Below are positions 1 to 55,310 of a stretch of DNA of 55,310 nt, piece after piece. The position numbers and the translations under genes were made by a program. Origin of the DNA: Anaerolineae bacterium. GTDB lineage: Bacteria; Chloroflexota; Anaerolineae; B4-G1; DUEL01. Location of the stretch: NCBI GenBank assembly GCA_049972045.1, contig JBMFKS010000005.1:4202-59511 (forward strand), written 5' to 3'. Under the pieces are notes generated by a model. It saw only the letters and a program-made list of their open reading frames with translations. It ran no database searches and was not told the DNA's origin. Numbering within the stretch: position 1 is the stretch's first letter; the number at the start of each line of letters is the position of its first letter.

Positions 1-2
1 AG

Positions 3-1157
3 CTTATCCTGCCGGTAGCCCAGGACGTACTGGGCCTGGATGAGTTCGTGAATCTGGCTGGTGCCCTCGTAGATGCAGGCCCCTTTGGCGTTGCGCAGGA
101 ACCGCTCCACGTCGTACTCGTCGGAGTAGCCGTAGGCACCGTGGATCTGGACGGCATCGGAGGCGGCGGCGAAACTGGCCTCAGTGGCGAACCACTTGGC
201 CAGGCTGGTCTGCCAGGTGTTGCGGATGCCCTGATTCTTGAGCCAGCCGGCCCGCAGGTAGAGCAAGCGGCCGATCTCGTAGTCCCGCCGCATCCGGGCG
301 ATCATCTGCTGGACCAACTGGTGCTCGGCAATGGGACGACCGAAGGTCCGGCGCTCGTGGGCGTATTTGACCGAGGCCTCCAAACAGGCCCGGATGAGGC
401 CCGTGGCTCCGGCGCCGATGGTGTAGCGGCCGTTGTCCAGGCAGGACATGGCGATCTTGAATCCCTCGCCCTCCTCGCCCAGCCGGTTCTCGGCCGGGAC
501 CTCCACGTCGTTCATCGCGATCCAGCCCGTGGAGCCGGCGCGCACGCCCAGTTTGCCGTGAATGTCCCCGGTGGTGACACCTTTCATCTCTCGCTCTACG
601 ATGAAGGCGGTGATCCCCTGGTGGGGTGGGGCCTTGGAGTCGGTGCGGGCGAAGACCAGGAAGTGGTGGGCCAGCGAGGCCATGCTGATCCACATCTTCT
701 CGCCGTTGAGGATGTAGACGTCCCCCTCCCGCCGGGCGGTGGCGGCCAGTACGGCGACGTCGGAGCCGGCGCCGGGTTCCGTCAGGCCGAAGGCGGCCCA
801 CCGCTCCCCGCGGGCCTGGGGGACCAGGTACTTGCGCTTTTGCTCCTCCGTCCCCCATTGGAGCAGGCCCAGGCTGTTGAGGCCGATGTGGACGCTCATC
901 ACCACCCGCAGGAAGGTGTCCACCCGCTCCAGTTCCTCGCAGGCCAGCCCCAGGCTGATGTAGTCCATCCCCTGCCCACCATAGCGGACGGGGATGCAGA
1001 TGCCCAGGATGCCCAGTTCGGCCATCCGCTCAATGGCCCGGACGAAGGGCTTGTGGGCGCGGTCGTACTCTTTCACATAGGGCGCCACTTCCTTCTCGGC
1101 GAAGTCCCGCACCATGCGGACGACCATCTCGTGTTCGGGGGTCAGGGAAAAGTCCAT
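3..1157 (-). CDS. Acyl-CoA dehydrogenase family protein (3' end runs off the window)
   Basis: Manual translation, absent from the ORF track: [24 protein letters not shown]...[11 protein letters not shown]...LNGEKMWIS...[12 protein letters not shown]...[17 protein letters not shown] upstream. Confidence 0.93.
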
Positions 1158-1181
1158 GCATTTCCTCCGGTGTGGGATATA

Positions 1182-1198
1182 ACTGACTATCGGTCATT
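1182..1198. promoter_or_regulatory. Imperfect palindromic operator, copy 1
   Basis: ACTGACTA-T-CGGTCATT overlaps the -10 and predicted start of the minus-strand promoter and resembles the perfect palindrome at 1612-1628. Confidence 0.55.
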
Positions 1199-1223
1199 AT
1201 ATTCAAGGTGGCAAAAGATGCAA
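1196..1223 (-). promoter_or_regulatory. Sigma70-like promoter of the acyl-CoA dehydrogenase gene
   Basis: Minus strand TTGCAT-N16-TATAAT. Confidence 0.6.
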
Positions 1224-1343
1224 GTCGCGGTTCTGTTTTTTTAAACGTCGCCGATGGAAAATCGGCCTTCGGGGGCGCCTTGCGCCAGGCGTCGGCCCCT
1301 CGGGGCTCGGCGTGGCCCTTCCGTCGGCGCATAATCGGCCGCC

Positions 1344-1420
1344 CTAGTGGTCAGTCCAGTTGATACTTATGGGTCCGAATGGCCGACGCGGCGTAGGGCA
1401 ACTGCTCACAGTTGCCCTAC
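1344..1420 (+). mobile_element. Partial MITE copy with GTAG-type palindrome
   Basis: CTAG|TGGTCAGTCCA...TATGGGTCCGAATGGCCGACGCGGC then GTAGGGCAACTG-CTCA-CAGTTGCCCTAC; homologous to 18675-18766 and 40141-40284. Confidence 0.8.
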
Positions 1421-1568
1421 TGAAAACTTCTGGGTAGCCGCAGCGCGGCGAAGCCATCTCCTTAACACTGAAAAGGACTACCGACGGCTTCGCCGTCACA
1501 AAAACGCGGCGCTCCCGGTTTTAGTCCTTTTGTGCTATCCCCGACCATAAAATAGTCCATTCGTGCTA

Positions 1569-1596
1569 TAGACAAAGCGACAGGATGATGTATCAT
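1569..1596 (+). promoter_or_regulatory. Sigma70-like promoter of the Wood-Ljungdahl cluster
   Basis: TAGACA-N16-TATCAT, 32 nt before the ATG at 1629. Confidence 0.55.
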
Positions 1597-1611
1597 AGAA
1601 ACCGGCCAGTA

Positions 1612-1628
1612 ACTGACCGGCGGTCAGT
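1612..1628. promoter_or_regulatory. Perfect 17-bp palindromic operator, copy 2
   Basis: ACTGACCG-G-CGGTCAGT abuts ATG 1629; an extra half-site CCGGCCAGT lies at 1602-1610. Confidence 0.65.
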
Positions 1629-2744
1629 ATGTCTACCTGTCGCGTGTTCATCCTCACCGGGCACCCTCTCTTTGCGGAGGGCGTGGAGACGCTCCTGCGG
1701 GAACAGTCGGGGCTGGAGGTCGTCGGCCGCGGCGATGTTTCCCCCGCGACCTTCGCTCGTATCCAGGAAACGGTTCCCGACGTGGTGGTTGTCGGCGCCC
1801 CCGGCGAGGAGCAGGAAGCCATGGTCGCCCGGGTCTTCCAGGCCCTCCCCGGCCTGAAGGTGGTGGCGCTCAACCTGGACGACAACCGCATCCACATCCA
1901 CTATCGCCAGACGAAGGTGGGGCGGCAGGTGGAGGACTTGGTGGAGGCCATCCGGCAGCCGCTGGAGTGGGGGCGGCCCCGCCCGGCCCAAATGCGCATT
2001 TTCGCCGTCATTCAGGGTCACTACGGGCAGCGCATCGTGGAAAACATCCGGGCTCACGGCCCCCGGGGCTGGACGGTGGAGTGCTGGCGGGTGCCCGATC
2101 TCCCGGCGATGATAGACGACCCGGAAGCCTACCTCCCGCTCCATGTCCCTCCGGCGGACCTCATCCTGGCGCTGGGCGAGAGCCCGGCCGTTGCCCAACT
2201 CATCCCCGACATCGCCCGACGGGCCAATGCCCGGGCGGTCATCGCCCCGGTGGACCACAGCGCCTGGCTTCCGGAGGGGCTCATCCGCCAACTGGAAGTC
2301 CGCCTGAATCAGATGGGGGTCGCGGCCGTTTTCCCGCGGCCCTTTTGTTCGCTCACCGAGGACGGCTACAACGTCCGCCACCAGCGCGTGGCCTATGCCA
2401 ATCCCTGGATCGCCGAGTTCGCCCGCCATTTCGGTCGCCCCGTCTTCCGCATTCGCGCCGCCGATGGCGTCGTCCAGGCAGTAGAAGTGGAGCGGGATAC
2501 AGCCTGCGGCTGCGCCCGCTTTGTTGCCGAACATCTGGTGGGGATGCCGGTGGGGGAGGCCATCTTCCAGGCCGGCATCGTCCACCATCACTACCCTTGC
2601 CTGGCGGGGATGACCATAGAGCGTTCGCTGGGCGATACCCTGCTGCATATTTCCGGCCAGTTGATGCGGCAGGCGGTGGAAGTGGAAGTCGCGCCGCTCC
2701 TCCCCCGGGCCGCGTATCTGGTGCCCGAGGGGCGGTCGGTGTAA
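1629..2744 (+). CDS. Pseudo-receiver (NarL-like REC) domain fused to a DUF166-family domain
   Basis: N-terminus RVFILTGHPLFAEGVETLL...PDVVVVG has a REC pattern without the acidic residues; C-terminus has YGQRIVENI, IDDPEAYLP, PRPFCSL, FGRP, TACG, HHYPCLA, as I recall for DUF166. Confidence 0.7.
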   Translation: MSTCRVFILTGHPLFAEGVETLLREQSGLEVVGRGDVSPATFARIQETVPDVVVVGAPGEEQEAMVARVFQALPGLKVVALNLDDNRIHIHYRQTKVGRQVEDLVEAIRQPLEWGRPRPAQMRIFAVIQGHYGQRIVENIRAHGPRGWTVECWRVPDLPAMIDDPEAYLPLHVPPADLILALGESPAVAQLIPDIARRANARAVIAPVDHSAWLPEGLIRQLEVRLNQMGVAAVFPRPFCSLTEDGYNVRHQRVAYANPWIAEFARHFGRPVFRIRAADGVVQAVEVERDTACGCARFVAEHLVGMPVGEAIFQAGIVHHHYPCLAGMTIERSLGDTLLHISGQLMRQAVEVEVAPLLPRAAYLVPEGRSV

Positions 2745-2745
2745 G

Positions 2746-2795
2746 GCAGTACGCAATACGCCGTATGCATCTACTCCGTATTCCGTTTTGTGTGT
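2746..2795. repeat. Degenerate inverted 7-mer array (TACGCAA type)
   Basis: GCAGTAC GCAATAC GCCGTAT ... TACTCCG TATTCCG TTTTGTG. Confidence 0.55.
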
Positions 2796-2825
2796 CCATC
2801 CACAACCAGACAAGGAGGAACACCT

Positions 2826-4679
2826 ATGCCCGTCAAACGAGTCTATCCGGTTCCCAGCGACATTGAGATCGCTCAGATGGCCGAATTGCTTCCCATCGTG
2901 GAGGTAGCGGCCAGCGTCGGGCTCAGCGAGGACGACCTGGACCTCTACGGCAAGTATAAGGCCAAGGTCCACCTGGACGTCCTGCACCGGCTGAAGGACC
3001 GGCCTGATGGCAAGTATGTAGATGTAACGGCCATCACGCCGACCCCGCTGGGGGAGGGGAAGACGGTCACCACCATCGGCACCAGTCTGGGGCTGGCCTA
3101 CATCGGCAAGAAGGTGATTACCTGCATCCGCCAGCCCTCCATGGGGCCGACCTTCGGGATCAAGGGCGGCGCGGCCGGCGGCGGTTACTCCCAGGTGGTG
3201 CCGATGGAGGACTTCAACCTCCACCTGACCGGCGACATCCACGCGGTGGGGGTGGCCCACAATCTGCTGGCGGCGGCGATTGACGCCCGCATTCTCCACG
3301 AAATGGAGATGACCGACGAGCAACTGGCCAAGTTCTGCCCGGAAATCCCCCGCCTGAACATTGATCCCGATTCCATCCTCTGGAACCGGGTGGTGGATGT
3401 GAGCGACCGGGCGCTGCGCAACATCGTCATCGGCCTGCAGGCCGGGCAGGCCAACAAGCCGCTGCCAGATGGGGCCGGCACCCTGCGGGAGTTGGTGGCT
3501 CGTCTCCCCTCCGGCACCGACGGCGTCCCCCGCATCACGGGCTACGACATCACTGTCGCCTCCGAGATTATGGCCATCCTGGCCCTGGTGGACGGCTACA
3601 GGGGGCTGGCCGACCTGCGGGAGCGGTTGGGCCGCATCGTCTGGGGCTTCAGCAAGGACGGGCGCCCGCTGACCGCCGAGGACCTGAAGGTCGCCGGCGC
3701 GATGACCGTCCTGATGAAGGACGCGCTGATGCCCAACCTGATGCAGACGCTGGAGGGCACCCCCGCCTTCGTCCACGCCGGGCCCTTCGCCAACATCGCC
3801 CATGGCAACTCCTCCATCATCGCCGACCAGATCGCCCTCAAACTGGTGGGGCCGGACGGCTTCGTCGTCACCGAGTCCGGCTTCGGCGCCGACTGCGGGA
3901 TGGAGAAGTTCTTCAACATCAAGTGCCGCTACTCCGGCCTCATCCCCAACTGCGTCGTCCTGGTCTGCTCGGTGCGCGCCCTGAAGATGCACGGTGGGGG
4001 TCCTGAGGTCATCCCCGGACGACCGTTGAACCCGGCCTACACCGAGGAGAACCTGGAACTGCTGGAGAAGGGCCTGCCCAACCTCATCCAGCACGTGGAG
4101 AACGTCCTGAAGTTCGGCGTTCCGGTGGTCGTCGCCATCAACCGCTTCAAGACCGACACGGACCGGGAGATCGGTGTGATTCAGGAAGCGGCGATGAAGG
4201 CCGGGGCGTTTGACTGCGTCGTCAGCGAGGTGTGGGCGAAGGGCGGCGAGGGCGGCGCGGCGCTGGCGGAGGCGGTGGTCCGGGCTTGCGAGCAACCCAG
4301 CAACTTCCGTTTCCTCTATCCGCTGGACATCCCCATCAAGGAGAAGATTGAAATCATCGCCCGCGAGATTTACCGGGCCGACGGGGTGGACTACTCGCCG
4401 GAGGCGGAGCGGAAGATTGAGATGTACACCGCCGCAGGCTACGACAAACTGCCCCTCTGCATGGCCAAGACCCACCTCTCCTTCACCCACGACCCGAAAC
4501 TGAAGGGCGCGCCGCGCGGCTGGCGGTTGCCTATCCGGGATGTTCGCGCCAGCGTCGGCGCGGGCTTCCTCTACCCACTCTGCGGCGCGATGCGGACGAT
4601 GCCCGGTCTCCCCAGCCGTCCCGCCTTCGTGGATGTGGATATTGACCTGGCGACGGGCAAGGTGAAGGGGCTGTTCTAA
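2826..4679 (+). CDS. fhs: Formate--tetrahydrofolate ligase
   Basis: [53 protein letters not shown] motifs; AGGAGG RBS before ATG 2826. Confidence 0.98.
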
Positions 4680-4697
4680 CCCCAGCGTCCCCGGTCC

Positions 4698-4728
4698 GGT
4701 GGCGGGCGGAGGCGACTCCCCCGCCACC
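4698..4728 (+). terminator. GC-rich hairpin with GCGA loop after fhs (terminator or stabiliser; no U-tract)
   Basis: GGTGGCGGGCGGAG-GCGA-CTCCCCCGCCACC. Confidence 0.45.
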
Positions 4729-4767
4729 CACCCGGAATCCGTAAAACGTGATTCGTGAGGTGAGACG

Positions 4768-5103
4768 ATGGAGAAGGTTGTTCTGGATGTCCCGCTGATG
4801 TGGGCCGACCATCACGTCCTGAAGGTCCGCGAGGCGCTGACCCAACTGGACGGGGTGGCGGACATCTACGCCAGTTCGGCGTGGAAGCAGGTACTGGTGA
4901 AGTACGACCCGGCGAAGGTGGATCGCTCCCAGATTGAGCAGGCGCTGGCCCAGGCCGGATACCCGGTGGGTCAGGGCCAGACCCCCATCCTGGTGGAGCC
5001 CACCGAGCGGCGGCGCGACCCCCGCTGGGGCGCGATGAATTTCCGGATGAGCCAGACTTACCGGGCCGACCTTGAGATGTCCGGCGACTTCCGGAAGTGG
5101 TAG
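4768..5103 (+). CDS. HMA/CopZ-fold protein with a non-canonical metal loop (MWADHH)
   Basis: VLDVPLMWADHHVLKVREAL..LDGV..VKYDPAKVD..IEQAL.QAGY matches the HMA pattern apart from the missing CxxC. Confidence 0.7.
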   Translation: MEKVVLDVPLMWADHHVLKVREALTQLDGVADIYASSAWKQVLVKYDPAKVDRSQIEQALAQAGYPVGQGQTPILVEPTERRRDPRWGAMNFRMSQTYRADLEMSGDFRKW

Positions 5104-5148
5104 GACTCTCAGTGATTCCTGGATTCTGTGACTCGGATGAGGTGAGAC

Positions 5149-7143
5149 ATGGCAAAGAAGAAAGTGCGTACCCCTCAGGAGGCGAGCCGCGACCCTGCGG
5201 CGATCGCGCTCCTGGAGCGAGCCCTGGAGATTGGGGCTGAGACCTGTTTCTATCGGGCCGACGAGATTACCCCCTGTCCCATCGGCGCGGAGGGGCTCTG
5301 CTGCCGCAACTGCGCCATGGGCCCCTGCCGCCTGGTGGGCGACGTGGACATGGGCGTCTGTGGCGCAACGATTGACACCGTAGTGGCCCGCAACTTCGCC
5401 CGCTCGGTGGCCGCCGGAGCGGCCTCCCACTCCGACCATGCCCGGGACCTGGCCTACACCCTCCTGGCGGCTGCCGAGGGCCACGCCCCCGACTACAAAA
5501 TCCGCGACCCCTATAAACTGTTTGAGGTTGCCCGCTACTTGGGCGTCAAGGTCGGCGACCGCCCGGTCAACGAAATCGCCCGGGATGTGGCCCTGGCCGC
5601 GCTGGGCGAGTTCGGCCGCATCCAGGGAGAGTTGCTCTACCTGAAGCGCGCTCCCGCCAAACGACAGAAGATCTGGCGGGACCTGGGCATTGCCCCCCGT
5701 GCCATTGACCGGGAGGTGGTGGACCTGCTCCACCGCACCCACGTGGGCAACGATCAGGATGCGGAGCACCTGCTGGACCAGAGTATGCGCTGCGCGCTGG
5801 CCGACGGCTGGGGCGGCTCCATGCTGGCCACCGACATCACCGACATCCTCTTCGGCGCCCCCGCCCCCGTCCGCTCCGAGGCCAACCTGGGCGTCCTGCG
5901 GGAGGACATGGTCAACGTCATCATCCACGGCCACGAGCCCACCCTCTCCGAGATGATCGTCGCCGCCGCGCAGGACCCCGAAATCATCGCCTACGCGCAG
6001 AGCAAGGGCGCCAAAGGTGTCAACCTGGCTGGCATCTGCTGTACGGCCAACGAGGTCCTGATGCGGGAAGGTGTCCCCCTGGCGGGCAACTTCCTCCAGC
6101 AGGAACTAGCCATCCTCACCGGCGCGGTGGAGGCCATGGTGGTGGACATCCAGTGCATCATGGAGGGGCTGGTCCCGCTGGCCCAGCGGTTCCACACCGC
6201 GCTCATCACGACCTCCCCCAAGGTGCGGGTGACCGGCGCCACCCACATCCAGTTTGACGAACACCGGGCGCTGGAGATCGCCAAACAGATTCTCCGCACC
6301 GCCATTGACCGCTTCCCCCAGCGGGGCGAAGTCTTCATCCCGGCGATTCGCAGCCAACTGGTGCCCGGCTTCTCCCACGAGTACATCAACTACGCGCTGG
6401 GCGGCACCTACCGCGGCTCCTTCCGCCCGCTGAACGACGCCATCATCGCCGGGCGCATCCGGGGCGTCGTCGCCGACATCGGCTGCAACAACGCCCGCCT
6501 CTGCCACGACGAGAACCACTACTACGTCGTCTCCGAGTTTCTCAAGAACGACATCCTGGTGGTGCAGACCGGCTGCGGGGCCATCGCCAGCGCCAAGAAG
6601 GGCTACATGACCCCCGAGGCGGCGATGGAATACGCCGGGCCGGGCCTGCGGGAAGTCTGCGAAGCCGTTGGCATCCCGCCGGTGCTCCATCTGGGCTCCT
6701 GCGTGGACAACTCCCGCATCCTCACTGTCCTCTCCCAGATGGCCTCCGAGACTGGCCTGGGCGACGACATCGCCGACATCCCTGCCGTCGGGATGGCCTC
6801 GGAGTGGATGAGCGAGAAAGCGCTGGCCATCGCGACCTACTGCGTTGCCTCCGGCGCCTACGTCATCATGGGCGGCGTCCGCAACCCCGTGGCCGGAAGC
6901 CCCTATGTCAATCAACTTATCACCGAGGGGTGGGAGAAGAAGGTCGGCGGGCGGCTGGAGTTCGTGGAGGACCCAGAGGAGATCGTCCGGCGCTCTCTGG
7001 CCCACATTGACAAAAAGCGTGCCGCCCTGGGGCTGGAGGAGTACAACCCGGCCAAGTGGGGCAAGTCCGGCGACTGGCGCATCCGCGAAGTACTGGAACT
7101 CCCGCTGGAGGAGCGGCTGGAGGCGGTGTACGGCAGGCGGTAA
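5149..7143 (+). CDS. cooS: Anaerobic Ni,Fe carbon-monoxide dehydrogenase catalytic subunit (AcsA/CooS)
   Basis: CPIG..GLCCRNCAMGPC (D/B clusters); C-cluster ligand motifs HGHEP, GICCTANE, DIQC, GCNN, TGCG, GSCVDN; WMSEKA. Confidence 0.98.
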   Translation: MAKKKVRTPQEASRDPAAIALLERALEIGAETCFYRADEITPCPIGAEGLCCRNCAMGPCRLVGDVDMGVCGATIDTVVARNFARSVAAGAASHSDHARDLAYTLLAAAEGHAPDYKIRDPYKLFEVARYLGVKVGDRPVNEIARDVALAALGEFGRIQGELLYLKRAPAKRQKIWRDLGIAPRAIDREVVDLLHRTHVGNDQDAEHLLDQSMRCALADGWGGSMLATDITDILFGAPAPVRSEANLGVLREDMVNVIIHGHEPTLSEMIVAAAQDPEIIAYAQSKGAKGVNLAGICCTANEVLMREGVPLAGNFLQQELAILTGAVEAMVVDIQCIMEGLVPLAQRFHTALITTSPKVRVTGATHIQFDEHRALEIAKQILRTAIDRFPQRGEVFIPAIRSQLVPGFSHEYINYALGGTYRGSFRPLNDAIIAGRIRGVVADIGCNNARLCHDENHYYVVSEFLKNDILVVQTGCGAIASAKKGYMTPEAAMEYAGPGLREVCEAVGIPPVLHLGSCVDNSRILTVLSQMASETGLGDDIADIPAVGMASEWMSEKALAIATYCVASGAYVIMGGVRNPVAGSPYVNQLITEGWEKKVGGRLEFVEDPEEIVRRSLAHIDKKRAALGLEEYNPAKWGKSGDWRIREVLELPLEERLEAVYGRR

Positions 7144-7172
7144 GCCCTGGGACAGCGCATCGGTGCAGGGTG

Positions 7173-7502
7173 ATGGAAGAGCCCCCTGTAGAGGCACTGA
7201 TTGCCGAGACGGTCCGCCGGATTGTGGAGATTCTCCATCCCCAGCGGGTGATCCTTTTCGGCAGCCGGGCGCGGGGCGAGGCGCGGCCAGATAGCGACAT
7301 AGACCTGCTGGTCATTGCCCGCTCTTCTGAGCCGCGCTACTGCCGGGCCGTCCCCCTCTATGGGGCCCTGAGCGACATCCCGATCGCGATGGACATCATC
7401 GTCTATACGCCAGAAGAGGTGGAAGAGTGGAGCGGCGTCCGTCAGGCCTTCGTCACCACCGCCCTCCGGGAGGGAATCGTCCTGTATGAAGACCGTGGCT
7501 GA
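7173..7502 (+). CDS. Minimal nucleotidyltransferase (MNT/MntA-like)
   Basis: ILFGSRARGEARPDSDIDLLVI; start reassigned to ATG 7173. Confidence 0.9.
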   Translation: MEEPPVEALIAETVRRIVEILHPQRVILFGSRARGEARPDSDIDLLVIARSSEPRYCRAVPLYGALSDIPIAMDIIVYTPEEVEEWSGVRQAFVTTALREGIVLYEDRG

Positions 7503-7905
7503 CCTGGTACGCGGATGGCTCCGCAAGGCGGGGAGCGACCTGACTAGCGCCGAACTCTGTCTGGAGGCCGGGCGGGCACTGGATATGGTCTGCTTTCACG
7601 CCCAGCAGGCCGCCGAGAAGTGCCTGAAGGCCTACCTGACGGCTTACGGGATGGATTTTCCTTTCGTGCACAACCTGGAGAAACTGATAGAATTGTGTGC
7701 CCGGCGGGACCCGGCGTTTCGCGCCATCCAGCCCCTGGGCCAGCAACTGACGCCGTACGCCGTCTCCCTCCGGTATGACCCTGAGTTCTGGCCGGAGATA
7801 GATGTGGCGGAACGTGCCCTGCATGCGGCGCTGACGATTCGGAAATTCGTTGTGGAACGCTTGCCAGCGGAGATGAAACCCGAAGAAGAGGCGATGAAAG
7901 GTTAA
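7486..7905 (+). CDS. HEPN domain protein
   Basis: WLRKAGSDL..A, CFHAQQAAEKCLKAYL, HNLEKL, YAVSLRY; overlaps the MNT gene. Confidence 0.9.
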   Translation: MKTVADLVRGWLRKAGSDLTSAELCLEAGRALDMVCFHAQQAAEKCLKAYLTAYGMDFPFVHNLEKLIELCARRDPAFRAIQPLGQQLTPYAVSLRYDPEFWPEIDVAERALHAALTIRKFVVERLPAEMKPEEEAMKG

Positions 7906-7914
7906 GGAGGAAGT

Positions 7915-10200
7915 ATGTCCCGTTATATTGCCACCCGAGCCATTCGCGGGGCCAATGCTATCGTCGCCGAGGCAGAGGCCATGCTGCAGAAAGCCCTCGC
8001 CGAGAAGGGGCCTGATACCCCCATCGCGTTTACCAATACCGCCTACTACCTGCCTGTGATCTACGGCATGCTGGCTCATCCCGTCAGCAAGATCGGGGAC
8101 CTGGTTCCCGTCATAGAGCACGCCAAGAGCCTGCTTCACCCCCCGCCGGATGAGAAATGGTGGGTCCCCTATCTGGGGGAGACGCTGGACTGCGGGATGG
8201 CGACGCTCCTGGCCTGCGAGGCGATTGAGGGCATCCGCTTCGCCTACGGCGAGCAGCCGGAACGATACCCCGGCTTCCGGATGACCGGCGGCGCGTCCTT
8301 CACCAGCCCAGAATTTGAGAAAGAGGAGGGGGGCGGTGGCTATCTGAACGGCCCCATTGACGACATCCAGTTGCGCTCTTGGGGCATCCAGTTGGTGGAT
8401 GGCCGGATGCCGGGTTTTGCGGCCATCGTCGGCGCGGCGCACAACAACCGGGCCGCCGTCGCCATCGTCCGCGAACTCCAGCGGCGCAACATTCTGGTCT
8501 TCCTCTCCGGCAACGTCAACGGTCGCTCCATCATTGACCAGTTGCACGAGGAGGGCGTGGAGATGGGCTACGATACCTACATCGTCCCCTTCGGTCGAGA
8601 CACCATCTCCGCTATCTACGCCCTGGGCTTCGCCACCCGCTCCGCCCTCACCTTCGGCGGCCTCAAGCCGGGCCAGTGGCGGGAGATTCTCCTCTACAAC
8701 AAATACCGCGTCTTCGCCTTCGTCTTGGCTCTGGGCGAGGTGGACGACCTGAAATACGCCGCCGCGGCCGGCGCCATCTCCTACGGCTTCCCCGTCATCG
8801 CCGATACTGTCATCCCCCAGATTCTCCCCACCGGTATCACCAGGTACGAGCACGTCATCTCCATGCCATGGAACGAGATTGAGGGGGAGACGGAGGAAGA
8901 AAAGGCAGCTCGGCTGGTCCAGAAGTGCATTGAGGTCCGCGGCGTCAAGGTGAAAATCACCGAGGTGCCCATCCCTGTCCCCTACGGCTCCGCCTTTGAG
9001 GGGGAGGTCGTCCGCAAGGCCGACATGCGGGTGGAGTTCGGCGGCCGCCACAGCCGCGCCTTTGAGTACCTCCGCATGGTGCCGATGGACCAGGTGGAGG
9101 ACGGCAAGATAGAGGTCATCGGCCCCGGCTTTGAGGATGTGCCCGTCGGTGGGGCAATGGACCTGGGCATCCTGGTGGAGGTCGCCGGGCGGAAGATGCA
9201 GGAGGACTTTGAGCCGGTGCTGGAGCGCCAGATTCACTACTTCATCAACGGCGCCTCCGGCGTCCAGCACATCGGTCAGCGGGACATCGCCTGGATCCGC
9301 ATCAGCAAGGCAGCCGCGGAGAAGGGTTTCAACCTGCGCCACTTCGGCGACATCCTCTACGCTCGCTTCCATGCCGACTTCGGTGCCATCGTGGACAAGG
9401 TCCAGGTGAAAATCATCACCGACCCGGCGCTCCACGCGGAATGGCTGCAGAAGGCGCGCGAAGCCTACGACCGCCGCAACCGGCGCCTGGCGGACCTGAC
9501 CGACGAGGCGGTGGACACCTTCTACTCCTGCATCCTCTGCCAGTCCTTTGCCCCTACTCACTGCTGCGTCATCAGCCCCCAGCGGCTGGGCCTCTGCGGC
9601 GCCTACAACTGGCTGGATTGCAAGGCATCTTACGAGATCAATCCCACCGGCCCCAACCAGCCTATCCCCAAAGGGCAGTGCCTGGACCCGGTGAAGGGCT
9701 ACTTCACCGGTGTCAACGAGTATGTCCGCATGGCCTCTCAGGGGACCGTGGACCAGGTGGCGATGTACTCCATCATGGAGAACCCGATGACGGCCTGCGG
9801 TTGCTTTGAGTGCATCGTCATGGTCATCCCCGAGGCCAACGGCGTGATGGTCGTCAGCCGGGAGGACCCCAGCATGACCCCCGCCGGGATGACTTTCTCC
9901 ACGCTGGCCGGCATGGCCGGCGGCGGCCTGCAGACCCCCGGTGTGATGGGTGTCGGCAAGTACTACCTGACCAGCCCCAAGTTCCTCTCCGCCGATGGCG
10001 GCTTCAAGCGGGTGGTCTGGATGTCCTCTTTCCTCAAGCAGACGATGGCTGAAGAGTTGAAGGCGGTCTGCGAGCGGGAGGGCGACCCGGACCTGCTGGA
10101 TAAGATTGCCGATGAGACCATCTGCACCGATGTGGAGGGGTTGCTGGCCTATCTGACGGAGAAAGAGCATCCGGCGCTGAGCATGCCGCCGATCTTCTAA
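7915..10200 (+). CDS. acsB: Acetyl-CoA synthase (bacterial type)
   Basis: NTAYYLP, CILCQSFAPTH, RLGLCGAYNWLDC, PMTACGCFEC (A-cluster ligands). Confidence 0.98.
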   Translation: MSRYIATRAIRGANAIVAEAEAMLQKALAEKGPDTPIAFTNTAYYLPVIYGMLAHPVSKIGDLVPVIEHAKSLLHPPPDEKWWVPYLGETLDCGMATLLACEAIEGIRFAYGEQPERYPGFRMTGGASFTSPEFEKEEGGGGYLNGPIDDIQLRSWGIQLVDGRMPGFAAIVGAAHNNRAAVAIVRELQRRNILVFLSGNVNGRSIIDQLHEEGVEMGYDTYIVPFGRDTISAIYALGFATRSALTFGGLKPGQWREILLYNKYRVFAFVLALGEVDDLKYAAAAGAISYGFPVIADTVIPQILPTGITRYEHVISMPWNEIEGETEEEKAARLVQKCIEVRGVKVKITEVPIPVPYGSAFEGEVVRKADMRVEFGGRHSRAFEYLRMVPMDQVEDGKIEVIGPGFEDVPVGGAMDLGILVEVAGRKMQEDFEPVLERQIHYFINGASGVQHIGQRDIAWIRISKAAAEKGFNLRHFGDILYARFHADFGAIVDKVQVKIITDPALHAEWLQKAREAYDRRNRRLADLTDEAVDTFYSCILCQSFAPTHCCVISPQRLGLCGAYNWLDCKASYEINPTGPNQPIPKGQCLDPVKGYFTGVNEYVRMASQGTVDQVAMYSIMENPMTACGCFECIVMVIPEANGVMVVSREDPSMTPAGMTFSTLAGMAGGGLQTPGVMGVGKYYLTSPKFLSADGGFKRVVWMSSFLKQTMAEELKAVCEREGDPDLLDKIADETICTDVEGLLAYLTEKEHPALSMPPIF

Positions 10201-10203
10201 TCG

Positions 10204-10234
10204 GGTGCCAGGCACTTTGAGAGTGCCTGGCACC
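10204..10234. repeat. REP-like palindrome GTGCCAGGCAC, copy 1
   Basis: GGTGCCAGGCACT-TTGAG-AGTGCCTGGCACC; second copy at 28927-28962. Confidence 0.8.
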
Positions 10235-10259
10235 TGTTGTTGATGAAACCTTGCTCCGG

Positions 10260-10305
10260 CGGCAGGGGGGCCGCCGTCAGCGATGGCGGTGGCCCCCTTT
10301 TGCCG
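10260..10305 (+). terminator. Long GC hairpin with a short U-run after acsB
   Basis: GGGGGCCGCCGTC-AGC-GATGGCGGTGGCCCCC-TTTT. Confidence 0.5.
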
Positions 10306-10399
10306 AAAGGGGAAGCACCACTTGGGGCCCGCCGAATCATCCTGCAGGATGGCCTTTCCAGGCCGATGGTGCTCACATTTGGGGGGTTTGAAAAATGTA

Positions 10400-10700
10400 G
10401 CGCAGACCGCCCCAGCGCCGCCCCGAGTGCCAGCGAGGGGCGTTGCGCCGAGCACCAGCGAGGAGGCCTGCTGCTCGTAGTGCGGCACGGAACGAAGTGA
10501 AGTGCCGCTTCCGGCGCCACTCCGCTGCGCCCTCGGGCCGAAGGGCCCTCGGCCCAAGGCCTCGGCGCGAGCGCCCTCGGCGCGTGGCGCTGCGTGGCTG
10601 ACTACGAGCGCACTCAACCTGTTCGTAGTGCGGCGCCGAGCACCAGCGAGGGGCTGCAGGCTAACCGCCTGCGCCACGGCTAACCGCCTGCCTCACGGAG
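10400..10700. repeat. Mosaic of direct and inverted repeats
   Basis: CCGAGYRCCAGCGAGG x3, TCGTAGTGCGGC x2, GCTAACCGCCTGC x2, several CCTCGG units, inverted GCTCGTAGT/ACTACGAGC. Confidence 0.65.
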
Positions 10701-10719
10701 AAGCTGGTGCCACCCTGGC

Positions 10720-10748
10720 TTGACATTCAGGTCAGGTAGGAGTATCTT
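10720..10748 (+). promoter_or_regulatory. Internal sigma70-like promoter upstream of acsD
   Basis: TTGACA-N17-TATCTT. Confidence 0.65.
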
Positions 10749-10794
10749 TTGGGCAGATATTTCTGAGTCTTCAGGCCACGCAAGGAGGTCCTAT

Positions 10795-11757
10795 ATGCCG
10801 GTAGAAATTCCTGTGGAACAATGGCCCGGTCGGGTCATAGAAGAGACCATCGGGGCCACTCCGGCGGAGGGGGGCACCCGCAGCCGGGTGGTGAAAGTCG
10901 GTGGTGAAAGCACACTCCCCTTTATGTTCTCCGACGGCGAGATACCCAATCCGCCCCGGATCGCCATTGAGATCCTGGATCAGCGGCCGAAGGATTGGTC
11001 CCCCCTACTGCTGGAAGCCTGGGGCGACGTGGTGGACGACCCAGCGCGGTGGGCGAAGGCCGCCGAGGAGGCCGGGGCCGACCTGGTCCTCCTCCAGTTG
11101 TCTCTCACCCGCGATGGCGGCAAGCCCACCACCGCCGCCGACGCGCGGGCGCTGACCCGCGCCGTCCTCCAGGCCACAGGGCTCCCCATCTTAGTCTTCG
11201 GCCCCGGCCAGGTGGACGCCGACAACGAACTGCTGGTGGCGGTAGCCGAAGAAGCGGCGGGCGAGCGCATCGTCCTGGGCATTTGCGAGGAGAAGAACTA
11301 CCGCACCATTGTCGCCGCCGCGCTGGCCAACGGCCACCTGGTCAACGGCCGGACCGCGATGGACGTCAACCTGGCCAAACAACTGAACATCCTCATCGCC
11401 GATATGGGCTTGCCGCTGGACCACATTATTATGGACCCAACGACGGCCAGCCTGGGGTACGGCATTGAGTACGGCTACTCGGTGATGGAGCGGTTGCGCC
11501 TGGCTGCCCTCCAGGGGGACAAGATGACCCAACTCCCCATGCTGGTCACTCCGGGTTTTGAGGCCTGGCGGCAGAAAGAGGCCAAAGTCGGCGAGGGCGT
11601 GCCCGCGTCTTGGGGCGACTGGCGCCAGCGGGCGATCCTCTGGGAGACCCTGACGGCGACCAACCTGATCCTCTCCGGCGCCGACATCGTCGTCCTGCGC
11701 CACCCGGAGACCGTGAAGCGGGTCCGGGCTTTCATTGAGCGGCTGATGGCGAAATAG
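10795..11757 (+). CDS. acsD: Corrinoid Fe-S protein small subunit
   Basis: IGATPAEGGTR, VGGESTLPF, DVNLAKQLN, MDPTTASLGYGIEY, MERLRLAALQGDKMTQLP; AAGGAGG RBS. Confidence 0.96.
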   Translation: MPVEIPVEQWPGRVIEETIGATPAEGGTRSRVVKVGGESTLPFMFSDGEIPNPPRIAIEILDQRPKDWSPLLLEAWGDVVDDPARWAKAAEEAGADLVLLQLSLTRDGGKPTTAADARALTRAVLQATGLPILVFGPGQVDADNELLVAVAEEAAGERIVLGICEEKNYRTIVAAALANGHLVNGRTAMDVNLAKQLNILIADMGLPLDHIIMDPTTASLGYGIEYGYSVMERLRLAALQGDKMTQLPMLVTPGFEAWRQKEAKVGEGVPASWGDWRQRAILWETLTATNLILSGADIVVLRHPETVKRVRAFIERLMAK

Positions 11758-11797
11758 CGCCGGAGGGATCCGGGATTGATCCGGCAAGGAGGCAGAT

Positions 11798-13147
11798 ATG
11801 GCACTCACGGGCTTGCAAATTTACAAGTTACTCCCGCAAACGAACTGCAAAGAATGCGGGTTCCCCACCTGCCTGGCCTTTGCGATGAAACTGGCGGCCA
11901 AGCAGGCTGAACTCTCCGCCTGTCCCTACGTCTCCGAGGAGGCGAAGGCCCAACTGGACGCCGCCGCTGCGCCGCCTATCCGTCTGGTCTCCGTGGAGGG
12001 GCCCGGACACAAGGTGGAGGTGGGCAACGAGACGGTCATCTTCCGCCACGAGAAGACTTTCTATCACCCGCCGGGCCTCTTCCTGCGGGTGAAGGACGCC
12101 TGGCCCGTGGAGCAGGTGAAGGGCACGGCGAAGGAGGCGATGGATTACACCGTCACCTACGTGGGGATGAACTTGCACCTGGACGGCGTGGCAGTGGAGG
12201 CCGCTTCCGGCAGCCCGGAGACCTTCGTGGCGGCGGTGAAGGCGGTGCGGGAGGTGACCGACCGTCCCCTCATTCTGATGGCCTCGGATCCGGCGGTCCT
12301 GAAGGCCGGGCTGGCCGCGGCCGACGGCACCCGCCCTCTCCTCTACGCCGCCACGGCGGAGAACTGGCAGGCGGTGGCGGAAGTCGCCAAAGCGGCTAAC
12401 GCCCCTGTCGCCGTCCGGGCCGATTCTCTGGATGGCCTGGCCGACCTGACCGAGAAGGTGAAAGGCGCCGGCATCCAGGACATCGTGCTGGACCCCGGCG
12501 TGCGCGATCCGGCCGGGACGCTGACCACGCTCACCCATCTGCGCCGCCTGGCGCTGAAGAAGAACTTCCGCCCGTTGGGCTTCCCCATCATCACCTTCCC
12601 CGGCGAGGGCGCGTCGGATATGATAGAGGAAGCGCAACTGGCGGCGGAGCACATTGCCAAGTACGCGGGCTTCATCATCCTGGACCGCTTCGCGCCGGAG
12701 ATGGTCTACGCGCTCCTGACCTGGCGGGTCAACGTCTACACCAACCCGCAGGAGCCCATCAAGGTCCAGCCGGGCATCTACGAGATCAACAACCCGACGG
12801 CCGACGCACCGGTGATGATCACCACCAACTTCTCCATCACCTACTTCTCCGTTGCCAATGAGGTGGACGGGAGCGGCATGCCGGGCTGGCTGCTGGTGGC
12901 GGACGCGGAGGGGATGAGCGTCCTCACCGCCTGGGCGGCGGGCAAGTTTGACGCCGAGAAGATCGCCAAGACGGTGAAAACCACCGGCATTGAGGAGAAG
13001 ATCAACCACCGCAAACTCATCATCCCTGGCGCAGTCGCTGTCCTGATGGGCGAGGTGGAGGAGGAACTGCCGGGCTGGCAGATTCTGGTGGGCCCGCGAG
13101 AGGCAGTGGACCTGCCCGGGTATCTGAAGTTGTGGAAGTCGTTCTGA
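11798..13147 (+). CDS. acsC: Corrinoid Fe-S protein large subunit
   Basis: LPQTNCKECGFPTCLAFA, FRHEKTF, TTNFSITYF, SVLTAWAAGKF, VGPREA. Confidence 0.97.
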   Translation: MALTGLQIYKLLPQTNCKECGFPTCLAFAMKLAAKQAELSACPYVSEEAKAQLDAAAAPPIRLVSVEGPGHKVEVGNETVIFRHEKTFYHPPGLFLRVKDAWPVEQVKGTAKEAMDYTVTYVGMNLHLDGVAVEAASGSPETFVAAVKAVREVTDRPLILMASDPAVLKAGLAAADGTRPLLYAATAENWQAVAEVAKAANAPVAVRADSLDGLADLTEKVKGAGIQDIVLDPGVRDPAGTLTTLTHLRRLALKKNFRPLGFPIITFPGEGASDMIEEAQLAAEHIAKYAGFIILDRFAPEMVYALLTWRVNVYTNPQEPIKVQPGIYEINNPTADAPVMITTNFSITYFSVANEVDGSGMPGWLLVADAEGMSVLTAWAAGKFDAEKIAKTVKTTGIEEKINHRKLIIPGAVAVLMGEVEEELPGWQILVGPREAVDLPGYLKLWKSF

Positions 13148-13156
13148 TGGAGAGAC

Positions 13157-13189
13157 GGGGGTTGCGGCGGCCCGGCCGCCGCAACCCTC
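13157..13189 (+). terminator. Hairpin after acsC (no U-tract)
   Basis: GGGGGTTGCGGCGGC-CCG-GCCGCCGCAACCCTC. Confidence 0.45.
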
Positions 13190-13284
13190 ATCTCCCCGAC
13201 CGTGATACCACGCCTGGGCCTTCGCGAAATCCTGGCCTTTGACCGCCATTTTGAGCCGATGCCGGGGGTGATTCGCTTGCCGTT
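13190..13284 (+). pseudogene. C-terminal remnant of a PIN/VapC gene
   Basis: Manual translation ISPTVIPRLGLREILAFDRHFEPMPGVIRLP resembles VapC C-termini; no start or N-terminal part. Confidence 0.6.
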
Positions 13285-13716
13285 GTGGGGAGCGGAGGAG
13301 CGGAGGAGCAGGGGAGCGGAGGGGTAAGGATAATTCAGGGGCATCGGGAATTGGAAGTGTATCGGCTGGCGTTTGATGCCGCGATGCGAATTTTCGCCGT
13401 CCCAAAGGTTTTTCCGCGGGAGGAGACCTACTCTCTGGTGGATCAGATTCGTCGGTCGTCCCGGTCCGTCTGTGCGAATATCGCGGAGGCATGGCGGAAG
13501 CGCCGGTACCAGGCGGCCTTCATCAGTAAGCTGAGCGATGCGGAAGCGGAGGCGGCCGAAACACAGGTTGGGCTCCCGTTCTTCGTGGAATGTGGCTATC
13601 TGGCGCAGGAGGTCGGCCAGGAGTTGCATCGGGTCTACGACGATGTTATCGGCAAACTGGTCAATATGATCGCCCATCCCGCCCCGTGGCTGCTGTTCAG
13701 GAGGAGCACCCGATGA
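13285..13716 (+). CDS. Four-helix-bundle protein (23S rRNA IVP / TIGR02436-like); start uncertain
   Basis: HRELEVYRLAF...FPREETYSLVDQIRRSSRSVCANIAEAW...FISKL...EAAETQV. Confidence 0.9.
   Translation: MGSGGAEEQGSGGVRIIQGHRELEVYRLAFDAAMRIFAVPKVFPREETYSLVDQIRRSSRSVCANIAEAWRKRRYQAAFISKLSDAEAEAAETQVGLPFFVECGYLAQEVGQELHRVYDDVIGKLVNMIAHPAPWLLFRRSTR
13287..13325. repeat. 8-mer array (GGAGCRGR), left flank of the four-helix-bundle gene
   Basis: GGGAGCGGAGGAGCGGAGGAGCAGGGGAGCGGAGGGG; roughly complementary to 13721-13760. Confidence 0.7.
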
Positions 13717-15662
13717 GGCTCACCTCTGTCCCCGCGCACCCCGGCACCTCTGCCCCCGCAGTCGCTGTCGTCTTCCGTCCTGCCGAGAAACGGGTAGAGG
13801 TTCCGCCGGGCACCCTGCTCAGCGAGGCGGCCCGCCAAGCCGGGGTGGACATCCTGATGCCCTGCGGCGGGCAGGGGCGCTGCGGCCGCTGCGCGATAGT
13901 GGTGGAATCCGGCTCCGTCCGCCGCCGCTCCACCCAGCGCCTCACGCCGGACGACATCGCCGCCGGGTACGCGCTGGCCTGCCAGACCGTGGTGGAGAGC
14001 GACGTCGTCGTCTTCGTCCCGCCCCAGGAGCGGATTGAGCGCCGTATCCAAGAGACCAAGCGCGCGGCAAAGATAGAACTCCCGTTCCCCTACGACCGCC
14101 ACGACCAGCCGCTGCGCAAGTTCGCCGTCACCCTGGAACCCCCCTCCCTGGCCGACCAGACCGACGACTGGTCCCGGCTCCAGCGGGAGATGGCCCGCCG
14201 CTACGGGATCCGGGACCTCCAGGCATCGCTCCCTGTCCTGCGGAAACTCCCCCGCGCCCTGCGAGAGGGAAACTGGACGGTCACCACGGTGGTGGAAATG
14301 GATGCGTGGGACCGTCCGGAGGGGCCGCCACGGCTGATAGACGTCCTGCCGGGAGAGCATCTGGAGAGCCTCTGGGCCGTGGCCATTGACATCGGCACCA
14401 CCAGCAACGTCGTCTGGTTGGTGGACCTGATGCAGGGGCGGGTGATGGCCCAGGCCGCCGACTACAACGGTCAGATCGCCCGTGGGGAGGACGTCATCTC
14501 CCGCATCATCTACGCCTCTAAGGGGAACGGCCTGCAGGAACTCCAGGAACTGGTGATGAGCACGCTGAACCGGCTCATCGCCCAGGTGGCTGCGGAGCAG
14601 AACATCCGCCCGGACGAAATCTACAAGGCGACCGTTGCCGGCAACACCACGATGATCCACCTCTTCGCAGGCATCCCGCCGGAGTCCATTCGGCTGATGC
14701 CCTTCATCCCGGTGGTCAACCACGTGCCCACCTTCCCCGCCCGGGAGGTCGGCCTGGGGATCCACCCGGAGGGGACGGTGGACTGTCTGCCCGGCATCGC
14801 CTCCTACGTGGGCGCGGACATCACCGCCGGGGTGCTCAGTTCCGGCCTCTGCGACTCGGACGAATTGACGCTCTTCATAGACGTGGGCACCAACGGGGAG
14901 ATGGTGCTGGGGGATTGCTCCTGGCTGATCTCCTGCGCCTGCTCCGCCGGTCCGGCCTTTGAGGGCGCAGGGGTCGTCCACGGGATGCGCGCGACCGCGG
15001 GGGCGATTGAGGAGGTCTGGATCCACCCCCAGACCTACGAGGCGGCCTACAAGGTCATCGGCGACGAGCGGCCCCGGGGCATCTGCGGCTCCGGCCTGAT
15101 CACGCTCCTGGCGGAGATGTTCGTCAACGGGGTGGTGGATAAAAGCGGGAACATCAACCTGGACCTGCCCACGAAGCGGGTGCGGCGGGGGGAGCACGGG
15201 CCGGAGTACGTCGTCGCCTGGGCGGATGAGACGGCGACGGGCCGCGATATCGTCATCACCGCGGTGGACATAGACAACCTGATGCGGGCCAAGGCGGCCA
15301 TTTACGCCGGATTCTCCGTCCTGGCCCGAAGCGTTGGCCTGAGCCTGCAGGATGTTCAGCGGGTGCTCATCGGCGGCGCGTTCGGCCAGTACATCAACGT
15401 GGAGAAGGCCATTCAGATCGGCATGCTCCCGGACATGCCCTACGATCGCTTCCATTTCCTGGGCAACACCTCAGTGCGGGGGGCGTACTATGCGCTGGCT
15501 TCCCGCGAGATGCGCCGCCGAGTGACCGAGGTAGGCCGGATGATGACCTACCTGGAACTCTCGGCCGACAATACGTTCTTTGACGAGTTCAACGCGGCCC
15601 TCTTCCTGCCGCACACCGACCTGAGCCAGTTCCCGTCGGTGGCGGCGCTGGTGGAGGAATAA
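13713..15662 (+). CDS. acsV: ASKHA-type reductive activator of corrinoid protein (RACo/AcsV)
   Basis: 2Fe-2S motif CGGQGRCGRC...LACQ; AIDIGTT, GEDVISRI, FIDVGTNGE, CSAGPAFEG, GICGSG; ATGA overlap with the upstream gene. Confidence 0.93.
   Translation: MRLTSVPAHPGTSAPAVAVVFRPAEKRVEVPPGTLLSEAARQAGVDILMPCGGQGRCGRCAIVVESGSVRRRSTQRLTPDDIAAGYALACQTVVESDVVVFVPPQERIERRIQETKRAAKIELPFPYDRHDQPLRKFAVTLEPPSLADQTDDWSRLQREMARRYGIRDLQASLPVLRKLPRALREGNWTVTTVVEMDAWDRPEGPPRLIDVLPGEHLESLWAVAIDIGTTSNVVWLVDLMQGRVMAQAADYNGQIARGEDVISRIIYASKGNGLQELQELVMSTLNRLIAQVAAEQNIRPDEIYKATVAGNTTMIHLFAGIPPESIRLMPFIPVVNHVPTFPAREVGLGIHPEGTVDCLPGIASYVGADITAGVLSSGLCDSDELTLFIDVGTNGEMVLGDCSWLISCACSAGPAFEGAGVVHGMRATAGAIEEVWIHPQTYEAAYKVIGDERPRGICGSGLITLLAEMFVNGVVDKSGNINLDLPTKRVRRGEHGPEYVVAWADETATGRDIVITAVDIDNLMRAKAAIYAGFSVLARSVGLSLQDVQRVLIGGAFGQYINVEKAIQIGMLPDMPYDRFHFLGNTSVRGAYYALASREMRRRVTEVGRMMTYLELSADNTFFDEFNAALFLPHTDLSQFPSVAALVEE
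13721..13760. repeat. 8-mer array (CACCTCTG type), right flank, inside the start of acsV
   Basis: CACCTCTG TCCCCGCG CACCCCGG CACCTCTG CCCCCGCA. Confidence 0.6.
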
Positions 15663-15666
15663 TTCG

Positions 15667-16068
15667 GTGGACGTTGAACGGGTTGTCCAGTACTGGTTGA
15701 CAACTGCTGCCGACGATTGGACAGCCGCAGAGCACCTGTTGCAGAGCGGGGATTACCCCCACGCGCTGTTCTTTGCTCATCTCTATCTAGAAAAACTGCT
15801 GAAAGCGCTGATTGTTCGTTCTACCGGCGCGCATGCGCCGATCAGCCATCAACTGCGTTATCTGGCAGAGAAAGCAGGCCTGGAATTAAGTTCGGAACAG
15901 GAAGCGTTTCTGATACGGGTGACCGAATATGCTGTCCGGACCCGGTATCCGGATATGGCGTTACAGTTCAAGCGGCAGTGCACACGGGAGTTTTGTGCTG
16001 GGGAAATGGAGCAGGTCAGGGAGTTTGGGCGATGGATAGAGCAGAAGATCAGGTCCTGGAAATCGTAG
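15667..16068 (+). CDS. HEPN domain protein
   Basis: WLTTAADDW, ALFFAHLYLEKLLKAL, HQLRYLA, TRYPD. Confidence 0.88.
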   Translation: MDVERVVQYWLTTAADDWTAAEHLLQSGDYPHALFFAHLYLEKLLKALIVRSTGAHAPISHQLRYLAEKAGLELSSEQEAFLIRVTEYAVRTRYPDMALQFKRQCTREFCAGEMEQVREFGRWIEQKIRSWKS

Positions 16069-16349
16069 AGCATTTTCTGCGGGAGTTAGAGAAGGCGGGG
16101 ATCCGGCTGACAGCGGCCTATTTGTACGGGTCGTACGCCGGTGGTTCTGCACGCCCGGATAGCGATATAGACGTGGCGCTTGTTTCCGAAGATTTTACCG
16201 GTGACTGGCTGGAGGACCACCGGAGGATCCTTTCAGCCCTGCTACAGAGCGATTCGCGAATAGAACCGGTGCGCTTCCGCCCTGAGGAGTTCTGTAATGA
16301 GCACCCGCTGGCCTGGGAGATTCGGACGAAGGGGCGAAGATTGCGGTAA
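16032..16349 (+). CDS. Minimal nucleotidyltransferase (MNT)
   Basis: YLYGSYAGGSARPDSDIDVALVS; start reassigned to ATG 16032. Confidence 0.88.
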   Translation: MDRAEDQVLEIVEHFLRELEKAGIRLTAAYLYGSYAGGSARPDSDIDVALVSEDFTGDWLEDHRRILSALLQSDSRIEPVRFRPEEFCNEHPLAWEIRTKGRRLR

Positions 16350-16359
16350 GGAGGAATCG

Positions 16360-17145
16360 TTGACCGTTACCATCGCGCTGGCTGGAAAAGGAGGTACCGG
16401 AAAGACCACCGTCGCGGCCTGCCTCATCCGCTACTTGCTGGAGGAGCGGGGGGGCTCCGTGCTGGCCATTGACGCCGACCCGGCGATGAACCTGCCGCTG
16501 GTCCTGGGCATGGAGGTGGAGACCACCGTCGGCGACATCCGCGAGGATATGCTGGACCTGGTCCAGTCCAGCGGGGCGCTGGCGGGCTCCATGCCCGGCG
16601 GGATGAGCAAGCAGGACTACCTGGACTATCAGGTGAAGATGGCCCTGGTGGAGGGGGAGGAGGTGGACTTGCTGGCGATGGGGCGTCCGGAGGGGCCGGG
16701 CTGCTACTGCGCGGCCAACCAGATGCTCCGGCTCATCGTGGACCGGCTGAGTGCCAATTACGACTACGTGGTCATTGACAACGAGGCTGGGATGGAGCAC
16801 CTCAGCCGCCGCACCACCCGTGACGTGGACGTCCTTCTCCTGGTGACCGACCCGACCCAGCGGGGCGTCGCCGCCGCCAAAGAGATGGCGCGGATGGTCC
16901 CCGGGCTGGATATCCGGGTGGGGCGGGTCTATCTGGTGGTGAACCGGGTGCGGGACGGACTTCCGCCGCCGCTGGCGGAGGCCGTCGCCCGGACCGGCCT
17001 GGAACTGATCGGGACGGTGCCGGAGGACCCCGCGATGGCAGAGTTTGAGGTCAGCGGCCGCCCGCTGATCCAGTTGCCGTCGGAGACGGCGGTCTACCGG
17101 GCGGTACGGGAGATCGCGCGGAAGGTGCTGGGAGGGAAGGAATGA
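16360..17145 (+). CDS. cooC: CODH/ACS nickel-insertion ATPase (CooC/AcsF)
   Basis: GKGGTGKTT, IDADP, GPGCYC, DNEAGMEHLSR; TTG start after AAGGAGG. Confidence 0.95.
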   Translation: MTVTIALAGKGGTGKTTVAACLIRYLLEERGGSVLAIDADPAMNLPLVLGMEVETTVGDIREDMLDLVQSSGALAGSMPGGMSKQDYLDYQVKMALVEGEEVDLLAMGRPEGPGCYCAANQMLRLIVDRLSANYDYVVIDNEAGMEHLSRRTTRDVDVLLLVTDPTQRGVAAAKEMARMVPGLDIRVGRVYLVVNRVRDGLPPPLAEAVARTGLELIGTVPEDPAMAEFEVSGRPLIQLPSETAVYRAVREIARKVLGGKE

Positions 17146-17354
17146 GCACGCGGTTTTTTACGGCGATCATTCGTAGAGAGGAAGACCTCTATGTGGCGGA
17201 ATGTCCGGAGGTAGGTACGGTCAGTCAGGGATACACCATTGAGGAGGCTATTGCGAACTTAAGGGAAGCAACCGAGTTGTATCTGGAGGAGTTTCCCTTG
17301 CCGGAGGCAGGTCGTCCCTTTTGGACCACTTTTGAGGTAGCCGTTCATGCCTAA
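17142..17354 (+). CDS. hicB: HicB-family antitoxin
   Basis: YVAECPEVGTVSQGYTIEEAIANLREATELYLE. Confidence 0.9.
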   Translation: MSTRFFTAIIRREEDLYVAECPEVGTVSQGYTIEEAIANLREATELYLEEFPLPEAGRPFWTTFEVAVHA

Positions 17355-17580
17355 ACTACGGCGGGTATCTGGTTGGGACGCCGTCCGCGCTCTGGAGCGA
17401 CTGGGGTTTGTGCAGGTGCGCCAGCGGGGTAGCCATGTGGTCTTGAAAAAGCACATTCCGGAGGGGGCGGTCGGATGTGTTGTGCCCCTCCATCGGGAAC
17501 TGGCCATCGGGACTCTGCGAGGTATTCTGAGACAGGCCAGAATTACCCCGGAGGAGTTCCTTGCGAGTCTGGAGGGTTAG
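17347..17580 (+). CDS. hicA: HicA-family toxin
   Basis: LERLGFVQVRQRGSH...VPLHRELAIGTLRGILRQA. Confidence 0.9.
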   Translation: MPKLRRVSGWDAVRALERLGFVQVRQRGSHVVLKKHIPEGAVGCVVPLHRELAIGTLRGILRQARITPEEFLASLEG

Positions 17581-17610
17581 AAATCTCTCACGTGCTTCAG
17601 GGAGGTAGAC

Positions 17611-18534
17611 ATGTACATTATCGCCGAGAATGTTCACATTATCTCGCCAAAAGTCAAGGAGGCCATCGCCAACCGGGACGCAAAGTTCTTCCAGGACCTG
17701 GCCGTCCGGCTGGTGGATGCCGGGGCGAGCGCGATTGACCTGAACATCGGCCCCCAGAAGAAGGCCGGGCACGAGATTTTGCCCTGGCTGGCAGAGGCGG
17801 TGCAGCAGGTGGTGGACGTCCCCCTCTGCTTTGACACCACCAATCTGGCGGCTATTGAGGCGGCCTGCGAGGTGGTGACCAAAGCCCAGCCCATCATCAA
17901 TTCCACCTCGGCGGCGCCGGAGCGGCTGGAGAAGGTCCCCCTGGTCGCCAAGAAATACAACACCCGGCTCATCGCCCTTACGATGGGGGAGGGGATGATC
18001 CCGGTCAAGGCGGAGGAGCGGGTCAACATCGCCCTGGAGACTATCATCCCCCGCATGCTGGAGATTGACTTTCCCATCAGCGACCTCATCTTTGATCCGC
18101 TGGTGCTGACTGTCTCCGGCTGTCAGGAGTATTGCCCGGAGTTCATGGACGCAGTGCGGATGCTCAAGTACGCGTGGGACCCGCCGCCGTTGACCAACGG
18201 GGGACTTTCCAACGTCTCCAACCAGGTCCCGTCCGAACTGCGCCCCCTCCTCAACCGCACCTATATGGTGATGATTATGGGTGCAGGGATTGACATGGTC
18301 ATTGCCGACCCCCTGGACCGGCAACTAATGGAGTGGATCCGCATCGTGGAGCAGCGGGACGACTCCACGCCGGTGGGCCGCCTGCTGCTGAGAATTCACG
18401 ACCGCATCGCGGCCGGGGAGGAGCCCCAGCCCGAAGACGTGGACTTCTCCGATCCGGAGCAGGTGGACATCTGGAAGACGGTCCAGGTGCTGCTGAACAA
18501 GGTCATTTTCACGCCGTCGTATCTGAAGCTCTGA
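17611..18534 (+). CDS. acsE: Methyl-THF:corrinoid Fe-S protein methyltransferase
   Basis: Pterin-binding barrel motifs IIAEN, IDLNIG, FDTTN, INSTS, FDPLV, GLSNVS; acs gene context. Confidence 0.92.
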   Translation: MYIIAENVHIISPKVKEAIANRDAKFFQDLAVRLVDAGASAIDLNIGPQKKAGHEILPWLAEAVQQVVDVPLCFDTTNLAAIEAACEVVTKAQPIINSTSAAPERLEKVPLVAKKYNTRLIALTMGEGMIPVKAEERVNIALETIIPRMLEIDFPISDLIFDPLVLTVSGCQEYCPEFMDAVRMLKYAWDPPPLTNGGLSNVSNQVPSELRPLLNRTYMVMIMGAGIDMVIADPLDRQLMEWIRIVEQRDDSTPVGRLLLRIHDRIAAGEEPQPEDVDFSDPEQVDIWKTVQVLLNKVIFTPSYLKL

Positions 18535-18602
18535 ACGTGATTTGTGATTAGAGCGGCGCGGGGGAGCGGGCCGGATGGACTACTGAGGAATGGGAGGCCC
18601 AG

Positions 18603-19026
18603 GTGCCGGAGGAAATTCGCCGGGATCCCCTCTGGCAGATGGAGGCGTATCGGCTGGCCCTGTATTTCTATGACCTAGTGGTTAGTCAACTTATGGGTCC
18701 GAATTGCCGACGCGGCCAGAGGCCCATGCAGGCCCCAAGTAGGGCAACTGCGAGCAGTTGCCCTACGGGGTTGGGCGATTGCCGAGCAGTTGATCCGCAG
18801 CGCGGGTTCTATCGCGGCGAACATTAAAGAGGGCTACGGTCGGGGTCTGGGCCGACAGTTTGCTCAATTCCTGGGCTATTCCCTCGGTTCCACCCGGGAG
18901 AGCCGTGGCTGGTATGATCGGGGTCGCAGACTTCTGGACCTGGAGACCATCCGTCACCGCTATCGCATCCTGACCCAGATCATCCGCCTCCTGACGGTCG
19001 CCGTTCGCCAGCAGCGCAATCCCTAA
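18603..19026 (+). pseudogene. Four-helix-bundle gene disrupted by a MITE fragment
   Basis: N-part DPLWQMEAYRLALYFYDL and C-part RGWAIAEQLIRSAGSIAANIKEGYGR..SLGSTRES lie in different frames, separated by 18675-18766. Confidence 0.85.
18675..18766 (+). mobile_element. Partial MITE copy
   Basis: CTAG|TGGTTAGTCAA...GGCCCATGCAGGCC...GTAGGGCAACTGCGAGCAGTTGCCCTAC. Confidence 0.85.
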
Positions 19027-19074
19027 TCCCTAATCCCTAATCCCTAATCCTAATCCCTAATCCCTAATCCCTAA
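19018..19074. repeat. Tandem heptamer (AATCCCT)x8, one unit 6 nt
   Basis: Read directly; contains the stop codon of the four-helix gene. A weak complementary remnant GTGATTTGTGATTAGAG lies at 18537-18553. Confidence 0.95.
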
Positions 19075-19091
19075 AATCTTCGGAGGGAACT

Positions 19092-19979
19092 ATGACCGCA
19101 ACCCTGATAGACGGCAATGCTGTCGCCGCCGCCATTCATCAAGAGATTATCGCCGAGGTGGAGGAACTGAAGGCCAAACACGGCATCGTCCCCGGCCTGG
19201 CGACGGTGCTGGTGGGCACCAATCCTGCCTCTCAGTTCTACGTCCGCTCCAAGCAGAAGAAGTGCGCCGAAGTAGGCATCCGCTCCTTCGGCTACGATCT
19301 GCCAGAGACCGCTACTCAGGAGGAGGTGGAGGGACTGGTGCGGGAACTGGGGGCCAACCCCGACGTTCACGGCATCCTGGTCCAGCTGCCCCTGCCACGC
19401 CACCTGGACGAGAAGCGGGTGCTGAGCGCGATCCCCATTGAGAAAGACGTGGACGGCTTCCACCCGGTCAACATCGGCGAACTGGGGATGAAGGGCCGGG
19501 AGCCCAAATTCGTGCCCTGTACGCCGGCCGGCTGCATTGAGTTGCTGGACCGGTACAACATTGAGATCGCCGGGAAGGAGGCGGTGGTCCTGGGCCGGAG
19601 CAACATCGTCGGGCTGCCGGTTTCCATGCTGCTCCTGAAGCGGGACGCAACGGTGACCATCTGCCACTCCCGCTCCCATGACCTGCCCGCCATCTGCCGC
19701 CGCGCCGACATCCTCATCGCCGCCGTCGGCCGCCCCAGGATGGTCAAGGCCGACTGGGTGAAACCCGGCGCGGCCGTCATTGATGTGGGCATCAACCGGG
19801 TGGACGACCCCACCGCCAAGCAGGGCTACCGCATCGTCGGCGACGTGGACTTTGATGAGGTCAAAGAGGTGGCGGGATACCTGACCCCGGTGCCCGGCGG
19901 TGTCGGCCCCATGACCATCGCCATGCTTCTGAAGAACACGCTGACGGCAGCCAAGCGGGCGGCGGGATTAATACCGTAG
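19092..19979 (+). CDS. folD: Methylene-THF dehydrogenase/cyclohydrolase
   Basis: [46 protein letters not shown]. Confidence 0.98.
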
Positions 19980-20008
19980 AGGCTTGCCGCTCCAATTGGG
20001 GAGAACCT

Positions 20009-20281
20009 ATGGCCGAAATGGCGACACTTCAGATCCGGGTTCCACAGGAATGGGCGAAGGTCCTGGAAGACCAGACCGCGCTCCTGGAGATCATCGGGCT
20101 GGGTCTGGAGGAATATCGCATCCGGCGGGCGCTACTGCTGTATCAGAAGGGGGCCGGCTCATTGGGCTATGGGGCCGAGGTGGTGGGGATTCCCGAGCGG
20201 GTGCTGATGGAAGAGGCCCGGCGGAGGGGAATACTTCCTCATTACGAGGAACGCTTCGTGGAGCAGGACCTGGGCCAATGA
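20009..20281 (+). CDS. UPF0175-like putative antitoxin
   Basis: ALLLYQKGAGSLGYGAEVVGI...RRGI; directly upstream of a DUF3368-like gene. Confidence 0.7.
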   Translation: MAEMATLQIRVPQEWAKVLEDQTALLEIIGLGLEEYRIRRALLLYQKGAGSLGYGAEVVGIPERVLMEEARRRGILPHYEERFVEQDLGQ

Positions 20282-20591
20282 AAGCCGTTGCCAACACGGG
20301 TCCCCTGATCGTCCTGGCAAAACTCAGCTGGGTCAGGGGGAACTGCAGGCCATCGCGCTGGCTCAGGAGTATCAGGCCCCTCTCCTGATGGACGAAGCCT
20401 ACGCTCGTTCGGTAGCTGAGGGACTGGGTCTGCGGACTGTGGGTTCCCTGGGTATTCTGGTTGCGGCCTATCGTCAGGGGCTACTGAGGGCAGAAGTCCT
20501 GGAGCAACTGCTGGATGCCATTGAGGTACGGGAAGACATCTGGATCCACCCTCACCTTTGCGACCGGGTGCGCAGGGAGTTTCTGCGATAG
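20278..20591 (+). pseudogene. DUF3368-like PIN protein with internal deletion and frameshift
   Basis: MKAVANTGPLIVLAKL is joined out of frame to GELQAIALAQE..LLMDEAYAR..GLRTVGSLGIL; the middle of the domain is missing. Confidence 0.75.
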
Positions 20592-20625
20592 CCTGCTGGT
20601 TGGCAGAAGCGGATAGGGAGGAAAT

Positions 20626-21030
20626 ATGCGGACTGTTATCTCTGTTAACCGCCTGCGCAGTCAGTTTGTCCGCGACGTGGAGGAGATCAGCGGGGAGGAC
20701 CTGCTGGCCTGCAACCAGTGCGGCAAGTGCAGCGCAGGTTGCCCCGTCGCGGCGGCGATGGACATGCTCCCCAGCCAGGTCATCCGCATGGCCCAACTGG
20801 GGATGAGGGAGGTCCTGCAGAGTCGGACCATCTGGATCTGCGCTTCCTGCCTGACGTGTGTTGCCCGATGTCCGAAGGGGGTGGACCTGCCCCGCCTGAT
20901 GGAGGCACTGCGGGAAATCTCCCTGCGCGCCGGCGCGTCGGAGATCAACCTGGACCAACTGCCGCCGGACCTGGTGCGGGAACTCCCCCAACTGGCCATC
21001 GTCGGGGGGTTCCGGAAGTATATCAAGTGA
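20626..21030 (+). CDS. hdrC: Heterodisulfide reductase subunit C-like
   Basis: CNQCGKCSAGCP and WICASCLTCVARCP. Confidence 0.9.
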   Translation: MRTVISVNRLRSQFVRDVEEISGEDLLACNQCGKCSAGCPVAAAMDMLPSQVIRMAQLGMREVLQSRTIWICASCLTCVARCPKGVDLPRLMEALREISLRAGASEINLDQLPPDLVRELPQLAIVGGFRKYIK

Positions 21031-21045
21031 AACGTGAAACGTGAG
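21027..21045. repeat. Short heptamer array (GTGAAAC) spanning the hdrC stop
   Basis: GTGAAAC GTGAAAC GTGAG. Confidence 0.6.
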
Positions 21046-21933
21046 ATGAAAGTCCCCTACTATCCCGGATGCACGCTCTCCACAAAGGCGAAGGGGTACG
21101 ACCGCTCCGGACGGGCGGTGGCGGCCGCGCTGGGGATGGAACTGGTGGAACTGCCGGACTGGCAGTGCTGCGGGGCGACCTTTCCCCTGGCGACGGATAA
21201 CTCTATGGCCCTCATCGCCCCGACGCGCGTCCTCTACCAAGCCGAGCAGGCCGGGGAGCAGGTGGCCGCACTCTGCGCCATCTGCTACCACGTCCTCAAA
21301 CGCACCCAGACCGCGCTGGAGCGGGACCCGGCGATGCGGGAACGCATCAGCTGGTTCACGGAGCAGGAGTACAGGGGCCGCGTGCGGGTGGTCCACCTGC
21401 TGGAACTCCTGCGGGACCAACTGGGCTGGAACGAACTGGCCCGGCGAGTGGTCCGTCCGCTGACGGGGCTGCGCGCGGCCCCCTACTACGGCTGCCTGCT
21501 CCTCCGCCCGTACGACGAGATCGGCCTGGATAACCCCGAGGCGCCGACGATTCTGCACGACCTGATCCGGGCGCTGGGGGCTGAACCGGTGGACTTCCCC
21601 TACAGCCTGGAGTGCTGCGGCTCCTACCTGACGGTGAAGGACCCGGCCGTCTCGGAGACGCTCTCGCGGGACATCGTCGCGTCGGCGCGGGCGGCGGGCG
21701 CGCAGGTGCTGGTGACGGCCTGTCCCCTCTGCCAGTTCAACCTGGACTGGCCCCAGCGGGAGATGGCCTTTGGGCGCACCGGCGACGAAATCCCGGTCCT
21801 CTATTTCACCCAACTGATGGCCGTCGCGCTGGGACTGCCGGAGGAGGACTGGGGCATAGAGGGGATGTACACTGACCCGCGGCCATTGTTGCGAAGCATC
21901 GCGCAGGCCGCCGCGCCGGTGGAAACGGGGTAG
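21046..21933 (+). CDS. hdrB: Heterodisulfide reductase subunit B-like
   Basis: Two CCG domains: YYPGC..CCG..CAIC and YYGC..CCG..CPLC. Confidence 0.92.
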   Translation: MKVPYYPGCTLSTKAKGYDRSGRAVAAALGMELVELPDWQCCGATFPLATDNSMALIAPTRVLYQAEQAGEQVAALCAICYHVLKRTQTALERDPAMRERISWFTEQEYRGRVRVVHLLELLRDQLGWNELARRVVRPLTGLRAAPYYGCLLLRPYDEIGLDNPEAPTILHDLIRALGAEPVDFPYSLECCGSYLTVKDPAVSETLSRDIVASARAAGAQVLVTACPLCQFNLDWPQREMAFGRTGDEIPVLYFTQLMAVALGLPEEDWGIEGMYTDPRPLLRSIAQAAAPVETG

Positions 21934-21954
21934 GAAGTCTTGGAGAGATAACCT

Positions 21955-23097
21955 ATGCGCTACAAACTGTATATTCCTGGTCCGTGTGAGGTGGACGAGG
22001 AGGTCCTTTCGGCCATGGCCCAGCCCACGCCGCGCCACTACGGCCCGGAGTGGCTGGAAATTTATCACGACGTCATCGGGATGCTGAAGCAGGTCTTCGG
22101 CACCCGAAACGACCTCTTGATGGTCCCGGCAGCGGGATCGGCGCTCCTGGATATGGCCTTCGGGAGCATGCTGGCCGAGGGGGAGACCGTCATCGTGGGG
22201 ATGAACGGCTTCTTCGGCGAGCGGATGGGGACGATCGCCGAGAGCCACGGCCTGCACGTCGTGCCCTTCACCGCGCCGCTGGGCCAGCCGCTGGACCCGG
22301 ACGACCTGCGGCGGCTCCTGCGGGAGCATCCGGAAGCCCGCGCCGTCGCCGTTGTCCACCACGAGACCGCGACGACGGTGATGAACCCGGTGCGGGAACT
22401 GGCCCAGGTGGCCCACCAGGCCGGCCTGCCCATTGTTGTGGACGCCGTCTCCTCGCTGGGCGGAGTACCCCTGCCGGTGGACGAGTGGGGCATTGACATC
22501 TGCGTGACGGTGGCGAACAAGTGCCTGGAATGCCCGCCGGGGCTGGCTTTTATCTCGGTGAGTCCGCAGGCGTGGAAGTGGGTGGACCGCAACGAGGGCC
22601 GCCATGGCTGGTACCTTAGCCTGCGCACGTGGCGCTGGTACGCGGAGAACTGGGGAGCCTGGCACCCGACGCCGGTCACGATGCCCACCAACAACGTCCT
22701 GGGGCTGCAGGTGAGTTTGCGGCGCATCTTGGCGGAGGGGCTGGAGGCGCACTATGCCCGCTACCGGTGGGCCTCGCAGGCCGTCCGGCGGGGGCTGGAG
22801 GCTGTGGGCTTTGAGATGTTCGTCCCCGATGGACCCACCGCCTCACCCATCGCTACCGCAGTGAAGGCCCGACCGGAGTTCACCGTCCGGGAACTGATGG
22901 ACTACCTGGCCCAGGAGCACGGCATCCTCATCTCCGGCGGCTTGGAGCCGCTGGCGGGCAAGATTTTCCGCGTCGGCCATATGGGCAAAGCGTCCACCCG
23001 ACCCTTCGTGATGGAGTTCCTTTTCGCCGTGGAGGAGTTCCTGCGGAGAAAGGGATTCGCGGTGCCTGCCGGGGCGAGTATGGTGGGATTGGTGTAA
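21955..23097 (+). CDS. Class V PLP aminotransferase (alanine-glyoxylate/serine-pyruvate family)
   Basis: IPGP, NGFFGER, HHETAT, VDAVSSLGG, ANKCLECPPGL, FRVGHMG. Confidence 0.9.
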   Translation: MRYKLYIPGPCEVDEEVLSAMAQPTPRHYGPEWLEIYHDVIGMLKQVFGTRNDLLMVPAAGSALLDMAFGSMLAEGETVIVGMNGFFGERMGTIAESHGLHVVPFTAPLGQPLDPDDLRRLLREHPEARAVAVVHHETATTVMNPVRELAQVAHQAGLPIVVDAVSSLGGVPLPVDEWGIDICVTVANKCLECPPGLAFISVSPQAWKWVDRNEGRHGWYLSLRTWRWYAENWGAWHPTPVTMPTNNVLGLQVSLRRILAEGLEAHYARYRWASQAVRRGLEAVGFEMFVPDGPTASPIATAVKARPEFTVRELMDYLAQEHGILISGGLEPLAGKIFRVGHMGKASTRPFVMEFLFAVEEFLRRKGFAVPAGASMVGLV

Positions 23098-23162
23098 AAG
23101 GGATGATGTTGGACTTCGGGAAATGGCTCGTTTGCGAGGTGTCTGGGCTGGAGTAGGAGAGA

Positions 23163-23594
23163 ATGGACACCCGGGAAGAGGCCTTTCGGTTGCTGAAAGA
23201 GGCCAGAGAAGACCTGGAACGGGCGACCCGATACGCTGGCTTCCAGGATTGGGTGACCGTTGTCCTTTATGCCCAGTTGGCAACCGAGAAGGCGGCCAAA
23301 GCGGTCATTGCCTGCTTTGAGTCTCCAGAGTGGACTCACGACCCTTCTTCCCAGATGAGGCGGCTGGTAGAGCGAGGAGTGGTGCCCGAAGCATTTCTGG
23401 GAATGGCATCCGATGTTCGGAAGGCGGCTCCCTGGCACGGGCGCTCCACTTACGGTGGGCTGTTGGGGGGACGTTGGCAGAGTCCCTCGGGAATCTGCAC
23501 GGAAGAGGTGGCGTGGATGCTGCTGGAAGGCGCTCGCCGGTCCGTCCAGCAGGCCGAAGCGTTTGTCCCGGATTTCTTCAAGGGGACGGAATGA
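23163..23594 (+). CDS. HEPN domain protein
   Basis: LKEAREDLERA, AQLATEKAAKAVI, WTHDP. Confidence 0.8.
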   Translation: MDTREEAFRLLKEAREDLERATRYAGFQDWVTVVLYAQLATEKAAKAVIACFESPEWTHDPSSQMRRLVERGVVPEAFLGMASDVRKAAPWHGRSTYGGLLGGRWQSPSGICTEEVAWMLLEGARRSVQQAEAFVPDFFKGTE

Positions 23595-24058
23595 ATCGGG
23601 CAGAAGTGGAGCGGGAGATCGGGCGGATCGCGGCGGGATTGAAAGACGTGCTGGCCGTGGGGCTCTGCGGCTCCCTGGCCCGGGGGGATGCCCATACCCG
23701 CAGCGACATAGACATCTTCGTCATCACCGAACGGGAATTCTCCCTGGCCGAGCAGGATTCTTTGTACGAGGCCTTCAGCCCGCTGATCGCCCGCTTCGGG
23801 CGGGACATTACGGTTCTGGTCTATGACCTGGACAGCATCAAGCGGATCCCGACCTGGCACACGTTGAGCATGATGAAAGATGCTCGTTTTGTCCACGATC
23901 GGGCTGGGATCGCCGATCTCTTCGCCGAGATCCTCCGACGGGCGGAGGAGCACGGAATCGGGTACGACGAGCGAGAGAAGGTGTTTCGTCTGCGCGAGGC
24001 CCGGAGGGTGCGCTTCTCCTGGGAGACGACGTCGGAAGAACGGGCTTGCAAAGCCTGA
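23591..24058 (+). CDS. Minimal nucleotidyltransferase (MNT)
   Basis: GSLARGDAHTRSDIDIFVI; ATGA overlap with the HEPN gene. Confidence 0.85.
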   Translation: MNRAEVEREIGRIAAGLKDVLAVGLCGSLARGDAHTRSDIDIFVITEREFSLAEQDSLYEAFSPLIARFGRDITVLVYDLDSIKRIPTWHTLSMMKDARFVHDRAGIADLFAEILRRAEEHGIGYDEREKVFRLREARRVRFSWETTSEERACKA

Positions 24059-24207
24059 TCCCGGAGCGATATGCCCACGGCGCTGGCAGGGGTCCGCGAG
24101 GGAGAGGGCTCTTGCGGCAAGAGATGGTGGACAGGTCCTCGTGACCTGGTTCTGAGCCGGGCATCAGGCCGGGAGGCGGATTCGGAAACCGTGCTGAGGG
24201 TTGCAGA

Positions 24208-25896
24208 ATGAGCCGCGTCGGTGTCTTTATCTGTCACTGCGGGATCAACATCGCCGGGACGGTGGACGTGGAGCGGGTCGCGGAGGAGGCGGGCCGGATG
24301 CCCGGCGTCGCCTTCGCCACCCACTACAAGTACATGTGCTCCGACCCGGGCCAGCAACTTATCCAGCGCGCCATTGCAGAGCACAACCTGGACGGCGTCA
24401 TCGTCGCGGCTTGTTCGCCCGCGATGCACGAGCGGACCTTCCGCCAGGCCGTCGCCGCGGCCGGGCTGAACCGGTACCGCTGCGAGATCGCCAACATCCG
24501 GGAGCAGTGCTCCTGGGTCCACCAGCACGAACGGGAGGAGGCCACGGCCAAGGCGGTGGAGATTGTCCGGGCGATGGTGGAGAAGGTGAAGCGGGACGAG
24601 GCGCTGGTCCCCCTGCGGCTTCCCATCGTCCGGCGGGCGCTGGTGATTGGCGGCGGCGTTGCCGGGCTGGAGGCCGCGCTGGACATTGCCAATGCAGGCT
24701 ATCCGATCGTGCTGGTGGAGCGGGAGGACCGGCTGGGCGGCAAGATGGCCCGTCTCTCCGGCACGTACCTGAATTTTGAGGCCGCGCCGGGGATGCTGGA
24801 GAGACGAATCCGGCAGGTCCTGGAACATCCCCACATTGACGTCGTCCTCAACGCGCGAGTCGCCAAACTGGAAGGCTACGTGGGCAACTTCGCCGTGACG
24901 GTGGAGACGCCCGGGGGAAGCCGGACGGAGGAGGTGGGGGCCGTTGTCGTCGCCACCGGCTGGGACCCGTACCCGCTGGAGCGGCTGCCGGAGTACGGCG
25001 GGGGTCAGGTCCCCGACGTGGTGGACGGCCTGACCTTTGAGGAGATGCTGCGGACGGGTCTCCGTCGGCCTTCGGACGGGCGGGTGCCCCGGGAGGTGGT
25101 CTTCGTCCAGTGCGCGGGCTCCCGGGACCCGGAGCACGGCGTCTCCTACTGCTCCAAGGTCTGCTGCATGTACGTCGCCAAGCAGGCGATGATGTTCAGG
25201 GAGCGGGTTCCGGACGGACAGGCCTACGTCTTCTACATTGACATCCGCTCCGGCGGGAAGGGGTACGACGAGTTCGTCCAGCGGGCGATGGAGGAGTACG
25301 ACGTCCTCTACCTGCGGGGCAAGGTGAGCAAGATTTTCCGCCGGGGCGACAAAGTGGTGGTCTGGGGCTCCGACACGCTGGTGGGCCGGCCGGTGGAGGT
25401 GGAGGCGGACCTGGTGGTGCTGGCGACGGCGATGTTGCCCTCGCGGGAGGCGCTCGCCCTGGCCCAGACGCTCCACATTCAGGCCGACCGGTACGGGTTC
25501 TACAGCGAGGCGCATCCCAAGTTGCGCCCGGTGGAGAGCCTGACGGCGGGGGTCTTCCTGGCCGGGGCCGGACAGGGGCCCAAAGACATCCCGGAGACGG
25601 TGGCCCAGGCGGCGGCCGCGGCGGCCAAAGTAGTCCAACTCTTTGCCCAGGAGGCGATGGTCCAGGAGCCGACCGTCGCCTATGTGATTGAGGAACTCTG
25701 TTCCGCCTGCGGCGCGTGTGTGGCCGTCTGCCCGTACGGCGCGCGGGAGATCCACCCGGTCCGTCAGGTGGCGACGGTGAACCCCGCGCTCTGCCAGACC
25801 TGCGGGGCGTGCGTGGTGGCCTGTCCCAACAAGGCCAGCCGCATCCACAACTGGGAGCCGGTCCAGGTGCTGGCGATGGCGGACGTGGTGATTTGA
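24208..25896 (+). CDS. hdrA: HdrA-family flavoprotein, single module with C-terminal ferredoxin (562 aa)
   Basis: GVFICHCG, AACSP, NIREQCSWVH, GGGVAG, QCAGSRD..YCSKVCC, two CxxCxxCxxxCP. Confidence 0.95.
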   Translation: MSRVGVFICHCGINIAGTVDVERVAEEAGRMPGVAFATHYKYMCSDPGQQLIQRAIAEHNLDGVIVAACSPAMHERTFRQAVAAAGLNRYRCEIANIREQCSWVHQHEREEATAKAVEIVRAMVEKVKRDEALVPLRLPIVRRALVIGGGVAGLEAALDIANAGYPIVLVEREDRLGGKMARLSGTYLNFEAAPGMLERRIRQVLEHPHIDVVLNARVAKLEGYVGNFAVTVETPGGSRTEEVGAVVVATGWDPYPLERLPEYGGGQVPDVVDGLTFEEMLRTGLRRPSDGRVPREVVFVQCAGSRDPEHGVSYCSKVCCMYVAKQAMMFRERVPDGQAYVFYIDIRSGGKGYDEFVQRAMEEYDVLYLRGKVSKIFRRGDKVVVWGSDTLVGRPVEVEADLVVLATAMLPSREALALAQTLHIQADRYGFYSEAHPKLRPVESLTAGVFLAGAGQGPKDIPETVAQAAAAAAKVVQLFAQEAMVQEPTVAYVIEELCSACGACVAVCPYGAREIHPVRQVATVNPALCQTCGACVVACPNKASRIHNWEPVQVLAMADVVI

Positions 25897-26047
25897 ACCA
25901 CGAAGACACCAAGAGACGAAGAAATTAAAAATTAACAATTAAAAATGAAACTTCGTGCCTTCGTGTCTTGGTGGTTTTCTTTACCACGAAGACACAAAGA
26001 CACGAAGTTTTGTCAGTTTTTCTTTGTGCCTTCGTGTCTTGGTGGTT
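25896..26047. repeat. Two inverted 9-mer arrays (hairpins); the first loop holds an AT-rich 7-mer array
   Basis: ACCACGAAGACACCAAGAGACGAAG...CTTCGTGCCTTCGTGTCTTGGTGGT, then a second near-identical hairpin; first loop AAATTAAAAATTAACAATTAAAAATGAAA. Confidence 0.9.
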
Positions 26048-26095
26048 AATAATGTCTTTGTGGTTTTTCAGCAGTTAGCCAACGGGAGGTCAAAG

Positions 26096-26671
26096 ATGGC
26101 CAATGAGGTATGGGAACAAATCGCCAACTACCGCAAGACGAAGGTCCTGCCCGGCGGCGCGCGGCTCCTCCTGCGGCCGCTCCGGAAGGAGGACCGGGAG
26201 GCCTTTGTAGACCTCTTCGCGCGGGCCTCGCGGGAGGACCTGGAGTGGTACCGCATTGATGCCGCTGACCCGAACGTGGTCGCCAGTTGGGTGGACAACT
26301 TGGACTACCGGCGGGTTTTCCCGCTGGTCGCCCTCGTCAACGACAAACTCATCGGCAACGCCACGCTTCACTTCGGGGAGCACTATCACCGGCACCTGGC
26401 CTGGGTGCGCATCTTCCTGGACCGGGAGTACCGGCGGCAGGGTATCGGGACGCTGATGGTGCAGAGCCTCATTGAGGTGGCCCGGCGGGTGGGACTCTAC
26501 CAGTTGTACGCCGAAATCGTCACCACTCAGCCGCAGGTCATCAGCGCCTTCCTGGACCTGGGCTTCCAGCATGCCACGACGCTCCGGGATTACTTCATTA
26601 CCAGTACCGGAGAGACGCTGGATATGGCGATCCTGGTTCTGTATCTGGTGGAGCAGAGGGGGAAGTTCTGA
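26096..26671 (+). CDS. GNAT-family acetyltransferase
   Basis: LLLRPLRKED, LDYRRVFPLVA, YRRQGIGTLM (motif A); GGAGG RBS. Confidence 0.88.
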   Translation: MANEVWEQIANYRKTKVLPGGARLLLRPLRKEDREAFVDLFARASREDLEWYRIDAADPNVVASWVDNLDYRRVFPLVALVNDKLIGNATLHFGEHYHRHLAWVRIFLDREYRRQGIGTLMVQSLIEVARRVGLYQLYAEIVTTQPQVISAFLDLGFQHATTLRDYFITSTGETLDMAILVLYLVEQRGKF

Positions 26672-26703
26672 ATCTCTGAATTGGAGAATCCGCGGAGGAA
26701 GCG

Positions 26704-27258
26704 ATGACGGTTGCAGGGATAGATCCGTCTTTCAGCCGGGCGGTGCAGGAGCGGAGCGGAGAGCCCCTGCTGCGCTGCTATTTCTGCCAGAAGTGCTCGG
26801 CGGGTTGTCCCGTCGCATTCGCGATGGAGTATAAGCCGGCCCAGGTGGTCCGTCTGGTCCAGTTGGGGCGAAAGGAGAAAGTCCTCTCCAGTTCGGCGAT
26901 TTGGCTCTGCGTGGGTTGCGAGACCTGCGGGACCCGCTGTCCCAACCACATCCGGCTGGCGCCGATGTTTGATACGCTGCGCTCCATGGCGCTGGCGGAG
27001 GGCTACAAGCCCGAACCGATGGTCTACGCGCTCCATCGGTCCTTCCTGGATAGTATCCGTCTCTGGGGGCGGGTGCACGAGTTGAGCATGCTGATGGAAT
27101 ACAAACTCCGTAGCCACGACCTCTTCTCCGACCTGGGGATGGGAATCGGCCTGATCCTGAAGGGGAAGATCTCCTTCCTGCCGGAGCGGATTCAGGGCGT
27201 TTCGGAGGTCCGGCGGTTGTATCAGAGAGAGGATACAAGTAGGCAAGTAGGCAAGTAG
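26704..27258 (+). CDS. hdrC: Heterodisulfide reductase subunit C-like
   Basis: CYFCQKCSAGCP and WLCVGCETCGTRCP. Confidence 0.9.
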   Translation: MTVAGIDPSFSRAVQERSGEPLLRCYFCQKCSAGCPVAFAMEYKPAQVVRLVQLGRKEKVLSSSAIWLCVGCETCGTRCPNHIRLAPMFDTLRSMALAEGYKPEPMVYALHRSFLDSIRLWGRVHELSMLMEYKLRSHDLFSDLGMGIGLILKGKISFLPERIQGVSEVRRLYQREDTSRQVGK

Positions 27259-27326
27259 ACAAGTGGACGTGGAGAGGGGATTCCCTTATTTCCTGGTCTA
27301 CTTGTTTCCTTGCCCACTTGTATCCT
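27230..27326. repeat. Inverted 8-mer arrays (CAAGTAGR)
   Basis: AGGATACAAGTAGGCAAGTAGGCAAGTAGACAAG ... GTCTACTTGTTTCCTTGCCCACTTGTATCCT; includes the hdrC stop. Confidence 0.9.
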
Positions 27327-27345
27327 TGGACGAGGAGGACGTGCC

Positions 27346-28200
27346 GTGAAATACACTTACTACCCGGGATGCACCATTGGCACCACGGCGGTGGAATTTG
27401 GCCTCTCCACCGACGCCGTTTGTGAGGCGTTGGGGGTGGAGTTGGTGGAACTGGAGGATTGGAACTGCTGCGGGGCGTCGTCGGCCCACAGTCTGGACCA
27501 CGAACTGGCGCTGCGGCTGCCCGCGCGCAACGTTGCCCTGGCCCAGAAGGAGGGGCTGGATATCGTCGCGCCGTGCCCGGCCTGCTACCAGCACGTCCTG
27601 CAGGCGGATCGGGTCCTACGGGAGGATGAAGCGTGGCGGCGGGAGATGGAGGCGATGCTGGGCTTCACCTACACGGGCCGGCCGCGCGTCCGGCATCTCC
27701 TGGAGGTGCTGACGGAGCCGGAGGTCCTGGAGGCCGTCCAGCGGCGGGTGACCCGACCGCTGACGGGGCTGCGGGTGGCCTCGTACTACGGCTGTGTCCT
27801 GGTCCGCCCGCCGGAGTTCACCGGCTGGGACGACCCGGAGCACCCGACCCGGATGGACCGGCTGATGGAGGCGCTGGGCGCGGAGCCGGTGGCGTGGTCG
27901 TACAAGGTGGATTGCTGCGGGGCCAGCCTCGCGCTCAGTCGGAGTGAGGTGGTGAAAGTCCTTTCCACCCGCCTGGCGCGGGAGGCCCAGGAAGCCGGAG
28001 CCGATGTCATCGCCTGCGCCTGCGGGATGTGTCAGATCAACCTGGACACCCGCCAGAACCTGGAACAGAAAATCCCGGCCCTCTATTTCACCGAACTGAT
28101 GGGGCTGGCTTTCGGCCTACCGGGGGTGGAGAGGTGGTGGGGCAAGCACATGATTGACCCCCGGCCGGTGTTGCGGTCGGCCGGTCTGGTGCAGGTTTGA
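27346..28200 (+). CDS. hdrB: Heterodisulfide reductase subunit B-like
   Basis: YYPGC..WNCCGA..CPAC and YYGC..CCGA..CGMC; GTG start after GAGGAGG. Confidence 0.92.
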   Translation: MKYTYYPGCTIGTTAVEFGLSTDAVCEALGVELVELEDWNCCGASSAHSLDHELALRLPARNVALAQKEGLDIVAPCPACYQHVLQADRVLREDEAWRREMEAMLGFTYTGRPRVRHLLEVLTEPEVLEAVQRRVTRPLTGLRVASYYGCVLVRPPEFTGWDDPEHPTRMDRLMEALGAEPVAWSYKVDCCGASLALSRSEVVKVLSTRLAREAQEAGADVIACACGMCQINLDTRQNLEQKIPALYFTELMGLAFGLPGVERWWGKHMIDPRPVLRSAGLVQV

Positions 28201-28248
28201 CGCAGGTGTAGGTGTAAGAGGAGCGGGGAAGTGCGCTCGGAGGTCTGT

Positions 28249-28497
28249 ATGACGGAGGACAAGAAGATGATCCGGAAATTCAAAATCATTGTTGAAAAGC
28301 ATCCGGACGGGTACGTTGCCTATCCACTGGGGCTCAAGGGAGTGGTCGTTGGTCAGGGTGATACATATGAAGAGGCCCTGGACGATGTCAAGTCGGCAAT
28401 TCAGTTTCATATAGAGACGTTCGGTCTGGATGCCGTGCTGGATGAAGCATCCGTTGTAGAAGCTTTTGTCGCAGAGGCAGGAGTTCCGGTTGGGTGA
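28249..28497 (+). CDS. hicB: HicB-family antitoxin
   Basis: IIVEKHPDGYVAYPLGLKGVVVGQGDTYEEAL. Confidence 0.85.
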   Translation: MTEDKKMIRKFKIIVEKHPDGYVAYPLGLKGVVVGQGDTYEEALDDVKSAIQFHIETFGLDAVLDEASVVEAFVAEAGVPVG

Positions 28498-28733
28498 CGA
28501 AATTCCCGGTAGATGCACCGCGGGATAGAGTCATTCGCGCGTTGGAGCACCTGGGTTTTCGGGTAGTAAGGATTGGCGCGCACATTGCTATGGTGCGAGA
28601 GAATCCTGACGGAACTCGCACACCTTTGACGATGCCCAATCACCGCTATATTAAAGCCTCTACCCTGCGGACAATCTGTACCCAGGCGGGAATCTCGCGC
28701 AAAGAGTTCCTGGAGGCCTACGAGCGGGCCTGA
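28494..28733 (+). CDS. hicA: HicA-family toxin
   Basis: VIRALEHLGFRVVRIGAH...TMPNH...STLRTICTQAGI. Confidence 0.85.
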   Translation: MTKFPVDAPRDRVIRALEHLGFRVVRIGAHIAMVRENPDGTRTPLTMPNHRYIKASTLRTICTQAGISRKEFLEAYERA

Positions 28734-28926
28734 GGCGAGAATATACAAGACGGCCGTGGTAAGAATATGGCGTTTGTCCTCTTCGGCAGGTGTTCTTTGA
28801 CACTGGGTAGGCCCGAAAAACGGGTGTAGAGTAAACAGGGGGCTTCTAAAACTCTTCGTAGCAGCCTACTGGCCAGTCCAGCGTCAGTTTGTTGGTCCAC
28901 AGCCCCGATATGGGGAGCGAATAGTC

Positions 28927-28962
28927 AACGTGCCAGGCACTTCGGAAAGTGCCTGGCACGTT
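28927..28962. repeat. REP-like palindrome GTGCCAGGCAC, copy 2
   Basis: AACGTGCCAGGCACTT-CGGA-AAGTGCCTGGCACGTT. Confidence 0.8.
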
Positions 28963-29053
28963 CCCAGGCGTGGCGGCCTGCACGACAGAGGCATCCTTTT
29001 GCCTGCGTCTTTCCTGGCACCTACCAGAGGAGTCGCGGCAGGGTGAGTAAATC

Positions 29054-29132
29054 CTTCGTGCCCTTTGTGTCCTTCGTGGTAGGGTCGTTACAACTCTTCA
29101 CGCAGCACGCAGTACGCAATCCGTAACACGTA
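29054..29132. repeat. Orphan 9-mer arm followed by a 7-mer array
   Basis: CTTCGTGCCCTTTGTGTCCTTCGTGGT, then CACGCAG CACGCAG TACGCAA TCCGTAA CACGTA. Confidence 0.75.
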
Positions 29133-29144
29133 CCGGGGGAACGG

Positions 29145-32100
29145 ATGACCGACAACATCCGAAATCAAACGTCCAACTCCATTCTGGTCGTCGGCGCAGG
29201 GATCGGGGGGATGCAGTCGGCGCTGCTGTTGGCGGAGGCCGGCTATCCGGTCGTTCTGGTGGACAGCGCGCCCGGCATCGGTGGGTCGCTCCACCTGCTG
29301 GACCGGACGTTCCCGACTGATTCCTGCGGGATCTGCTATATGATTCCGGGACGCCCGGCGTACTGTCCCACCATTGAGTGCGACCTGCATCCCAACATTA
29401 CCATTGTCCCTTATACCGACGTGGTGGGGCTGGAGGGGGAGCCGGGGGCGTTCACCGTCCGTCTTCAGCACAAGCCGCGCTACGTCATCCCGGAGCGGTG
29501 TATCCTCTGCGGGGAGTGCGCGCGGGTCTGCCCGGCCGAGCGGCCCAGCCAGTACGAAGGGAACCTGGCGAAGGAAAAGGCGATCTATCGCCCGCCGCTG
29601 CGGGCGATCCCGCCTGCCTATGTGATTGATATGTCGGTCTGCACCCGATGCGGGAGGTGCGTGGAGGTCTGCCCAACCGAAGCCGTGGATCTGGGTATGC
29701 AGCCGACGGAGAGCCAGGTACAGGTGGGGGCGGTTATCTTGAGCCCGGGCTTTGAGCCCTTTGACGCCCGCTTGAAGGGGGAGTTCGGCTGGGGATACTA
29801 CCCCAACGTCCTCACCAGCATCCAGTTTGAGCGGATGGTCAGTTTCGCCGGCTCCACGGGCGCCCACATCGTTCGTCCGTCGGACGGCCGGCGGCCGCGC
29901 CGCATCGCCTTCATTCAGTGCGTTGGCTCGCGGGATATGTCCATCGGCCGGGGGTACTGCTCGTCGGTCTGCTGCATGCACACGGCCAAGCACGTGCGGG
30001 TGGTGAAGGAACTGGAACCGGATACCGAGGTCACCGTCTTCTTTATGGACATCCGGACCTACGGGAAGGACTACGAGGCCTATTTTGAGGAGACGAAGGC
30101 CCTGCCCGGCGTGACGTATCGCCGCTGTATGGTCTCCGCCGTCCAGGAGCGCCCGAAGACCCGGAATCTGGTCTTGAAGACCGTCGCCGAGGACGGCACG
30201 GTGGGGGAGGAGGAGTTTGATCTGGTGGTGCTGGTGGTGGGCTTCGGGTCGCCGCTGGGGGCGCGGGCGCTGGGCCAGGCGGTGGGGGTGGCGCTGAACG
30301 AGTACGGGTTCGCGGTGACGGACCCGTTTGCGCCGGAGGCGACGGGTCGGCCCGGGGTGCTGGTAGCGGGGGCGTTCCGGGAGCCGAAGGACATCCCGGA
30401 GACGGTGGTGGAGGCGTCGGCGGTGGCGGCGGCGGCCGCCGCCGCCACCGCCGGGGCGGCGGGCGTAGAAGCGCCCGCCGCCCCCCAGAGCGCGCCCGAG
30501 GAGCGGGACGTCACCTGGGAGTGGCCGCGCATCGGGGTCTTTCTCTGCGACCACCGCGGGGAGATCGGCGAGGTGATTGATCTGGAGACAGTGGCGGAGT
30601 ATGCCCGTACGCTGCCGGACGTCGCGCTGGCGATGGTGGTGGGGGACGGCTTCTCCCGGACGGGGCTGGAGGAGATCGCCCGCATCGTGCGGGAGAAGCA
30701 ACTGAACCGGGTCGTCCTGGCCGGGTCCACCGACATCCGGCGGGCCGAAGTCTACCACGAGATGATGCGCGCCGCCGGCCTCAATCCCGGCCTGCTGGAA
30801 CTGGTCAACCTGCGGGGGGAGGTGGCCGGGGCGCACGCCCGCAACGGCAAAGTCGCCAACGAAAAGGCCCGGGAACTGGTCGCGATGGCGGTGGCCGGCG
30901 CGGTCCGGCGGGAACCCTTCCGGCTGTCCGCGGAGCCGCTGAACCGCCGGGTGCTGGTGGTCGGCGGCGGGCTGGCAGGGATGACGGCCGCGCTGACGCT
31001 GGCCGACCTGGGGCATCCGGTGGACCTGGTGGAGCGGACGGACAGGCTGGGCGGCCAGTTGCGCGACCTGCACCGGGTCCTGGGCGGCGATCCGCAGGCC
31101 GCACTGATGGCGCTTCTGGAGCGACTGAGCCGGGAGCCGCGCGTTCGGGTGCTCCTGCAGACCGAGGTCCGGGACGCCTCGGGCCGGCTGGGGTGGTTCC
31201 GCGCCCGTCTGGCCGGGCCGGAAGGGGAGCAGGAGGAGACGTACGGGGCGATCATCGTCGCCACCGGCGGCCGCGAGGTCGTCCCGACGGAGTACCTCTA
31301 CGGCCAGGACCCGCGCGTCGTGACCCAGCGGGAACTGGAGAAGATGCTGGCGGAGGGGCAGGAAATCCCGTCCGACGTGGTGATGATCCAGTGTGTGGGG
31401 TCGCGAGAGCCGGAGCGGCCCTACTGCAGCCGCATCTGCTGTACCAAGGCGGTGGTCAACGCGCTGGCGATCAAAGAGGGGAATCCCGACGCGCGGGTGA
31501 CCGTCCTCTATCGGGAGATGCGGACGTACGGCTTCCGGGAGGACGCATATCGGCAGGCGCGGGAGAAGGGCGTGGTCTTCCTGCGCTACGAGTTGCCGGA
31601 CAAGCCCCAGGTGACGGCGGGGCCGGAGGGCCTGCAGGTTCGGTTGGTGGAGCCGGTGGCCGGAGAGGAGGTGGTGCTTCCGGCGGGGCTGCTGGTGCTC
31701 AGCACGGGGATTGAGCCCAACGACAACCGGGCGCTGGCAGCGGCGCTGGGGGTGCCGGTGGACGCGTACGGGTTCTTCCGGGAGGAGCACCCGAAGATGC
31801 GGCCGCTGGACTTCACCCAGCGGGGGATTTTCGTCTGCGGGCTGGCCCATTCCCCGCGCGCGGCGGATGAGACGATTCTGATGGCGCAGGGCGCGGCGAT
31901 GCGGGCGGCGACGCTGCTGGCCCGGGGCCAGGTGGAGGTGGTCCGGACGGTGGCGCGGGTGAACACCCGGCTCTGTTCGGCCTGTGGGCTCTGCGTGGAG
32001 GCGTGCCCGTATGGGGCGCGGGTGCTGGAGCCGGGCGGGCCGTACGCGGAGGTGATAGAGGCACTCTGTATGGGCTGCGGCGTCTGCGCGATGGTCTGCC

Positions 32101-32171
32101 CGAACAAGGCCACTCAGCAGGTGGGCTACGCTGTGCGCCGGGTGTATGAGATGGTGGATGCGGTGGTGTAG
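29145..32171 (+). CDS. hdrA: Tandem two-module HdrA-family protein (1008 aa)
   Basis: Two GxGxxG FAD sites, two QCVGSR..YCS.xCC motifs, inserted and C-terminal ferredoxins. Confidence 0.93.
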   Translation: MTDNIRNQTSNSILVVGAGIGGMQSALLLAEAGYPVVLVDSAPGIGGSLHLLDRTFPTDSCGICYMIPGRPAYCPTIECDLHPNITIVPYTDVVGLEGEPGAFTVRLQHKPRYVIPERCILCGECARVCPAERPSQYEGNLAKEKAIYRPPLRAIPPAYVIDMSVCTRCGRCVEVCPTEAVDLGMQPTESQVQVGAVILSPGFEPFDARLKGEFGWGYYPNVLTSIQFERMVSFAGSTGAHIVRPSDGRRPRRIAFIQCVGSRDMSIGRGYCSSVCCMHTAKHVRVVKELEPDTEVTVFFMDIRTYGKDYEAYFEETKALPGVTYRRCMVSAVQERPKTRNLVLKTVAEDGTVGEEEFDLVVLVVGFGSPLGARALGQAVGVALNEYGFAVTDPFAPEATGRPGVLVAGAFREPKDIPETVVEASAVAAAAAAATAGAAGVEAPAAPQSAPEERDVTWEWPRIGVFLCDHRGEIGEVIDLETVAEYARTLPDVALAMVVGDGFSRTGLEEIARIVREKQLNRVVLAGSTDIRRAEVYHEMMRAAGLNPGLLELVNLRGEVAGAHARNGKVANEKARELVAMAVAGAVRREPFRLSAEPLNRRVLVVGGGLAGMTAALTLADLGHPVDLVERTDRLGGQLRDLHRVLGGDPQAALMALLERLSREPRVRVLLQTEVRDASGRLGWFRARLAGPEGEQEETYGAIIVATGGREVVPTEYLYGQDPRVVTQRELEKMLAEGQEIPSDVVMIQCVGSREPERPYCSRICCTKAVVNALAIKEGNPDARVTVLYREMRTYGFREDAYRQAREKGVVFLRYELPDKPQVTAGPEGLQVRLVEPVAGEEVVLPAGLLVLSTGIEPNDNRALAAALGVPVDAYGFFREEHPKMRPLDFTQRGIFVCGLAHSPRAADETILMAQGAAMRAATLLARGQVEVVRTVARVNTRLCSACGLCVEACPYGARVLEPGGPYAEVIEALCMGCGVCAMVCPNKATQQVGYAVRRVYEMVDAVV

Positions 32172-32399
32172 GCCGGAAGGACGCCGATGAACGGAGATGA
32201 TTGCAGGTAGGTGGCGATTTCAGTCAAAATAGAAGATAGAGGGGGTGGTTTGGAGGACATAACGGTTTCGGCAGCGCCGATGGGCTTGTGGTGAGGGGGG
32301 GTTCCCCTTCGGAGGAATGGGGAACGTTGTCGTAGCGAAAAACCTGATGTTGGCTCGTCGCTTTGGGGGAATGATAGCATCGTTGGGGTACAGTGCAAG

Positions 32400-33338
32400 A
32401 TGGAGATGACCCGGGGACCTGCCGCATCGGTCATCAGCACCGGGATCGCCGGGACTCAGGCCGAGCAACTCCCGCGCATCCAGGAACGGCTTCTGCAGGC
32501 CTGTCCGGCCATCCTGGGCATCGTCCTCTTTGGCTCCGCGGCCCGGGGGGAACCGCACCAGGATGTGGACCTGCTGGTTGTAGTGCGCGGTGCGATGGGG
32601 GACCGCGAACGGACGGAGGTGCTGAAGGTCCTGCGGAGGGCCCTGGGGCCGGAAGGGGCCTGGGTGGACCTGGTGGTGGTGACCGAGCAGGGGCTCCGGT
32701 GGGGGCTGGAGGCGCATTATCCGTTTTACCTGGACATTGCCTTTGATGGGATCGTGCTCTACGACGCCGATGGGGTGACGGCCCTGCTGGAACGGGCCCG
32801 GGAAGAGGTGACCGCGCAGGGCATTCGGCGAACGGAGACCGGGGGATGGCAGTTCCCGGTGCCCTATCGCCAGCGGGTGCCGCTTTCGCCATTTGATAAC
32901 GTGACGTGGGCCCGCCGATGGCTGGAAGACGGCGAGCGGGACCTGCAGGCGGCGGACGCGCTCTTCCGTATGGGGCTGTACGAACGAAGTGTGACCCACA
33001 GCCAGCAGGCGGTGGAGAAGAGCGCCAAGGCCGTGCTGGCCTGTATGGGGCGGATGGAGCGGACCCACTACCTCTCGGCTCGCCTGAGAGCCCTGCTGGA
33101 GACGATCCCGGACCCGCAGTGGCGGGAACAGTTGAAGACGCTGGCCCGGGCGGCGGCGGATCTGGAGCCGGCCGCCGTGGCCAGCCGGTATCCGGTGGAG
33201 GTGGACGAAGAGGTGGTCTGGCCTGCCGACCGCTATGGGCAGGCCGAGGCCGAATGGGCGCTGGAACTGGCCCGGGAAAGTCAGGAGATCGGGCGGGCGT
33301 TTATCCGCTGGTGGACGGAGGAGGAACCGTCGGTATGA
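32400..33338 (+). CDS. MNT-HEPN fusion protein
   Basis: LFGSAARGEPHQDVDLLVV plus WLEDGERDL..HSQQAVEKSAKAVL..RMERTH..SRYP. Confidence 0.85.
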   Translation: MEMTRGPAASVISTGIAGTQAEQLPRIQERLLQACPAILGIVLFGSAARGEPHQDVDLLVVVRGAMGDRERTEVLKVLRRALGPEGAWVDLVVVTEQGLRWGLEAHYPFYLDIAFDGIVLYDADGVTALLERAREEVTAQGIRRTETGGWQFPVPYRQRVPLSPFDNVTWARRWLEDGERDLQAADALFRMGLYERSVTHSQQAVEKSAKAVLACMGRMERTHYLSARLRALLETIPDPQWREQLKTLARAAADLEPAAVASRYPVEVDEEVVWPADRYGQAEAEWALELARESQEIGRAFIRWWTEEEPSV

Positions 33339-34705
33339 CCCAAAAACCCGCAGCACTGGTCATTGGCGCCGGGATCGCCGGCATTCAGGCCGCGCTGGAT
33401 ATCGCGGACGCCGGCTTTCCGGTCTATCTGGTGGAACGGGAGCCCAGCGTGGGGGGCCGGATGGCCCAACTGGATAAGACCTTCCCGACGCTGGACTGTT
33501 CGTCCTGCATTCTCACGCCCAAAATGGTGAGTGTGGGCCAGCACCCGAACATTGAGTTGCTGACCTACTCCGAAGTGGTGGCAGTGGAGGGGGAGGCCGG
33601 AGCCTTCCACGTCACCATTAAGAAAAAGCCGCGCTATGTGGACGAGGACCTCTGCCGGGGGTGCGGGCTCTGCGCGCAAGAATGCCGGATGCACGGGCGG
33701 GTGGTGGATACCTTCAACCAGGGTCTGGGGAAGCGGGCGGCCGTTTATGTCCCCTTCCCGCAGGCGGTGCCGCTGGTCTACACCATAGACCCGACGGCCT
33801 GCCTCTACCTGACCCGGGGCGTCTGCGGCAAGACCTTCAAATGCAAGGACGCCTGTCCCACCGGAGCGATCAATTTTGAACAGAAGGAACAGTTCGTGGA
33901 GGTGGACGTAGCGGCGATCATCGTCGCCACCGGCTTTGACCTGATGGACCCGCGCACCAAGCCGGAGTTCGGCTATGGGGCCTACCCGAACGTCATCACC
34001 GGGCTGGAGTTTGAGCGGCTCTCCTCGGCATCCGGCCCGACGGGTGGGAAGATCGTCCTCAACGGGAAGGAGCCGCAGGACGTGGTCTTCATCCACTGCG
34101 TCGGCTCCCGGGACCCGCACACCGGGGTCCCGTACTGTTCCCGGATCTGCTGTATGTACACGGCCAAGCACGCGCATCTGGTGCGGGACAAACTCCCGAA
34201 CGCCCGGATCACCGTTTTCTATATTGATATGCGGGCCTTTGGCAAGGGGTACGAGGAGTTCTACGACCGGGTGAAGGAGGAGCGGGTGATCTACCGGCGC
34301 GGGGAGCCCTCGGAGGTGTACCGGCGGGGGGACCGGCTGGTGGTGCGGGCGGAAGACTCGCTGCTGGGTCGGACGGTGGAGGTGGAGGCCGACCTGGTGG
34401 TACTGGCGACGGCGGTGGTCCCCAGGGCCGATACATCCGCCGTGGCCGAACTCCTGGGGCTTTCCCTCTCGCCCGACGGTTTCTTCCAGGAGGCCCATCC
34501 CAAGTATCGGCCGGTGGAGACGGCCCGACCGGGGGTCTTCCTGGCGGGCTGCTGTCAGGGGCCAAAGGACATCCCGGATACCGTGGCCCAGGCAAAGGCC
34601 GCGGCCGCTTCGGCGCTGGTGGTGCTGAGTGGTTCACCACAAAGACGCGAAGACACAAAGTATAGAGAGATGGTTTTGCCGGAGCGGGTGGGGGAGCAGC
34701 GATGA
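33335..34705 (+). CDS. hdrA: HdrA-family protein, single FAD module with inserted ferredoxin and no C-terminal ferredoxin
   Basis: Start reassigned to ATG 33335; GAGIAG, DKTFPTLDCSSC, CRGCGLC, HCVGSRD..YCSRICC. Confidence 0.92.
   Translation: MTQKPAALVIGAGIAGIQAALDIADAGFPVYLVEREPSVGGRMAQLDKTFPTLDCSSCILTPKMVSVGQHPNIELLTYSEVVAVEGEAGAFHVTIKKKPRYVDEDLCRGCGLCAQECRMHGRVVDTFNQGLGKRAAVYVPFPQAVPLVYTIDPTACLYLTRGVCGKTFKCKDACPTGAINFEQKEQFVEVDVAAIIVATGFDLMDPRTKPEFGYGAYPNVITGLEFERLSSASGPTGGKIVLNGKEPQDVVFIHCVGSRDPHTGVPYCSRICCMYTAKHAHLVRDKLPNARITVFYIDMRAFGKGYEEFYDRVKEERVIYRRGEPSEVYRRGDRLVVRAEDSLLGRTVEVEADLVVLATAVVPRADTSAVAELLGLSLSPDGFFQEAHPKYRPVETARPGVFLAGCCQGPKDIPDTVAQAKAAAASALVVLSGSPQRREDTKYREMVLPERVGEQR
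34636..34660. repeat. 9-mer arm, left flank of the GxxExxY gene, inside the hdrA 3' end
   Basis: ACCACAAAGACGCGAAGACACAAAG. Confidence 0.85.
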
Positions 34706-35094
34706 GAGAGACTGCGCTTTCGGAGAGGGAGGAGCAGATCGCCCGGGCGATCGTGGATGCGGCGTATGCGGTGCACAGCGCCCTGGGGCCGGGTCTGCTG
34801 GAGAGTATCTACGAGGTCTGCTTCTGCCACGAACTGGGAAAAAGGGGGCTCTCTTATCGCCGACAGGTAGTGGTGCCGATCACGTATGATGGGTTGGTTT
34901 TTGAGGAGGGGTTGCGGCTGGATGTGCTGGTGGAAGAGGCGGTCGTCTGCGAGATTAAGGCTGTAGAGGTGATGCATCCGGTGTTTATGGCCCAACTGCT
35001 GACCTATCTGAAACTGACAGGTAAACGTCTGGGGTTCCTGATCAATTTCAACGTGCCGATCATCAAGCAAGGTATCAAACGGGTAGTTTTGTGA
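34702..35094 (+). CDS. GxxExxY protein (PD-(D/E)XK-like)
   Basis: VHSALGPGLLESIYE, RLDVLVE..VVCEIKAV, AQLLTYLK, GFLINFN. Confidence 0.93.
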   Translation: MRETALSEREEQIARAIVDAAYAVHSALGPGLLESIYEVCFCHELGKRGLSYRRQVVVPITYDGLVFEEGLRLDVLVEEAVVCEIKAVEVMHPVFMAQLLTYLKLTGKRLGFLINFNVPIIKQGIKRVVL

Positions 35095-35111
35095 TAACCA
35101 CGTGTGATCAA

Positions 35112-35246
35112 ACCACAAAGGCACGAAGACACAAAGAAAAATTTATAAAACTTCGTGTCTTTGTGTCTTCGTGGTGAATTAGATAACCACAAAGACACGA
35201 AGGCACAAAGAAAAAAATTTACTTTGTGTCTTGGTGTCTTCGTGGT
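35112..35246. repeat. Two inverted 9-mer arrays (hairpins), right flank of the GxxExxY gene
   Basis: ACCACAAAGGCACGAAGACACAAAG-(A/T loop)-CTTCGTGTCTTTGTGTCTTCGTGGT, followed by a second near-identical hairpin. Confidence 0.92.
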
Positions 35247-35272
35247 GATTCCCTGAAGGAGGCACAAGGCTT

Positions 35273-36397
35273 ATGGACATCCAACAGCACGCACGGGAAC
35301 TGGGACTTGGCCTGGACCTCTTCAGTTGCATCCAGTGCGGCAAGTGCACCGGTGGGTGTCCCGTTTCTATCACGACCGCGCTGAACGTCCGCTCCCTGAT
35401 CTACGGCGCGCTCATCGGTGACATCGCGGGGCCGGTCCACCGGGAGGAACTTTGGGACTGTACCTGCTGCTTTACCTGTGTGGAGCGCTGTCCCAAGGAT
35501 GTCCGCCCGGCGGAGGTCATCATCGCCCTGCGGAGCCTGCTGGTGGAGGAGGGGAAGGTCCCCGGCACCATCGGCAACGCGCTGATGGGCATCTTCCGCC
35601 AGGGCAACCCGCTGGGCTACGCGCGGGAGGACCGGACCGCCTGGATGGACGGGCTGAACGTCAAGCCGGCCCAGGAGGGGTGCGAGACTCTCCTCTTCAC
35701 CTGCTGCAGTTCCGCCTACGACGTCCGCGCCCAGGCGGCGACAAAGGCGCTGGTCCGGGTGCTCCAGGCCGCCGGGGTGGACTTCGGACATCTGGGCACG
35801 GAGGAGACCTGCTGCGGCAACGAGGTGCGCCGGGTAGGGGAGATGGGCCTCTTTGAGATGCTGGTGGAGGAAGGAAAACCTCTGCTGGAGGGGAGCGGCG
35901 CGGCGCGGATGGTGACCACGTCGCCGCATTGTATGAACACCTTCCGCCACGAGTACAAACTGGGGATGGACGTGCTCCACTACACCCAGGCGCTGGCCCG
36001 CCTGCTGGACGAGGGGCGGCTGAACCTGACCGGTCGGGTGGAGAAAGTGGTCACCTACCACGACCCGTGCTTCCTGGGAAAACAGAACGGGATTTTTGAC
36101 GAGCCGCGGGAGGTCCTGAAGGCCATTCCGGGCGTGAAGTTCGTGGAGATGGACCGCATCCGGGAGCGGAGCCTCTGCTGCGAGGGCGGCGGCGGGCGGA
36201 TGTGGTTTGAGGGCACCAACACCGAGGGTCGTCTGGCTTTCCAGCGGGTTCAGGAGGCCGCCGACACCGGCGCCGAGATTCTGGCTGTGGCCTGTCCCTT
36301 CTGCATGGCGATGCTGGACGACGCGGTGAAGGTGAAGGGACTCTCCGAGCGGCTGAAGGTGATGGACATCGCCGAACTGGTGGCGATGGCGCTATGA
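35273..36397 (+). CDS. HdrD-like Fe-S oxidoreductase (two 4Fe-4S motifs plus two CCG-type domains)
   Basis: CIQCGKCTGGCP, CTCCFTCVERCP, CCGN..TSPHC, YHDPC..CCEGGG..CPFC. Confidence 0.88.
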   Translation: MDIQQHARELGLGLDLFSCIQCGKCTGGCPVSITTALNVRSLIYGALIGDIAGPVHREELWDCTCCFTCVERCPKDVRPAEVIIALRSLLVEEGKVPGTIGNALMGIFRQGNPLGYAREDRTAWMDGLNVKPAQEGCETLLFTCCSSAYDVRAQAATKALVRVLQAAGVDFGHLGTEETCCGNEVRRVGEMGLFEMLVEEGKPLLEGSGAARMVTTSPHCMNTFRHEYKLGMDVLHYTQALARLLDEGRLNLTGRVEKVVTYHDPCFLGKQNGIFDEPREVLKAIPGVKFVEMDRIRERSLCCEGGGGRMWFEGTNTEGRLAFQRVQEAADTGAEILAVACPFCMAMLDDAVKVKGLSERLKVMDIAELVAMAL

Positions 36398-36548
36398 GAT
36401 GGCCGCAGAATAAAAAGACGGGCTCACCCTGGGGGCCGATTCTCACCGCTCAGAGGCGGAGTAGCACGTACTGACGTACGAACAGCCGACCCAGGACTTA
36501 CGAGTCCAGTCTGGTTAGAGTACCCATTCTCTGTCAAGTGAGCCGGCT

Positions 36549-38237
36549 ATGGGAATCAGACCGCGCATCGGTGTCTACATTTGCCACTGCGGGACCAACA
36601 TCGCCGCGACGGTGGACGTGGAGGCGGTGACGGAGTTCGCCGCCGCGCTGCCCGGTGTCGTCGTCGCCCGCAACTACACGTATATGTGCTCCGAGCCGGG
36701 CCAGGCCCTCATCAAAGAGGACGCCCGCGCGCTGAGGCTGAACCGGGTGGTGGTGGCGTCCTGCTCGCCCCGGATGCACGAGCCGACCTTCCGCGCCGCG
36801 TCCCAGGAGGGTGGGGTCAACCCGTACCAGTTTGAGATGGCCAACATCCGCGAGCAGTGCTCCTGGGTCCACCACGACCGCCACGAGGCGACGGAGAAGG
36901 CGAAGGCGCTGGTCTACGCCGCGGTAATGAAGGCGGCCCGCCTGGAGCCGCTGGAGGAGCGGGAGGCGCCGGTCACGCCGGGGGCGTTGGTGGTCGGCGG
37001 CGGGGTGGCGGGGATGGTCGCCGCGCTGGACATCGCCGACGCCGGATTCCCGGTGCATCTGGTGGAGGCCAGTGACCACCTGGGCGGCCGCGTCGCTGAA
37101 CTGAACCGCACCTTCCCGGACCTGGAACCCGTCGCCGAATGGCTCCCGGCGCTGGTGGACCGGGTGCAGCGCCACCCGAACATCACCGTCTACCTGAACT
37201 CCCGTGTGACCCATATCACGGGCTTCGTGGGCAACTTTGAGGCCACAGTGAACGGGGTGGGGGAGCCCCTGAAGGTGGGGGCTATTGTCATCGCCACCGG
37301 CTACAACGTTTTTGACCCGCGCCGGAAGCCGGAGTTCGGCTACGGGGTTTATCCGCAGGTGGTGACCACGCTGGAACTGGAACACCGGCTGGCCTCGGGC
37401 GACTTGGCGGTGAACGGGAAAACACCGAAGGATGTGGTGTTCGTTAAGTGCGTTGGCTCGCGGGATCAGCAACTGGGCCGCCCGTACTGCTCCCGGGTCT
37501 GCTGCATGATCAGCGCCAAGCAGGCCCAACTGGTCCGTCAGGCCCTGCCGGACGCGCGGGTCACCGTCTTCTATATGGACGTCCGGACCTTCGGGAAGCG
37601 GGGGGAGGAGTTCTACGACGAGGCCCGTCGGGCGGGGGTGCGCTACCGCCGGGGCAACGTCTCGGAGATTTACCGCCGGGGCGACCGGGTGGTGGTCCGG
37701 GTGGAGGACACGCTTCTGGGGCGGACGCTGGAGCATGAGGCAGACCTGGTGGTGTTGGCGGTAGGGATGGAGCCGCGCCCGGAGGCGGCCGAGATCGCCG
37801 CGCTGTTGAAACTCCCCCGCTCCGCCGACGGCTTCTTCCTGGAGGCCCACCCGAAACTCCGCCCGGTGGATACGGCGGTGGATGGGGTCTTCCTGGCGGG
37901 TTGCTGCCAGGCGCCAAAGGACATTCCGGAGACCGTCGCGCAGGCGAAGGCGGCGGCGGCCTCGGCCCTCATCCCGCTGATGCGGGGCGTCGTCCCGATG
38001 GAGGCGGCGACGGCCGTGGTGGACCCGGACCTCTGCGCCGGGTGCGGGATGTGTGTGGAAATCTGCCCCTACGGCGCGCCGGCGCTGGACCCCTTCTGGG
38101 GCGTCTCGCGGGTGAACGCCGTCCTCTGCAAGGGCTGCGGCGCCTGCGCGGTCACCTGTCCGTCCAAGGCGATCCGTCTCCAGCACTTCACGCCCGACCA
38201 GATCCTGGCCCAGGTGGAAGCGCTGGTGGGGTGGTGA
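36549..38237 (+). CDS. hdrA: HdrA-family flavoprotein, single module with C-terminal ferredoxin (562 aa)
   Basis: GVYICHCG, ASCSP, NIREQCSWVH, KCVGSRD..YCSRVCC, two ferredoxin motifs. Confidence 0.95.
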   Translation: MGIRPRIGVYICHCGTNIAATVDVEAVTEFAAALPGVVVARNYTYMCSEPGQALIKEDARALRLNRVVVASCSPRMHEPTFRAASQEGGVNPYQFEMANIREQCSWVHHDRHEATEKAKALVYAAVMKAARLEPLEEREAPVTPGALVVGGGVAGMVAALDIADAGFPVHLVEASDHLGGRVAELNRTFPDLEPVAEWLPALVDRVQRHPNITVYLNSRVTHITGFVGNFEATVNGVGEPLKVGAIVIATGYNVFDPRRKPEFGYGVYPQVVTTLELEHRLASGDLAVNGKTPKDVVFVKCVGSRDQQLGRPYCSRVCCMISAKQAQLVRQALPDARVTVFYMDVRTFGKRGEEFYDEARRAGVRYRRGNVSEIYRRGDRVVVRVEDTLLGRTLEHEADLVVLAVGMEPRPEAAEIAALLKLPRSADGFFLEAHPKLRPVDTAVDGVFLAGCCQAPKDIPETVAQAKAAAASALIPLMRGVVPMEAATAVVDPDLCAGCGMCVEICPYGAPALDPFWGVSRVNAVLCKGCGACAVTCPSKAIRLQHFTPDQILAQVEALVGW

Positions 38238-38259
38238 AAGGGGAACGAAGCGACCTTCA

Positions 38260-38556
38260 ATGGGTGTCATCCGGGAGGCTTCAATGGCGGCTGGATTGGC
38301 TGGGCAGGGTAGAGATGTAAAGCAGAGGATTCTGGACGATTTCAAGGGGCTCCCGATTCCTGACCAGTTGACGATCATAGAGTCTGTGCTTCGGCGATTA
38401 CGGGAGGAATTTCAACGGGACCAGGAGGCGAGCCGCGCGGAGCAAAGGCGCAGGTTGGTTATGGCTGCGGAGACTCTGTTGCCGGACTATTTAGGGGACG
38501 CCGAATTAACGGTTTTCACCGCATTGGACGGCGAGGATTTTTATGCAGAGGGGTGA
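38260..38556 (+). CDS. Putative antitoxin of the adjacent MazF (start uncertain)
   Basis: Small helical ORF with an acidic tail (ELTVFTALDGEDF) overlapping mazF. Confidence 0.6.
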   Translation: MGVIREASMAAGLAGQGRDVKQRILDDFKGLPIPDQLTIIESVLRRLREEFQRDQEASRAEQRRRLVMAAETLLPDYLGDAELTVFTALDGEDFYAEG

Positions 38557-38887
38557 AATCTGGTTGATCAATCTGGACCCTACGGTGGGAGCCGAGATTC
38601 GGAAGACTCGTCCGGCGGTCATTGTCAAGGATGACGCGATGGGCGTTCTGCCGTTGAGAGTGATTGTCCCAATGACCGAGTGGAAGGAACGGTACGCAGT
38701 GGCGCCGTGGATGGTTCGGTTGGACCCAGATGCCGAGAACGGTCTAACGAAGACGTCGGTGGCGGACACGTTTCAGGTCCGTTCGGTATCGCAGGAGCGA
38801 TTTGTCCGCCGAATGGGGAAACTTTCCGATGAGGCTATGCGGGAAATTGCCCGCGCCCTGGCCATCGTACTCAGCATAGAGGTTTAG
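38543..38887 (+). CDS. mazF: PemK/MazF-family toxin
   Basis: RGEIWLINLDPTVGAEIRKTRPAVIV...QVRSVSQERF. Confidence 0.93.
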   Translation: MQRGEIWLINLDPTVGAEIRKTRPAVIVKDDAMGVLPLRVIVPMTEWKERYAVAPWMVRLDPDAENGLTKTSVADTFQVRSVSQERFVRRMGKLSDEAMREIARALAIVLSIEV

Positions 38888-38919
38888 CGCATTTTGTAGA
38901 TCGCATCCGAGGTGGAGGC

Positions 38920-39348
38920 ATGTCCGACAATGGCTTTGAACCCAAAATCGTCGCCTTTCTCTGCAACTGGTGTACCTACACCGGGGCGGACCTGGCGGGG
39001 ACGTCCCGCATCCAGTACCCGCCCAACGTCCGCATCATCCGGCTGATGTGCTCCGGGTCGGTGGACCCGACCTACGTCCTGAAGGCGCTGCTGGACGGCG
39101 CCGACGGGGTGCTCATCGGCGGCTGTCACCCGGGCGACTGCCACTACCAGTCCGGCAACTACAAGGCCCGCCGGCGCATCATCGCCCTGAAGGAAATCCT
39201 CAAGCAGGCCGGGCTGGAGGAGGACCGGGTCTGGCTGCGCTGGATCTCCGCCTCGGAGGGCCAGCGCTTCGCCGACACGGTGGCCCAGATGACGCAGTAC
39301 CTGAAGGAGAAAGGGCCCAACCCGATGAAGCGGGAGTGGGCAGTGTGA
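38920..39348 (+). CDS. mvhD: MvhD-family 2Fe-2S subunit
   Basis: FLCNWC.Y.GADLAG, MCSG, GCHPGDCHY, WISASEG. Confidence 0.95.
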   Translation: MSDNGFEPKIVAFLCNWCTYTGADLAGTSRIQYPPNVRIIRLMCSGSVDPTYVLKALLDGADGVLIGGCHPGDCHYQSGNYKARRRIIALKEILKQAGLEEDRVWLRWISASEGQRFADTVAQMTQYLKEKGPNPMKREWAV

Positions 39349-39349
39349 C

Positions 39350-39416
39350 CGTGCTGCGTGTTGCGTATTCCGTGGTGGGTAGGCCGGACAGGGGAACGAT
39401 ACGCGATACGCGATGG
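39350..39416. repeat. Inverted 7-mer array (TACGCRA type)
   Basis: CGTGCTG CGTGTTG CGTATTC ... GATACGC GATACGC. Confidence 0.65.
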
Positions 39417-39640
39417 TCAACTGGGAGGCGCTGGAGGCGGAGCGGATTCGGCTGCTGCGCCGGATGACGGTGCAGGAGAGTCTGCAACAGTATCTGGCCC
39501 TGCAGCAGGCTCTGGAGCCGCAGTTCCGGGCGACGGAGGCCCTCTTCCGCCCGCAGCGGATGGCCTACCTGGCCGAACTCCAGCAGCGGCTGGCCCGGCT
39601 GGACCGGTGGCGGAAGGAGCAGCGTGGAGAATTTGATTGA
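39413..39640 (+). CDS. Small helical protein, likely partner of the adjacent nucleotidyltransferase
   Basis: 75 aa ORF overlapping the start of the next gene; no recognisable motif. Confidence 0.55.
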   Translation: MVNWEALEAERIRLLRRMTVQESLQQYLALQQALEPQFRATEALFRPQRMAYLAELQQRLARLDRWRKEQRGEFD

Positions 39641-40345
39641 AGCCGTGGTGTCCCTTCAGGAACGGCTTCAGCGGGCGGGCATCCCGTCCGTGGTCGTCGG
39701 GGGCCTGGCTCTGAGCGTCTGGGGCGAGCCCCGCGCGACCCGTGACGTGGACGTGCGGGTCCTGCTGGGCCGGGATGAGGCCCATCGGCTTCTCTCCGCC
39801 TTGGCCGATGAATACGCCCTCCTGGCCGATGAGCCGCTGGAAACGCTGAGGAAAATGGGTTTCCTCTTCGTTCAGGACAGGACGGGAGTGCGGCTGGACC
39901 TGTTGCTGGCGGATACGGACTTTGACCGGAAGGTCGTAGAGCGTGCTCGTCCTGTAGAGATAGCGCCCGGGAAGGTTATCCTGGTTTGTAGTGCGGAAGA
40001 CCTGCTCATCTACAAATGGATTTCCACCCATCCCAGAGACGATGAGAACGCGGCCAGCATCGTCCACCGGCAGGGGGATGCTCTGGACGATGCCTACATC
40101 CAGCACTGGCTGGAGCAATTGGAACGGGCCCTGGATGACTCTACTGGTTTGTCACCAGCACTTTTGTGGGTCTTGGCGCCCTCCAGTAGGGCAACTGCTC
40201 ACAGTTGCCCTACTGGTGGCCTGCATGGGCCCCTGGCCGCGTCGGCCATTCGGACCCATCAGTATAAACTTGACTAACCACTACCCTTTTGGAGGAGTAT
40301 CGTCGGCTGCGCCAAGAATCTCCCATTCGCAAGGAGAGGCAATGA
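39624..40345 (+). pseudogene. Nucleotidyltransferase-family gene (AbiEii/DUF6036-like) frameshifted near the 3' end by a MITE
   Basis: VVGGLA..WGEPRATRDVD, AEDLLIYK..PRD. Removing the 140 bp insertion restores ...LDDSTLLEEYRRLRQESPIRKERQ* ending at 40345. Confidence 0.82.
40141..40284 (-). mobile_element. Complete MITE with terminal inverted repeats and target-site duplication
   Basis: CTAC|TGGTTTGTCA...TGACTAACCA|CTAC (TIR 9/10 match); internal palindrome CCAGTAGGGCAACTG-CTCA-CAGTTGCCCTACTGG. Confidence 0.92.
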
Positions 40346-41457
40346 GAGCAAGAGTTCCCGTTGAAAATCAGGACACTTTGGCGGCCCTGAGGGGCTTTCT
40401 CAAGCGATTGCTGGAGACAGAGACGGTGGAGGCCGTTCTGGTGCCGATGGAGACGTCGTCCGGCGCGGTCACGCCGGCGCTGGTGGCGGACCCGGCCCTG
40501 CTGGACGCGGCGGACCCGCTGGCGCCGGTGTTGGGCCTCAACGCCGCGCGCGTCGTCGGGCCGGTGACCATCCGCCAGCCGCGCGGGCGAGTGGCCGCCG
40601 TCTTGCGCCCCTGTGAGTACCGCGCGCTGATAGAACTGGTCAAACTCCAGCAGGCCAGTTTGGAGGATCTGGTGACGGTGGTGGTGGATTGCCCCGGCAC
40701 CTACACCGTTCCTGACTACCAGAAGATGCACGCCAACGGCGGCGTAGACCGATCGGCCCTGCTGGCCGGGATGGAGACGGGCGACCTGTCCCCCCAATCC
40801 GGCTACGCGTTCCGGGACGCCTGCCAGATGTGCGAGAACTTCGCGGCCGTGGCGGGCGATGTCCGCATTGAACTCTTCGGCGCCGACCTTTCGGCGGGCA
40901 TCCCCGTCGTCCTCTCCGACGAACTGGCCGGGCGGCTGGGCCTGGAGGCCGCGCCGGGGGACGGCCGCCGGGCCGAAGTGGTGGATAAAGTCACCCAGGC
41001 CCGCGTCCAGGCCCGCGACGCCGTCTTTGCCGAGATTCGCGGCCGGCTGGAGAAGGAAGGTGTGGAGGGCGTCTTCGCCGCCTGTGTCCGCTGCCACAAC
41101 TGCATGACGGTCTGCCCTATCTGTTACTGCAAGACCTGCCTCTTCAAGAGCCCGGTGATGGAGCACGAGCCGATGCAGTATATGGGCTGGGCGCGGCGGA
41201 AGGGCGCGTACCGGCTTCCGGCGGACACCATGCTCTTCCACCTGACCCGGCTCAACCACATGGTGCTCTCCTGCATCGGCTGCGGCCTCTGCACCGACGC
41301 GTGTCCCGCTGACCTGCCCGTGGGCCGGGTCTTCCGGGCCGTCGGCCAGCAACTCCAGGCTCTCTTTGACTACGTCCCCGGCCGCAGCGTGGAGGAGCCC
41401 CTGCCGCTGATCACCTTCCGTGAGGACGAGTGGTCGCATGTGGGAGAGGAGCGCTGA
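40342..41457 (+). CDS. FdhB/FrhB-like Fe-S protein associated with Hdr
   Basis: RPCE, VDCPG, ACQMC, CVRCHNCMTVCPICYCKTC, CIGCGLCTDACP; AAGGAG RBS. Confidence 0.85.
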   Translation: MRARVPVENQDTLAALRGFLKRLLETETVEAVLVPMETSSGAVTPALVADPALLDAADPLAPVLGLNAARVVGPVTIRQPRGRVAAVLRPCEYRALIELVKLQQASLEDLVTVVVDCPGTYTVPDYQKMHANGGVDRSALLAGMETGDLSPQSGYAFRDACQMCENFAAVAGDVRIELFGADLSAGIPVVLSDELAGRLGLEAAPGDGRRAEVVDKVTQARVQARDAVFAEIRGRLEKEGVEGVFAACVRCHNCMTVCPICYCKTCLFKSPVMEHEPMQYMGWARRKGAYRLPADTMLFHLTRLNHMVLSCIGCGLCTDACPADLPVGRVFRAVGQQLQALFDYVPGRSVEEPLPLITFREDEWSHVGEER

Positions 41458-41514
41458 TCACGCTTCACGCTTCACGTTTCCCTCGCTGCATGAAGCGTAA
41501 AACGTGAAACGTAA
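41458..41514. repeat. Inverted 7-mer arrays (TCACGYT / GTGAAAC)
   Basis: TCACGCT TCACGCT TCACGTT ... TGAAGCG TAAAACG TGAAACG. Confidence 0.85.
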
Positions 41515-41524
41515 GGAGGTCCGT

Positions 41525-42217
41525 ATGGCCGAAGGGCAGGAGAACCTGATTCCTGTCTTCATTATGGGCAAACAGTACATGGTCCCCGCCGGGCTGACCA
41601 TTATGAAGGCCATGGAGTACGCGGGGTACAAACTGGTGCGCGGGGTAGGGTGCCGAGGGGGCTTCTGCGGTGCCTGTGCCACCGTGTACCGCATTCAGGG
41701 GGACCCCAAACTCTACTTTGGCCTGGCCTGCCAGACGGTAGTGCAGCCGAACATGTACCTGGCCCAGTTGCCCTTCTTCCCGGCCCGCCGGGCGACCTAC
41801 GACATCACGAAACTGGAGCCGACGCCGACGACGCTGTTCAGCCTCTATTCGGAACTGTTGCGTTGCCTGGGCTGCGGGACGTGCACCAAAGCCTGCCCGC
41901 AGCAGATAGACGTCCGGGCCTACATGGCCGCCGGGATGCGCGGCGACATCGCTCGCCTGGCCGATCTCTCTTTTGACTGCATTATGTGTGGTCTCTGTGC
42001 GGCCCGCTGTCCGGCGGAGGAGCCCCAGTACAACATCGCTATTCTGGCCCGTCGCCTCTATGGCCGCTACCTGGCCCCGCGGTCCAAACACCTGGAGGAC
42101 CGGCTGGAGGAGATCAAAAACGGCCAGTTTGATGAGGAAATCCGGGCGCTGAAGAGCATGAGCATAGACGAACTGAAAGCCCGGTATAAGGCGCGGGATA
42201 TAGAGCCAGGGGACTGA
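41525..42217 (+). CDS. SdhB/FrdB-like Fe-S subunit (one 2Fe-2S, two 4Fe-4S motifs)
   Basis: GCRGGFCGAC...LACQ, CLGCGTCTKACP, CIMCGLCAARCP. Confidence 0.85.
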   Translation: MAEGQENLIPVFIMGKQYMVPAGLTIMKAMEYAGYKLVRGVGCRGGFCGACATVYRIQGDPKLYFGLACQTVVQPNMYLAQLPFFPARRATYDITKLEPTPTTLFSLYSELLRCLGCGTCTKACPQQIDVRAYMAAGMRGDIARLADLSFDCIMCGLCAARCPAEEPQYNIAILARRLYGRYLAPRSKHLEDRLEEIKNGQFDEEIRALKSMSIDELKARYKARDIEPGD

Positions 42218-42232
42218 GCAGAGGGAGGCCCG

Positions 42233-42517
42233 TTGAAGATCGCAGGCCTGATCTGGCTGGCTGATGTTGTGGAGAAATTGTTGTCCAAGCACAATGTTCA
42301 TCCCCAAGAGGTGAAGGAGGTTTTTGCGAACCGCCCGCATTTTCGCTTTGTGGAAAAGGGCCACCGGCGCGGAGAGAACGTGTACGTTGCCCTGGGTCAG
42401 ACAAACAGCGGCAGGTATTTGGCTATCTTCTTTGTTTTGAAGAAAGGCGGACAGGCGCTGATTTTATCGGCACGGGATATGACCCGGGCGGAAAGGAGGT
42501 TATATGAGCAGGAGTAA
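42233..42517 (+). CDS. brnT: BrnT-family toxin
   Basis: KLLSKHNV..EVKEVF..YVALGQT.SGRYLAIFF..ILSARDMTRAERRLY. Confidence 0.85.
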   Translation: MKIAGLIWLADVVEKLLSKHNVHPQEVKEVFANRPHFRFVEKGHRRGENVYVALGQTNSGRYLAIFFVLKKGGQALILSARDMTRAERRLYEQE

Positions 42518-42779
42518 GAGTTCTATCTCAAGGGCTTCGTCTTATTTGGAGATCGGCGAATTCTGGGATGTCCATGACCTTGCGGATTATTGGAACCAGA
42601 CCCATCCGGCGGAGTTTGCGGTGGATATTCGCTCGGAGGTGACTTATTATCCTCTGGACGCCCTCCTCTCAGCCCAGATTCGCGCGGTGGCCCAGCGCCG
42701 GGGCGTTTCTCCAGCGACTCTTCTGAATCTCTGGATCCAGGAGAAACTGCAGCAAGAGGGAGTATCCGAATCTGTTTAG
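42504..42779 (+). CDS. BrnA/CopG-like antitoxin
   Basis: EFWDVHDLADYW plus RHH-like AQRRGVSPATLLNLWIQEKL. Confidence 0.8.
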   Translation: MSRSKSSISRASSYLEIGEFWDVHDLADYWNQTHPAEFAVDIRSEVTYYPLDALLSAQIRAVAQRRGVSPATLLNLWIQEKLQQEGVSESV

Positions 42780-42803
42780 TTGGCCACGGGTGAAGCGAAG
42801 TAG

Positions 42804-42977
42804 GGTGGAGGGGAACGGTTCCCAGCCAAATTCGGCCGTACGGGATTCCGCCGCAATTTCCAGTTTGAGCGCGAGTGGCGCGGTCGGCGCTATCGGATCA
42901 AACAGGTGGAAGCCTATGCGGTGCTGGAGGACGATACCTGGTTGGTGATTACCGTGATTGCGCGTTACTTTGATTGA
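42804..42977 (+). pseudogene. 5'-truncated DUF4258-like toxin remnant
   Basis: Manual translation GERFPAKFGRTGFRRNFQFEREWRGRRYRIKQVEAYAVLEDDTWLVITVIARYFD*; resembles the C-half of 48699-48980 and likewise precedes a DUF2283 gene. Confidence 0.65.
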
Positions 42978-42990
42978 GATGGAGGGTGCG

Positions 42991-43251
42991 ATGAGATTCA
43001 CGTATGACCCGCGATATAATATCGCCTACATCCGTTTTCGTCCGAAGGGTGCCGAAGTGGAATCTATCCGGTTAAGTGATGAACTGGTGGTGGATATCGC
43101 CCCGGATGGGACGGTCTACGGAATTGAACTGTTGAATGCCAACGAGCAATTGCGGTGTGAGGATGCGGGAGAGTTGCTGGTGATCAACGAAGCGACGGGT
43201 GAGCGCATCGGAGTGACACTGACGTTATCCCCAACTGTCAAAGAAACTTGA
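42991..43251 (+). CDS. DUF2283-family protein
   Basis: MRFTYDPRYNIAYIRF...LVVDIAPDGTVYGIELLNA. Confidence 0.85.
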   Translation: MRFTYDPRYNIAYIRFRPKGAEVESIRLSDELVVDIAPDGTVYGIELLNANEQLRCEDAGELLVINEATGERIGVTLTLSPTVKET

Positions 43252-43297
43252 TCCAGGTCCAATCACGCCTTCGCTTTTCACGGGTTACGGAGGTCCT

Positions 43298-44902
43298 ATG
43301 AGCGGTTACCCACCGGAAATGCGGGAATCCATCCGACTGGTGGAGGCGACCCGCCCCCGCCGGCTGAAGGAGACCTTCCCGACGATGACGCTGGAGGAGC
43401 GGGAGGCGATTCTGAAGGCCTACCATCCCGACTACAAGGACGAGACCTTTCGCGCCATTCGCGTTGGCGTCAGCAAGGGCCAGAAGATGCCGCTGGAACT
43501 GGCGGACATCGTGGAGGGCCGCCCCCATATCGGCCCCGACTTTGACCTTTCCGACCCCATCGCCGAGACCGACGTCCTGGTCATCGGCGGCGGCGGCGCG
43601 GGCGCCTCGGCGGCACTGCTGGCCCAGGAGAACGGCGCGAAGGTCATTCTGGTGACCAAACTCCGCTTCGGCGACGCCAACACCATGATGGCCCAGGGCG
43701 GCATCCAGGCGGCCGACCGACCCAACGACAGCCCGGCGATTCACTACCTGGATGTCATCGGCGGGGGGCACTTCACCAACGTCCCCGAACTGGTGGAAGC
43801 GCTGGTGATGGACGCGCCCTTCGTCATCAAGTGGCTGGAAGAGTTGGGCATGATGTTTGACAAAGAGCCGGACGGGACGATGATAGAGGCTCATGGCGGC
43901 GGCACCAGCCGCCGGCGGATGCACTCCGCCCGCGACTACACCGGCGCGGAGATTATGCGCACCCTGCGGGATGAGGTCCGCAATCGGGAGCCGGACATCA
44001 TCGTCATAGAATTCTCTCCGGCCATAGAACTGGTGCTGGACGACAAGGGGCAAATCGCCGGCGCGGTGGTGATGAATCTGGAGACGGGCGCGAAGGGCTA
44101 TATCAAGGCGAAGGCCGTCGTCCTGGCGACCGGGGGCGGCGGGCGCCTGCACTACCAGGGGTTCCCCACCACCAACCACTATGGCGCCACCGCCGACGGC
44201 GTTGTCCTGGCCTACCGGATCGGCGCGCCGTTGGGCTACCTGGAGTCCATGCAGTACCATCCCACCGGCGCGGCGTTCCCGGAGCAGATCCTGGGGTTGC
44301 TGGTCACCGAGAAAGTGCGCGGGCTGGGCGCGCAGGTCGTCAACCAATACGGCGAACAGTTCGTCTACCCGCTGGAGCCGCGCGACGTGGAGTCGGCGGC
44401 CATTATCCGGGAGTGTGCGCGGGGCAACGGCGTCGTCACCCCGACCGGACAGGTGGGGGTCTGGCTGGACTCGCCGATGATAGACATCATCCACGGCCCC
44501 GGTACCATCCAGCGGGCGCTCCCGGCGATGGTGCGCCAGTTCGCCCGCTTCGGGATTGACATCACGAAGGAGCCGATGCTGGTCTACCCGACCCTGCACT
44601 ACCAGAACGGCGGGGTGCGGCTGCGGGCCGACGGCTCCACGGTCATCCCCGGCCTCTATATCGCCGGAGAGGTCAGCGCGGGCGTCCACGGCCATAACCG
44701 GCTGATGGGCAACTCCCTGCTGGAGATCCTCGTCTTTGGCCGACGGTCGGGCCGCAACGCCGCGCTCTACGCCCAGCAGGTGAGGTTGGGCGTACCCACT
44801 CTGGCCCATCTGGAGCAGTGGAACCGCGAACTGGAGGAGGCGGGGGTGGATACGGGCGTCGTCTCCCCGATTCTGCTGCCGGATTACACCCGGCGTCAGT
44901 AA
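43298..44902 (+). CDS. SdhA/FrdA/TfrA-like flavoprotein
   Basis: GGGGAG, NTMMAQGG, QYHPT, VTEKVRG, EPRD, LHYQNGG, HGHNRLMGNSL. Confidence 0.9.
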   Translation: MSGYPPEMRESIRLVEATRPRRLKETFPTMTLEEREAILKAYHPDYKDETFRAIRVGVSKGQKMPLELADIVEGRPHIGPDFDLSDPIAETDVLVIGGGGAGASAALLAQENGAKVILVTKLRFGDANTMMAQGGIQAADRPNDSPAIHYLDVIGGGHFTNVPELVEALVMDAPFVIKWLEELGMMFDKEPDGTMIEAHGGGTSRRRMHSARDYTGAEIMRTLRDEVRNREPDIIVIEFSPAIELVLDDKGQIAGAVVMNLETGAKGYIKAKAVVLATGGGGRLHYQGFPTTNHYGATADGVVLAYRIGAPLGYLESMQYHPTGAAFPEQILGLLVTEKVRGLGAQVVNQYGEQFVYPLEPRDVESAAIIRECARGNGVVTPTGQVGVWLDSPMIDIIHGPGTIQRALPAMVRQFARFGIDITKEPMLVYPTLHYQNGGVRLRADGSTVIPGLYIAGEVSAGVHGHNRLMGNSLLEILVFGRRSGRNAALYAQQVRLGVPTLAHLEQWNRELEEAGVDTGVVSPILLPDYTRRQ

Positions 44903-45288
44903 GGACGCTCCACCCGGAGGTCGGGAAGGGGAGCGAAATGCCGCTCGTTCAGAGTGGCGAGGGTGAGGTCGTAGGAGAGGGCCGTTGCTCCGATCAGGCA
45001 ATCCAGAAAACCTACGCCATATCGGAGGCGGAAGCGTCGGTACCACTCCAGTCCGAGGCGGGAGATTGGCTCCTGAAGCCAGAGAATCCGATAGAGAAGC
45101 AGTTCCTGCTCTATGAGTTCCTGTTCCCGAGCCGACCGGGCTCCCGCCAGCAATTCAGCCGCTGTAACAACCGAAATACAGCGTCCATCGTCGGGCAGCC
45201 GGTCTATCCACCGGCGAGCCTCTTCCTGCCCGCGCAGGAGGTCTACCAGGATGTTGGTATCTATCAGGCGGGCTTCAGGAGGGAACAT
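44896..45288 (-). CDS. vapC: VapC-family PIN toxin
   Basis: LIDTNILVD, SVVTAAEL, DCLIGATA, LATLNERHF. Confidence 0.9.
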   Translation of the reverse strand: MFPPEARLIDTNILVDLLRGQEEARRWIDRLPDDGRCISVVTAAELLAGARSAREQELIEQELLLYRILWLQEPISRLGLEWYRRFRLRYGVGFLDCLIGATALSYDLTLATLNERHFAPLPDLRVERPY

Positions 45289-45532
45289 CTTGCCGGTTCT
45301 CTATGCGGGCGCGGAGGACGGCTGCCAGTTGAGCGCTCTCCTCTTCTTCCCGGTCTGCCCAGAGGCCAAAGGCCGGGTGGTGAGAGAGCGGACGGATCTC
45401 CGCTGCCCGCCTGGGCTGGAGGATAATGCGTCCTTCTTCCTGGATCACTTCAATCTCTTCCCACTCCCGGAAGATCGGTGAAGTGATCAGAACTCCCTGA
45501 GGAGTGACCTGGACGAAAATTTCGCGAGCCAT
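45275..45532 (-). CDS. Putative VapB-type antitoxin
   Basis: MAREIFVQVTPQGVLI...PAFGLWADR; overlaps the vapC start. Confidence 0.7.
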   Translation of the reverse strand: MAREIFVQVTPQGVLITSPIFREWEEIEVIQEEGRIILQPRRAAEIRPLSHHPAFGLWADREEEESAQLAAVLRARIENRQDVPS

Positions 45533-45563
45533 TATTCCCTCTTTCCGGCTCATAGTGTTGAAT

Positions 45564-45572
45564 ATTATAGCA
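45564..45572 (-). promoter_or_regulatory. Extended -10 promoter of the antisense vapBC module
   Basis: Minus strand TGCTATAAT, 31 nt upstream of ATG 45532. Confidence 0.6.
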
Positions 45573-45585
45573 TATGAGGAGAGGT

Positions 45586-48500
45586 ATGGCAATTCCACAC
45601 CACCCCACATCCTCTGTCCTGGTCGTCGGGGGCGGCGTCGGTGGGATGCGCGCCGCCGTGGACCTGGCCGAGGCCGGGCTGAAAGTCTACCTGGTGGAGG
45701 GTCTGCCCTGGCTGGGCGGGCGGGTGGCCCAACTGGGCTACATGTTCCCCACCCATGACTGCGTCCTCTGTCGCGGCACGTCCGATCACGGCTACGGCTG
45801 CACCCGGCCGTCCATCTCGCCGGCGTTCCTGGACTTCAACCGCCACCCCAATATTGAGATTCTCACCAACACCGACCTGATCCGGGTGGAGGGTCGGGCG
45901 GGCGATTTCACCGTCACCGTCCGCCACCGGCCCACCTACGTGGACCCGGAGAAGTGCATCAACTGCGGCCTCTGCACAGCGGTCTGTCCGGTGGACCTGC
46001 CCAGTTTCTTTGAGGAGGCGCTGGTGACCCGCAAGGCCATCTACAAGATGGCCCCCCGCGCCCTGCCCGATGCCTATGTGGTGGACAAAGTCCCCCGCTG
46101 CGAAGTCTGCCGGCGGTGTGAGTCGGTCTGCCCGACCGGCGCAGTGAACCTGGACGAGGAGCCCTACGAGCGGGACCTGAACGTCGGCGCTATCATCCTC
46201 TCTATGGGGTATGCTCTCTCCGACCCGGACGAGTATGGCGAACTGGGCTACGGACGCTTCCCCAACGTCATCCACTCCATGCAGTACGAGCGGCTGGCCA
46301 GCCGGTCTGGCCCCACCGAGGGCATCGTCCTGCGCCCCTCCGACGGCAAGGTCCCGCAGCGGATCGCCTGGCTTCAGTGCGTCGGCTCGCGGGATCAGAA
46401 GTACCCTTACTGCTCGTCCATCTGCTGCATGTACGCCACCAAAGAGGCGATGATTGCCAAAGAGCGCATCCCCGGCGTCCACTGTCAGATCTTCATTATG
46501 GACGAGCGGGCCTTCAACAAGGAGTTCAACGCCTACTACCAACGGGCGCAGAAGGAATATCGGATAGAGTACACCCGCTGCCGCATCTCCGCGGTCAAAG
46601 AGGACCCCCAGACCCACAACCTGATCCTTCGGTACCCGGACGAGGAAGGGCGGATGCGGGAGGAACGGTTTGACCTGGTGGTCCTCTCTTTGGGCTCCCG
46701 CCCGCCGGACGGCGCCCGCGACCTGGCGCGCGTGCTGGGCATTGACCTGAACCCCTACGGCTTCTGCGAGACGGATAAGTTCAACCCGCTGGAGACCAGC
46801 CGCCCCGGCATCTACGTCTGCGGGACCTTCCAGTCGCCCAAGGAGATCGCGGAGACCATCATAGACGCAGCGGGCGCGGCGGGCGACGTGATGCGGCTCC
46901 TGCGGGAGCACCTGGGCGAACATCCGTCCGGCCGGGAGTATCCCTTCCTCTGGAAGCCGGACGGGCTGGTGCCGGAGCGGGATGTGCGCGGCGAGCCCCC
47001 GCGCGTGGGCGTCTTCCTCTGCCGGTGCACCCCCACGCTGGATGGCGTCATTGACGTAGAGGAGGTGGCGGCCTGGGCCCGCACCCAGCCGGACGTCGCC
47101 CACGTCCAGTTGGTGGACTACGGTTGCTTTGAGGCCGGACAGGACGCCATCCGGCGGGCCATCCGCGAGCACAACCTGAACCGGGTCGTCGTCGGCGCGT
47201 GCAGCCACCGGACCCATGAGCCGCTTTTCCAGAAGGTGACCCGCGAGGCAGGCCTGAACCCGTACCTGATGGAGATGGTCAACATGCGGGAGCACTGTGC
47301 GTGGGTGCACGTGGACGACCCGGCAGGCGCGACGCGCAAGGCGAAGGAGATGCTGCGGACGGCGCTGGCGCGCGTGCGGCTGGCGGAGCCGGTCTACAAG
47401 GAGGCGGTCGTGCCGGAGCCTCGCGCGCTGGTCATCGGCGGCGGCGTCTCCGGGATGACGGCGGCCCTCACCATCGCCGACGCCGGCTACGAGGTGGTCC
47501 TGGTGGAGCGGGAACCGGAACTGGGCGGCAACCTCCGCCACGTCTACTATGTGGCGGAGGGGGAGGATCCGCAACGGCTCTTGCGGGATCTGGTCAACCG
47601 GGTGGTGGGCCATGAGCGCATCCGGGTCTTTACCCGCACCGAGGTCGTCTCCCACACCGGCCGCGTGGGCGATTTCCGCTCCGTCCTGCGCACCACCACC
47701 CGCACCGGCGAGATGGTGGAGACGGAAATCCGCCACGGCGTGACCATTGTCGCCACCGGCGGGCGGGAGTGGCGCGGCTCGGTCTATATGTACGGGCGGG
47801 ACCCGCGCGTCGTCACCTCTATGGAACTGGAGGAGATGATCGTCCACCGTCCGGAGCGCATCGCCGACCTGGAGACGGTGGTCTTCATCCAGTGCGTCTG
47901 GCCCGAGGGCGAGGTGGGCTACTGCAGCCGCATCTGCTGCACCAATACGATGAAGAACGCCATCCGCATCAAGATGCTCAACCCGGATTGCCGGGTGGTG
48001 GTTCTCTATCGGGACATCGTCACGTACGGCTTCCGGGAGGCGGTCTACACCGAGGCACGGCGGCGCGGCGTCATCTTTATGCGCTACGACGAGGAGCATA
48101 TGCCCACGATTCGCTTCGTCGGGCCGCAGTTGGAACTGGTGGCCTGGGACCCGTCGCTGCGGCAGGAAGTGCCGTTGTATCCGGACCTGGTTGCGCTGAG
48201 CATGGCGGTTCTGCCGTCGGAGGGGACGGAGCGGTTGGCCCGCATCCTGGACGTGCCGCTCTCGCGGGAGGGCTTCTTTATGGAAGCCCACCTGAAGATG
48301 CGGCCGATGGACTTCGTTGCCGAAGGGGTTTTCGTCTGCGGCATGGCGCACTACCCCAAGTTCATTGAGGAATGCATCGCCAACGCCCAGGCGGCGGCGG
48401 GCCGCGCGCTGACCGTCCTGACGAAGGATCAGTTCTACATCGGCGGCGTGGTGGCCCGGGTGGACCAGTCCAAATGCGTTGGCTGCCTGACCTGCGTTCG

Positions 48501-48684
48501 GGTCTGCCCGTTTGGGATTCCGAAGGTGCGCTACACGGATGTGGGCGTGGGCGGCATCCGGGGCGCGGCCTGCATTGAGCCCGCGCTTTGTCAGGGCTGC
48601 GGGACCTGTACGTCGGAGTGCCCGGCGAAGGCCATCCAGTTGGTGGCATACAAGGACGAGCAGGTGCTGGCGCAGATTGGGTGA
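45586..48684 (+). CDS. hdrA: Tandem two-module HdrA-family protein
   Basis: Two FAD motifs, QCVGSRD..YCSSICC and QCVW..YCSRICC, inserted and terminal ferredoxins. Confidence 0.93.
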   Translation: MAIPHHPTSSVLVVGGGVGGMRAAVDLAEAGLKVYLVEGLPWLGGRVAQLGYMFPTHDCVLCRGTSDHGYGCTRPSISPAFLDFNRHPNIEILTNTDLIRVEGRAGDFTVTVRHRPTYVDPEKCINCGLCTAVCPVDLPSFFEEALVTRKAIYKMAPRALPDAYVVDKVPRCEVCRRCESVCPTGAVNLDEEPYERDLNVGAIILSMGYALSDPDEYGELGYGRFPNVIHSMQYERLASRSGPTEGIVLRPSDGKVPQRIAWLQCVGSRDQKYPYCSSICCMYATKEAMIAKERIPGVHCQIFIMDERAFNKEFNAYYQRAQKEYRIEYTRCRISAVKEDPQTHNLILRYPDEEGRMREERFDLVVLSLGSRPPDGARDLARVLGIDLNPYGFCETDKFNPLETSRPGIYVCGTFQSPKEIAETIIDAAGAAGDVMRLLREHLGEHPSGREYPFLWKPDGLVPERDVRGEPPRVGVFLCRCTPTLDGVIDVEEVAAWARTQPDVAHVQLVDYGCFEAGQDAIRRAIREHNLNRVVVGACSHRTHEPLFQKVTREAGLNPYLMEMVNMREHCAWVHVDDPAGATRKAKEMLRTALARVRLAEPVYKEAVVPEPRALVIGGGVSGMTAALTIADAGYEVVLVEREPELGGNLRHVYYVAEGEDPQRLLRDLVNRVVGHERIRVFTRTEVVSHTGRVGDFRSVLRTTTRTGEMVETEIRHGVTIVATGGREWRGSVYMYGRDPRVVTSMELEEMIVHRPERIADLETVVFIQCVWPEGEVGYCSRICCTNTMKNAIRIKMLNPDCRVVVLYRDIVTYGFREAVYTEARRRGVIFMRYDEEHMPTIRFVGPQLELVAWDPSLRQEVPLYPDLVALSMAVLPSEGTERLARILDVPLSREGFFMEAHLKMRPMDFVAEGVFVCGMAHYPKFIEECIANAQAAAGRALTVLTKDQFYIGGVVARVDQSKCVGCLTCVRVCPFGIPKVRYTDVGVGGIRGAACIEPALCQGCGTCTSECPAKAIQLVAYKDEQVLAQIG

Positions 48685-48698
48685 GGTGAGGGGTTACA

Positions 48699-48980
48699 TT
48701 GAAGCCGATTCACTTTTCCCGACATGCCAGGCACCGGATGTATCTGCGCGGCGCAACAGAGCAGGAAGTTGTACAAACCATTCAAGGCGGCCTGTGGGAG
48801 CCAGCGCGGGGAGGAAAGTATCAGGCCCGCCGGACGTTTGTCTTCGGACAGCCGTCTCCGGTAGACCGGAAGATATATCCTTTCAAGACAGTACACGCCA
48901 TTTTTGCTGAGGAAACGGATAGAATTGTTGTGGTGACGGTTCTGGTTTACTATGGAAATGTTGGAGAGGAGGAGAAATGA
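48699..48980 (+). CDS. DUF4258-like putative toxin
   Basis: IHFSRHARHRMYLRGATEQEV...IVVVTV. Confidence 0.8.
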   Translation: MKPIHFSRHARHRMYLRGATEQEVVQTIQGGLWEPARGGKYQARRTFVFGQPSPVDRKIYPFKTVHAIFAEETDRIVVVTVLVYYGNVGEEEK

Positions 48981-49225
48981 GGATTTATTACGATGCAGAG
49001 GTGGATGCGTTGTATGTGCAGTTTCGCTCTTTGGAGCCGGGTATGGCGCAGGCGCGGCCGTTGAGCGACCAGATTATCGCGGACTATGACCCTGAGGGGC
49101 GGCTCGTCGGGCTGGAGATTCTGGATGTCAGCGAGTTGCTGGGAGAGGAGCGAGGCCGGCTGATGCTGGAGATCGCGCCGGCTCTGGTGTCCCGCGTGCC
49201 GGAAAGCGCGGGGTTCAAACTCTGA
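48977..49225 (+). CDS. DUF2283-family protein
   Basis: MRIYYDAEVDALYVQF...IADYDPEGRLVGLEILDVS. Confidence 0.88.
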   Translation: MRIYYDAEVDALYVQFRSLEPGMAQARPLSDQIIADYDPEGRLVGLEILDVSELLGEERGRLMLEIAPALVSRVPESAGFKL

Positions 49226-49284
49226 CCCCAGGGGGCGCAAAGAGACACGCGAAAAACTTTGTGTCCTTCGTGTCCTTTGTGGTT
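49225..49284. repeat. Degenerate inverted 9-mer array
   Basis: Right arm CTTTGTGTCCTTCGTGTCCTTTGTGGTT; left arm decayed. Confidence 0.7.
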
Positions 49285-49305
49285 CAACGCAGACCGGAGG
49301 TGTCA

Positions 49306-49743
49306 ATGGAGACCGGAGGGAACGGGCACGAGGAGTTCGTGCCGGAGATTGTGGCGTTCACCTGCATCTACTGCGGCTATATGGCGGCGGATACCGCCGG
49401 CGCGCTGCGGCTGAAGTACCCGTCCAACGTCCGGCTGGTGCGGCTCCCCTGCACCGGCAAGGCCGACGTCCGCTATATCCTGGAGGCCTTTGAGAAGGGC
49501 GCGGACGGGGTCTACATCGTCGCCTGCCCGCTGGGAAACTGCCACCATGTGCACGGCAACGAGCGCGCGCTGGCGCGGGTGAAGTACGCCAAGGCGCTGC
49601 TGGACAAAATCGGCATCGGGGGGGACCGGCTGGACATCGTTTTCGTCTCCGGCGGCATGGGTGCTACCTTCGCCGAGGCGGCGCGAAGGATGACGGAGAG
49701 GGTGAGGGAGTTGGGGCCGAGTCCGTTAAAAATGAACAATTAA
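49306..49743 (+). CDS. mvhD: MvhD-family 2Fe-2S subunit
   Basis: FTCIYC.Y.AADTAG, PCTG, GADGV..ACPLGNCHH. Confidence 0.93.
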   Translation: METGGNGHEEFVPEIVAFTCIYCGYMAADTAGALRLKYPSNVRLVRLPCTGKADVRYILEAFEKGADGVYIVACPLGNCHHVHGNERALARVKYAKALLDKIGIGGDRLDIVFVSGGMGATFAEAARRMTERVRELGPSPLKMNN

Positions 49744-49757
49744 CAATTAAAAATTAA
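49726..49757. repeat. AT-rich 7-mer array, left flank of the four-helix gene
   Basis: TTAAAAA TGAACAA TTAACAA TTAAAAA TTAA; contains the mvhD stop. Confidence 0.9.
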
Positions 49758-49767
49758 GGGGAGGTGG

Positions 49768-50244
49768 ATGACGCGCGGGGAGGTCCCGGCGGGGAAGAGG
49801 GAGACCCGGGACACAGTCCGGGCGGCTCCGGTTACCCGACCAGCGGAGCGGAGGCGCGACTGGCGGCTGGAGGGGAATCAGGGGCTGGATATTCAAGAGC
49901 GAGCGTTTCAATTCGCGGTGCGGGTAGTGAAACTGGTCAATCGGTTGCCCCGGACGATTGCCGGGATAGAAGTAGGCCGACAGTTGGTCCGCTCGGCGAC
50001 GTCGGTGGGGGCAAACTTGGAGGAGGCCGACGCGGCGGAGTCCAAAGCCGATTTTATTCACCAGGTGGGGATCGCCCACAAAGAGGCCCGGGAGGCTCGC
50101 TATTGGCTCCGCATCGTCCGCGCATCGCTGCTGGATGACGGGGAGGTCGTCTGGCTGCTTCGGGAAAGCGATGAGTTAGTTCGCATTCTCAACTCCATCA
50201 TCTCCAACGCCCGCAGGAGCCCGCGCAGCAAGGTCGGCCGCTAA
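49768..50244 (+). CDS. Four-helix-bundle protein (start uncertain)
   Basis: DIQERAFQFAVRVV...QLVRSATSVGANLEEA..AESKADFIH...KEAREARYWL. Confidence 0.92.
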   Translation: MTRGEVPAGKRETRDTVRAAPVTRPAERRRDWRLEGNQGLDIQERAFQFAVRVVKLVNRLPRTIAGIEVGRQLVRSATSVGANLEEADAAESKADFIHQVGIAHKEAREARYWLRIVRASLLDDGEVVWLLRESDELVRILNSIISNARRSPRSKVGR

Positions 50245-50249
50245 CTTCC

Positions 50250-50283
50250 ATTGTTAATTGTTAATTTCTTAATTGTTCATTCT
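50250..50283. repeat. AT-rich 7-mer array, right flank (complementary to 49726-49757)
   Basis: ATTGTTA ATTGTTA ATTTCTTA ATTGTTC ATT. Confidence 0.9.
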
Positions 50284-50298
50284 CCCAAAGGGGGCATC

Positions 50299-53200
50299 AT
50301 GTCCGGGCACTCCAACGGCGTAGTTGGTTCCGTTCTGGTTGTCGGCGGAGGCATCGCCGGGGTGCAGGCCGCGCTGGACCTGGCGGAGGCCGGCTTCAAG
50401 GTCTACCTGGTGGAGCAGAAGTCCGCCATCGGCGGGCACATGGCCCAACTGGATAAGACCTTCCCCACCAACGACTGCGCCATGTGTATCCTCAGCCCCA
50501 AACTGGTGGAGGCCGGCCGCCACCGCAATATTGAGTTGCTGGTGGATACCGAGGTCCTCAGCGTGGACGGGGACGCGGGTCGTTTCACCGTCCGTCTGCG
50601 CAAAAAACCCCGTTATATTGACCTGGACAAATGCACCGGATGCGGGGAGTGCAACCGGGTCTGTCCCGTTATCATCCCGGACCGGTTCAACGCGGGGCTG
50701 GGCGTCCAGCGCGCGGCCTATAAACTCTACCCCCAGGCGGTCCCCAACGCCTATGCCATAGAGAAGCGGGGGATCGCCCCCTGCCGGGACGCCTGTCCTA
50801 CCGGTCAGCGGGCCCAGGGCTATATTGCCCTCATTCGCGAGGGCCGCTACGAGGACGCCCTGCGGGTCATCAAAGAGGACAACCCGTTCCCGGGCATCTG
50901 TGGGCGCATTTGCAACCACCGCTGTGAGGACGCCTGCAACCGGGGCAAACTGGATGAGCCCATCAACATCCGAGCCCTCAAGCGCTTCGTCACGGATAAG
51001 GTGTACGAAAAGCCGCGCGTGCCCCCCGAACCGGCCCCGCGCCGGTATCCGCAGCGGGTTGCCGTCATCGGCGCCGGGCCCTGCGGCCTGACCGCCGCCC
51101 AAGACCTCCGCAAAATGGGCTACGGCGTCACCGTCTTTGAGGCCCTGCCCGTTGCCGGAGGGATGCTGCGCGTCGGCGTGCCGGAGTACCGCTTGCCCTC
51201 GTGGATTGTGGACCGCGAGGTCCAGGACATCGTGGACCTGGGCGTGGAGTTGCGGTTGAACCATCCGGTGAATAACCTGGATGAGGTCTTCGCGGAGGGG
51301 TTTGACGCGATTCTCATCGCCGTCGGCGCGCACGAGGGTCTCCGGCTCAATATCCCCGGGGCCGACCTGGAGGGTGTGCTGATCAACACCCACTTCCTGC
51401 GGGATGTCCGGCTGGGGAAGCCGCCGAAACTGGGAAAGGTCGTCGCGGTCATCGGCGCGGGCGACGTGGCGATGGACGTGGCCCGCACCGCGCGCCGGAT
51501 GGGCGCTGAGGTCCACGTCTATTACCGCCGCACCCGCGAGGAGGCTACGGCCGACCCGGAGGAGATGGAACGGGCGGAGGAAGAGGGCGTCGTCTTCCAC
51601 TGGCAGGTCACGCCGGTGGAGATTGTGGGGGACGGCGGCCGGCGCGTCGTAGGGATGAAGTGCGTCCGCACCGAACCGGGGCTGCCCGACGAGACGGGGC
51701 GCCGTCGTCCGGTCATCGTTCCCGACTCCGAACATTTTGTCCCCTGTGACAACGTCATCTTCTCCGTGGGGCAGCGGGCCGGTCTGGCCTTCATCCCGGA
51801 GAGTGTGGGCATCGGCGTTACGGACCAGGGGACGATCGCCGTCAATCCCAATACGCTGGCGACCAGCCGGCCGGGCGTCTTTGCCGCCGGCGATGTCGCG
51901 ACGGGAACGGCGTTTGTGATTGAGGCCGTCGCTGCAGGCCACCGCGCTGCCCAGGCTATCCACCGGTACCTTCAGGGGATGGATCCGGAGCCGCCGCCGA
52001 AACCCAGGTTGCCGGTGGTGGACCTCTCGCGGGCGGAGATTGAGGAGCGGGTCGCGCGCGGGGAGGTCACCGTTCAGCCCCGCGTCCCGATGGACACGCT
52101 ACCTGTGGAGCGACGGCTCTCCACCTTTGAAGAGGTCGTCGCCGGATACACCGACGAGCAGGCCCAGATGGAGGCGGCCCGCTGTCTGGCCTGCGGGATC
52201 TGCTCGGAGTGCCGCCTGTGTGAACGGGTCTGCCAGGCCGGCGCCGTGGACCACGATATGGTGGAACAGACGCTGGAACTGGAGGTCGGCGCGGTGCTGC
52301 TGGCCCCGGGCTTTGCCACCTTTGACGCCGAGAAGGCCGGGGAGTACGGCTGGGGCCGCTATCCCAACGTCGTGACGTCCCTGCAGTTTGAGCGGCTCCT
52401 CAACGCGTCCGGCCCCACTCTGGGGCATGTCCAGCGCCCGTCCGACGGCAAAACGCCCCGGCGCATCGCTTTCATCCAGTGCGTCGGCTCCCGCGACCAG
52501 AAGCACGACTATTGCTCCTCGGTCTGCTGCGTCTACGCCATCAAAGAGGCGATGATGGCGATAGAGCACGAGCCGGATACCGAGGTGACCATTTTCCTGA
52601 TGGACATGCGGGCCTTCAGCAAGGGGTACCTGGACTTCTACCACCGGGCGAAGGAGCGATACGGCATCCGCTTTGTGGAGTGCCGCGTCTCGGCGGTGAA
52701 GGAGGACCCGAAGAGCCGCAACCTGGTCATCCGGTATGTGGATGACCGGAATGGGCGGGGTATCCGGGAGGAGGAGTTTGACCTGGTTGTCCTCTCGGTG
52801 GGGATGGAGGTCCCGGAGAGCGTCCGGGACCTGGCCCGGCGGGTGGGCGTGGCGACGGACGCTTACGGCTTCTGCCAGACGGTACCCTTTGCGCCGCTGC
52901 AGACCAGCCGGCCGGGGGTCTTCGCCATCGGGCCGTTCCGGGAGCCGAAGGACATCCCGGAGTCGGTGGTGGAGGCCAGCGCGGCGGCGGGGCTGGCGGG
53001 CGCGCTTCTGGCTTCTGCCCGCTGGACCCAGACCGCGCCGGAGGTCTATCCGCTGGAGCGGGATGTGACGCAGGAGCCGCTGCGCATCGGCGTCTTCGTC
53101 TGCCAGTGTGGCTCCAACATCGCCGGATTCCTGGACGTTCCGGCGGTGGCGGAGTACGCGGCCACCCTGCCCGGCGTCGTCCATGCCGAATACAACCTCT

Positions 53201-54786
53201 ATACTTGCTCCCAGGACTCCATCCGGCGGATTGTTGAACGGGTGCAGGAATTGAATCTGAACCGGGTCGTCGTGGCGGCCTGCACGCCGCTGACGCATGA
53301 GCCGCTTTTCCAGGAGGCCATCCGGCAGGCGGGACTCAACCCGTATCTTTTTGAGATGGCCAACATCCGCAACCAGTGTTCGTGGGTCCACCAAAACGAC
53401 TGGGAAGGGGCAACGAAGAAGGCGAAGGACCTGGTGCGGATGGCGGTAGCGAAGGCGGCCCGGCTGGAGCCGCTCTACCGGACGCGCGTGCCGGTCCAGA
53501 AGGCCGCGCTGGTCATCGGCGGCGGCGCGGCGGGGCTGAACGCCGCACTGACCCTGGCCCGTCAGGGCTTCCCGGTCCATCTGGTGGAGCGGTCGGACCG
53601 GCTGGGGGGGCACCTGCTCCATCTGCGCCACTCGCTCCAGGAGGCGACAGGGGACGGGGAGCGGATGTGGCTGGACCCCCAGGCGTACGCCCGCGCGCTG
53701 GTGGGGCGGGTGGCCGCGGAGCCGCTGATCACCGTCCACCTGAACACGGAGGTCCTGGAGACCAGCGGCTTCGTGGGGCAGTACGTCTCCCGGCTGCGGG
53801 GGCCGCAGGGGGAGTTGGAGGTCTGCCACGGCGTGACGATTGTGGCCGTCGGCGGGGTAGAGTACCGGGGGCCGGAGTATGGCTACGGGACGGACCCGCG
53901 CATTCTCACTCAGCAGGAGTTTGAGGAGCGGCTGGGGGAGGGGCGGGACCTGCCCGATTCGGTGGTGATGATCCAGTGCGTGGGGCCGGCAGAGCGATAC
54001 TGCTCCCGCATCTGCTGCACGACGGCCCTGAAGAACGCGCTGATGCTGAAGCGGCACAAGCCGCAAGCCCGGGTGACGGTCATTTACCGGGACATCCGGA
54101 CTTTCGGGTTCAAGGAGCGCACCTACCAGGAGGCCCGCCGGGCCGGGGTGATATTTATCCGGTATGACTTTGACCGCAAGCCCGAGGTAAAGATTGCGGA
54201 TTCCAGGCTGCAGGTGCGGGTGTGGGAGCCGGTGCTGGGGGAGGAGTTGGTGCTGGAGCCGGACCTGGTGGTGCTGAGCATGCCGGTGGTGCCGTCACCG
54301 GGGGCGCGGGAGTTGGCGGCGCGGCTGAAGTTGCCGGTGGACCTGGACGGGTTCTTCCTGGAGGCGCATGTCAAACTGCGGCCGGTGGATTTCGCCACCG
54401 ACGGCTTCTTCTTGGCGGGGATGGCCCACTACCCGAAGTTCCTGGGGGAGGCGATCGCCCAGGCCCAGGCGGCCGCGGCCCGCGCGGCGACGGTTCTGGG
54501 CCGGGACTATCTGGAGGTGGGTGGCGTCGTCGCGCAGGTGGACGCGGAGAAGTGCGTCGGCTGCCTGACCTGTGTGCGGATTTGCCCGTACCGGGTGCCG
54601 CACATCCGCGCGGACCTGGTTGGGGTGGGGGGCATCGTCGGCGCGGCCTACATTGAGCCGGCTCAGTGCCACGGCTGCGGCATTTGCGTGGGCGAGTGCC
54701 CGGCGAAGGCCATCCAGTTGCTCCACTACCGGGACGTGGAGATGGAGGCGAAGATAGAGGCGCTGGAGGAACTCGTGGGGGTATGA
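50299..54786 (+). CDS. HdrL-type fusion: two HdrA modules with an inserted GltD/NfnB-like NAD(P)H-flavin domain
   Basis: DKTFPTNDCAMC; insert APCRDACP..CGRICNHRCEDAC, GAGPCG, GAGDVAMD..YRR, FAAGD, EAARCLAC; second HdrA module and terminal ferredoxin. Confidence 0.92.
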   Translation: MSGHSNGVVGSVLVVGGGIAGVQAALDLAEAGFKVYLVEQKSAIGGHMAQLDKTFPTNDCAMCILSPKLVEAGRHRNIELLVDTEVLSVDGDAGRFTVRLRKKPRYIDLDKCTGCGECNRVCPVIIPDRFNAGLGVQRAAYKLYPQAVPNAYAIEKRGIAPCRDACPTGQRAQGYIALIREGRYEDALRVIKEDNPFPGICGRICNHRCEDACNRGKLDEPINIRALKRFVTDKVYEKPRVPPEPAPRRYPQRVAVIGAGPCGLTAAQDLRKMGYGVTVFEALPVAGGMLRVGVPEYRLPSWIVDREVQDIVDLGVELRLNHPVNNLDEVFAEGFDAILIAVGAHEGLRLNIPGADLEGVLINTHFLRDVRLGKPPKLGKVVAVIGAGDVAMDVARTARRMGAEVHVYYRRTREEATADPEEMERAEEEGVVFHWQVTPVEIVGDGGRRVVGMKCVRTEPGLPDETGRRRPVIVPDSEHFVPCDNVIFSVGQRAGLAFIPESVGIGVTDQGTIAVNPNTLATSRPGVFAAGDVATGTAFVIEAVAAGHRAAQAIHRYLQGMDPEPPPKPRLPVVDLSRAEIEERVARGEVTVQPRVPMDTLPVERRLSTFEEVVAGYTDEQAQMEAARCLACGICSECRLCERVCQAGAVDHDMVEQTLELEVGAVLLAPGFATFDAEKAGEYGWGRYPNVVTSLQFERLLNASGPTLGHVQRPSDGKTPRRIAFIQCVGSRDQKHDYCSSVCCVYAIKEAMMAIEHEPDTEVTIFLMDMRAFSKGYLDFYHRAKERYGIRFVECRVSAVKEDPKSRNLVIRYVDDRNGRGIREEEFDLVVLSVGMEVPESVRDLARRVGVATDAYGFCQTVPFAPLQTSRPGVFAIGPFREPKDIPESVVEASAAAGLAGALLASARWTQTAPEVYPLERDVTQEPLRIGVFVCQCGSNIAGFLDVPAVAEYAATLPGVVHAEYNLYTCSQDSIRRIVERVQELNLNRVVVAACTPLTHEPLFQEAIRQAGLNPYLFEMANIRNQCSWVHQNDWEGATKKAKDLVRMAVAKAARLEPLYRTRVPVQKAALVIGGGAAGLNAALTLARQGFPVHLVERSDRLGGHLLHLRHSLQEATGDGERMWLDPQAYARALVGRVAAEPLITVHLNTEVLETSGFVGQYVSRLRGPQGELEVCHGVTIVAVGGVEYRGPEYGYGTDPRILTQQEFEERLGEGRDLPDSVVMIQCVGPAERYCSRICCTTALKNALMLKRHKPQARVTVIYRDIRTFGFKERTYQEARRAGVIFIRYDFDRKPEVKIADSRLQVRVWEPVLGEELVLEPDLVVLSMPVVPSPGARELAARLKLPVDLDGFFLEAHVKLRPVDFATDGFFLAGMAHYPKFLGEAIAQAQAAAARAATVLGRDYLEVGGVVAQVDAEKCVGCLTCVRICPYRVPHIRADLVGVGGIVGAAYIEPAQCHGCGICVGECPAKAIQLLHYRDVEMEAKIEALEELVGV

Positions 54787-54972
54787 TGGGGGTTGCAGAA
54801 ACATATGTCGTTATAGAGATTGGGGAATCGTTAAAAATAGCTGGAGAGCTCACACTTTACGCTTACGATGCCTATCTGATTCGTCGGAGAAATACCGTTC
54901 GCCCTTATTGACGCTGGACAGAGGTTTGGCAGTTGCGGCCCAACGAAGGGGAATAGAAGTGTGGAGTGTATA
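54783..54972 (+). pseudogene. Frameshifted PIN/VapC C-terminal remnant
   Basis: SLKIAGELTLYAYDAYLI and PLLTLDRGLAVAAQRRGIEV lie in different frames. Confidence 0.7.
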
Positions 54973-54983
54973 GGGGGTGCAGA

Positions 54984-55214
54984 ATGGAAGTTTATACTTG
55001 CACTCAGGCAAGACAGCGGCTGGCCGAGTTGCTGGAACGGGCGGAGGCGGAAGGCGAGGTCCGCATTAAACGCCGGGACGGGCGTGTATTTGTGGTCCGG
55101 CCGGAGCGGCGGAAGGGGTCGCCGCTGGATGTGAAGGGGTTGGATTTGGGGATAACTGCGGAGGAGATTCTGGAATCCATCCGGGAGGGGCGGGAGCGGC
55201 CGGTGTTCGGCTGA
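54984..55214 (+). CDS. Phd/YefM-family antitoxin
   Basis: YTCTQARQRLAELLERA..EGEVRIKRRDG. Confidence 0.85.
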   Translation: MEVYTCTQARQRLAELLERAEAEGEVRIKRRDGRVFVVRPERRKGSPLDVKGLDLGITAEEILESIREGRERPVFG

Positions 55215-55310
55215 GCGGGCCGGGGACGTGCAGTCGCAAGGATTGCGGAGGATAGAGGGTGGCGGAACCGAGGTCTCGCAACGGCTGGAGGTGGGTTGTC
55301 CTGACGACAG

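Follow-up and report, generated by a model that had tools for sequence, protein, structure and literature searches.

Small toxin-antitoxin modules and hairpin cassettes at the gene junctions of a conserved Wood-Ljungdahl/Hdr cluster in an Anaerolineae bacterium

The window, a 55,310-nt stretch of DNA from the metagenome-assembled genome (MAG) of a hot-spring Anaerolineae bacterium (Chloroflexota), carries 26 core genes, all on the + strand, running from CODH (5149) to a GltD/HdrA fusion (end 54786), as defined by Pfam and NCBIfam scans and a GC3-based gene map. The Wood-Ljungdahl genes CODH, AcsB, AcsD, AcsC, RACo, CooC, AcsE, and FolD (5149–19979, +; Pfam and translations) come first, in an order kept in 19 related loci. 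They are followed by Hdr/Mvh-type redox genes (20626–54786, +; Pfam), which comprise several HdrA/HdrB/HdrC/MvhD-like genes (HdrC and HdrB, five HdrA-like genes, HdrCB, and two MvhD genes), an aminotransferase, GNAT, two Fer4 proteins, a FAD flavoprotein, and the GltD/HdrA fusion. Their order is conserved within the genus and in part beyond it. The MAG is in 300 contigs, with contig breaks at repeats, as would suit an artifact in which assembly or binning had stitched cargo of other organisms into the cluster. However, the same layout was found in two independent metagenome assemblies, from DNA runs of different studies and different years, whose contigs bridge core, cargo, and core with 0–5 differences per piece. 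Orthologous cargo also stands at matching junctions in several congeners, and we give an artifact practically no credence.

In our own gene map, 29 small genes in 18 modules occupy 17 of the 26 core junctions; protein-coding cargo lies at 16 of the 25 internal junctions and at the trailing one. A sequence-only reading of this DNA had reported 17 filled junctions out of 29. We reproduced the 17, but not the 29, because the denominator depends on what is called core. Pfam confirmed the cargo families named in that reading (MNT/HEPN, HicBA, MazF, BrnT/BrnA, PIN, UPF0175, DUF3368, DUF4258, DUF2283, nucleotidyltransferase [NTase], and Phd), as well as three four-helix-bundle genes, one of them broken, and one GxxExxY gene. 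As it also stated, no core frame is broken, cargo being found at gene boundaries only, and all 18 modules are co-oriented except the PIN module on the − strand. Among the ORFs scanned in the window, those of the cassettes included, none had a transposase or integrase domain. The cargo splits into two classes that had not been separated, ORF-only toxin-antitoxin (TA) modules and hairpin cassettes; the arms of the latter, which had been missed, are the only mechanistic handle.

Four MNT/HEPN modules had been proposed, and Pfam resolved them as three pairs and one fusion. MNT1-HEPN1 (7173–7905, +; NTP_transf_2 5e-12, HEPN 6e-25) lies at the CODH-AcsB junction and was found in congeners G009, G005, and G008, but is missing from G004, G012, G003, G002, and G007. 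Two distant loci, L076 and L087, also carry it at CODH-AcsB, with 67–72% nucleotide identity versus 70–80% for the flanks. Judged by this divergence, MNT1-HEPN1 looks old and retained with many losses, rather than recently gained; long retention with many losses would therefore explain part of the pattern. HEPN2-MNT2 (15667–16349, +; Pfam), at RACo-CooC, is present in G004 and G006, with remnants in G002 and G011. HEPN3-MNT3 (23163–24058, +; Pfam), at aminotransferase-HdrA, occurs in G003 but not in G002. The fused MNT-HEPN gene (32400–33338, +; 312 aa), whose stop overlaps the ATG of the next HdrA, is carried by G006, G008, and G010, survives as a remnant in G003, and is absent from G002 and G012.

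HicB1-HicA1 (17142–17580, +; HicA 3e-17) lies at CooC-AcsE, where the start of HicB and the stop of CooC share an ATGA, and HicB2-HicA2 (28231–28733, +; HicA 2e-12) lies at HdrB2-HdrA. MazF with a 98-aa upstream partner (38260–38887, +; PemK 2e-28) fills HdrA-MvhD, a junction that elsewhere in the genus holds a TumE pair, a DUF4258 pair, or a bare 61–63-nt hairpin. BrnT-BrnA (42233–42779, +; Pfam), at Fer4-FAD flavoprotein, is followed by a DUF2283 gene (42958–43251, +), and the order of the two is reversed in G001, G004, and G005. This DUF2283 gene is an orphan whose DUF4258 partner is present in G001, so that the claim of two DUF4258-DUF2283 pairs was half right; the intact pair (48699–49225, +; Pfam) recurs in G005 and partly in G001, and is absent in G002, G003, and G012. 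UPF0175 and DUF3368 (20009–20591, +), at FolD-HdrC and variable in relatives, are both present as predicted, with the PIN-like DUF3368 broken. The nucleotidyltransferase pair (39413–40283, +), absent in G002 and G011, consists of a 75-aa gene and a DUF6036/AbiEii-like NTase in which a REP-like insert (40150–40283) has changed the 3' end. The predicted VapBC is a PIN (VapC-like) gene with a partner (44896–45610, −; PIN 2e-18), the sole antisense module. Across the genus, its junction, FAD flavoprotein-HdrA, holds VapBC, a four-helix-bundle cassette (as in G001, G008, G010, and G012), or a scar. A Phd/YefM-type antitoxin gene (54966–55214, +) follows the last core gene, 96 nt before the contig end. 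In TA-type modules, conservation sets in at the first start codon and ceases at the last stop codon; we found no terminal repeats, nor any attC-like or otherwise conserved sequence at the ends.

The hairpin cassettes consist of a four-helix-bundle (S23p) ORF, a GxxExxY ORF, or no ORF, between inverted arrays of tandem 7–8-nt units whose sequence varies from copy to copy. Such arms enclose 5 of 8 four-helix-bundle genes (z > 5) and 4 of 5 GxxExxY genes; among 70 TA modules and 129 control genes, they flank 2 and 1, respectively. IVP1 (13285–13716, +; 23S_rRNA_IVP 1e-25; TIGR02436), at AcsC-RACo, ends in a stop that overlaps the RACo ATG (ATGA); its left array, four copies of GGAGCGGA (13288–13325), is degenerate, and the inverted-arm test gave no significant arms. 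IVP2 (18603–19085, +), with a CCCTAAT array on its right side, is interrupted by a REP-like insert (18676–18769) that leaves it in two frames; the gene is intact in G006. IVP3 (49731–50281, +) has inverted AACAATT-type arms (49731–49757 and 50254–50281; z 9.2), and its fold shows a closing stem. The GxxExxY cassette (34634–35248, +; PD-(D/E)XK_3, Pfam 3e-39; TIGR04256; arms z 15.8) has its ORF at 34702–35094, its left arm (34634–34662) inside the end of HdrA, and its right arms at 35111–35248, and folds into a long-range stem (z −6.0). The reading frame of this HdrA (33335–34705) continues into a cassette arm. ORF-less hairpins occupy HdrA-GNAT (25895–26040; tandem 8-mers of the GACACGAA type; fold z −8.3) and HdrC2-HdrB2 (27225–27330; CAAGTAGG-type units; fold z −7.6).

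Non-coding fill is also present. AcsB-AcsD (10202–10612) contains a 16-bp terminator-like hairpin (10202–10236) and dispersed repeat copies (10394–10612) with 124 BLAST HSPs genome-wide, at which depth peaks. A palindromic dispersed repeat (28915–29000; 84 HSPs; fold z −4.3) lies in the 411-nt gap 3' of HicA2, and a DUF3800-III RNA motif, the sole copy in the genome, lies at HdrCB-HdrA (36416–36512, −; Rfam 71.8 bits). The ~135-nt element at 40150–40283 and the other dispersed repeats resemble REP/MITE-like repeats in having many near-identical, stably folding copies. They differ from the cargo as a separate, currently multiplying population that damages cargo genes (IVP2, NTase) and is not itself cargo.

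Comparison with the orthologous clusters of 12 congeners revealed presence/absence polymorphism at nearly every junction; the cargo is therefore not static. No module is common to all congeners, and a single junction can hold unrelated cargo in different species, from at least three unrelated families within the genus. G002 is nearly bare: its cluster, measured from the stop codon of CODH through the last core gene, spans 36,659 nt, versus 47,643 nt here, making the present cluster ~11 kb longer than that of the leanest congener. In close relatives, the unoccupied junctions are compact and show no scar, so that removal of a passenger is evidently possible. One four-helix-bundle cassette ("C6-type", ATCGCGN arms) lies at locus C6:49424 here and at CODH-AcsB in G006, G011, and G008, in which the C6 locus measures 4, 15, and 273 nt, respectively. 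Similarly, the HicBA1 lineage (77–85% amino-acid identity) occupies CooC-AcsE here and in G009 and another junction in G004 and G005, with homology between the loci limited to ATG-to-stop. One cassette of each class thus stands at different junctions in different species, indicating real mobility.

These results bear out the gain and loss of cassettes that the sequence-only reading had proposed, and show their replacement; the targeting to gene boundaries that it also proposed is no more than a possibility. In one alternative, a recombinase or homing nuclease from elsewhere, or the GxxExxY nuclease, would insert cargo at a junction signal, as in integrons or homing elements. Cassettes do start 0–5 nt past the preceding stop codon and reach almost to the ribosome-binding site (RBS), a given junction can carry one type of module across distant species, and one cassette class encodes a PD-(D/E)XK nuclease fold. 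Nevertheless, the TA modules have no attC-like or conserved ends and rarely have flanking inverted repeats, the arms of hairpin cassettes differ between copies, no target duplication was seen, the window has no integrase, and the only Y1-transposase matches genome-wide are two, weak and partial. We consider site-specific insertion quite improbable.

Cargo density in the window is above the genome average. Of 109 matches to nine Pfam families, 18 fall within the window, a stretch making up 1.65% of the genome (binomial p 3e-13); this enrichment is inflated because eight of the nine were chosen for occurring there. A family-blind criterion (≤170 aa and GC3 ≤0.78) selected 27 of 56 genes here versus 496 of 3051 elsewhere (odds ratio 4.8, p 4e-8), an unbiased excess of ~3-fold in proportion; the count for the densest other 48-kb span was 13. 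The cluster is not special in kind, however: cargo also lies within the nuo operon, next to secY in the ribosomal spc operon, and in other operons. Junction insertion is a genome-wide habit, and the cluster is only its densest site. Co-orientation is likewise similar elsewhere, at 12 of 13 modules here and 56 of 60 inside other directons, against a baseline of 95% for any gene in the genome. By itself, it is therefore no sign of dependence on host transcription.

In a null model, insertion would be uniform and selection would spare only sense-oriented copies between stop codon and RBS, with no targeting and no role for transcription; the richness of the cluster would then reflect shelter from deletion, passengers being hard to delete from an essential, tightly packed operon. 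Consistent with this null, cargo never lies within a core frame, co-orientation is at baseline, MNT1-HEPN1 in distant species matches its flanks in age, and decayed cargo is kept (IVP2, DUF3368, and NTase here; PIN in G005). Young paralogs are also absent: we saw no sign of recent copying within the genome, the best cargo paralog pair having ≤61% amino-acid identity. Against it, the 42 other directons of ≥10 genes, nuo and ribosomal operons included, hold 21 modules among 532 non-cargo genes, whereas 14 lie on roughly 32–38 genes here. Repeated colonization of one junction by unrelated families within one genus and the scar-free empty junctions also speak against it, and we regard this null as unlikely, albeit the foremost of the alternatives.

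The composition and expression signals of the cargo bear on its relation to the host. Median GC3 is 0.69 for cargo versus 0.83 for other genes, and cargo codon use is foreign-like; the higher codon bias of cargo-flanking genes may mean just "native core region". A search with the sigma-70 consensus, which may not fit this phylum, found no promoter-like sites before the co-oriented modules and a strong one (45592–45564; 11/12 with TG) at the antisense PIN module. The ATGA overlaps at 13713, 17142, 33335, and 34702 are all present as predicted; one further overlap, at 40342, exists in relatives but is displaced here by the REP-like insert. Such overlaps and co-oriented modules that lack promoter-like sites fit read-through expression and translational coupling. 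The RNA-library contigs that aligned derive from relatives with empty junctions. The genome has one RNase III gene.

HEPN, HicA, MazF, BrnT, and PIN are toxin families annotated as RNases. In a further alternative, the host would have domesticated these toxins, along with the RNase III hairpins, for cutting and tuning the long operon mRNA, setting subunit ratios or shutting the pathway under stress; in such a scheme the junction hairpins would segment the mRNA, and MNT1-HEPN1 has been held at one junction over a long time. However, there is no module without a congener that misses it, and G002 runs the cluster almost bare, with 5 HEPN and 0 four-helix-bundle genes genome-wide. Several modules are broken, the codon use is foreign-like, and unrelated operons hold the same cargo types. 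Domestication therefore seems to us rather improbable.

Taken together, these findings lead us to favor, by a modest measure, a conserved Wood-Ljungdahl/Hdr super-operon that has been colonized by small selfish genes of two kinds. These passengers occupy the space that separates a stop codon from the following RBS. Read-through would provide their transcription, and coupling to host genes their translation. RNase III is proposed to cut the hairpin stems, and the operon mRNA would be segmented because of this cutting. Passengers may pile up here because the cluster is long, because it is probably transcribed strongly and constantly, as we assume, and because a passenger could be removed only by precise deletion, any other deletion killing the cell.

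Integron cassettes are promoterless, co-oriented small genes, often TA pairs, that are served by an upstream promoter and gained or lost singly. The cargo here is also small, co-oriented, free of promoter-like sites, and often a TA pair; however, attC-like ends were not found, the window has no integrase, and the cassettes are scattered between essential genes rather than stacked in an array. Cyanobacterial STRRs are short tandem heptamer repeats in intergenic regions. The TAACTGA repeats of Beggiatoaceae are likewise intergenic short tandem heptamers (PMC4679880). Both resemble the arrays here in lying between genes as 7-nt units with a suspected post-transcriptional role, whereas the arrays here are inverted pairs that enclose an ORF and move with it as a unit.

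Mobile type II/VII TA modules, as described by Makarova, Wolf and Koonin 2009 (PMC2701414), share with our modules two small adjacent genes, a thermophile-rich MNT/HEPN family, and foreign-like composition. There, an MNT-HEPN pair is inserted within the lysine operon of Thermus thermophilus HB8 as compared with HB27, a presence/absence difference between close relatives in an otherwise syntenic operon, as here. Relative to that single case, the present cluster has 17 of 26 junctions occupied, unrelated families that repeatedly colonize one junction, and a conserved unit of ORFs only, co-oriented and without promoter-like sites.

Intervening sequences of 23S rRNA with an S23p ORF occur in Coxiella and Leptospira; that of Coxiella combines an S23p ORF with tandem heptamers and a terminal stem that RNase III cuts (PMC4990558). 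Compared with these, the cassettes here lie between protein genes of an operon instead of in 23S rRNA helices, their whole arms consist of tandem 7–8-nt units that differ per copy, they include GxxExxY as another ORF type as well as forms that lack an ORF, and their cutting by RNase III is a prediction. Nonetheless, both place an S23p/four-helix-bundle ORF in the loop of a long terminal-inverted-repeat stem, with tandem heptamers adjoining the ORF and without a transposase. By this analogy, the hairpin cassettes share the architecture of 23S rRNA intervening sequences.

Pfam searches placed the following core genes on the plus strand of the window: FTHFS, a small HMA protein, CODH, AcsB, AcsD, AcsC, RACo, CooC, AcsE, FolD, HdrC, HdrB and an aminotransferase, followed by a series of HdrA-, HdrB/C- and MvhD-like genes, a GNAT gene, two ferredoxin-type proteins, an FAD flavoprotein and a 1495-aa GltD/HdrA fusion. 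This order is common to 19 loci of genus, family and order relatives, and the aminotransferase and GNAT genes were therefore counted as core. Between the core genes lie 29 small genes in 18 modules: three MNT/HEPN pairs, among them MNT1-HEPN1 at CODH|AcsB (7173-7905), and one MNT/HEPN fusion; two HicBA pairs; MazF with a partner; BrnT/BrnA; an antisense PIN pair; UPF0175 with a broken DUF3368; a DUF4258-DUF2283 pair plus an orphan DUF2283 (42958); a 75-aa gene with a DUF6036/AbiEii-like nucleotidyltransferase; Phd; a GxxExxY gene (TIGR04256); and three four-helix-bundle genes, one of them broken (13285, 18790 and 49768; PF05635, TIGR02436). The sequence-only reading had counted 17 of 29 junctions as filled. 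We reproduced the 17 (16 of 25 junctions internal to the stretch between CODH and the final core gene, and the trailing junction), and the denominator of 29 hangs on the definition of the core. The ATGA overlaps that it listed are present at 13713, 17142, 33335 and 34702; the fifth, at 40342, is seen in relatives, and a REP-like insert in the terminal part of the nucleotidyltransferase gene has displaced it in G000. In line with its statement that the window contains no transposase or integrase, no such domain was found in any scanned ORF. In the 4.2 kb before the window, a further PIN-domain match (C5:2291-2680, minus strand) sits among minus-strand genes, adjoining an acyl-CoA dehydrogenase gene.

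Non-coding elements occupy four more junctions: dispersed repeats at AcsB|AcsD, ORF-less hairpins at 25895-26040 and 27225-27330, and a DUF3800-III RNA motif at HdrCB|HdrA (36416-36512, minus strand; 71.8 bits; the sole copy in the genome). The motif runs antisense, with no DUF3800 gene nearby; this junction is of similar length in the congeners G003 and G005, 4-8 nt in G002 and G012, and 1363 nt in G006, where it holds a DUF433-DUF5615 pair. The HdrA-like gene at 33335-34705 reads through the left arm of the GxxExxY cassette (34634-34705), so that its last ~20 codons are cassette-derived; empty-site relatives align to just 95-97% of its length.

The window corresponds to C5:4202-59511. The genome (G000) comprises 3.34 Mb in 300 contigs with 64% G+C, and nearly the whole window is present in two hot-spring metagenome runs. 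Contigs from two DNA runs of different studies span core, cargo and core with 0-5 differences per piece and break only at high-copy repeats; the layout is therefore no assembly artefact. A ~135-nt REP-like element with the hairpin GTAGGGCAACTGC...GCAGTTGCCCTAC gave hundreds of BLAST HSPs genome-wide. Its copies in the window lie at 1243-1422, 18676-18769 and 40150-40283, and two cargo genes hold copies; the copies coincide with breaks in metagenome contigs and with a depth of about 1000. A Y1 (REP-associated) transposase was considered as the source of the repeats, and two weak partial matches genome-wide were not enough to retain it.

We mapped the core genes in 12 congeners (G001-G012; AcsB 93-98% identical) and measured every junction covered by a contig. 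Nearly every junction varies. Tabulated per junction across these orthologous clusters, the cargo is thus not static, in keeping with the gain and loss of cassettes proposed earlier. In the best-assembled congener, G002, the cluster is nearly bare, with 36,659 nt between the CODH stop and the end of the final core gene versus 47,643 nt in G000, and its cargo consists only of remnants of the four-helix-bundle gene IVP1 and of HEPN2. CODH|AcsB holds MNT-HEPN in G000, G009, G005 and G008, a different four-helix-bundle cassette in G006 and G011 (with a broken one in G008), and 3-49 nt in G004, G012, G003, G002 and G007. Similarly, HdrA|MvhD is occupied by MazEF in G000 and G005, by a TumE pair in G001, by a DUF4258 pair in G008 and by a 61-63-nt hairpin in G002, G010 and G011. 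Between the FAD flavoprotein and HdrA lies the antisense PIN pair in G000, G005 and G006 and a four-helix-bundle cassette in G001, G008, G010 and G012; G003 has a scar there. ParE, DUF433-DUF5615 and PIN pairs occur at other congener junctions, where G000 is without these. The larger inserts of relatives, both missing from G000, are ordinary genes and not cargo: a 302-aa radical-SAM gene at RACo|CooC (L002:8577-9485 and L014:8760-9665, both minus strand), where G000 holds HEPN2-MNT2, and a TrkA-type channel gene at HdrB|aminotransferase (L002:2090-3124, minus strand).

Matches per genome range from 4 to 22 for HEPN and from 0 to 14 for the four-helix bundle, the lean G002 having 5 and 0; cargo load is a property of the whole genome. 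In several congeners, the cluster contigs hold 10-40% of the four-helix-bundle genes, and the hot spot is therefore shared. Cassette load also tracks assembly fragmentation: G002, with its 5 HEPN and 0 four-helix-bundle matches, is in 30 contigs, and genomes of 260-610 contigs have up to 22 HEPN and 14 four-helix-bundle matches. Polymorphic junctions and repeats probably break assemblies, and they do so inside pathway genes that are used to infer metabolism.

The four-helix-bundle cassette at C6:49424 of G000 is homologous to the CODH|AcsB cassette of G006, G011 and G008 (84-89% aa and 76-78% nt identity) across the ATCGCGN arms, the ribosome-binding site and the ORF. Beyond the outer edge of the arms, which directly adjoins the upstream stop codon, homology ceases, and the C6-type junction measures 4, 15 and 273 nt in G006, G011 and G008, respectively. 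The HicBA pair found at CooC|AcsE in G000 and G009 has relatives of 77-85% identity at the junction that follows the ortholog of C123:2093-3034. G004, with a CooC|AcsE gap of 36 nt, carries an intact pair there and G005 a remnant; G007 has another HicA remnant at a third locus. Because the C6-type cassette and HicBA are each found at different junctions, both classes of cargo, the hairpin cassettes (a four-helix-bundle or GxxExxY ORF between arms) and the toxin-antitoxin (TA)-type modules, change junctions. The HicBA homology extends from the HicB start codon to the HicA stop; what moved in this TA module was the ORFs alone. The order of BrnTA and DUF2283 is reversed between sister lineages. 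Within G000, no two cargo genes exceed 61% identity, which indicates no recent copying, unlike the REP-like repeats with their >100 similar copies.

Some cargo appears to be old. MNT1-HEPN1 is also found at CODH|AcsB in distant Anaerolineales (L076 and L087) with 69-75% aa identity, and at the nucleotide level it is nearly as conserved (67-72%) as the genes beside it (70-80%). No recombination tract towards L076 or L087 was seen at this junction, which is compact and scar-free in closer genera. In L076, an ATCGCNN heptamer array precedes MNT1-HEPN1, and L089 and L116 carry a different MNT/HEPN type at CODH|AcsB. Loss has also left traces. In G006 and G011, the four-helix-bundle cassette is followed by a deletion scar made up of the final 10-30 nt of the HEPN gene, G003 keeps an internally deleted cassette, and G027, a further relative, keeps a collapsed arm pair; IVP2 (18603-19085), DUF3368 and the nucleotidyltransferase end are decaying in G000. 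On a CODH+AcsB nucleotide tree, the states of CODH|AcsB alone call for a minimum of two gains, together with several losses or transfers. Homologous recombination was considered as a way for junction alleles to spread. Filled CODH|AcsB alleles end in CGG-TAA and empty ones in AAG/AGG-TAA, and the identity of the 150-nt and 600-1500-nt flanks showed no grouping by cargo state. The history is one of long residence and repeated loss, plus occasional arrivals and moves.

We then compared cargo density with the genome average. In a genome-wide search for nine Pfam families (HEPN, PIN, 23S_rRNA_IVP, HicA, PDDEXK_3, NTP_transf_2, PemK, DUF2283 and ParE), the window, which is 1.65% of the genome, held 18 of 109 matches (binomial p 3e-13), a tenfold figure that is biased because eight of the nine families were picked for occurring in the window. 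A family-blind count of genes of ≤170 aa with GC3 ≤0.78 is more reliable: 27 of 56 genes in 7144-55310 qualify versus 496 of 3051 elsewhere (odds ratio 4.8, p 4e-8), which places the cluster above the genome average, and the next densest 48-kb span has 13 such genes. The 42 other directons of at least 10 genes hold 21 modules per 532 non-cargo genes and the window holds 14 per about 32-38, giving a Fisher odds ratio of ~11 with 32 window non-cargo genes and ~9 with 38. Operon length alone does not account for the density of the window.

Elsewhere in G000, the same kinds of genes sit likewise, co-oriented and within short gaps that separate larger genes. The pattern is not peculiar to the energy cluster: examples confirmed by Pfam come from the nuo operon, from either side of secY in the ribosomal spc operon, from an operon for a molybdo-hydroxylase and from a polysaccharide cluster. 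In the nuo operon (C7:5306-7121), MNT and PIN genes lie between the NuoH-like and NuoL-like genes, and DUF2283 and MNT flank secY (C2:66284-68139). At C16:34297-36530, a PIN module, broken there, comes immediately after a paralog of the FAD flavoprotein (38% identity), an arrangement that mirrors the flavoprotein and PIN neighbourhood in the window. Genes that flank cargo have a GC3 of 0.860 versus 0.834 for other genes (p 5e-7), a somewhat higher codon bias; the cargo itself has a median of 0.69. Modules within directons are co-oriented in 12 of 13 cases in the window and in 56 of 60 outside it, and the five antisense ones are all PIN. Since any G000 gene with same-strand flanks is co-oriented in 95% of cases, orientation argues solely against insertion in random orientation, and for nothing special. 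We consider it unlikely that insertion and selection alone, with shelter from deletion, made the pattern: the null matches this ordinary orientation, and it has to accommodate the excess over other long directons.

On balance, we favor the reading that the cargo represents two kinds of selfish passengers living in stop-to-RBS operon spacers throughout the lineage. Their accumulation probably peaks in this cluster, which is long, essential and probably strongly transcribed. Consensus scans for promoters and terminators gave totals not above those of shuffled sequences, and we used individual sites alone; the promoter scan employed the sigma-70 consensus only, which may not fit this phylum. With this consensus, no promoter-like site was found before co-oriented modules. 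One precedes the first cluster gene (1569-1596), and a strong one (11/12, with TG) precedes the antisense PIN pair. Co-oriented modules without such a site are weakly suggestive of expression by read-through. A terminator-like 16-bp hairpin directly follows the AcsB stop (10202-10236) and a promoter-like TTGACA-17-TATCTT precedes AcsD (10720-10748), so that the acs genes may form two transcription units; AcsB|AcsD is long and variable across Anaerolineae (>200 nt in 27 of 58 measured). Six RNA runs contained 5-6% of sampled words. These runs were examined as contigs, whose ends and strands are not readable; aligned RNA-library contigs from two runs belong to relatives with empty junctions and skip the cargo, joining, for example, 7144 to 7913. 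The long residence of MNT1-HEPN1 at one junction would suit domestication of the cargo for mRNA control, and the losses, the broken modules and the nearly bare G002 cluster would not; we regard this explanation as quite improbable. If RNases or hairpins do act on host mRNA, they would form an unrecognised control layer of the Wood-Ljungdahl pathway.

Among the proposed passengers, the TA-type modules combine HEPN, HicA, PemK/MazF, BrnT or PIN toxin domains with adjoining MNT, HicB-like, CopG/BrnA or unnamed partners, and with two small genes and a known toxin domain they conform in gene make-up to type II/VII TA modules; Phd, the DUF2283 at 42958 and DUF3368 are incomplete units. Attention was also given to known routes of entry. 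A search for attC-like inverted repeats gave none at the ends of TA modules (2 of 70 TA-type modules have flanking repeats, both beside hairpin arrays), and we rejected an integron route for these modules on this ground. Many modules abut or overlap the next gene and therefore leave no room for attC, and no integrase domain was found among the scanned ORFs of the window. Nor does the cargo have the make-up of insertion sequences or transposons: no transposase domain was found in the window, and homology of the moved HicBA ends at ATG and stop. Nor do the arms of the hairpin cassettes qualify as transposon terminal repeats, as they are unlike between lineages. An unseen site-specific enzyme is a further rival explanation, which we hold to be very unlikely.

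Earlier work describes TA modules as mobile and notes single MNT-HEPN insertions in operons (PMC2701414), and rRNA intervening sequences (IVSs) with S23p ORFs are already known (PMC4990558). Our literature searches brought up neither cassette-filled Wood-Ljungdahl clusters nor S23p/GxxExxY cassettes in operon junctions. The same applies to the scale at which core-pathway junctions are filled, the repeated colonisation of the same junctions, the operon-junction hairpin cassettes with a second ORF type and ORF-less forms, and movement between junctions. Conserved essential operons can be a main home of small selfish genes, beyond genomic islands, plasmids and integrons, and in this lineage the central carbon-fixation cluster is their densest site.

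The four-helix-bundle and GxxExxY genes sit between inverted arrays of tandem 7-8-nt units, including ATCGCGN, GGATACAA, ATTGCAG/ATTCAAG, AACAATT and GACACGAA, which vary from copy to copy. In the window, arm scores are z 9.2 for IVP3 (49731-50281) and 15.8 for the GxxExxY gene, against at most 2.8 for any TA module; the arms of IVP1 (13285) and IVP2 are degenerate. Genome-wide, arms were detected for five of eight four-helix-bundle genes (z>5) and four of five GxxExxY genes; the same test was positive for 2 of 70 TA modules and 1 of 129 control genes. Predicted RNA folds pair both arms into a stem that would close the whole cassette, at 49731-49757/50254-50281 for IVP3 and at 34634-34662/35220-35248 for the GxxExxY cassette. 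ORF-less versions have fold z values of -7.6 to -11.9 and are frequent. A CODH|AcsB spacer was measurable in 77 Anaerolineae species and is ≤60 nt in 51 of them. The 23 spacers of 61-300 nt include 15 with significant inverted arms, 12 of these with 7/8-nt periodicity; a stricter screen for tandem periodicity gave 3 of 26, and the arm-based test was used instead.

According to PMC4990558, RNase III cleaves the terminal-inverted-repeat stem of the Coxiella 23S rRNA IVS, the loop of which contains an S23p ORF. Tandem heptamers adjoin this ORF in numbers that differ among strains, and the origin and mobility of the element are described as still open. The nature and spread of rRNA IVSs and S23p are a long-open question, and the operon copies give a handle on it: with many polymorphic copies spread over different sites in closely related genomes, one can compare filled, empty and scarred sites and test the proteins. 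A bolder proposal, which we put forward tentatively and think doubtful, is that the hairpin cassettes and the classical 23S rRNA IVSs are one mobile class with transposase-free entry and RNase III cutting of transcripts, the TA modules sharing the niche. Such elements would need no transposase to insert immediately behind a stop codon in highly transcribed units, or into an rRNA helix, and would rely on their own hairpin with the small ORF as helper. Once inserted, they would cut the host transcript through RNase III, for which G000 has one gene, and the ORF-only TA modules would exploit the same junction niche. If this proposal is true, the junctions of core-metabolism operons would be a regular habitat of a hitherto unnoticed mobilome.

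The likeness to the 23S rRNA IVS lies in three features. An S23p/four-helix-bundle ORF is contained in the element (13285, 18790 and 49768 here); terminal inverted repeats form a long closing stem, as in the predicted folds of IVP3 and the GxxExxY cassette; and tandem heptamers lie beside the ORF, the arms here being arrays of 7-8-nt units, compared with the GACAGAT repeats described in PMC4990558. By contrast, all copies here lie between protein-coding genes and none in a 23S rRNA helix, and a sister class carries a GxxExxY ORF. In build, the hairpin cassettes thus appear to be IVS-like without being rRNA IVSs, and this class probably behaves as an rRNA intervening sequence would within an mRNA.

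Follow-up and report, generated by a model that had tools for sequence, protein, structure and literature searches.

Why should a gene for a small GxxExxY nuclease stand between two genes of energy metabolism, framed by inverted arrays of a short repeat, and do gene and repeats form one element? The question is raised by a locus in the window analyzed here, that is, the whole stretch of 55,310 nucleotides from an Anaerolineae genome. Our answer rests on the cassette and its enzyme, on the state of two gene junctions in related genomes, and on the pairing of repeat and protein across phyla.

The cassette and its nuclease

The cassette, only about 0.6 kb in size, runs in the same direction as the hdr genes. 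It fits exactly into the space from the stop region of the HdrA-like gene to the ribosome-binding site of the downstream gene, and both host genes belong to energy metabolism. Its parts and neighbors are:

33341..34705, plus strand: HdrA-like flavoprotein gene (ORF open from 32906, likely start near 33341)
34636..34661, plus strand: left arm within the 3' end of the HdrA-like gene, made up of ACCAC and then three CACNAAGR-type units of 8 nt
34702..35094, plus strand: GxxExxY gene, intact, 130 aa, PD-(D/E)XK fold, clade 1
35112..35175, unstranded: first complete hairpin (arms 35112-35136 and 35151-35175, AT-rich loop)
35186..35246, unstranded: second complete hairpin (arms 35186-35210 and 35222-35246)
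35273..36397, plus strand: downstream host gene, 4Fe-4S and two CCG domains, HdrB/C-like

Pfam matches to Pyr_redox_2, FAD, and Fer4 begin at residue 151 of the ORF open from 32906. The last 23 codons of the HdrA-like gene come from the cassette, and the ORF ends in ...SGSPQRREDTKYREMVLPERVGEQR* because the left arm lies within its 3' end; in insert-free congeners it stops about 5-8 codons past ...ALVVL. Stop and start codons overlap, the TGA of the HdrA-like gene with the ATG of the GxxExxY gene, and the ribosome-binding site of the downstream gene follows directly after the second hairpin. The left arm is 86-90% complementary to the right arms (two inverted pairs), so that stem-forming terminal inverted repeats enclose the ORF. 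Folded as single-stranded DNA, the two hairpins reach z = -5.2 and -7.8, respectively, against shuffles. Sequence, inverted pairs, and folding confirm the layout described in an earlier sequence-only reading, with a left arm in the hdrA 3' end and two hairpins past the gene. The 9-mer unit of that reading holds at 29054-29080 and 49225-49284 (CACNAAGRN) but not at the cassette or at 25897-26046, where the unit is 8 nt (CACNAAGR). A scan of positions 34400-35500 found no promoter-like site and a single terminator-like site, outside the hairpins, the same as in shuffles.

The encoded protein carries the signature G31-x-x-E34-x-x-Y37 together with the catalytic residues D74, E84-x-K86, and Q98. 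It matches the TIGR04256 profile with 137.8 bits (cut-off 35, E = 1.9e-40) and PF13366 (PDDEXK_3) with 134.3 bits (cut-off 22, E = 3.3e-39) over profile positions 2-117 of 117, and among 65 sequences the signature and catalytic residues are each conserved at 90% or more, up to invariance. H25 and G29, also present, are likewise family-invariant or nearly so. The AF2 model has a pLDDT of 96.6 and shows the alpha-beta-beta-beta-alpha-beta core of the fold, and its top structural matches are all PD-(D/E)XK nucleases (BpuSI, Cas4 SSO0001, BglII, and Hjc) with Z scores of 6.7-7.7, a range that alone is not decisive. Foldseek gave no match at E <= 0.001, and a sequence search of solved structures gave none at E <= 1. 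Pfam and NCBIfam returned only PDDEXK_3 / GxxExxY, with no match to an HUH/Y1 (IS200/IS605-like) transposase. A dimer prediction scored 0.00, which speaks neither for nor against a dimer. Both profiles, the catalytic residues, and the fold matches of the model bear out the proposed PD-(D/E)XK-like nature of the protein, and with its catalytic set intact and a confident PD-(D/E)XK model the enzyme looks active.

The family is widespread: each of two per-clade scans for TIGR04256/PF13366 gave at least 600 entries. Its function is given as unknown in the accessible part of a survey of the PD-(D/E)XK superfamily (PMC3424549). The other literature on PDDEXK_3, PF13366, and TIGR04256 agrees, and the supplements of that survey, which lie outside the search, could hold more. 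Searches on GxxExxY found nothing about repeats, those on intervening sequence proteins with inverted repeats returned only unrelated work, and the searchable literature yielded no description of a nuclease gene with cognate arms.

Gain, decay, and gene-less copies

The hdrA junction was compared in 10 congeners. The full cassette is present in the genome studied here. G010 retains the left arm, 40 codons, and the right arm, and the remnant is identical to the present gene at 31 of 36 residues. One hairpin occupies the same spot in G004 and G012, the junction is clean in G008 and G007, with an N-terminus common with outgroups, and the remaining five congeners carry unrelated small inserts or remnants. 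A second junction, at 25897-26046, holds two gene-less hairpins in the window. It has a full GxxExxY cassette in three congeners (G001, G004, and G009), a pseudogene in G010, a hairpin only in G005, a solitary right arm in G011, and an empty stretch of 20 nt in G002.

Empty and filled alleles, for which the sequence-only reading had suggested a search, thus exist at two junctions of the window, together with decayed and hairpin-only ones. The gene and its arms are gained and lost as a unit at gene junctions, and the cassette decays in place to leave truncated genes, hairpins, and solitary arms. Fragments of GxxExxY genes are likewise found in several relatives. The junction tree does not put these events in order: it is star-like within the genus and has one supported pair only (G001 and G004), whose junction states differ.

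The pattern ACCACRAAGRCACRAAGRCAC, allowing at most 3 mismatches, matches 9 times in the window against 0.00 expected from 100 shuffles. All three gene-less copies claimed earlier, at 25896-26047, 29054-29080, and 49225-49284, are present:

25897..26046, unstranded: two gene-less 8-mer hairpins that fill a gene junction (fold z = -5.1 and -4.0)
29054..29080, minus strand: solitary reverse arm of the 9-nt variant
49225..49284, unstranded: a right arm (9-nt variant) beside a degenerate left arm (weak fold, z only -0.6)

Throughout the genome, the arm family is in large excess over the gene. There are about 295 arm sites (by class, A8 82, A9 63, Ag 63, Ac 29, B1 23, B2 14, and B3 21) as against five full GxxExxY genes and two gene fragments. 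The five genes share 30-52% pairwise identity, every one of them is flanked by its own arm class, and each of these classes also occurs in gene-less copies. Thirteen of the 82 8-mer sites lie at most 150 nt from a contig end. The 25 complete 8-mer hairpins have a common non-complementary pattern at their free positions, where 51 of 125 pairs are Watson-Crick compared with 71.5 +/- 5 in shuffles; therefore, whole hairpins look like copies of one another. Their loops measure 8-38 nt and are AT-rich, with no coding remnant.

Decay could in principle be the whole story, each gene-less hairpin being what remains of a former full cassette, with no mobilization in trans. The truncated gene of G010, the pseudogene, hairpin, and solitary arm at the second junction, and the gene fragments of relatives all fit this view, and we consider it unlikely though well worth weighing. 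It does not readily account for some 295 arm sites beside two gene fragments, for the 468 arm matches that accompany only two GxxExxY genes in G051, or for 25 hairpins with one mismatch pattern and loops devoid of coding remnants.

Arm words follow the protein clade across phyla

Among the matches listed, 71 of 78 clade-1 loci have a pair of CRCnRAGn 8-mers on either flank, 52 of 78 have it inverted on both flanks, and none of the 78 has the clade-2 word; these loci come from many phyla, at 50-77% protein identity. The clade-2 loci, again among the matches listed, have CRCnnATT 9/10-mers in 62 of 79 cases and the clade-1 8-mer in none of the 79. Shuffled flanks gave 0-1 matches, as did the flanks of 28 four-helix-bundle genes (0-1/28). 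The protein tree separates clades 1 and 2 at 100/100 support. In its rows, class A arms accompany 31 of 32 clade-1 proteins and class B arms 23 of 33 clade-2 proteins, 8 more having other words, and the arm labels cluster on the tree better than in all 500 shuffles. Gene and arms are exchanged between phyla as a unit that keeps an arm word specific to the protein clade, and this covariation upholds the earlier claim that gene and hairpins belong together. Arm matches are also abundant in the genome of Flavobacterium laiguense LB2P30 (locus L103; 47 against 0 for the control) and in a Pyrinomonadaceae MAG (100 against 12).

The same arm design, with 7/8-nt units, surrounds genes for four-helix-bundle proteins, which are not nucleases, in this genome and its relatives. 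The parallel with four-helix cassettes drawn before is borne out, and repeat arms around a small gene thus need not involve a nuclease. By eye, such arms can also be seen around a gene of about 290 aa and around toxin-antitoxin-like pairs. In the relatives of this genome the arm period is mostly 9 for GxxExxY and mostly 7 for four-helix genes. A period fixed by gene family everywhere was nonetheless rejected: clade-1 GxxExxY uses 8, and the period therefore follows the protein clade and not the family.

Co-occurrence between genomes, the check that the sequence-only reading had put forward, points the same way. We sampled 251 genomes of the phylum and counted as arm-rich those with at least 9 net matches of the three-unit arm pattern. 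Of these there were 15: a GxxExxY match was found in 50 of the sampled genomes, of which 13 were arm-rich, compared with 2 of the 201 without one (Fisher p = 1.5e-8, in a sample in which kin are not independent). G258, which is 97% complete, has 33 net arm matches and no GxxExxY match at E <= 1e-10, and G089 has 9. Among 41 relatives, all 7 genomes that lack any GxxExxY match have at most 4 arm matches. Even with the gene the arrays may be scarce: 16 of 24 genomes with a clade-1-like gene, this one included, have few gene-less arrays.

The arms might instead act at the level of RNA, as in an intervening sequence (IVS): they would pair in the operon transcript, RNase III would cut the stem, and the nuclease would be only cargo. 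The architecture does resemble that of the Coxiella IVS as given in the accessible part of PMC4990558, four-helix-bundle (S23p-type) genes here and in relatives share the design, and the cassette reads with the hdr genes, its start overlapping the hdrA stop. We nevertheless judge this improbable. A stem alone needs neither a conserved sequence nor clade specificity, yet the arm word has both. Within units, the arms match each other in 99-100% of cases at positions 1, 3, 5, 6, and 7 and in 91% at position 2, but in 75% at position 4 and 64% at position 8, and these two poorly complementary positions are systematically mismatched in the hairpins of this genome. G·U-type mismatches on the sense strand are not in excess over A·C-type ones (36 vs 45 in 62 clade-1 cassettes and 22 vs 32 in 66 clade-2 cassettes), and Rfam at gathering thresholds has no match at the arms or hairpins.

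Alternatively, there may be no functional link at all, with REP-like hairpins of the host, or independent ones, marking permissive or recombinogenic junctions at which GxxExxY genes merely accumulate. Both junctions are indeed hot spots where different congeners have unrelated small inserts: a GC-rich one of 335 nt, a gene of about 290 aa whose arms are 7-mers, and what by eye are toxin-antitoxin-like pairs. Furthermore, one arm class of this genome, CACRGATT with 21 sites, lacks a GxxExxY gene and is found around two toxin-antitoxin-like pairs on contig C105, and 8-mer hairpins lie at 25897-26046 where congeners have a 9-mer-armed cassette. Such accumulation cannot explain a common arm word around proteins of about 50% identity in different phyla, and it leaves both the change of word with protein clade and the genome-level co-occurrence without a cause; we give it little credence. 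Least credible, to the point of being hardly tenable, is an integron-type gene cassette with hairpins as attC sites. It would fit small promoter-less genes separated by imperfect hairpins, but attC sites would not be expected to consist of phased tandem words, to flank a gene left and right in inverted orientation, or to change their word with the clade of the protein inside.

The proposed element among known systems

We propose, as the best explanation and with somewhat better than even confidence, that the locus is a small selfish cassette whose nuclease recognizes its own arms and whose gene-less hairpins are non-autonomous. Each of its arms consists of an ACCAC start and about three phased 8-nt words, C-R-C-n-R-A-G-n. 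The nuclease may recognize these phased words, most likely on DNA, and recognition could cause the element to be copied or retained, whether through cleavage and homing-like repair from a filled copy or through excision and insertion. Gene-less hairpins would be non-autonomous derivatives, some of them decay products, whereas the bulk probably spread as hairpins with the nuclease supplied in trans. The pair analogous to RAYT/REP that was proposed from the sequence is favored in part, by clade-matched arms, co-occurrence, and the allelic series; on the other side, some gene-less copies reflect decay in place, and G258 has arms without a GxxExxY match.

To our knowledge, no strand-transfer chemistry has been described for a lone PD-(D/E)XK nuclease of 130 aa. 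No target-site duplication was found in 47 cassettes, in which direct repeats of k = 3-6 (15, 4, 1, and 1) equal the shuffled expectation. In two hot-spring metagenomes from different studies, depth over cassette and flank is similar (34.6 vs 28.1 and 26.8 vs 29.8), and none of the contigs of 4 DNA runs joins across the GxxExxY gene, so that these contigs give no sign of ongoing excision. Skipping joints in the hairpin region are due to the many other hairpin copies.

The clade-tracking arm word, the allelic series at two junctions, the co-occurrence in 251 genomes, and the genome copy numbers are new, and together they describe what looks like an undescribed selfish DNA element across many microbial phyla. 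The pairing of clade and word offers a first testable substrate for TIGR04256/PF13366. The element would account for a large share of the hairpin repeats between genes, here as in other genomes, for assembly breaks (8-mer sites near contig ends), and for altered host C-termini such as that of hdrA here. A broader hypothesis, to which we assign slightly less than even chances, is that GxxExxY proteins form a very large family of miniature sequence-reading nucleases, each clade with its own 7-nt word phased in inverted arms, and that they belong to pan-bacterial and archaeal selfish elements. The words would be CRCnRAG in clade 1, CRCnnAT in clade 2, and an ACAGGAT-like word in a subclade, and the elements would seed hundreds of hairpins per genome, rewrite gene ends, and make operon junctions into insertion hot spots. 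If this is true, the protein-word pairs are a natural, evolvable DNA-recognition code.

Several known systems share parts of this design. Insertion sequences and their MITEs have terminal inverted repeats, an autonomous copy with many short gene-less copies, and burst-like abundance in some genomes. The cassette likewise has terminal inverted repeats and gene-bearing and many gene-less copies, but neither a target-site duplication nor a DDE or other known transposase. Free-standing homing endonuclease genes, PD-(D/E)XK types included, are small selfish nuclease insertions at precise sites that undergo cycles of gain and loss with gene decay; the cassette differs in that its presumed recognition sequence, in the form of phased repeats, flanks the gene left and right and is dispersed in hundreds of gene-less copies. 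The STRR-type repeats of cyanobacteria are tandem repeats of 7-9 nt in intergenic DNA and differ from strain to strain, whereas the arrays described here are inverted pairs tied to a specific gene family.

The 23S rRNA IVS of Coxiella burnetii, as far as the accessible part of PMC4990558 describes it, has an S23p ORF inside a 28-bp terminal stem with tandem heptamers beside the ORF; RNase III excises it, the ORF decays while the stem persists, and a mobile-element origin has been suggested. The cassette resembles it in having a small ORF within terminal inverted repeats of about 25-28 bp that adjoin short tandem repeats, and in decay of the ORF with a persisting stem. In contrast, the cassette lies between protein-coding genes and not in rRNA, its ORF encodes a nuclease and not a four-helix-bundle protein, and its arm word is clade-specific and without G·U strand bias.

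Close parallels exist with REP/REPIN-RAYT systems, as portrayed in the accessible parts of PMC3116915 and PMC3337134. There too a small nuclease-type gene lies between inverted copies of a short repeat, copies of the repeat that lack the gene are in large excess, gene and repeat family tend to occur in the same genomes, and several gene/repeat pairs may share one genome. On the same sources, however, the RAYT is an HUH/Y1 transposase and not a PD-(D/E)XK nuclease, REP is a single palindrome and not an array of phased 8-10-nt words, the tag is GTAG or CGTC and not an outer ACCAC, and RAYTs are vertically inherited whereas the cassette is exchanged between phyla. If the nuclease does mobilize its arms, the REP/RAYT lifestyle would have a second solution, built on an unrelated enzyme.

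Layout of the cassette and its gene-less copies

The GxxExxY gene at the hdrA junction is accompanied by arms, that is, arrays of phased short words, two of which in inverted orientation either form a hairpin or enclose a gene as a cassette. The window holds the following features.

13357-13674 (+), 18772-19011 (+) and 49891-50208 (+): four-helix-bundle (TIGR02436) genes, all three flanked by inverted short-repeat arms of their own
~18600-18770: copy of a dispersed element whose core is a perfect GC-rich hairpin, with further copies on other contigs of the genome (C32:20600-20760, C38:25780-25960, C14:20290-20400)
32400-33338 (+): gene fusing a nucleotidyltransferase and a HEPN domain (Pfam NTP_transf_2 + HEPN), immediately 5' of the HdrA-like gene; another small insert-type gene of the hdr cluster
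34636-34661: left arm, ACCAC plus three 8-nt CACNAAGR units, inside the 3' end of the HdrA-like ORF
34702-35094 (+): full-length GxxExxY / PDDEXK_3 gene, by profile matches
35112-35175 and 35186-35246: complete hairpins 1 and 2, built from the cassette's 8-nt units, 3' of the GxxExxY gene
36416-36512 (-): Rfam DUF3800-III RNA (71.8 bits, gathering score 43.8), in the intergenic stretch that separates the HdrB/C-like gene from the HdrA-like gene following it, and on the strand opposite to theirs

Reading of the sequence bears out the sequence-only account of a left arm in the hdrA 3' end and two complete hairpins after the gene; the unit of this cassette, described there as a 9-mer, counts 8 nt, the 9-nt form being a sister variant. 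The HdrA-like ORF reads through the left arm (...SPQRREDTK...) and its TGA stop shares bases with the start codon (ATG) of the GxxExxY gene, and hairpin 2 is followed by a ribosome-binding site and the start of the HdrB/C-like gene. The arm pattern matches the window nine times against 0.00 expected, and the gene-less copies previously reported there are real, the one at 49225-49284 pairing a right arm with a degenerate counterpart. The catalytic residue set of the GxxExxY protein is complete in the alignment, and its confidently predicted structure matches generic PD-(D/E)XK nucleases only (Z 6.7-7.7). The four-helix gene at 18772-19011 matches its profile only from position 25, and one copy of the GC-rich element seems to interrupt its 5' part. 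The arm word of the third four-helix gene (AACAATTA-type) is found again in the loops of 8-mer hairpins elsewhere, for example at 25920-25945.

The source genome (G000; 3.34 Mb, 65% GC, 300 contigs), of which the window is C5:4202-59511, encodes five full GxxExxY genes and, besides these, a C-terminal piece truncated by the end of a contig and a weak fragment, together with eight four-helix-bundle genes. In public data the window stretch occurs in hot-spring metagenomes, and its genes have their nearest named relatives in Anaerolineae MAGs. Judged by eye, 12 of the 15 GxxExxY and four-helix genes carry inverted short tandem arrays on both sides, with a unit that differs from gene to gene, so that the parallel drawn with four-helix cassettes holds; arrays are weak at two of the other genes, and the last gene is truncated by the end of its contig. 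The five full GxxExxY genes share only 30-52% pairwise identity and are thus no recent duplicates. A large excess of gene-less arms accompanies the gene-plus-arms unit: at least two CACNAAGR(N) units form 222 arms at 138 sites, only three of which adjoin a GxxExxY gene, and the arm class of every full gene also has gene-less copies. An unbiased survey (TRF plus inverted matches) returned 95 pairs of inverted arrays, most of them hairpins whose loops are <60 nt. Because 13 of the 82 8-mer sites lie no more than 150 nt from the end of a contig, site counts are lower bounds.

Sites per arm class in the source genome
8-mer: 82
9-mer: 63
GAG variant: 63
CGC variant: 29
ACARGATT: 23
CACRGATT: 21
CACGAATT: 14

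Two gene pairs that by eye resemble HicA/HicB and HEPN/nucleotidyltransferase (C105:4601-5286 and C105:7419-8234) are bracketed by hairpins of the CACRGATT class, for which no GxxExxY gene was found in this genome. Hairpins at C11:42004-42361 and C21:15425-15665 have loops of ~200-320 nt with no convincing ORF and share a ~40-nt conserved non-coding stretch (ACGGAGTGCCG...AATCTCCCGAC), possibly a small RNA cargo.

Arm words and protein clades

The best flank-array period at 30 GxxExxY loci of relatives was 9 in 16, 8 in 5, 10 in 3, 7 or 13 in 2 and none in 4; at 30 four-helix loci it was 7 in 20, 8 in 8 and none or other in 2. GxxExxY proteins split into two clades, the gene in the window belonging to clade 1. 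Species-representative genomes were scanned with each clade, and the best 80 of at least 600 loci per clade were kept, drawn from Chloroflexota, Planctomycetota, Acidobacteriota, Bacteroidota, Verrucomicrobiota, Cyanobacteriota, Nitrospirota, Pseudomonadota, Bacillota, Desulfobacterota-type lineages and archaeal MAGs. In clade 1 the strongest inverted match between the two flanks almost always consists of the window's word; in clade 2 it consists of a C-R-C-n-n-A-T-T word. With usable flanks at 78 clade-1 loci, the 8-mer pair is inverted on both sides in 52 and present on any side in 71, and the clade-2 word occurs in none; of 79 clade-2 loci, 35 carry the 9-mer and 18 the 10-mer on both sides, 62 have the 9-mer on at least one side, and none has the 8-mer word. 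Shuffled flanks and the flanks of 28 four-helix genes gave 0-1. The clades separate at 100/100 support and the arm classes go along with them. The unit is discrete, with a clade-specific arm word. Since neutral flanks would be randomised at 50% protein identity, the arm word is under selection, and since proteins from different phyla are tree neighbours, gene and arms are exchanged horizontally between phyla as a unit.

Within the 8-nt unit the arms agree at 99-100% at positions 1, 3, 5, 6 and 7, 91% at position 2, 75% at position 4 and 64% at position 8. In 25 complete 8-mer hairpins of the source genome, complementarity at the free positions is rarer (51/125) than in shuffles (71.5 +/- 5), because the arms come as two fixed types, always combined, which suggests that these hairpins are copies of one another. 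Sense-strand mismatches were counted in cassettes with arms scoring at least 12 (62 of 80 in clade 1, 66 of 80 in clade 2); G·U-type mismatches are no commoner than A·C-type (36 vs 45 and 22 vs 32, respectively), and these counts give no support to selection on a stem in the sense transcript, although such selection may still act.

Alleles at two junctions and co-occurrence across genomes

Filled and empty alleles, which the sequence-only reading had proposed to seek, occur among congeners (G001-G012) at two junctions, the first recovered on one contig in 10 of them.

States of the hdrA junction
G010: left arm, 40 codons of the GxxExxY gene (31/36 aligned residues identical to the G000 protein), right arm, hairpin
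G004, G012: one hairpin; hdrA ends inside the arm, as in G000
G008, G007: clean spacer, ~45 nt
G009, G001, G006: two-gene inserts resembling toxin-antitoxin pairs (by eye)
G003, G002: short remnants

States of the junction orthologous to the gene-less hairpins at 25897-26046
G001, G004, G009: full clade-1 cassette, 9-mer arms
G010: pseudogene
G005: hairpin
G011: solitary right arm
G002: 20 nt, 'empty'
Other congeners: unrelated inserts

The unit is thus gained and lost at operon junctions and decays in place. The clean state at hdrA is probably ancestral, since G008 and G007 share the N-terminus of the downstream gene with outgroup genera. In the 'empty' allele of G002 (L244) the stop codon is followed immediately by TAACCAC, identical to an arm's outer end; this marks either a past loss or a favoured target. 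The within-genus tree is poorly resolved, and its sole supported pair, G001 and G004, differs in junction state; turnover is therefore fast. At the second junction, the cassette of G001 (L249) has its left arm module in three tandem copies of ~57 nt each, and arms therefore amplify as blocks. The unrelated inserts there include a ~290-aa gene with no family assigned (L251 in G008, L253 in G012), lying between inverted 7-mer (CTGCGAC-type) arms such as elsewhere surround four-helix genes; other cargo genes therefore share the repeat-arm design.

Arm matches among 41 relatives range from 0 to 604. All seven relatives that lack a GxxExxY match have at most four, and some GxxExxY-bearing ones have none, presumably using other arm words. 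In 251 phylum-wide genomes we counted a three-unit arm pattern minus its reversed control, and scored GxxExxY by a clade-1 profile match at E <= 1e-10. Hairpins had been expected to co-occur with GxxExxY rather than to be equally common elsewhere, and we find at least nine net matches in 15 genomes, 13/50 with a GxxExxY match vs 2/201 without (Fisher p = 1.5e-8, kin in the sample not being independent). The proportion is 12/49 leaving out G000, and 13/49 vs 2/199 leaving out three genomes flagged as unpublished (G078, G213, G267; none among the 15). The two exceptions without a match at this threshold are G258 (33 net matches, 97% complete) and G089 (9). In 24 genomes, G000 included, a clade-1-like gene scores 125 bits or more, and 8 of them reach nine net matches; arm expansions are thus sporadic. 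The GxxExxY-arm pairing is also present in distant carriers.

A working model

We propose that the GxxExxY nuclease would recognise the words of its own arms, thereby promoting their spread or retention, and that most gene-less hairpins would be non-autonomous copies. Arm-bearing genomes that lack the gene, and a like architecture at genes that do not encode nucleases, count against this proposal. Also against it, a lone PD-(D/E)XK nuclease is not known to have strand-transfer chemistry; no target duplication was found at the ends of 47 cassettes compared with shuffled pairs, and contigs of two metagenomes gave no sign of excision at the cassette. Our literature search found no description of a link between GxxExxY and repeat arms. 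The loose analogy with RAYT/REP suggested by the sequence-only reading does not extend to membership, as the GxxExxY enzyme is unrelated to RAYT. The likeness lies in a gene accompanied by dispersed arms and, weighing these observations and inferences against the counter-evidence, we regard the analogy as the best available working model.

Follow-up and report, generated by a model that had tools for sequence, protein, structure and literature searches.

A PF05635 gene enclosed by complementary heptamer arrays between mvhD and hdrL in an Anaerolineae bacterium: a candidate intervening-sequence-type element of mRNA

Introduction

Genes of the PF05635/TIGR02436 family are very common and frequently present in several copies per genome, and the family is named for a rare context, the spacer within 23S rRNA. 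In the window analysed here, a stretch of 55,310 nt from an Anaerolineae bacterium, one such gene lies between mvhD and a hdrA-like gene and is bracketed by two short-period arrays of complementary sequence. The questions raised by this locus are what kind of element the gene and its arrays form, whether this arrangement is general in the family and whether it acts at the RNA or at the DNA level. The reading that we favour, with a probability of roughly 0.55, is that this cassette is a promoter-less selfish element of the rRNA-intervening-sequence type, residing in an mRNA operon and probably cut by RNase III at its stem.

Organization of the locus and folding of its arms

All the features of the locus are on the forward strand. 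The first is mvhD (49306..49743; FlpD family, PF02662 E 5.9e-43), whose start is more likely ATG 49306 than GTG 49261 because the alignments of orthologues begin at residues 12-16 and GGAGG precedes 49306. Its final codons and its stop TAA (49741-49743) fall inside the AT-rich upstream arm (49726..49758), formed by about 4.6 heptamer units (AATTAAC, AATGAAC or AATTAAA) and detected both as a direct and as an inverted repeat. This arm is followed by a Shine-Dalgarno sequence, GGGGAGG (49758..49764), identified from the sequence and the cofold structure, by the cassette gene (49768..50244), predicted from profile matches to encode a four-helix-bundle protein of 158 aa, and by the downstream arm (50250..50283), with about 4.4 units (TTGTTAA, TTCTTAA or TTGTTCA) that are complementary to the upstream arm. 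The Shine-Dalgarno sequence GGGGG (50290-50294) and the ATG (50299) of hdrL are directly 3' of the downstream arm; hdrL (50299..54786) encodes a giant HdrA-like flavoprotein of 1495 aa that matches Pyr_redox_2, Fer4 and other Pfam families.

Tandem periodicity was found in both arms by repeat search, and TRF reported period-7 arrays of 4.6 copies at 49726-49757 and of 4.4 copies at 50250-50281. A 13-nt core, AATGAACAATTAA, at 49731-49743 contains the mvhD stop TAA, and its exact complement, TTAATTGTTCATT, is located at 50269-50281. Inverted pairing is possible in several registers, for instance between 49731-49751 and 50261-50281 (21 nt, 86%) or between 49730-47 and 50250-67 (18 nt, 94%). The initial annotation had described complementary heptamer arrays around the gene, with a perfect core and with the mvhD stop inside the array that precedes the gene, and the sequence, TRF and the inverted-repeat search confirmed this description. 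The cassette lies between mvhD and the hdrA-like gene and not in helix 25 or 45 of a 23S rRNA; Rfam identified no rRNA in the window. Neither did Rfam give a match on the arms; an RsmY match of 16 bits (E 0.2) was dismissed as chance.

The minimum free energy fold of 49715-50300 pairs both arms and loops out the whole gene, as had been proposed from the letters alone. When only the arms were considered, the stem consisted of 31 bp in four helices (13+6+6+6) enclosing the ORF. In the innermost helix, 49760-49765, which belongs to the cassette Shine-Dalgarno, pairs with 50244-50249, just past the cassette stop. The cognate duplex reached -31.1 kcal/mol versus -12.3 +/- 3.1 for shuffles of the downstream arm, and none of the 200 shuffles attained its value. 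At 37 C the net stability of the stem is -23.3 kcal/mol. It falls to -13.1 at 60 C, a temperature at which the long-range stem is still in the minimum free energy structure; the stem is AU-rich, and its net stability is only -7.3 kcal/mol at 70 C in an organism of hot springs.

The cassette protein

The cassette ORF matched PF05635 (E 4.9e-20, 72.2 bits against a cut-off of 33.8) and TIGR02436 (E 6.1e-26, 90.8 bits against a cut-off of 24), and its product carries an Arg-rich N-terminal extension of 39 aa. The motif described for PF05635, (G/Q)xxRxxxSxxxNxxE (PMC3936711), was recognised in 22 aligned members including the cassette protein, with Q33, R36, N44 and E70 invariant and S40 and E47 conserved in at least 90% of them. 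The protein also matched PDB 2RLD (E 6.4e-18) and the family profile matched 2GSC (E 4.8e-30), both of them entries with five chains. A Xanthomonas relative has been described as a toroidal homopentamer (PMC4990558) and, judging by these relatives, the cassette protein is a putative pentameric four-helix bundle. The median dN/dS of the gene among eight orthologues was 0.10, and the protein is under purifying selection.

Inverted arrays around the family

The genome that contains the locus has eight PF05635 genes, and short-period arrays were seen by eye on both sides of all eight. An automated inverted-flank test was also applied, in which a locus passed when its ungapped score was above the 99th percentile of shuffles. 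The ungapped score was used with three controls; duplex folds of long flanks mostly reflected GC-rich coding sequence, and a null made of non-cognate flanks comes out too high, since similar units occur at many loci. The test was passed by 6/8 loci of the own genome, by 19/27 loci of relatives (drawn from 41 genomes of the same order), by 62/78 loci from many phyla and by 15/18 copies of five named genomes that include three isolates, versus 20/600 random places of the own genome. Calidithermus chliarophilus DSM 9957 has 4 of 4 copies bracketed and Nodosilinea nodulosa PCC 7104 has 5 of 5; Mariprofundus ferrooxydans PV-1 is another carrier. Inverted short-period arrays are thus strongly enriched around the family in many phyla, which bears out the earlier suggestion that gene and repeat arms form a unit, and the anatomy seen at mvhD-hdrL is general; 16 of the 78 loci from many phyla, about a fifth, failed the test. 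Furthermore, among 36 complementary period-7 array pairs, the five with 301-800 nt between them were all PF05635 loci. Unit length is 7 nt here and 7-10 nt elsewhere. In the openly searchable literature we found no paper linking the PF05635 family generally with flanking inverted arrays, and the paper on Beggiatoa heptamers (PMC4679880) makes no mention of the family.

These figures leave very little room for a chance neighbourhood, in which the gene would just happen to lie between two of many intergenic heptamer repeats. Period-7 arrays are abundant in the own genome, where 313 of them, of 94 unit types, were counted, 145 of them with at least five copies versus 39, 18 and 21 arrays of this size for periods 6, 8 and 9. 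However, the rate at random places is far from that at family loci, the layout persists in sampled DNA with few arrays (6 per Mb in G034, for example) and the arms change in concert at the orthologous site, as described below.

The orientation of the arms relative to the gene follows a common pattern. Of 81 upstream arrays, 60 had a strand polarity of G>C and 16 of C>G; of 83 downstream arrays, 64 showed C>G and 18 the reverse, G>C. As for the neighbouring genes, their orientation was assigned with Pfam checks and a GC-phase caller that was correct in 15/16 control flanks. In the own genome, each copy is placed between genes of its own strand, with a Pfam-verified neighbour on this strand upstream of 8/8 copies and downstream of 7/8, and the host operons include CoxM-CoxS, CdhD-RACo and enoyl-CoA hydratase-acyl-CoA dehydrogenase. 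A heuristic based on ORF runs, which failed the own-genome control and was not relied on, gave for 67 broad loci 37 plus, 9 minus and 21 unclear in the upstream flank, and 41, 7 and 19, respectively, in the downstream flank. Clusters of stable-RNA genes host 2/80 broad loci, one of them between three tRNAs and the SRP RNA and the other adjoining a tRNA, and none of the 80 sampled loci was located in 23S rRNA. By eye, the locus L027 of a relative precedes a Cas4-like ORF.

The eight copies of the own genome carry eight different arm sequences, which does not fit a transposon or MITE, whose copies would all end in the same terminal inverted repeats.

The orthologous site in congeners

Two arm types, AATTAAC and AATGAC(C/A), occur at the mvhD-hdrL site of eight congeners, and both arms have changed repeat type in concert and together with the gene lineage. 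The cognate duplexes of these congeners range from -27 to -63.5 kcal/mol, values that 0/200 shuffles reach in each of them; arm pairs of the same type average -29.4 and -51.1 kcal/mol versus -20.5 and -19.5 for cross-type pairs. An example is the comparison of G001 with G004, whose flanks are 96-98% identical while their cassettes are 76% identical and of different arm types, with a dS of 0.12 for mvhD versus 1.05 for the cassette. Arm type and gene lineage therefore co-segregate, contradicting the history of the flanking genes.

Gain and loss were also apparent. Remnants of the gene left by deletion persist in two congeners, G002 and G003 (tblastn E 6.6e-4 and 0.005; 1e-5), and in eleven genomes of other genera mvhD and hdrL are 49-236 nt apart with the cassette absent. 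In these cassette-free sites, a one-directional GGTGATT-like array occupies the place where the filled sites have the downstream arm (GGTCATT). A search for remnants at L054, L055 and L058 gave nothing significant, and no target-site duplication was visible between filled and empty sites, which are too diverged for certainty. The gene and its arms thus behave as a single block in inheritance, exchange and loss. The proposal of a unit that is mobile or processed at the RNA level is supported as far as the unit itself is concerned.

The co-segregation of arms and gene would also be expected if the arrays were binding sites, in RNA or single-stranded DNA, of the predicted pentamer, each subunit taking one unit. 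On this view the cassette would act on its own transcript or on the repeats that flank it, by regulating, protecting or propagating them. Avd, a homologous protein, binds nucleic acid, and the purifying selection and the five-chain structures mentioned above point in the same direction. In addition, the array sequence is shared by 35% of 46 protein pairs with at least 70% identity versus 2-6% at lower identity; over 1976 pairs, with shared descent included, the Spearman coefficient between protein identity and array similarity is 0.17, which is a hint only. Nevertheless, no two of the eight paralogues in the own genome share their arms, the arms are equal to genome-wide families with far more members than there are genes, and units can be as short as 7 nt or as long as 10 nt. 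On balance, we consider this explanation improbable.

Genome-wide repeat families and a DNA-level alternative

The repeats of the arms are not confined to the cassettes. The own genome has the AT-rich arm heptamers at no fewer than 9 further loci, as the loops of another hairpin element, and the arm octamer is genome-wide in G005 and G009 (161 and 110 matches) versus 12, 13 and 0 matches in G000, G001 and G004. The presence of intergenic units of about 7 nt at many loci of the own genome places them among the short tandem heptamer families, such as the genome-wide ones that Calidithermus also has; the STRR sequences of cyanobacteria are comparable families. Array load and PF05635 copy number gave a Spearman coefficient of 0.50 (p 0.14) in 10 genomes, sampled over 40-400 kb except for the own genome, which was taken whole. 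Of the two genomes free of PF05635, one had the lowest load and the other a low one, and those of G034, G005 and G023 were likewise low.

The own genome also has 21 heptamer hairpins with no gene, and 18 of the 20 callable ones are between co-oriented genes. Three other split hairpins (C38, C61 and C69) hold in their loops a MITE-like element or other repeats. At C105, the HicAB and HEPN/nucleotidyltransferase pairs were examined as split cassettes and rejected, since whole hairpin elements flank them on each side instead.

These observations suggest an alternative in which the element works at the DNA level. Each arm would be one half of a palindromic short-period array already resident in the genome, a repeat of a genome-wide family able to form a hairpin or cruciform, with the gene in its loop; complementarity would come from insertion into the hairpin loop or from gene conversion between family copies, and the arrangement would serve for the capture and exchange of cassettes, RNA pairing being a by-product. 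The hairpins without a gene, the split hairpins with other cargo and the GGTGATT-like array of the cassette-free sites agree with this, and so does the mismatch spectrum of the arms, which is symmetric: over the loci analysed (98/113) we counted 131 sense-strand G.U and 132 A.C mismatches, with no bias to G.U. This symmetry counts against selection on RNA pairing, which usually leaves a different spectrum, and opposes a purely RNA-level reading of the unit. The arms also match genome-wide, species-specific families, which likewise speaks against a purely RNA-level reading and means that a DNA-level mechanism has to be taken as a serious rival. On the other hand, the polarity of the arms relative to the gene is constant across phyla, whereas the gene-less hairpins mostly show the opposite one (13 C-first versus 5 G-first). 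No transposase, integrase or target-site duplication was noticed, the arms vary between copies of one genome, in contrast to ends that a transposase recognises, and the fact that arm type tracks gene lineage at a single site would require the cassette to have re-entered there. We judge the DNA-level explanation possible, and less probable than the intervening-sequence reading.

Proposed mechanism at the RNA level

In the intervening-sequence reading, the PF05635 gene, with its own ribosome-binding site and enclosed by two inverted short tandem arrays, would share a transcript with mvhD and hdrL. There, the arrays would zip up in any of several registers into a duplex of about 31 bp that loops out the 0.5-kb cassette, covers its Shine-Dalgarno and puts the mvhD stop beside the Shine-Dalgarno of hdrL. 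If the rRNA elements are a guide, such a duplex could be a substrate of the host RNase III, the gene of which is present in the genome (E 4.2e-36), and cleavage would free the cassette RNA from the operon transcript and separate the two host cistrons. Co-transcription and formation of the stem in vivo are probable on this model, cleavage at the arms may follow by analogy, and the cassette may have a benefit or a cost for its host. RNA contigs of relatives 5-15% diverged (X19 and X20) cover only parts of mvhD and hdrL, not the cassette, and the hot-spring metagenome DNA runs X1 and X2 contain the intact locus and show no joint that would bridge the cassette.

Intercistronic RNase III sites are reportedly present in phage T7 early mRNA, since the work of Dunn and Studier in 1973, and are said to exist in bacterial operons as well. 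Like them, the cassette duplex is placed between cistrons and would split a polycistronic RNA; unlike those short local hairpins, it encloses an entire gene and consists of tandem units.

Comparison with known systems

The closest known elements are the ORF-bearing intervening sequences of the 23S rRNA, such as the 'S23p' elements of Coxiella, Leptospira, Brucella and Xanthomonas, which are regarded as selfish and for which excision by RNase III has been demonstrated (PMC4990558). That of Coxiella contains a gene of the same family, a 28-bp stem formed by terminal inverted repeats within which RNase III cuts have been mapped, and a variable number of tandem heptamers before the ORF (PMC4990558). 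The link of the family to stem-bounded intervening sequences excised by RNase III, invoked when the locus was first described, is hence documented. The cassette resembles these elements in having a PF05635 gene, a size of about 0.45-0.55 kb and complementary ends that can form a stem round the ORF. It differs from them in its host, which is an mRNA operon rather than helix 25 or 45 of the 23S rRNA, in that both of its arms are entire tandem arrays and in its protein, which is under purifying selection, whereas that of Coxiella decays (PMC4990558).

Genome-wide families of intergenic heptameric simple repeats have been described in Xanthomonas (GGGAATC) and Nostoc (GGGGA(C/T)T), often as convergent pairs that are transcribed and vary in copy number among relatives (PMC4692102). 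In contrast to those pairs, that of the cassette is split by a gene. The accessible part of the paper does not mention the PF05635 family, and '23S' and 'four-helix' have 0 occurrences each in it.

The resemblance to Avd noted in the initial annotation is borne out by the literature, in which Avd, the accessory protein of diversity-generating retroelements (DGR), has a four-helix-bundle fold homologous to that of the family, and no Pfam family is commoner than PF05635 near DGR reverse transcriptases (PMC10053308). Nevertheless, a search of the whole genome, which is 96.9% complete, gave no RVT_1 reverse transcriptase, and the cassette gene is consequently not a DGR accessory gene. Unlike a DGR, moreover, the locus has no template/variable repeat pair; its flanks are tandem arrays and its neighbours are MvhD and the HdrA-like protein.

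Finally, 18 PF05635 genes have been reported in cas loci, one such position being that between cmr3 and cmr2 (PMC3936711), and the family is listed among the CRISPR-linked ones (PMC10910872). The habit of residing within operons is common to them and to the cassette. Both papers take the family to have a possible cas-associated function, and their accessible portions do not describe flanking arrays.

Significance of the cassette

A wider generalisation, which we put forward as rather doubtful, is that PF05635 cassettes and the genome-wide, STRR-like short tandem repeat families are one widespread system. In it, the pentamer would recognise the arrays or assist in their propagation, the cassette would move into and out of any transcription unit by means of paired arrays (in mRNA operons, tRNA/SRP RNA clusters or rRNA) and the 23S intervening sequences would be just the most visible landing site.

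If the usual state of the family is a bracketed cassette in operons, the rRNA intervening sequences would be one case of a general transcript-invading element, and the long-unexplained intergenic heptamer repeats would acquire a partner that can be tested. It would also explain, for annotators and for screens of CRISPR association, the presence of PF05635 in unrelated operons, cas operons included. The cassette offers a natural system for the study of long-range RNA duplexes made of register-tolerant repeats, and its effect on operons of core energy metabolism, such as those of Mvh/Hdr and CODH/ACS, is directly testable.

Anatomy of the mvhD-hdrL Cassette

The cassette ORF (49768-50244, 158 aa) is preceded by mvhD (FlpD family, E 5.9e-43) and directly followed in gene order by hdrL, which starts at 50299 and encodes an HdrA-like flavoprotein of 1495 aa. 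Its product matched PF05635 (E 4.9e-20) and TIGR02436 'four helix bundle protein' (E 6.1e-26). The closest solved relative by sequence was 2RLD (E 6.4e-18), and 2GSC, Xanthomonas XCC0516, was reached with a profile of 22 family members (E 4.8e-30). The complementary heptamer arrays that the initial annotation had placed around this gene were confirmed, since TRF identified AT-rich arrays of period 7 before (49726-49758) and after (50250-50283) the ORF, in a genome of 65% G+C, and a repeat search found them to be inverted copies that can be matched in several registers. The 13-nt perfect core claimed there is present in the sequence, and the mvhD stop codon lies within the upstream array as had been said. 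The folding it proposed was also carried out: both arrays pair with each other in the MFE structure, and the stem is kept at 60 C. Folded alone, the arms gave 31 bp in four helices, and none of 200 shuffles reached their duplex energy. In the innermost helix of the stem, the cassette SD is paired with the nucleotides directly after the cassette stop codon.

Upstream of mvhD, between it and the first hdrA-like gene, the window contains a toxin-antitoxin-like DUF4258/DUF2283 pair (48699-49225), followed by one 8-mer hairpin element. In addition, an MvhD/FlpD paralogue on another contig (G000:C181:2652-3080), present in many relatives too, has a single in-frame TGA, whose position is conserved in most of the genomes searched; this suggests a selenocysteine form. 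A full-length DUF3800-III RNA (Rfam RF02962, 71.8 bits) was located at 36416-36512 (-).

Flanking Arrays and Host Sites of PF05635 Genes

Inverted-array bracketing of PF05635 genes is a rule rather than an accident. Eight such genes occur in the own genome (3.34 Mb, 300 contigs), and reading of the printed flanks revealed short-period arrays on both sides of all of them; the unit differs from locus to locus, and the downstream array is the complement of the upstream one. Each locus was scored by aligning 219 nt of upstream flank with 170 nt of downstream flank for the highest complementarity without gaps, and the threshold was set at the 99th percentile of the scores that shuffled downstream flanks gave. 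In this survey, which the initial annotation had suggested, the test was passed by 6/8 own-genome loci, by 19/27 loci of same-order relatives (29 fetched, 2 left out for short flanks) and by 62/78 loci of a broad set that samples the PF05635 family by similarity to a single alignment (A3) rather than covering it whole, versus 20 of 600 random places in the own genome. Direct-orientation comparison of the same flanks passed in 1/8, 7/27 and 18/78 loci, respectively. For the broad set a single genome per species was scanned; 80 of 557 confirmed matches were retained and two then excluded (short flank or Ns). The set comprised Nitrospirota, Verrucomicrobiota, Planctomycetota, Desulfobacterota-like lineages, Acidobacteriota, Cyanobacteria, Deinococcota, candidate phyla and others. 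As 15 of 18 copies passed in five named genomes, three of these being isolates, the bracketing is no binning artefact.

At some loci of relatives (L014, L015, L018, L019, L023, L036 and L037) a complete hairpin stands upstream of the cassette and a third array downstream. This third array runs in the sense of the second hairpin arm, and therefore the first arm could find its partner nearby or on the far side of the gene.

Same-strand neighbours confirmed by Pfam lie upstream of 8/8 own-genome cassettes and downstream of 7/8, and the downstream array typically ends just ahead of the SD of the next gene. Besides MvhD and HdrA-like, the host pairs were CoxM-like and CoxS-like subunits, PBP2 and RsmG, GyrA and an unnamed ORF, enoyl-CoA hydratase and acyl-CoA dehydrogenase, and aminotransferase and 2-hydroxyacid dehydrogenase. 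A second cassette of the window (13289-13716; PF05635 match 13345-13659) is located between CdhD (CODH/ACS delta) and a RACo-like activator. Its arms lie at 13289-13322, an 8-mer array (GGAGCGGA), and at about 13720-13790, where the C-rich partner falls in the opening codons of the next ORF; the ATG of that ORF overlaps the stop codon of the cassette gene. The third copy (18675-19074; PF05635 match 18775-18993) is flanked by the genes of a pterin-binding enzyme and of FolD. A long TAATCCC array follows it (19018-19074), and its gene is broken at about 18675-18775 by a MITE-like element of ~95 nt. No 23S rRNA was detected within 700 nt of any of the 80 broad loci. The hosts are stable-RNA transcription units for the cassettes of L087 (Bipolaricaulia MAG, 248-1370), with three tRNA genes on one side and the SRP RNA gene on the other, and L086 (482-570), adjoining a tRNA.

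Replacement of the Cassette at an Orthologous Site

The mvhD-hdrL site was traced in relatives. The cassette is present in eight genomes of the same genus, and two further congeners keep residual arms and what deletion has left of the gene (tblastn matches with E 6.6e-4 and 0.005 for G002 and 1e-5 for G003). The search for empty sites proposed in the initial annotation thus gave, besides these two decayed copies, eleven genomes of other genera with mvhD and hdrL 49-236 nt apart and no cassette; one genome has an unrelated 1-kb insert at this site. Arms are AATTAAC-like in the own genome (G000), G001 and G007, and AATGAC(C/A)-like, of 7- or 8-mers, in G004, G005, G008, G009 and G012. In all eight carriers the downstream arm is the complement of whichever type stands upstream, with cognate duplexes of -27 to -63.5 kcal/mol; mean energies were -29.4 and -51.1 kcal/mol for same-type arms versus -20.5 and -19.5 for cross-type ones.

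The cassette gene tracks the arm type rather than the flanking genes. G001 and G004 share 96% identity in mvhD and 98% at the hdrL 5' end, yet their cassettes are 76% identical and have different arms; between G000 and G009, mvhD is 94% identical and the cassette 70%. Median synonymous divergence was 1.23 for the cassette versus 0.46 for mvhD (1.05 versus 0.12 for G001/G004), and the median cassette dN/dS was 0.10 (25 usable of 28 pairs). The low dN/dS, and a cassette divergence and arm type at odds with the flanks, evidence that the protein is under selection and that the block of gene and both arms was replaced at a fixed site. The earlier proposal of gene plus arms as one unit therefore stands in this form: arm type and gene lineage change together at one site.

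Probable RNA Pairing and Possible Origin of the Arms

The nearest documented counterpart of the cassette is the ORF-bearing intervening sequence (IVS) of 23S rRNA. The Coxiella element encodes a PF05635-family protein, is closed by a 28-bp stem formed by terminal inverted repeats, carries before the ORF tandem heptamers whose number varies by strain, and is cleaved in vitro by RNase III within the stem, where the ends were mapped; the same excision is cited for Leptospira, Salmonella and Alphaproteobacteria, as is an older proposal of mobility (PMC4990558). The cassette has the same parts, but its host is an mRNA. Because of these shared parts, and as RNase III is encoded in the own genome, the arrays most likely pair with each other in the operon transcript and the duplex is most likely cut by RNase III. 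The cut would free the cassette RNA and part mvhD from the hdrA-like cistron, and tandem units in both arms would permit duplex nucleation in any register over the 0.5-kb loop. Gene-relative polarity fits a strand-specific role: G exceeded C in 60 and C exceeded G in 16 of 81 upstream arrays, and C exceeded G in 64 and G exceeded C in 18 of 83 downstream ones. Beyond the anatomy, we infer every step of this account.

A serious rival is that the arms arise and are kept at the DNA level, through insertion into the loops of hairpins or conversion from resident arrays, given the mismatch symmetry, the genome-wide repeat families and the gene-less and split hairpins. Structured RNAs under selection usually show a strong G.U excess, and arm mismatches numbered 131 G.U-compatible versus 132 A.C (best alignments, 98 loci out of 113 examined). 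The arms belong to genome-wide repeat families: period-7 arrays of at least five copies are over-represented in the own genome (145, versus 39, 18 and 21 for periods 6, 8 and 9), and the AT-rich units of the mvhD-hdrL cassette recur at no fewer than nine other loci as the loop of an 8-mer-stem hairpin element. The octamer of the G005 and G009 arms yields 161 matches in the first of these genomes and 110 in the second (12, 13 and 0 in G000, G001 and G004), and the arm heptamer of one Calidithermus cassette about 1800 across that genome. Complementary array pairs form 21 gene-less hairpins with loops of up to 20 nt, 18 of the 20 with callable flanks lying between co-oriented genes; some split hairpins carry a MITE-like element or other repeats in place of a gene, and PF05635 arms were orphan halves without a local partner in 5/6 loci scored. 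Array load and PF05635 copy number gave rho 0.50 (p 0.14, 10 genomes), and in a congener without intact copies the density of period-7 arrays was about one quarter (25 versus 96 per Mb). Such an origin or upkeep may be the second half of the truth beside pairing and cleavage in the transcript.

Several repeat families were also noted. Palindromic elements at 25899-26007, 35151-35244 and 49235-49285, with many copies genome-wide, have stems of 8-mer units (CACGAAGA / CTTCGTGT) and loops of AT-rich heptamers shared with the cassette arms. The MITE-like element contains a GC-rich hairpin and gave 222 blastn matches in the own genome (e.g., 18675-18775 and 40183-40283 of the window, and G000:C38:25829-25934, which occupies the loop of a heptamer hairpin). 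A third hairpin family at gene junctions, of 9-mer units (CACGGATTT), stands as whole elements on both sides of each of the HicA/HicB and HEPN/nucleotidyltransferase pairs (G000:C105:4601-5291 and 7390-8272, L227). In Calidithermus chliarophilus (G043), the heptamers GCAAAAC, GCAAGAC and GCCAAAC have ~1800 pattern matches and switch strand along contigs.

A DGR accessory gene was ruled out by the lack of any reverse transcriptase found in the 96.9%-complete own genome, and a classical transposon by the eight different ends of the eight copies, with no transposase context seen. The arms matched no Rfam family. Heptamer repeats and inverted pairs of Xanthomonas and Nostoc have been described with the PF05635 family absent from the available text (PMC4692102), the family has been noted in cas operons (PMC3936711) and near CRISPR arrays (PMC10910872) in passages that leave flanking arrays unmentioned, and heptamers are recorded in one rRNA element (PMC4990558). 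No statement of a general rule joining PF05635 and inverted arrays was found in the full-text literature, subscription papers and supplements aside. What is new here is an IVS-type element outside rRNA with arms built of arrays, and through this cassette the PF05635 family may possibly be tied to unexplained families of short tandem repeats.
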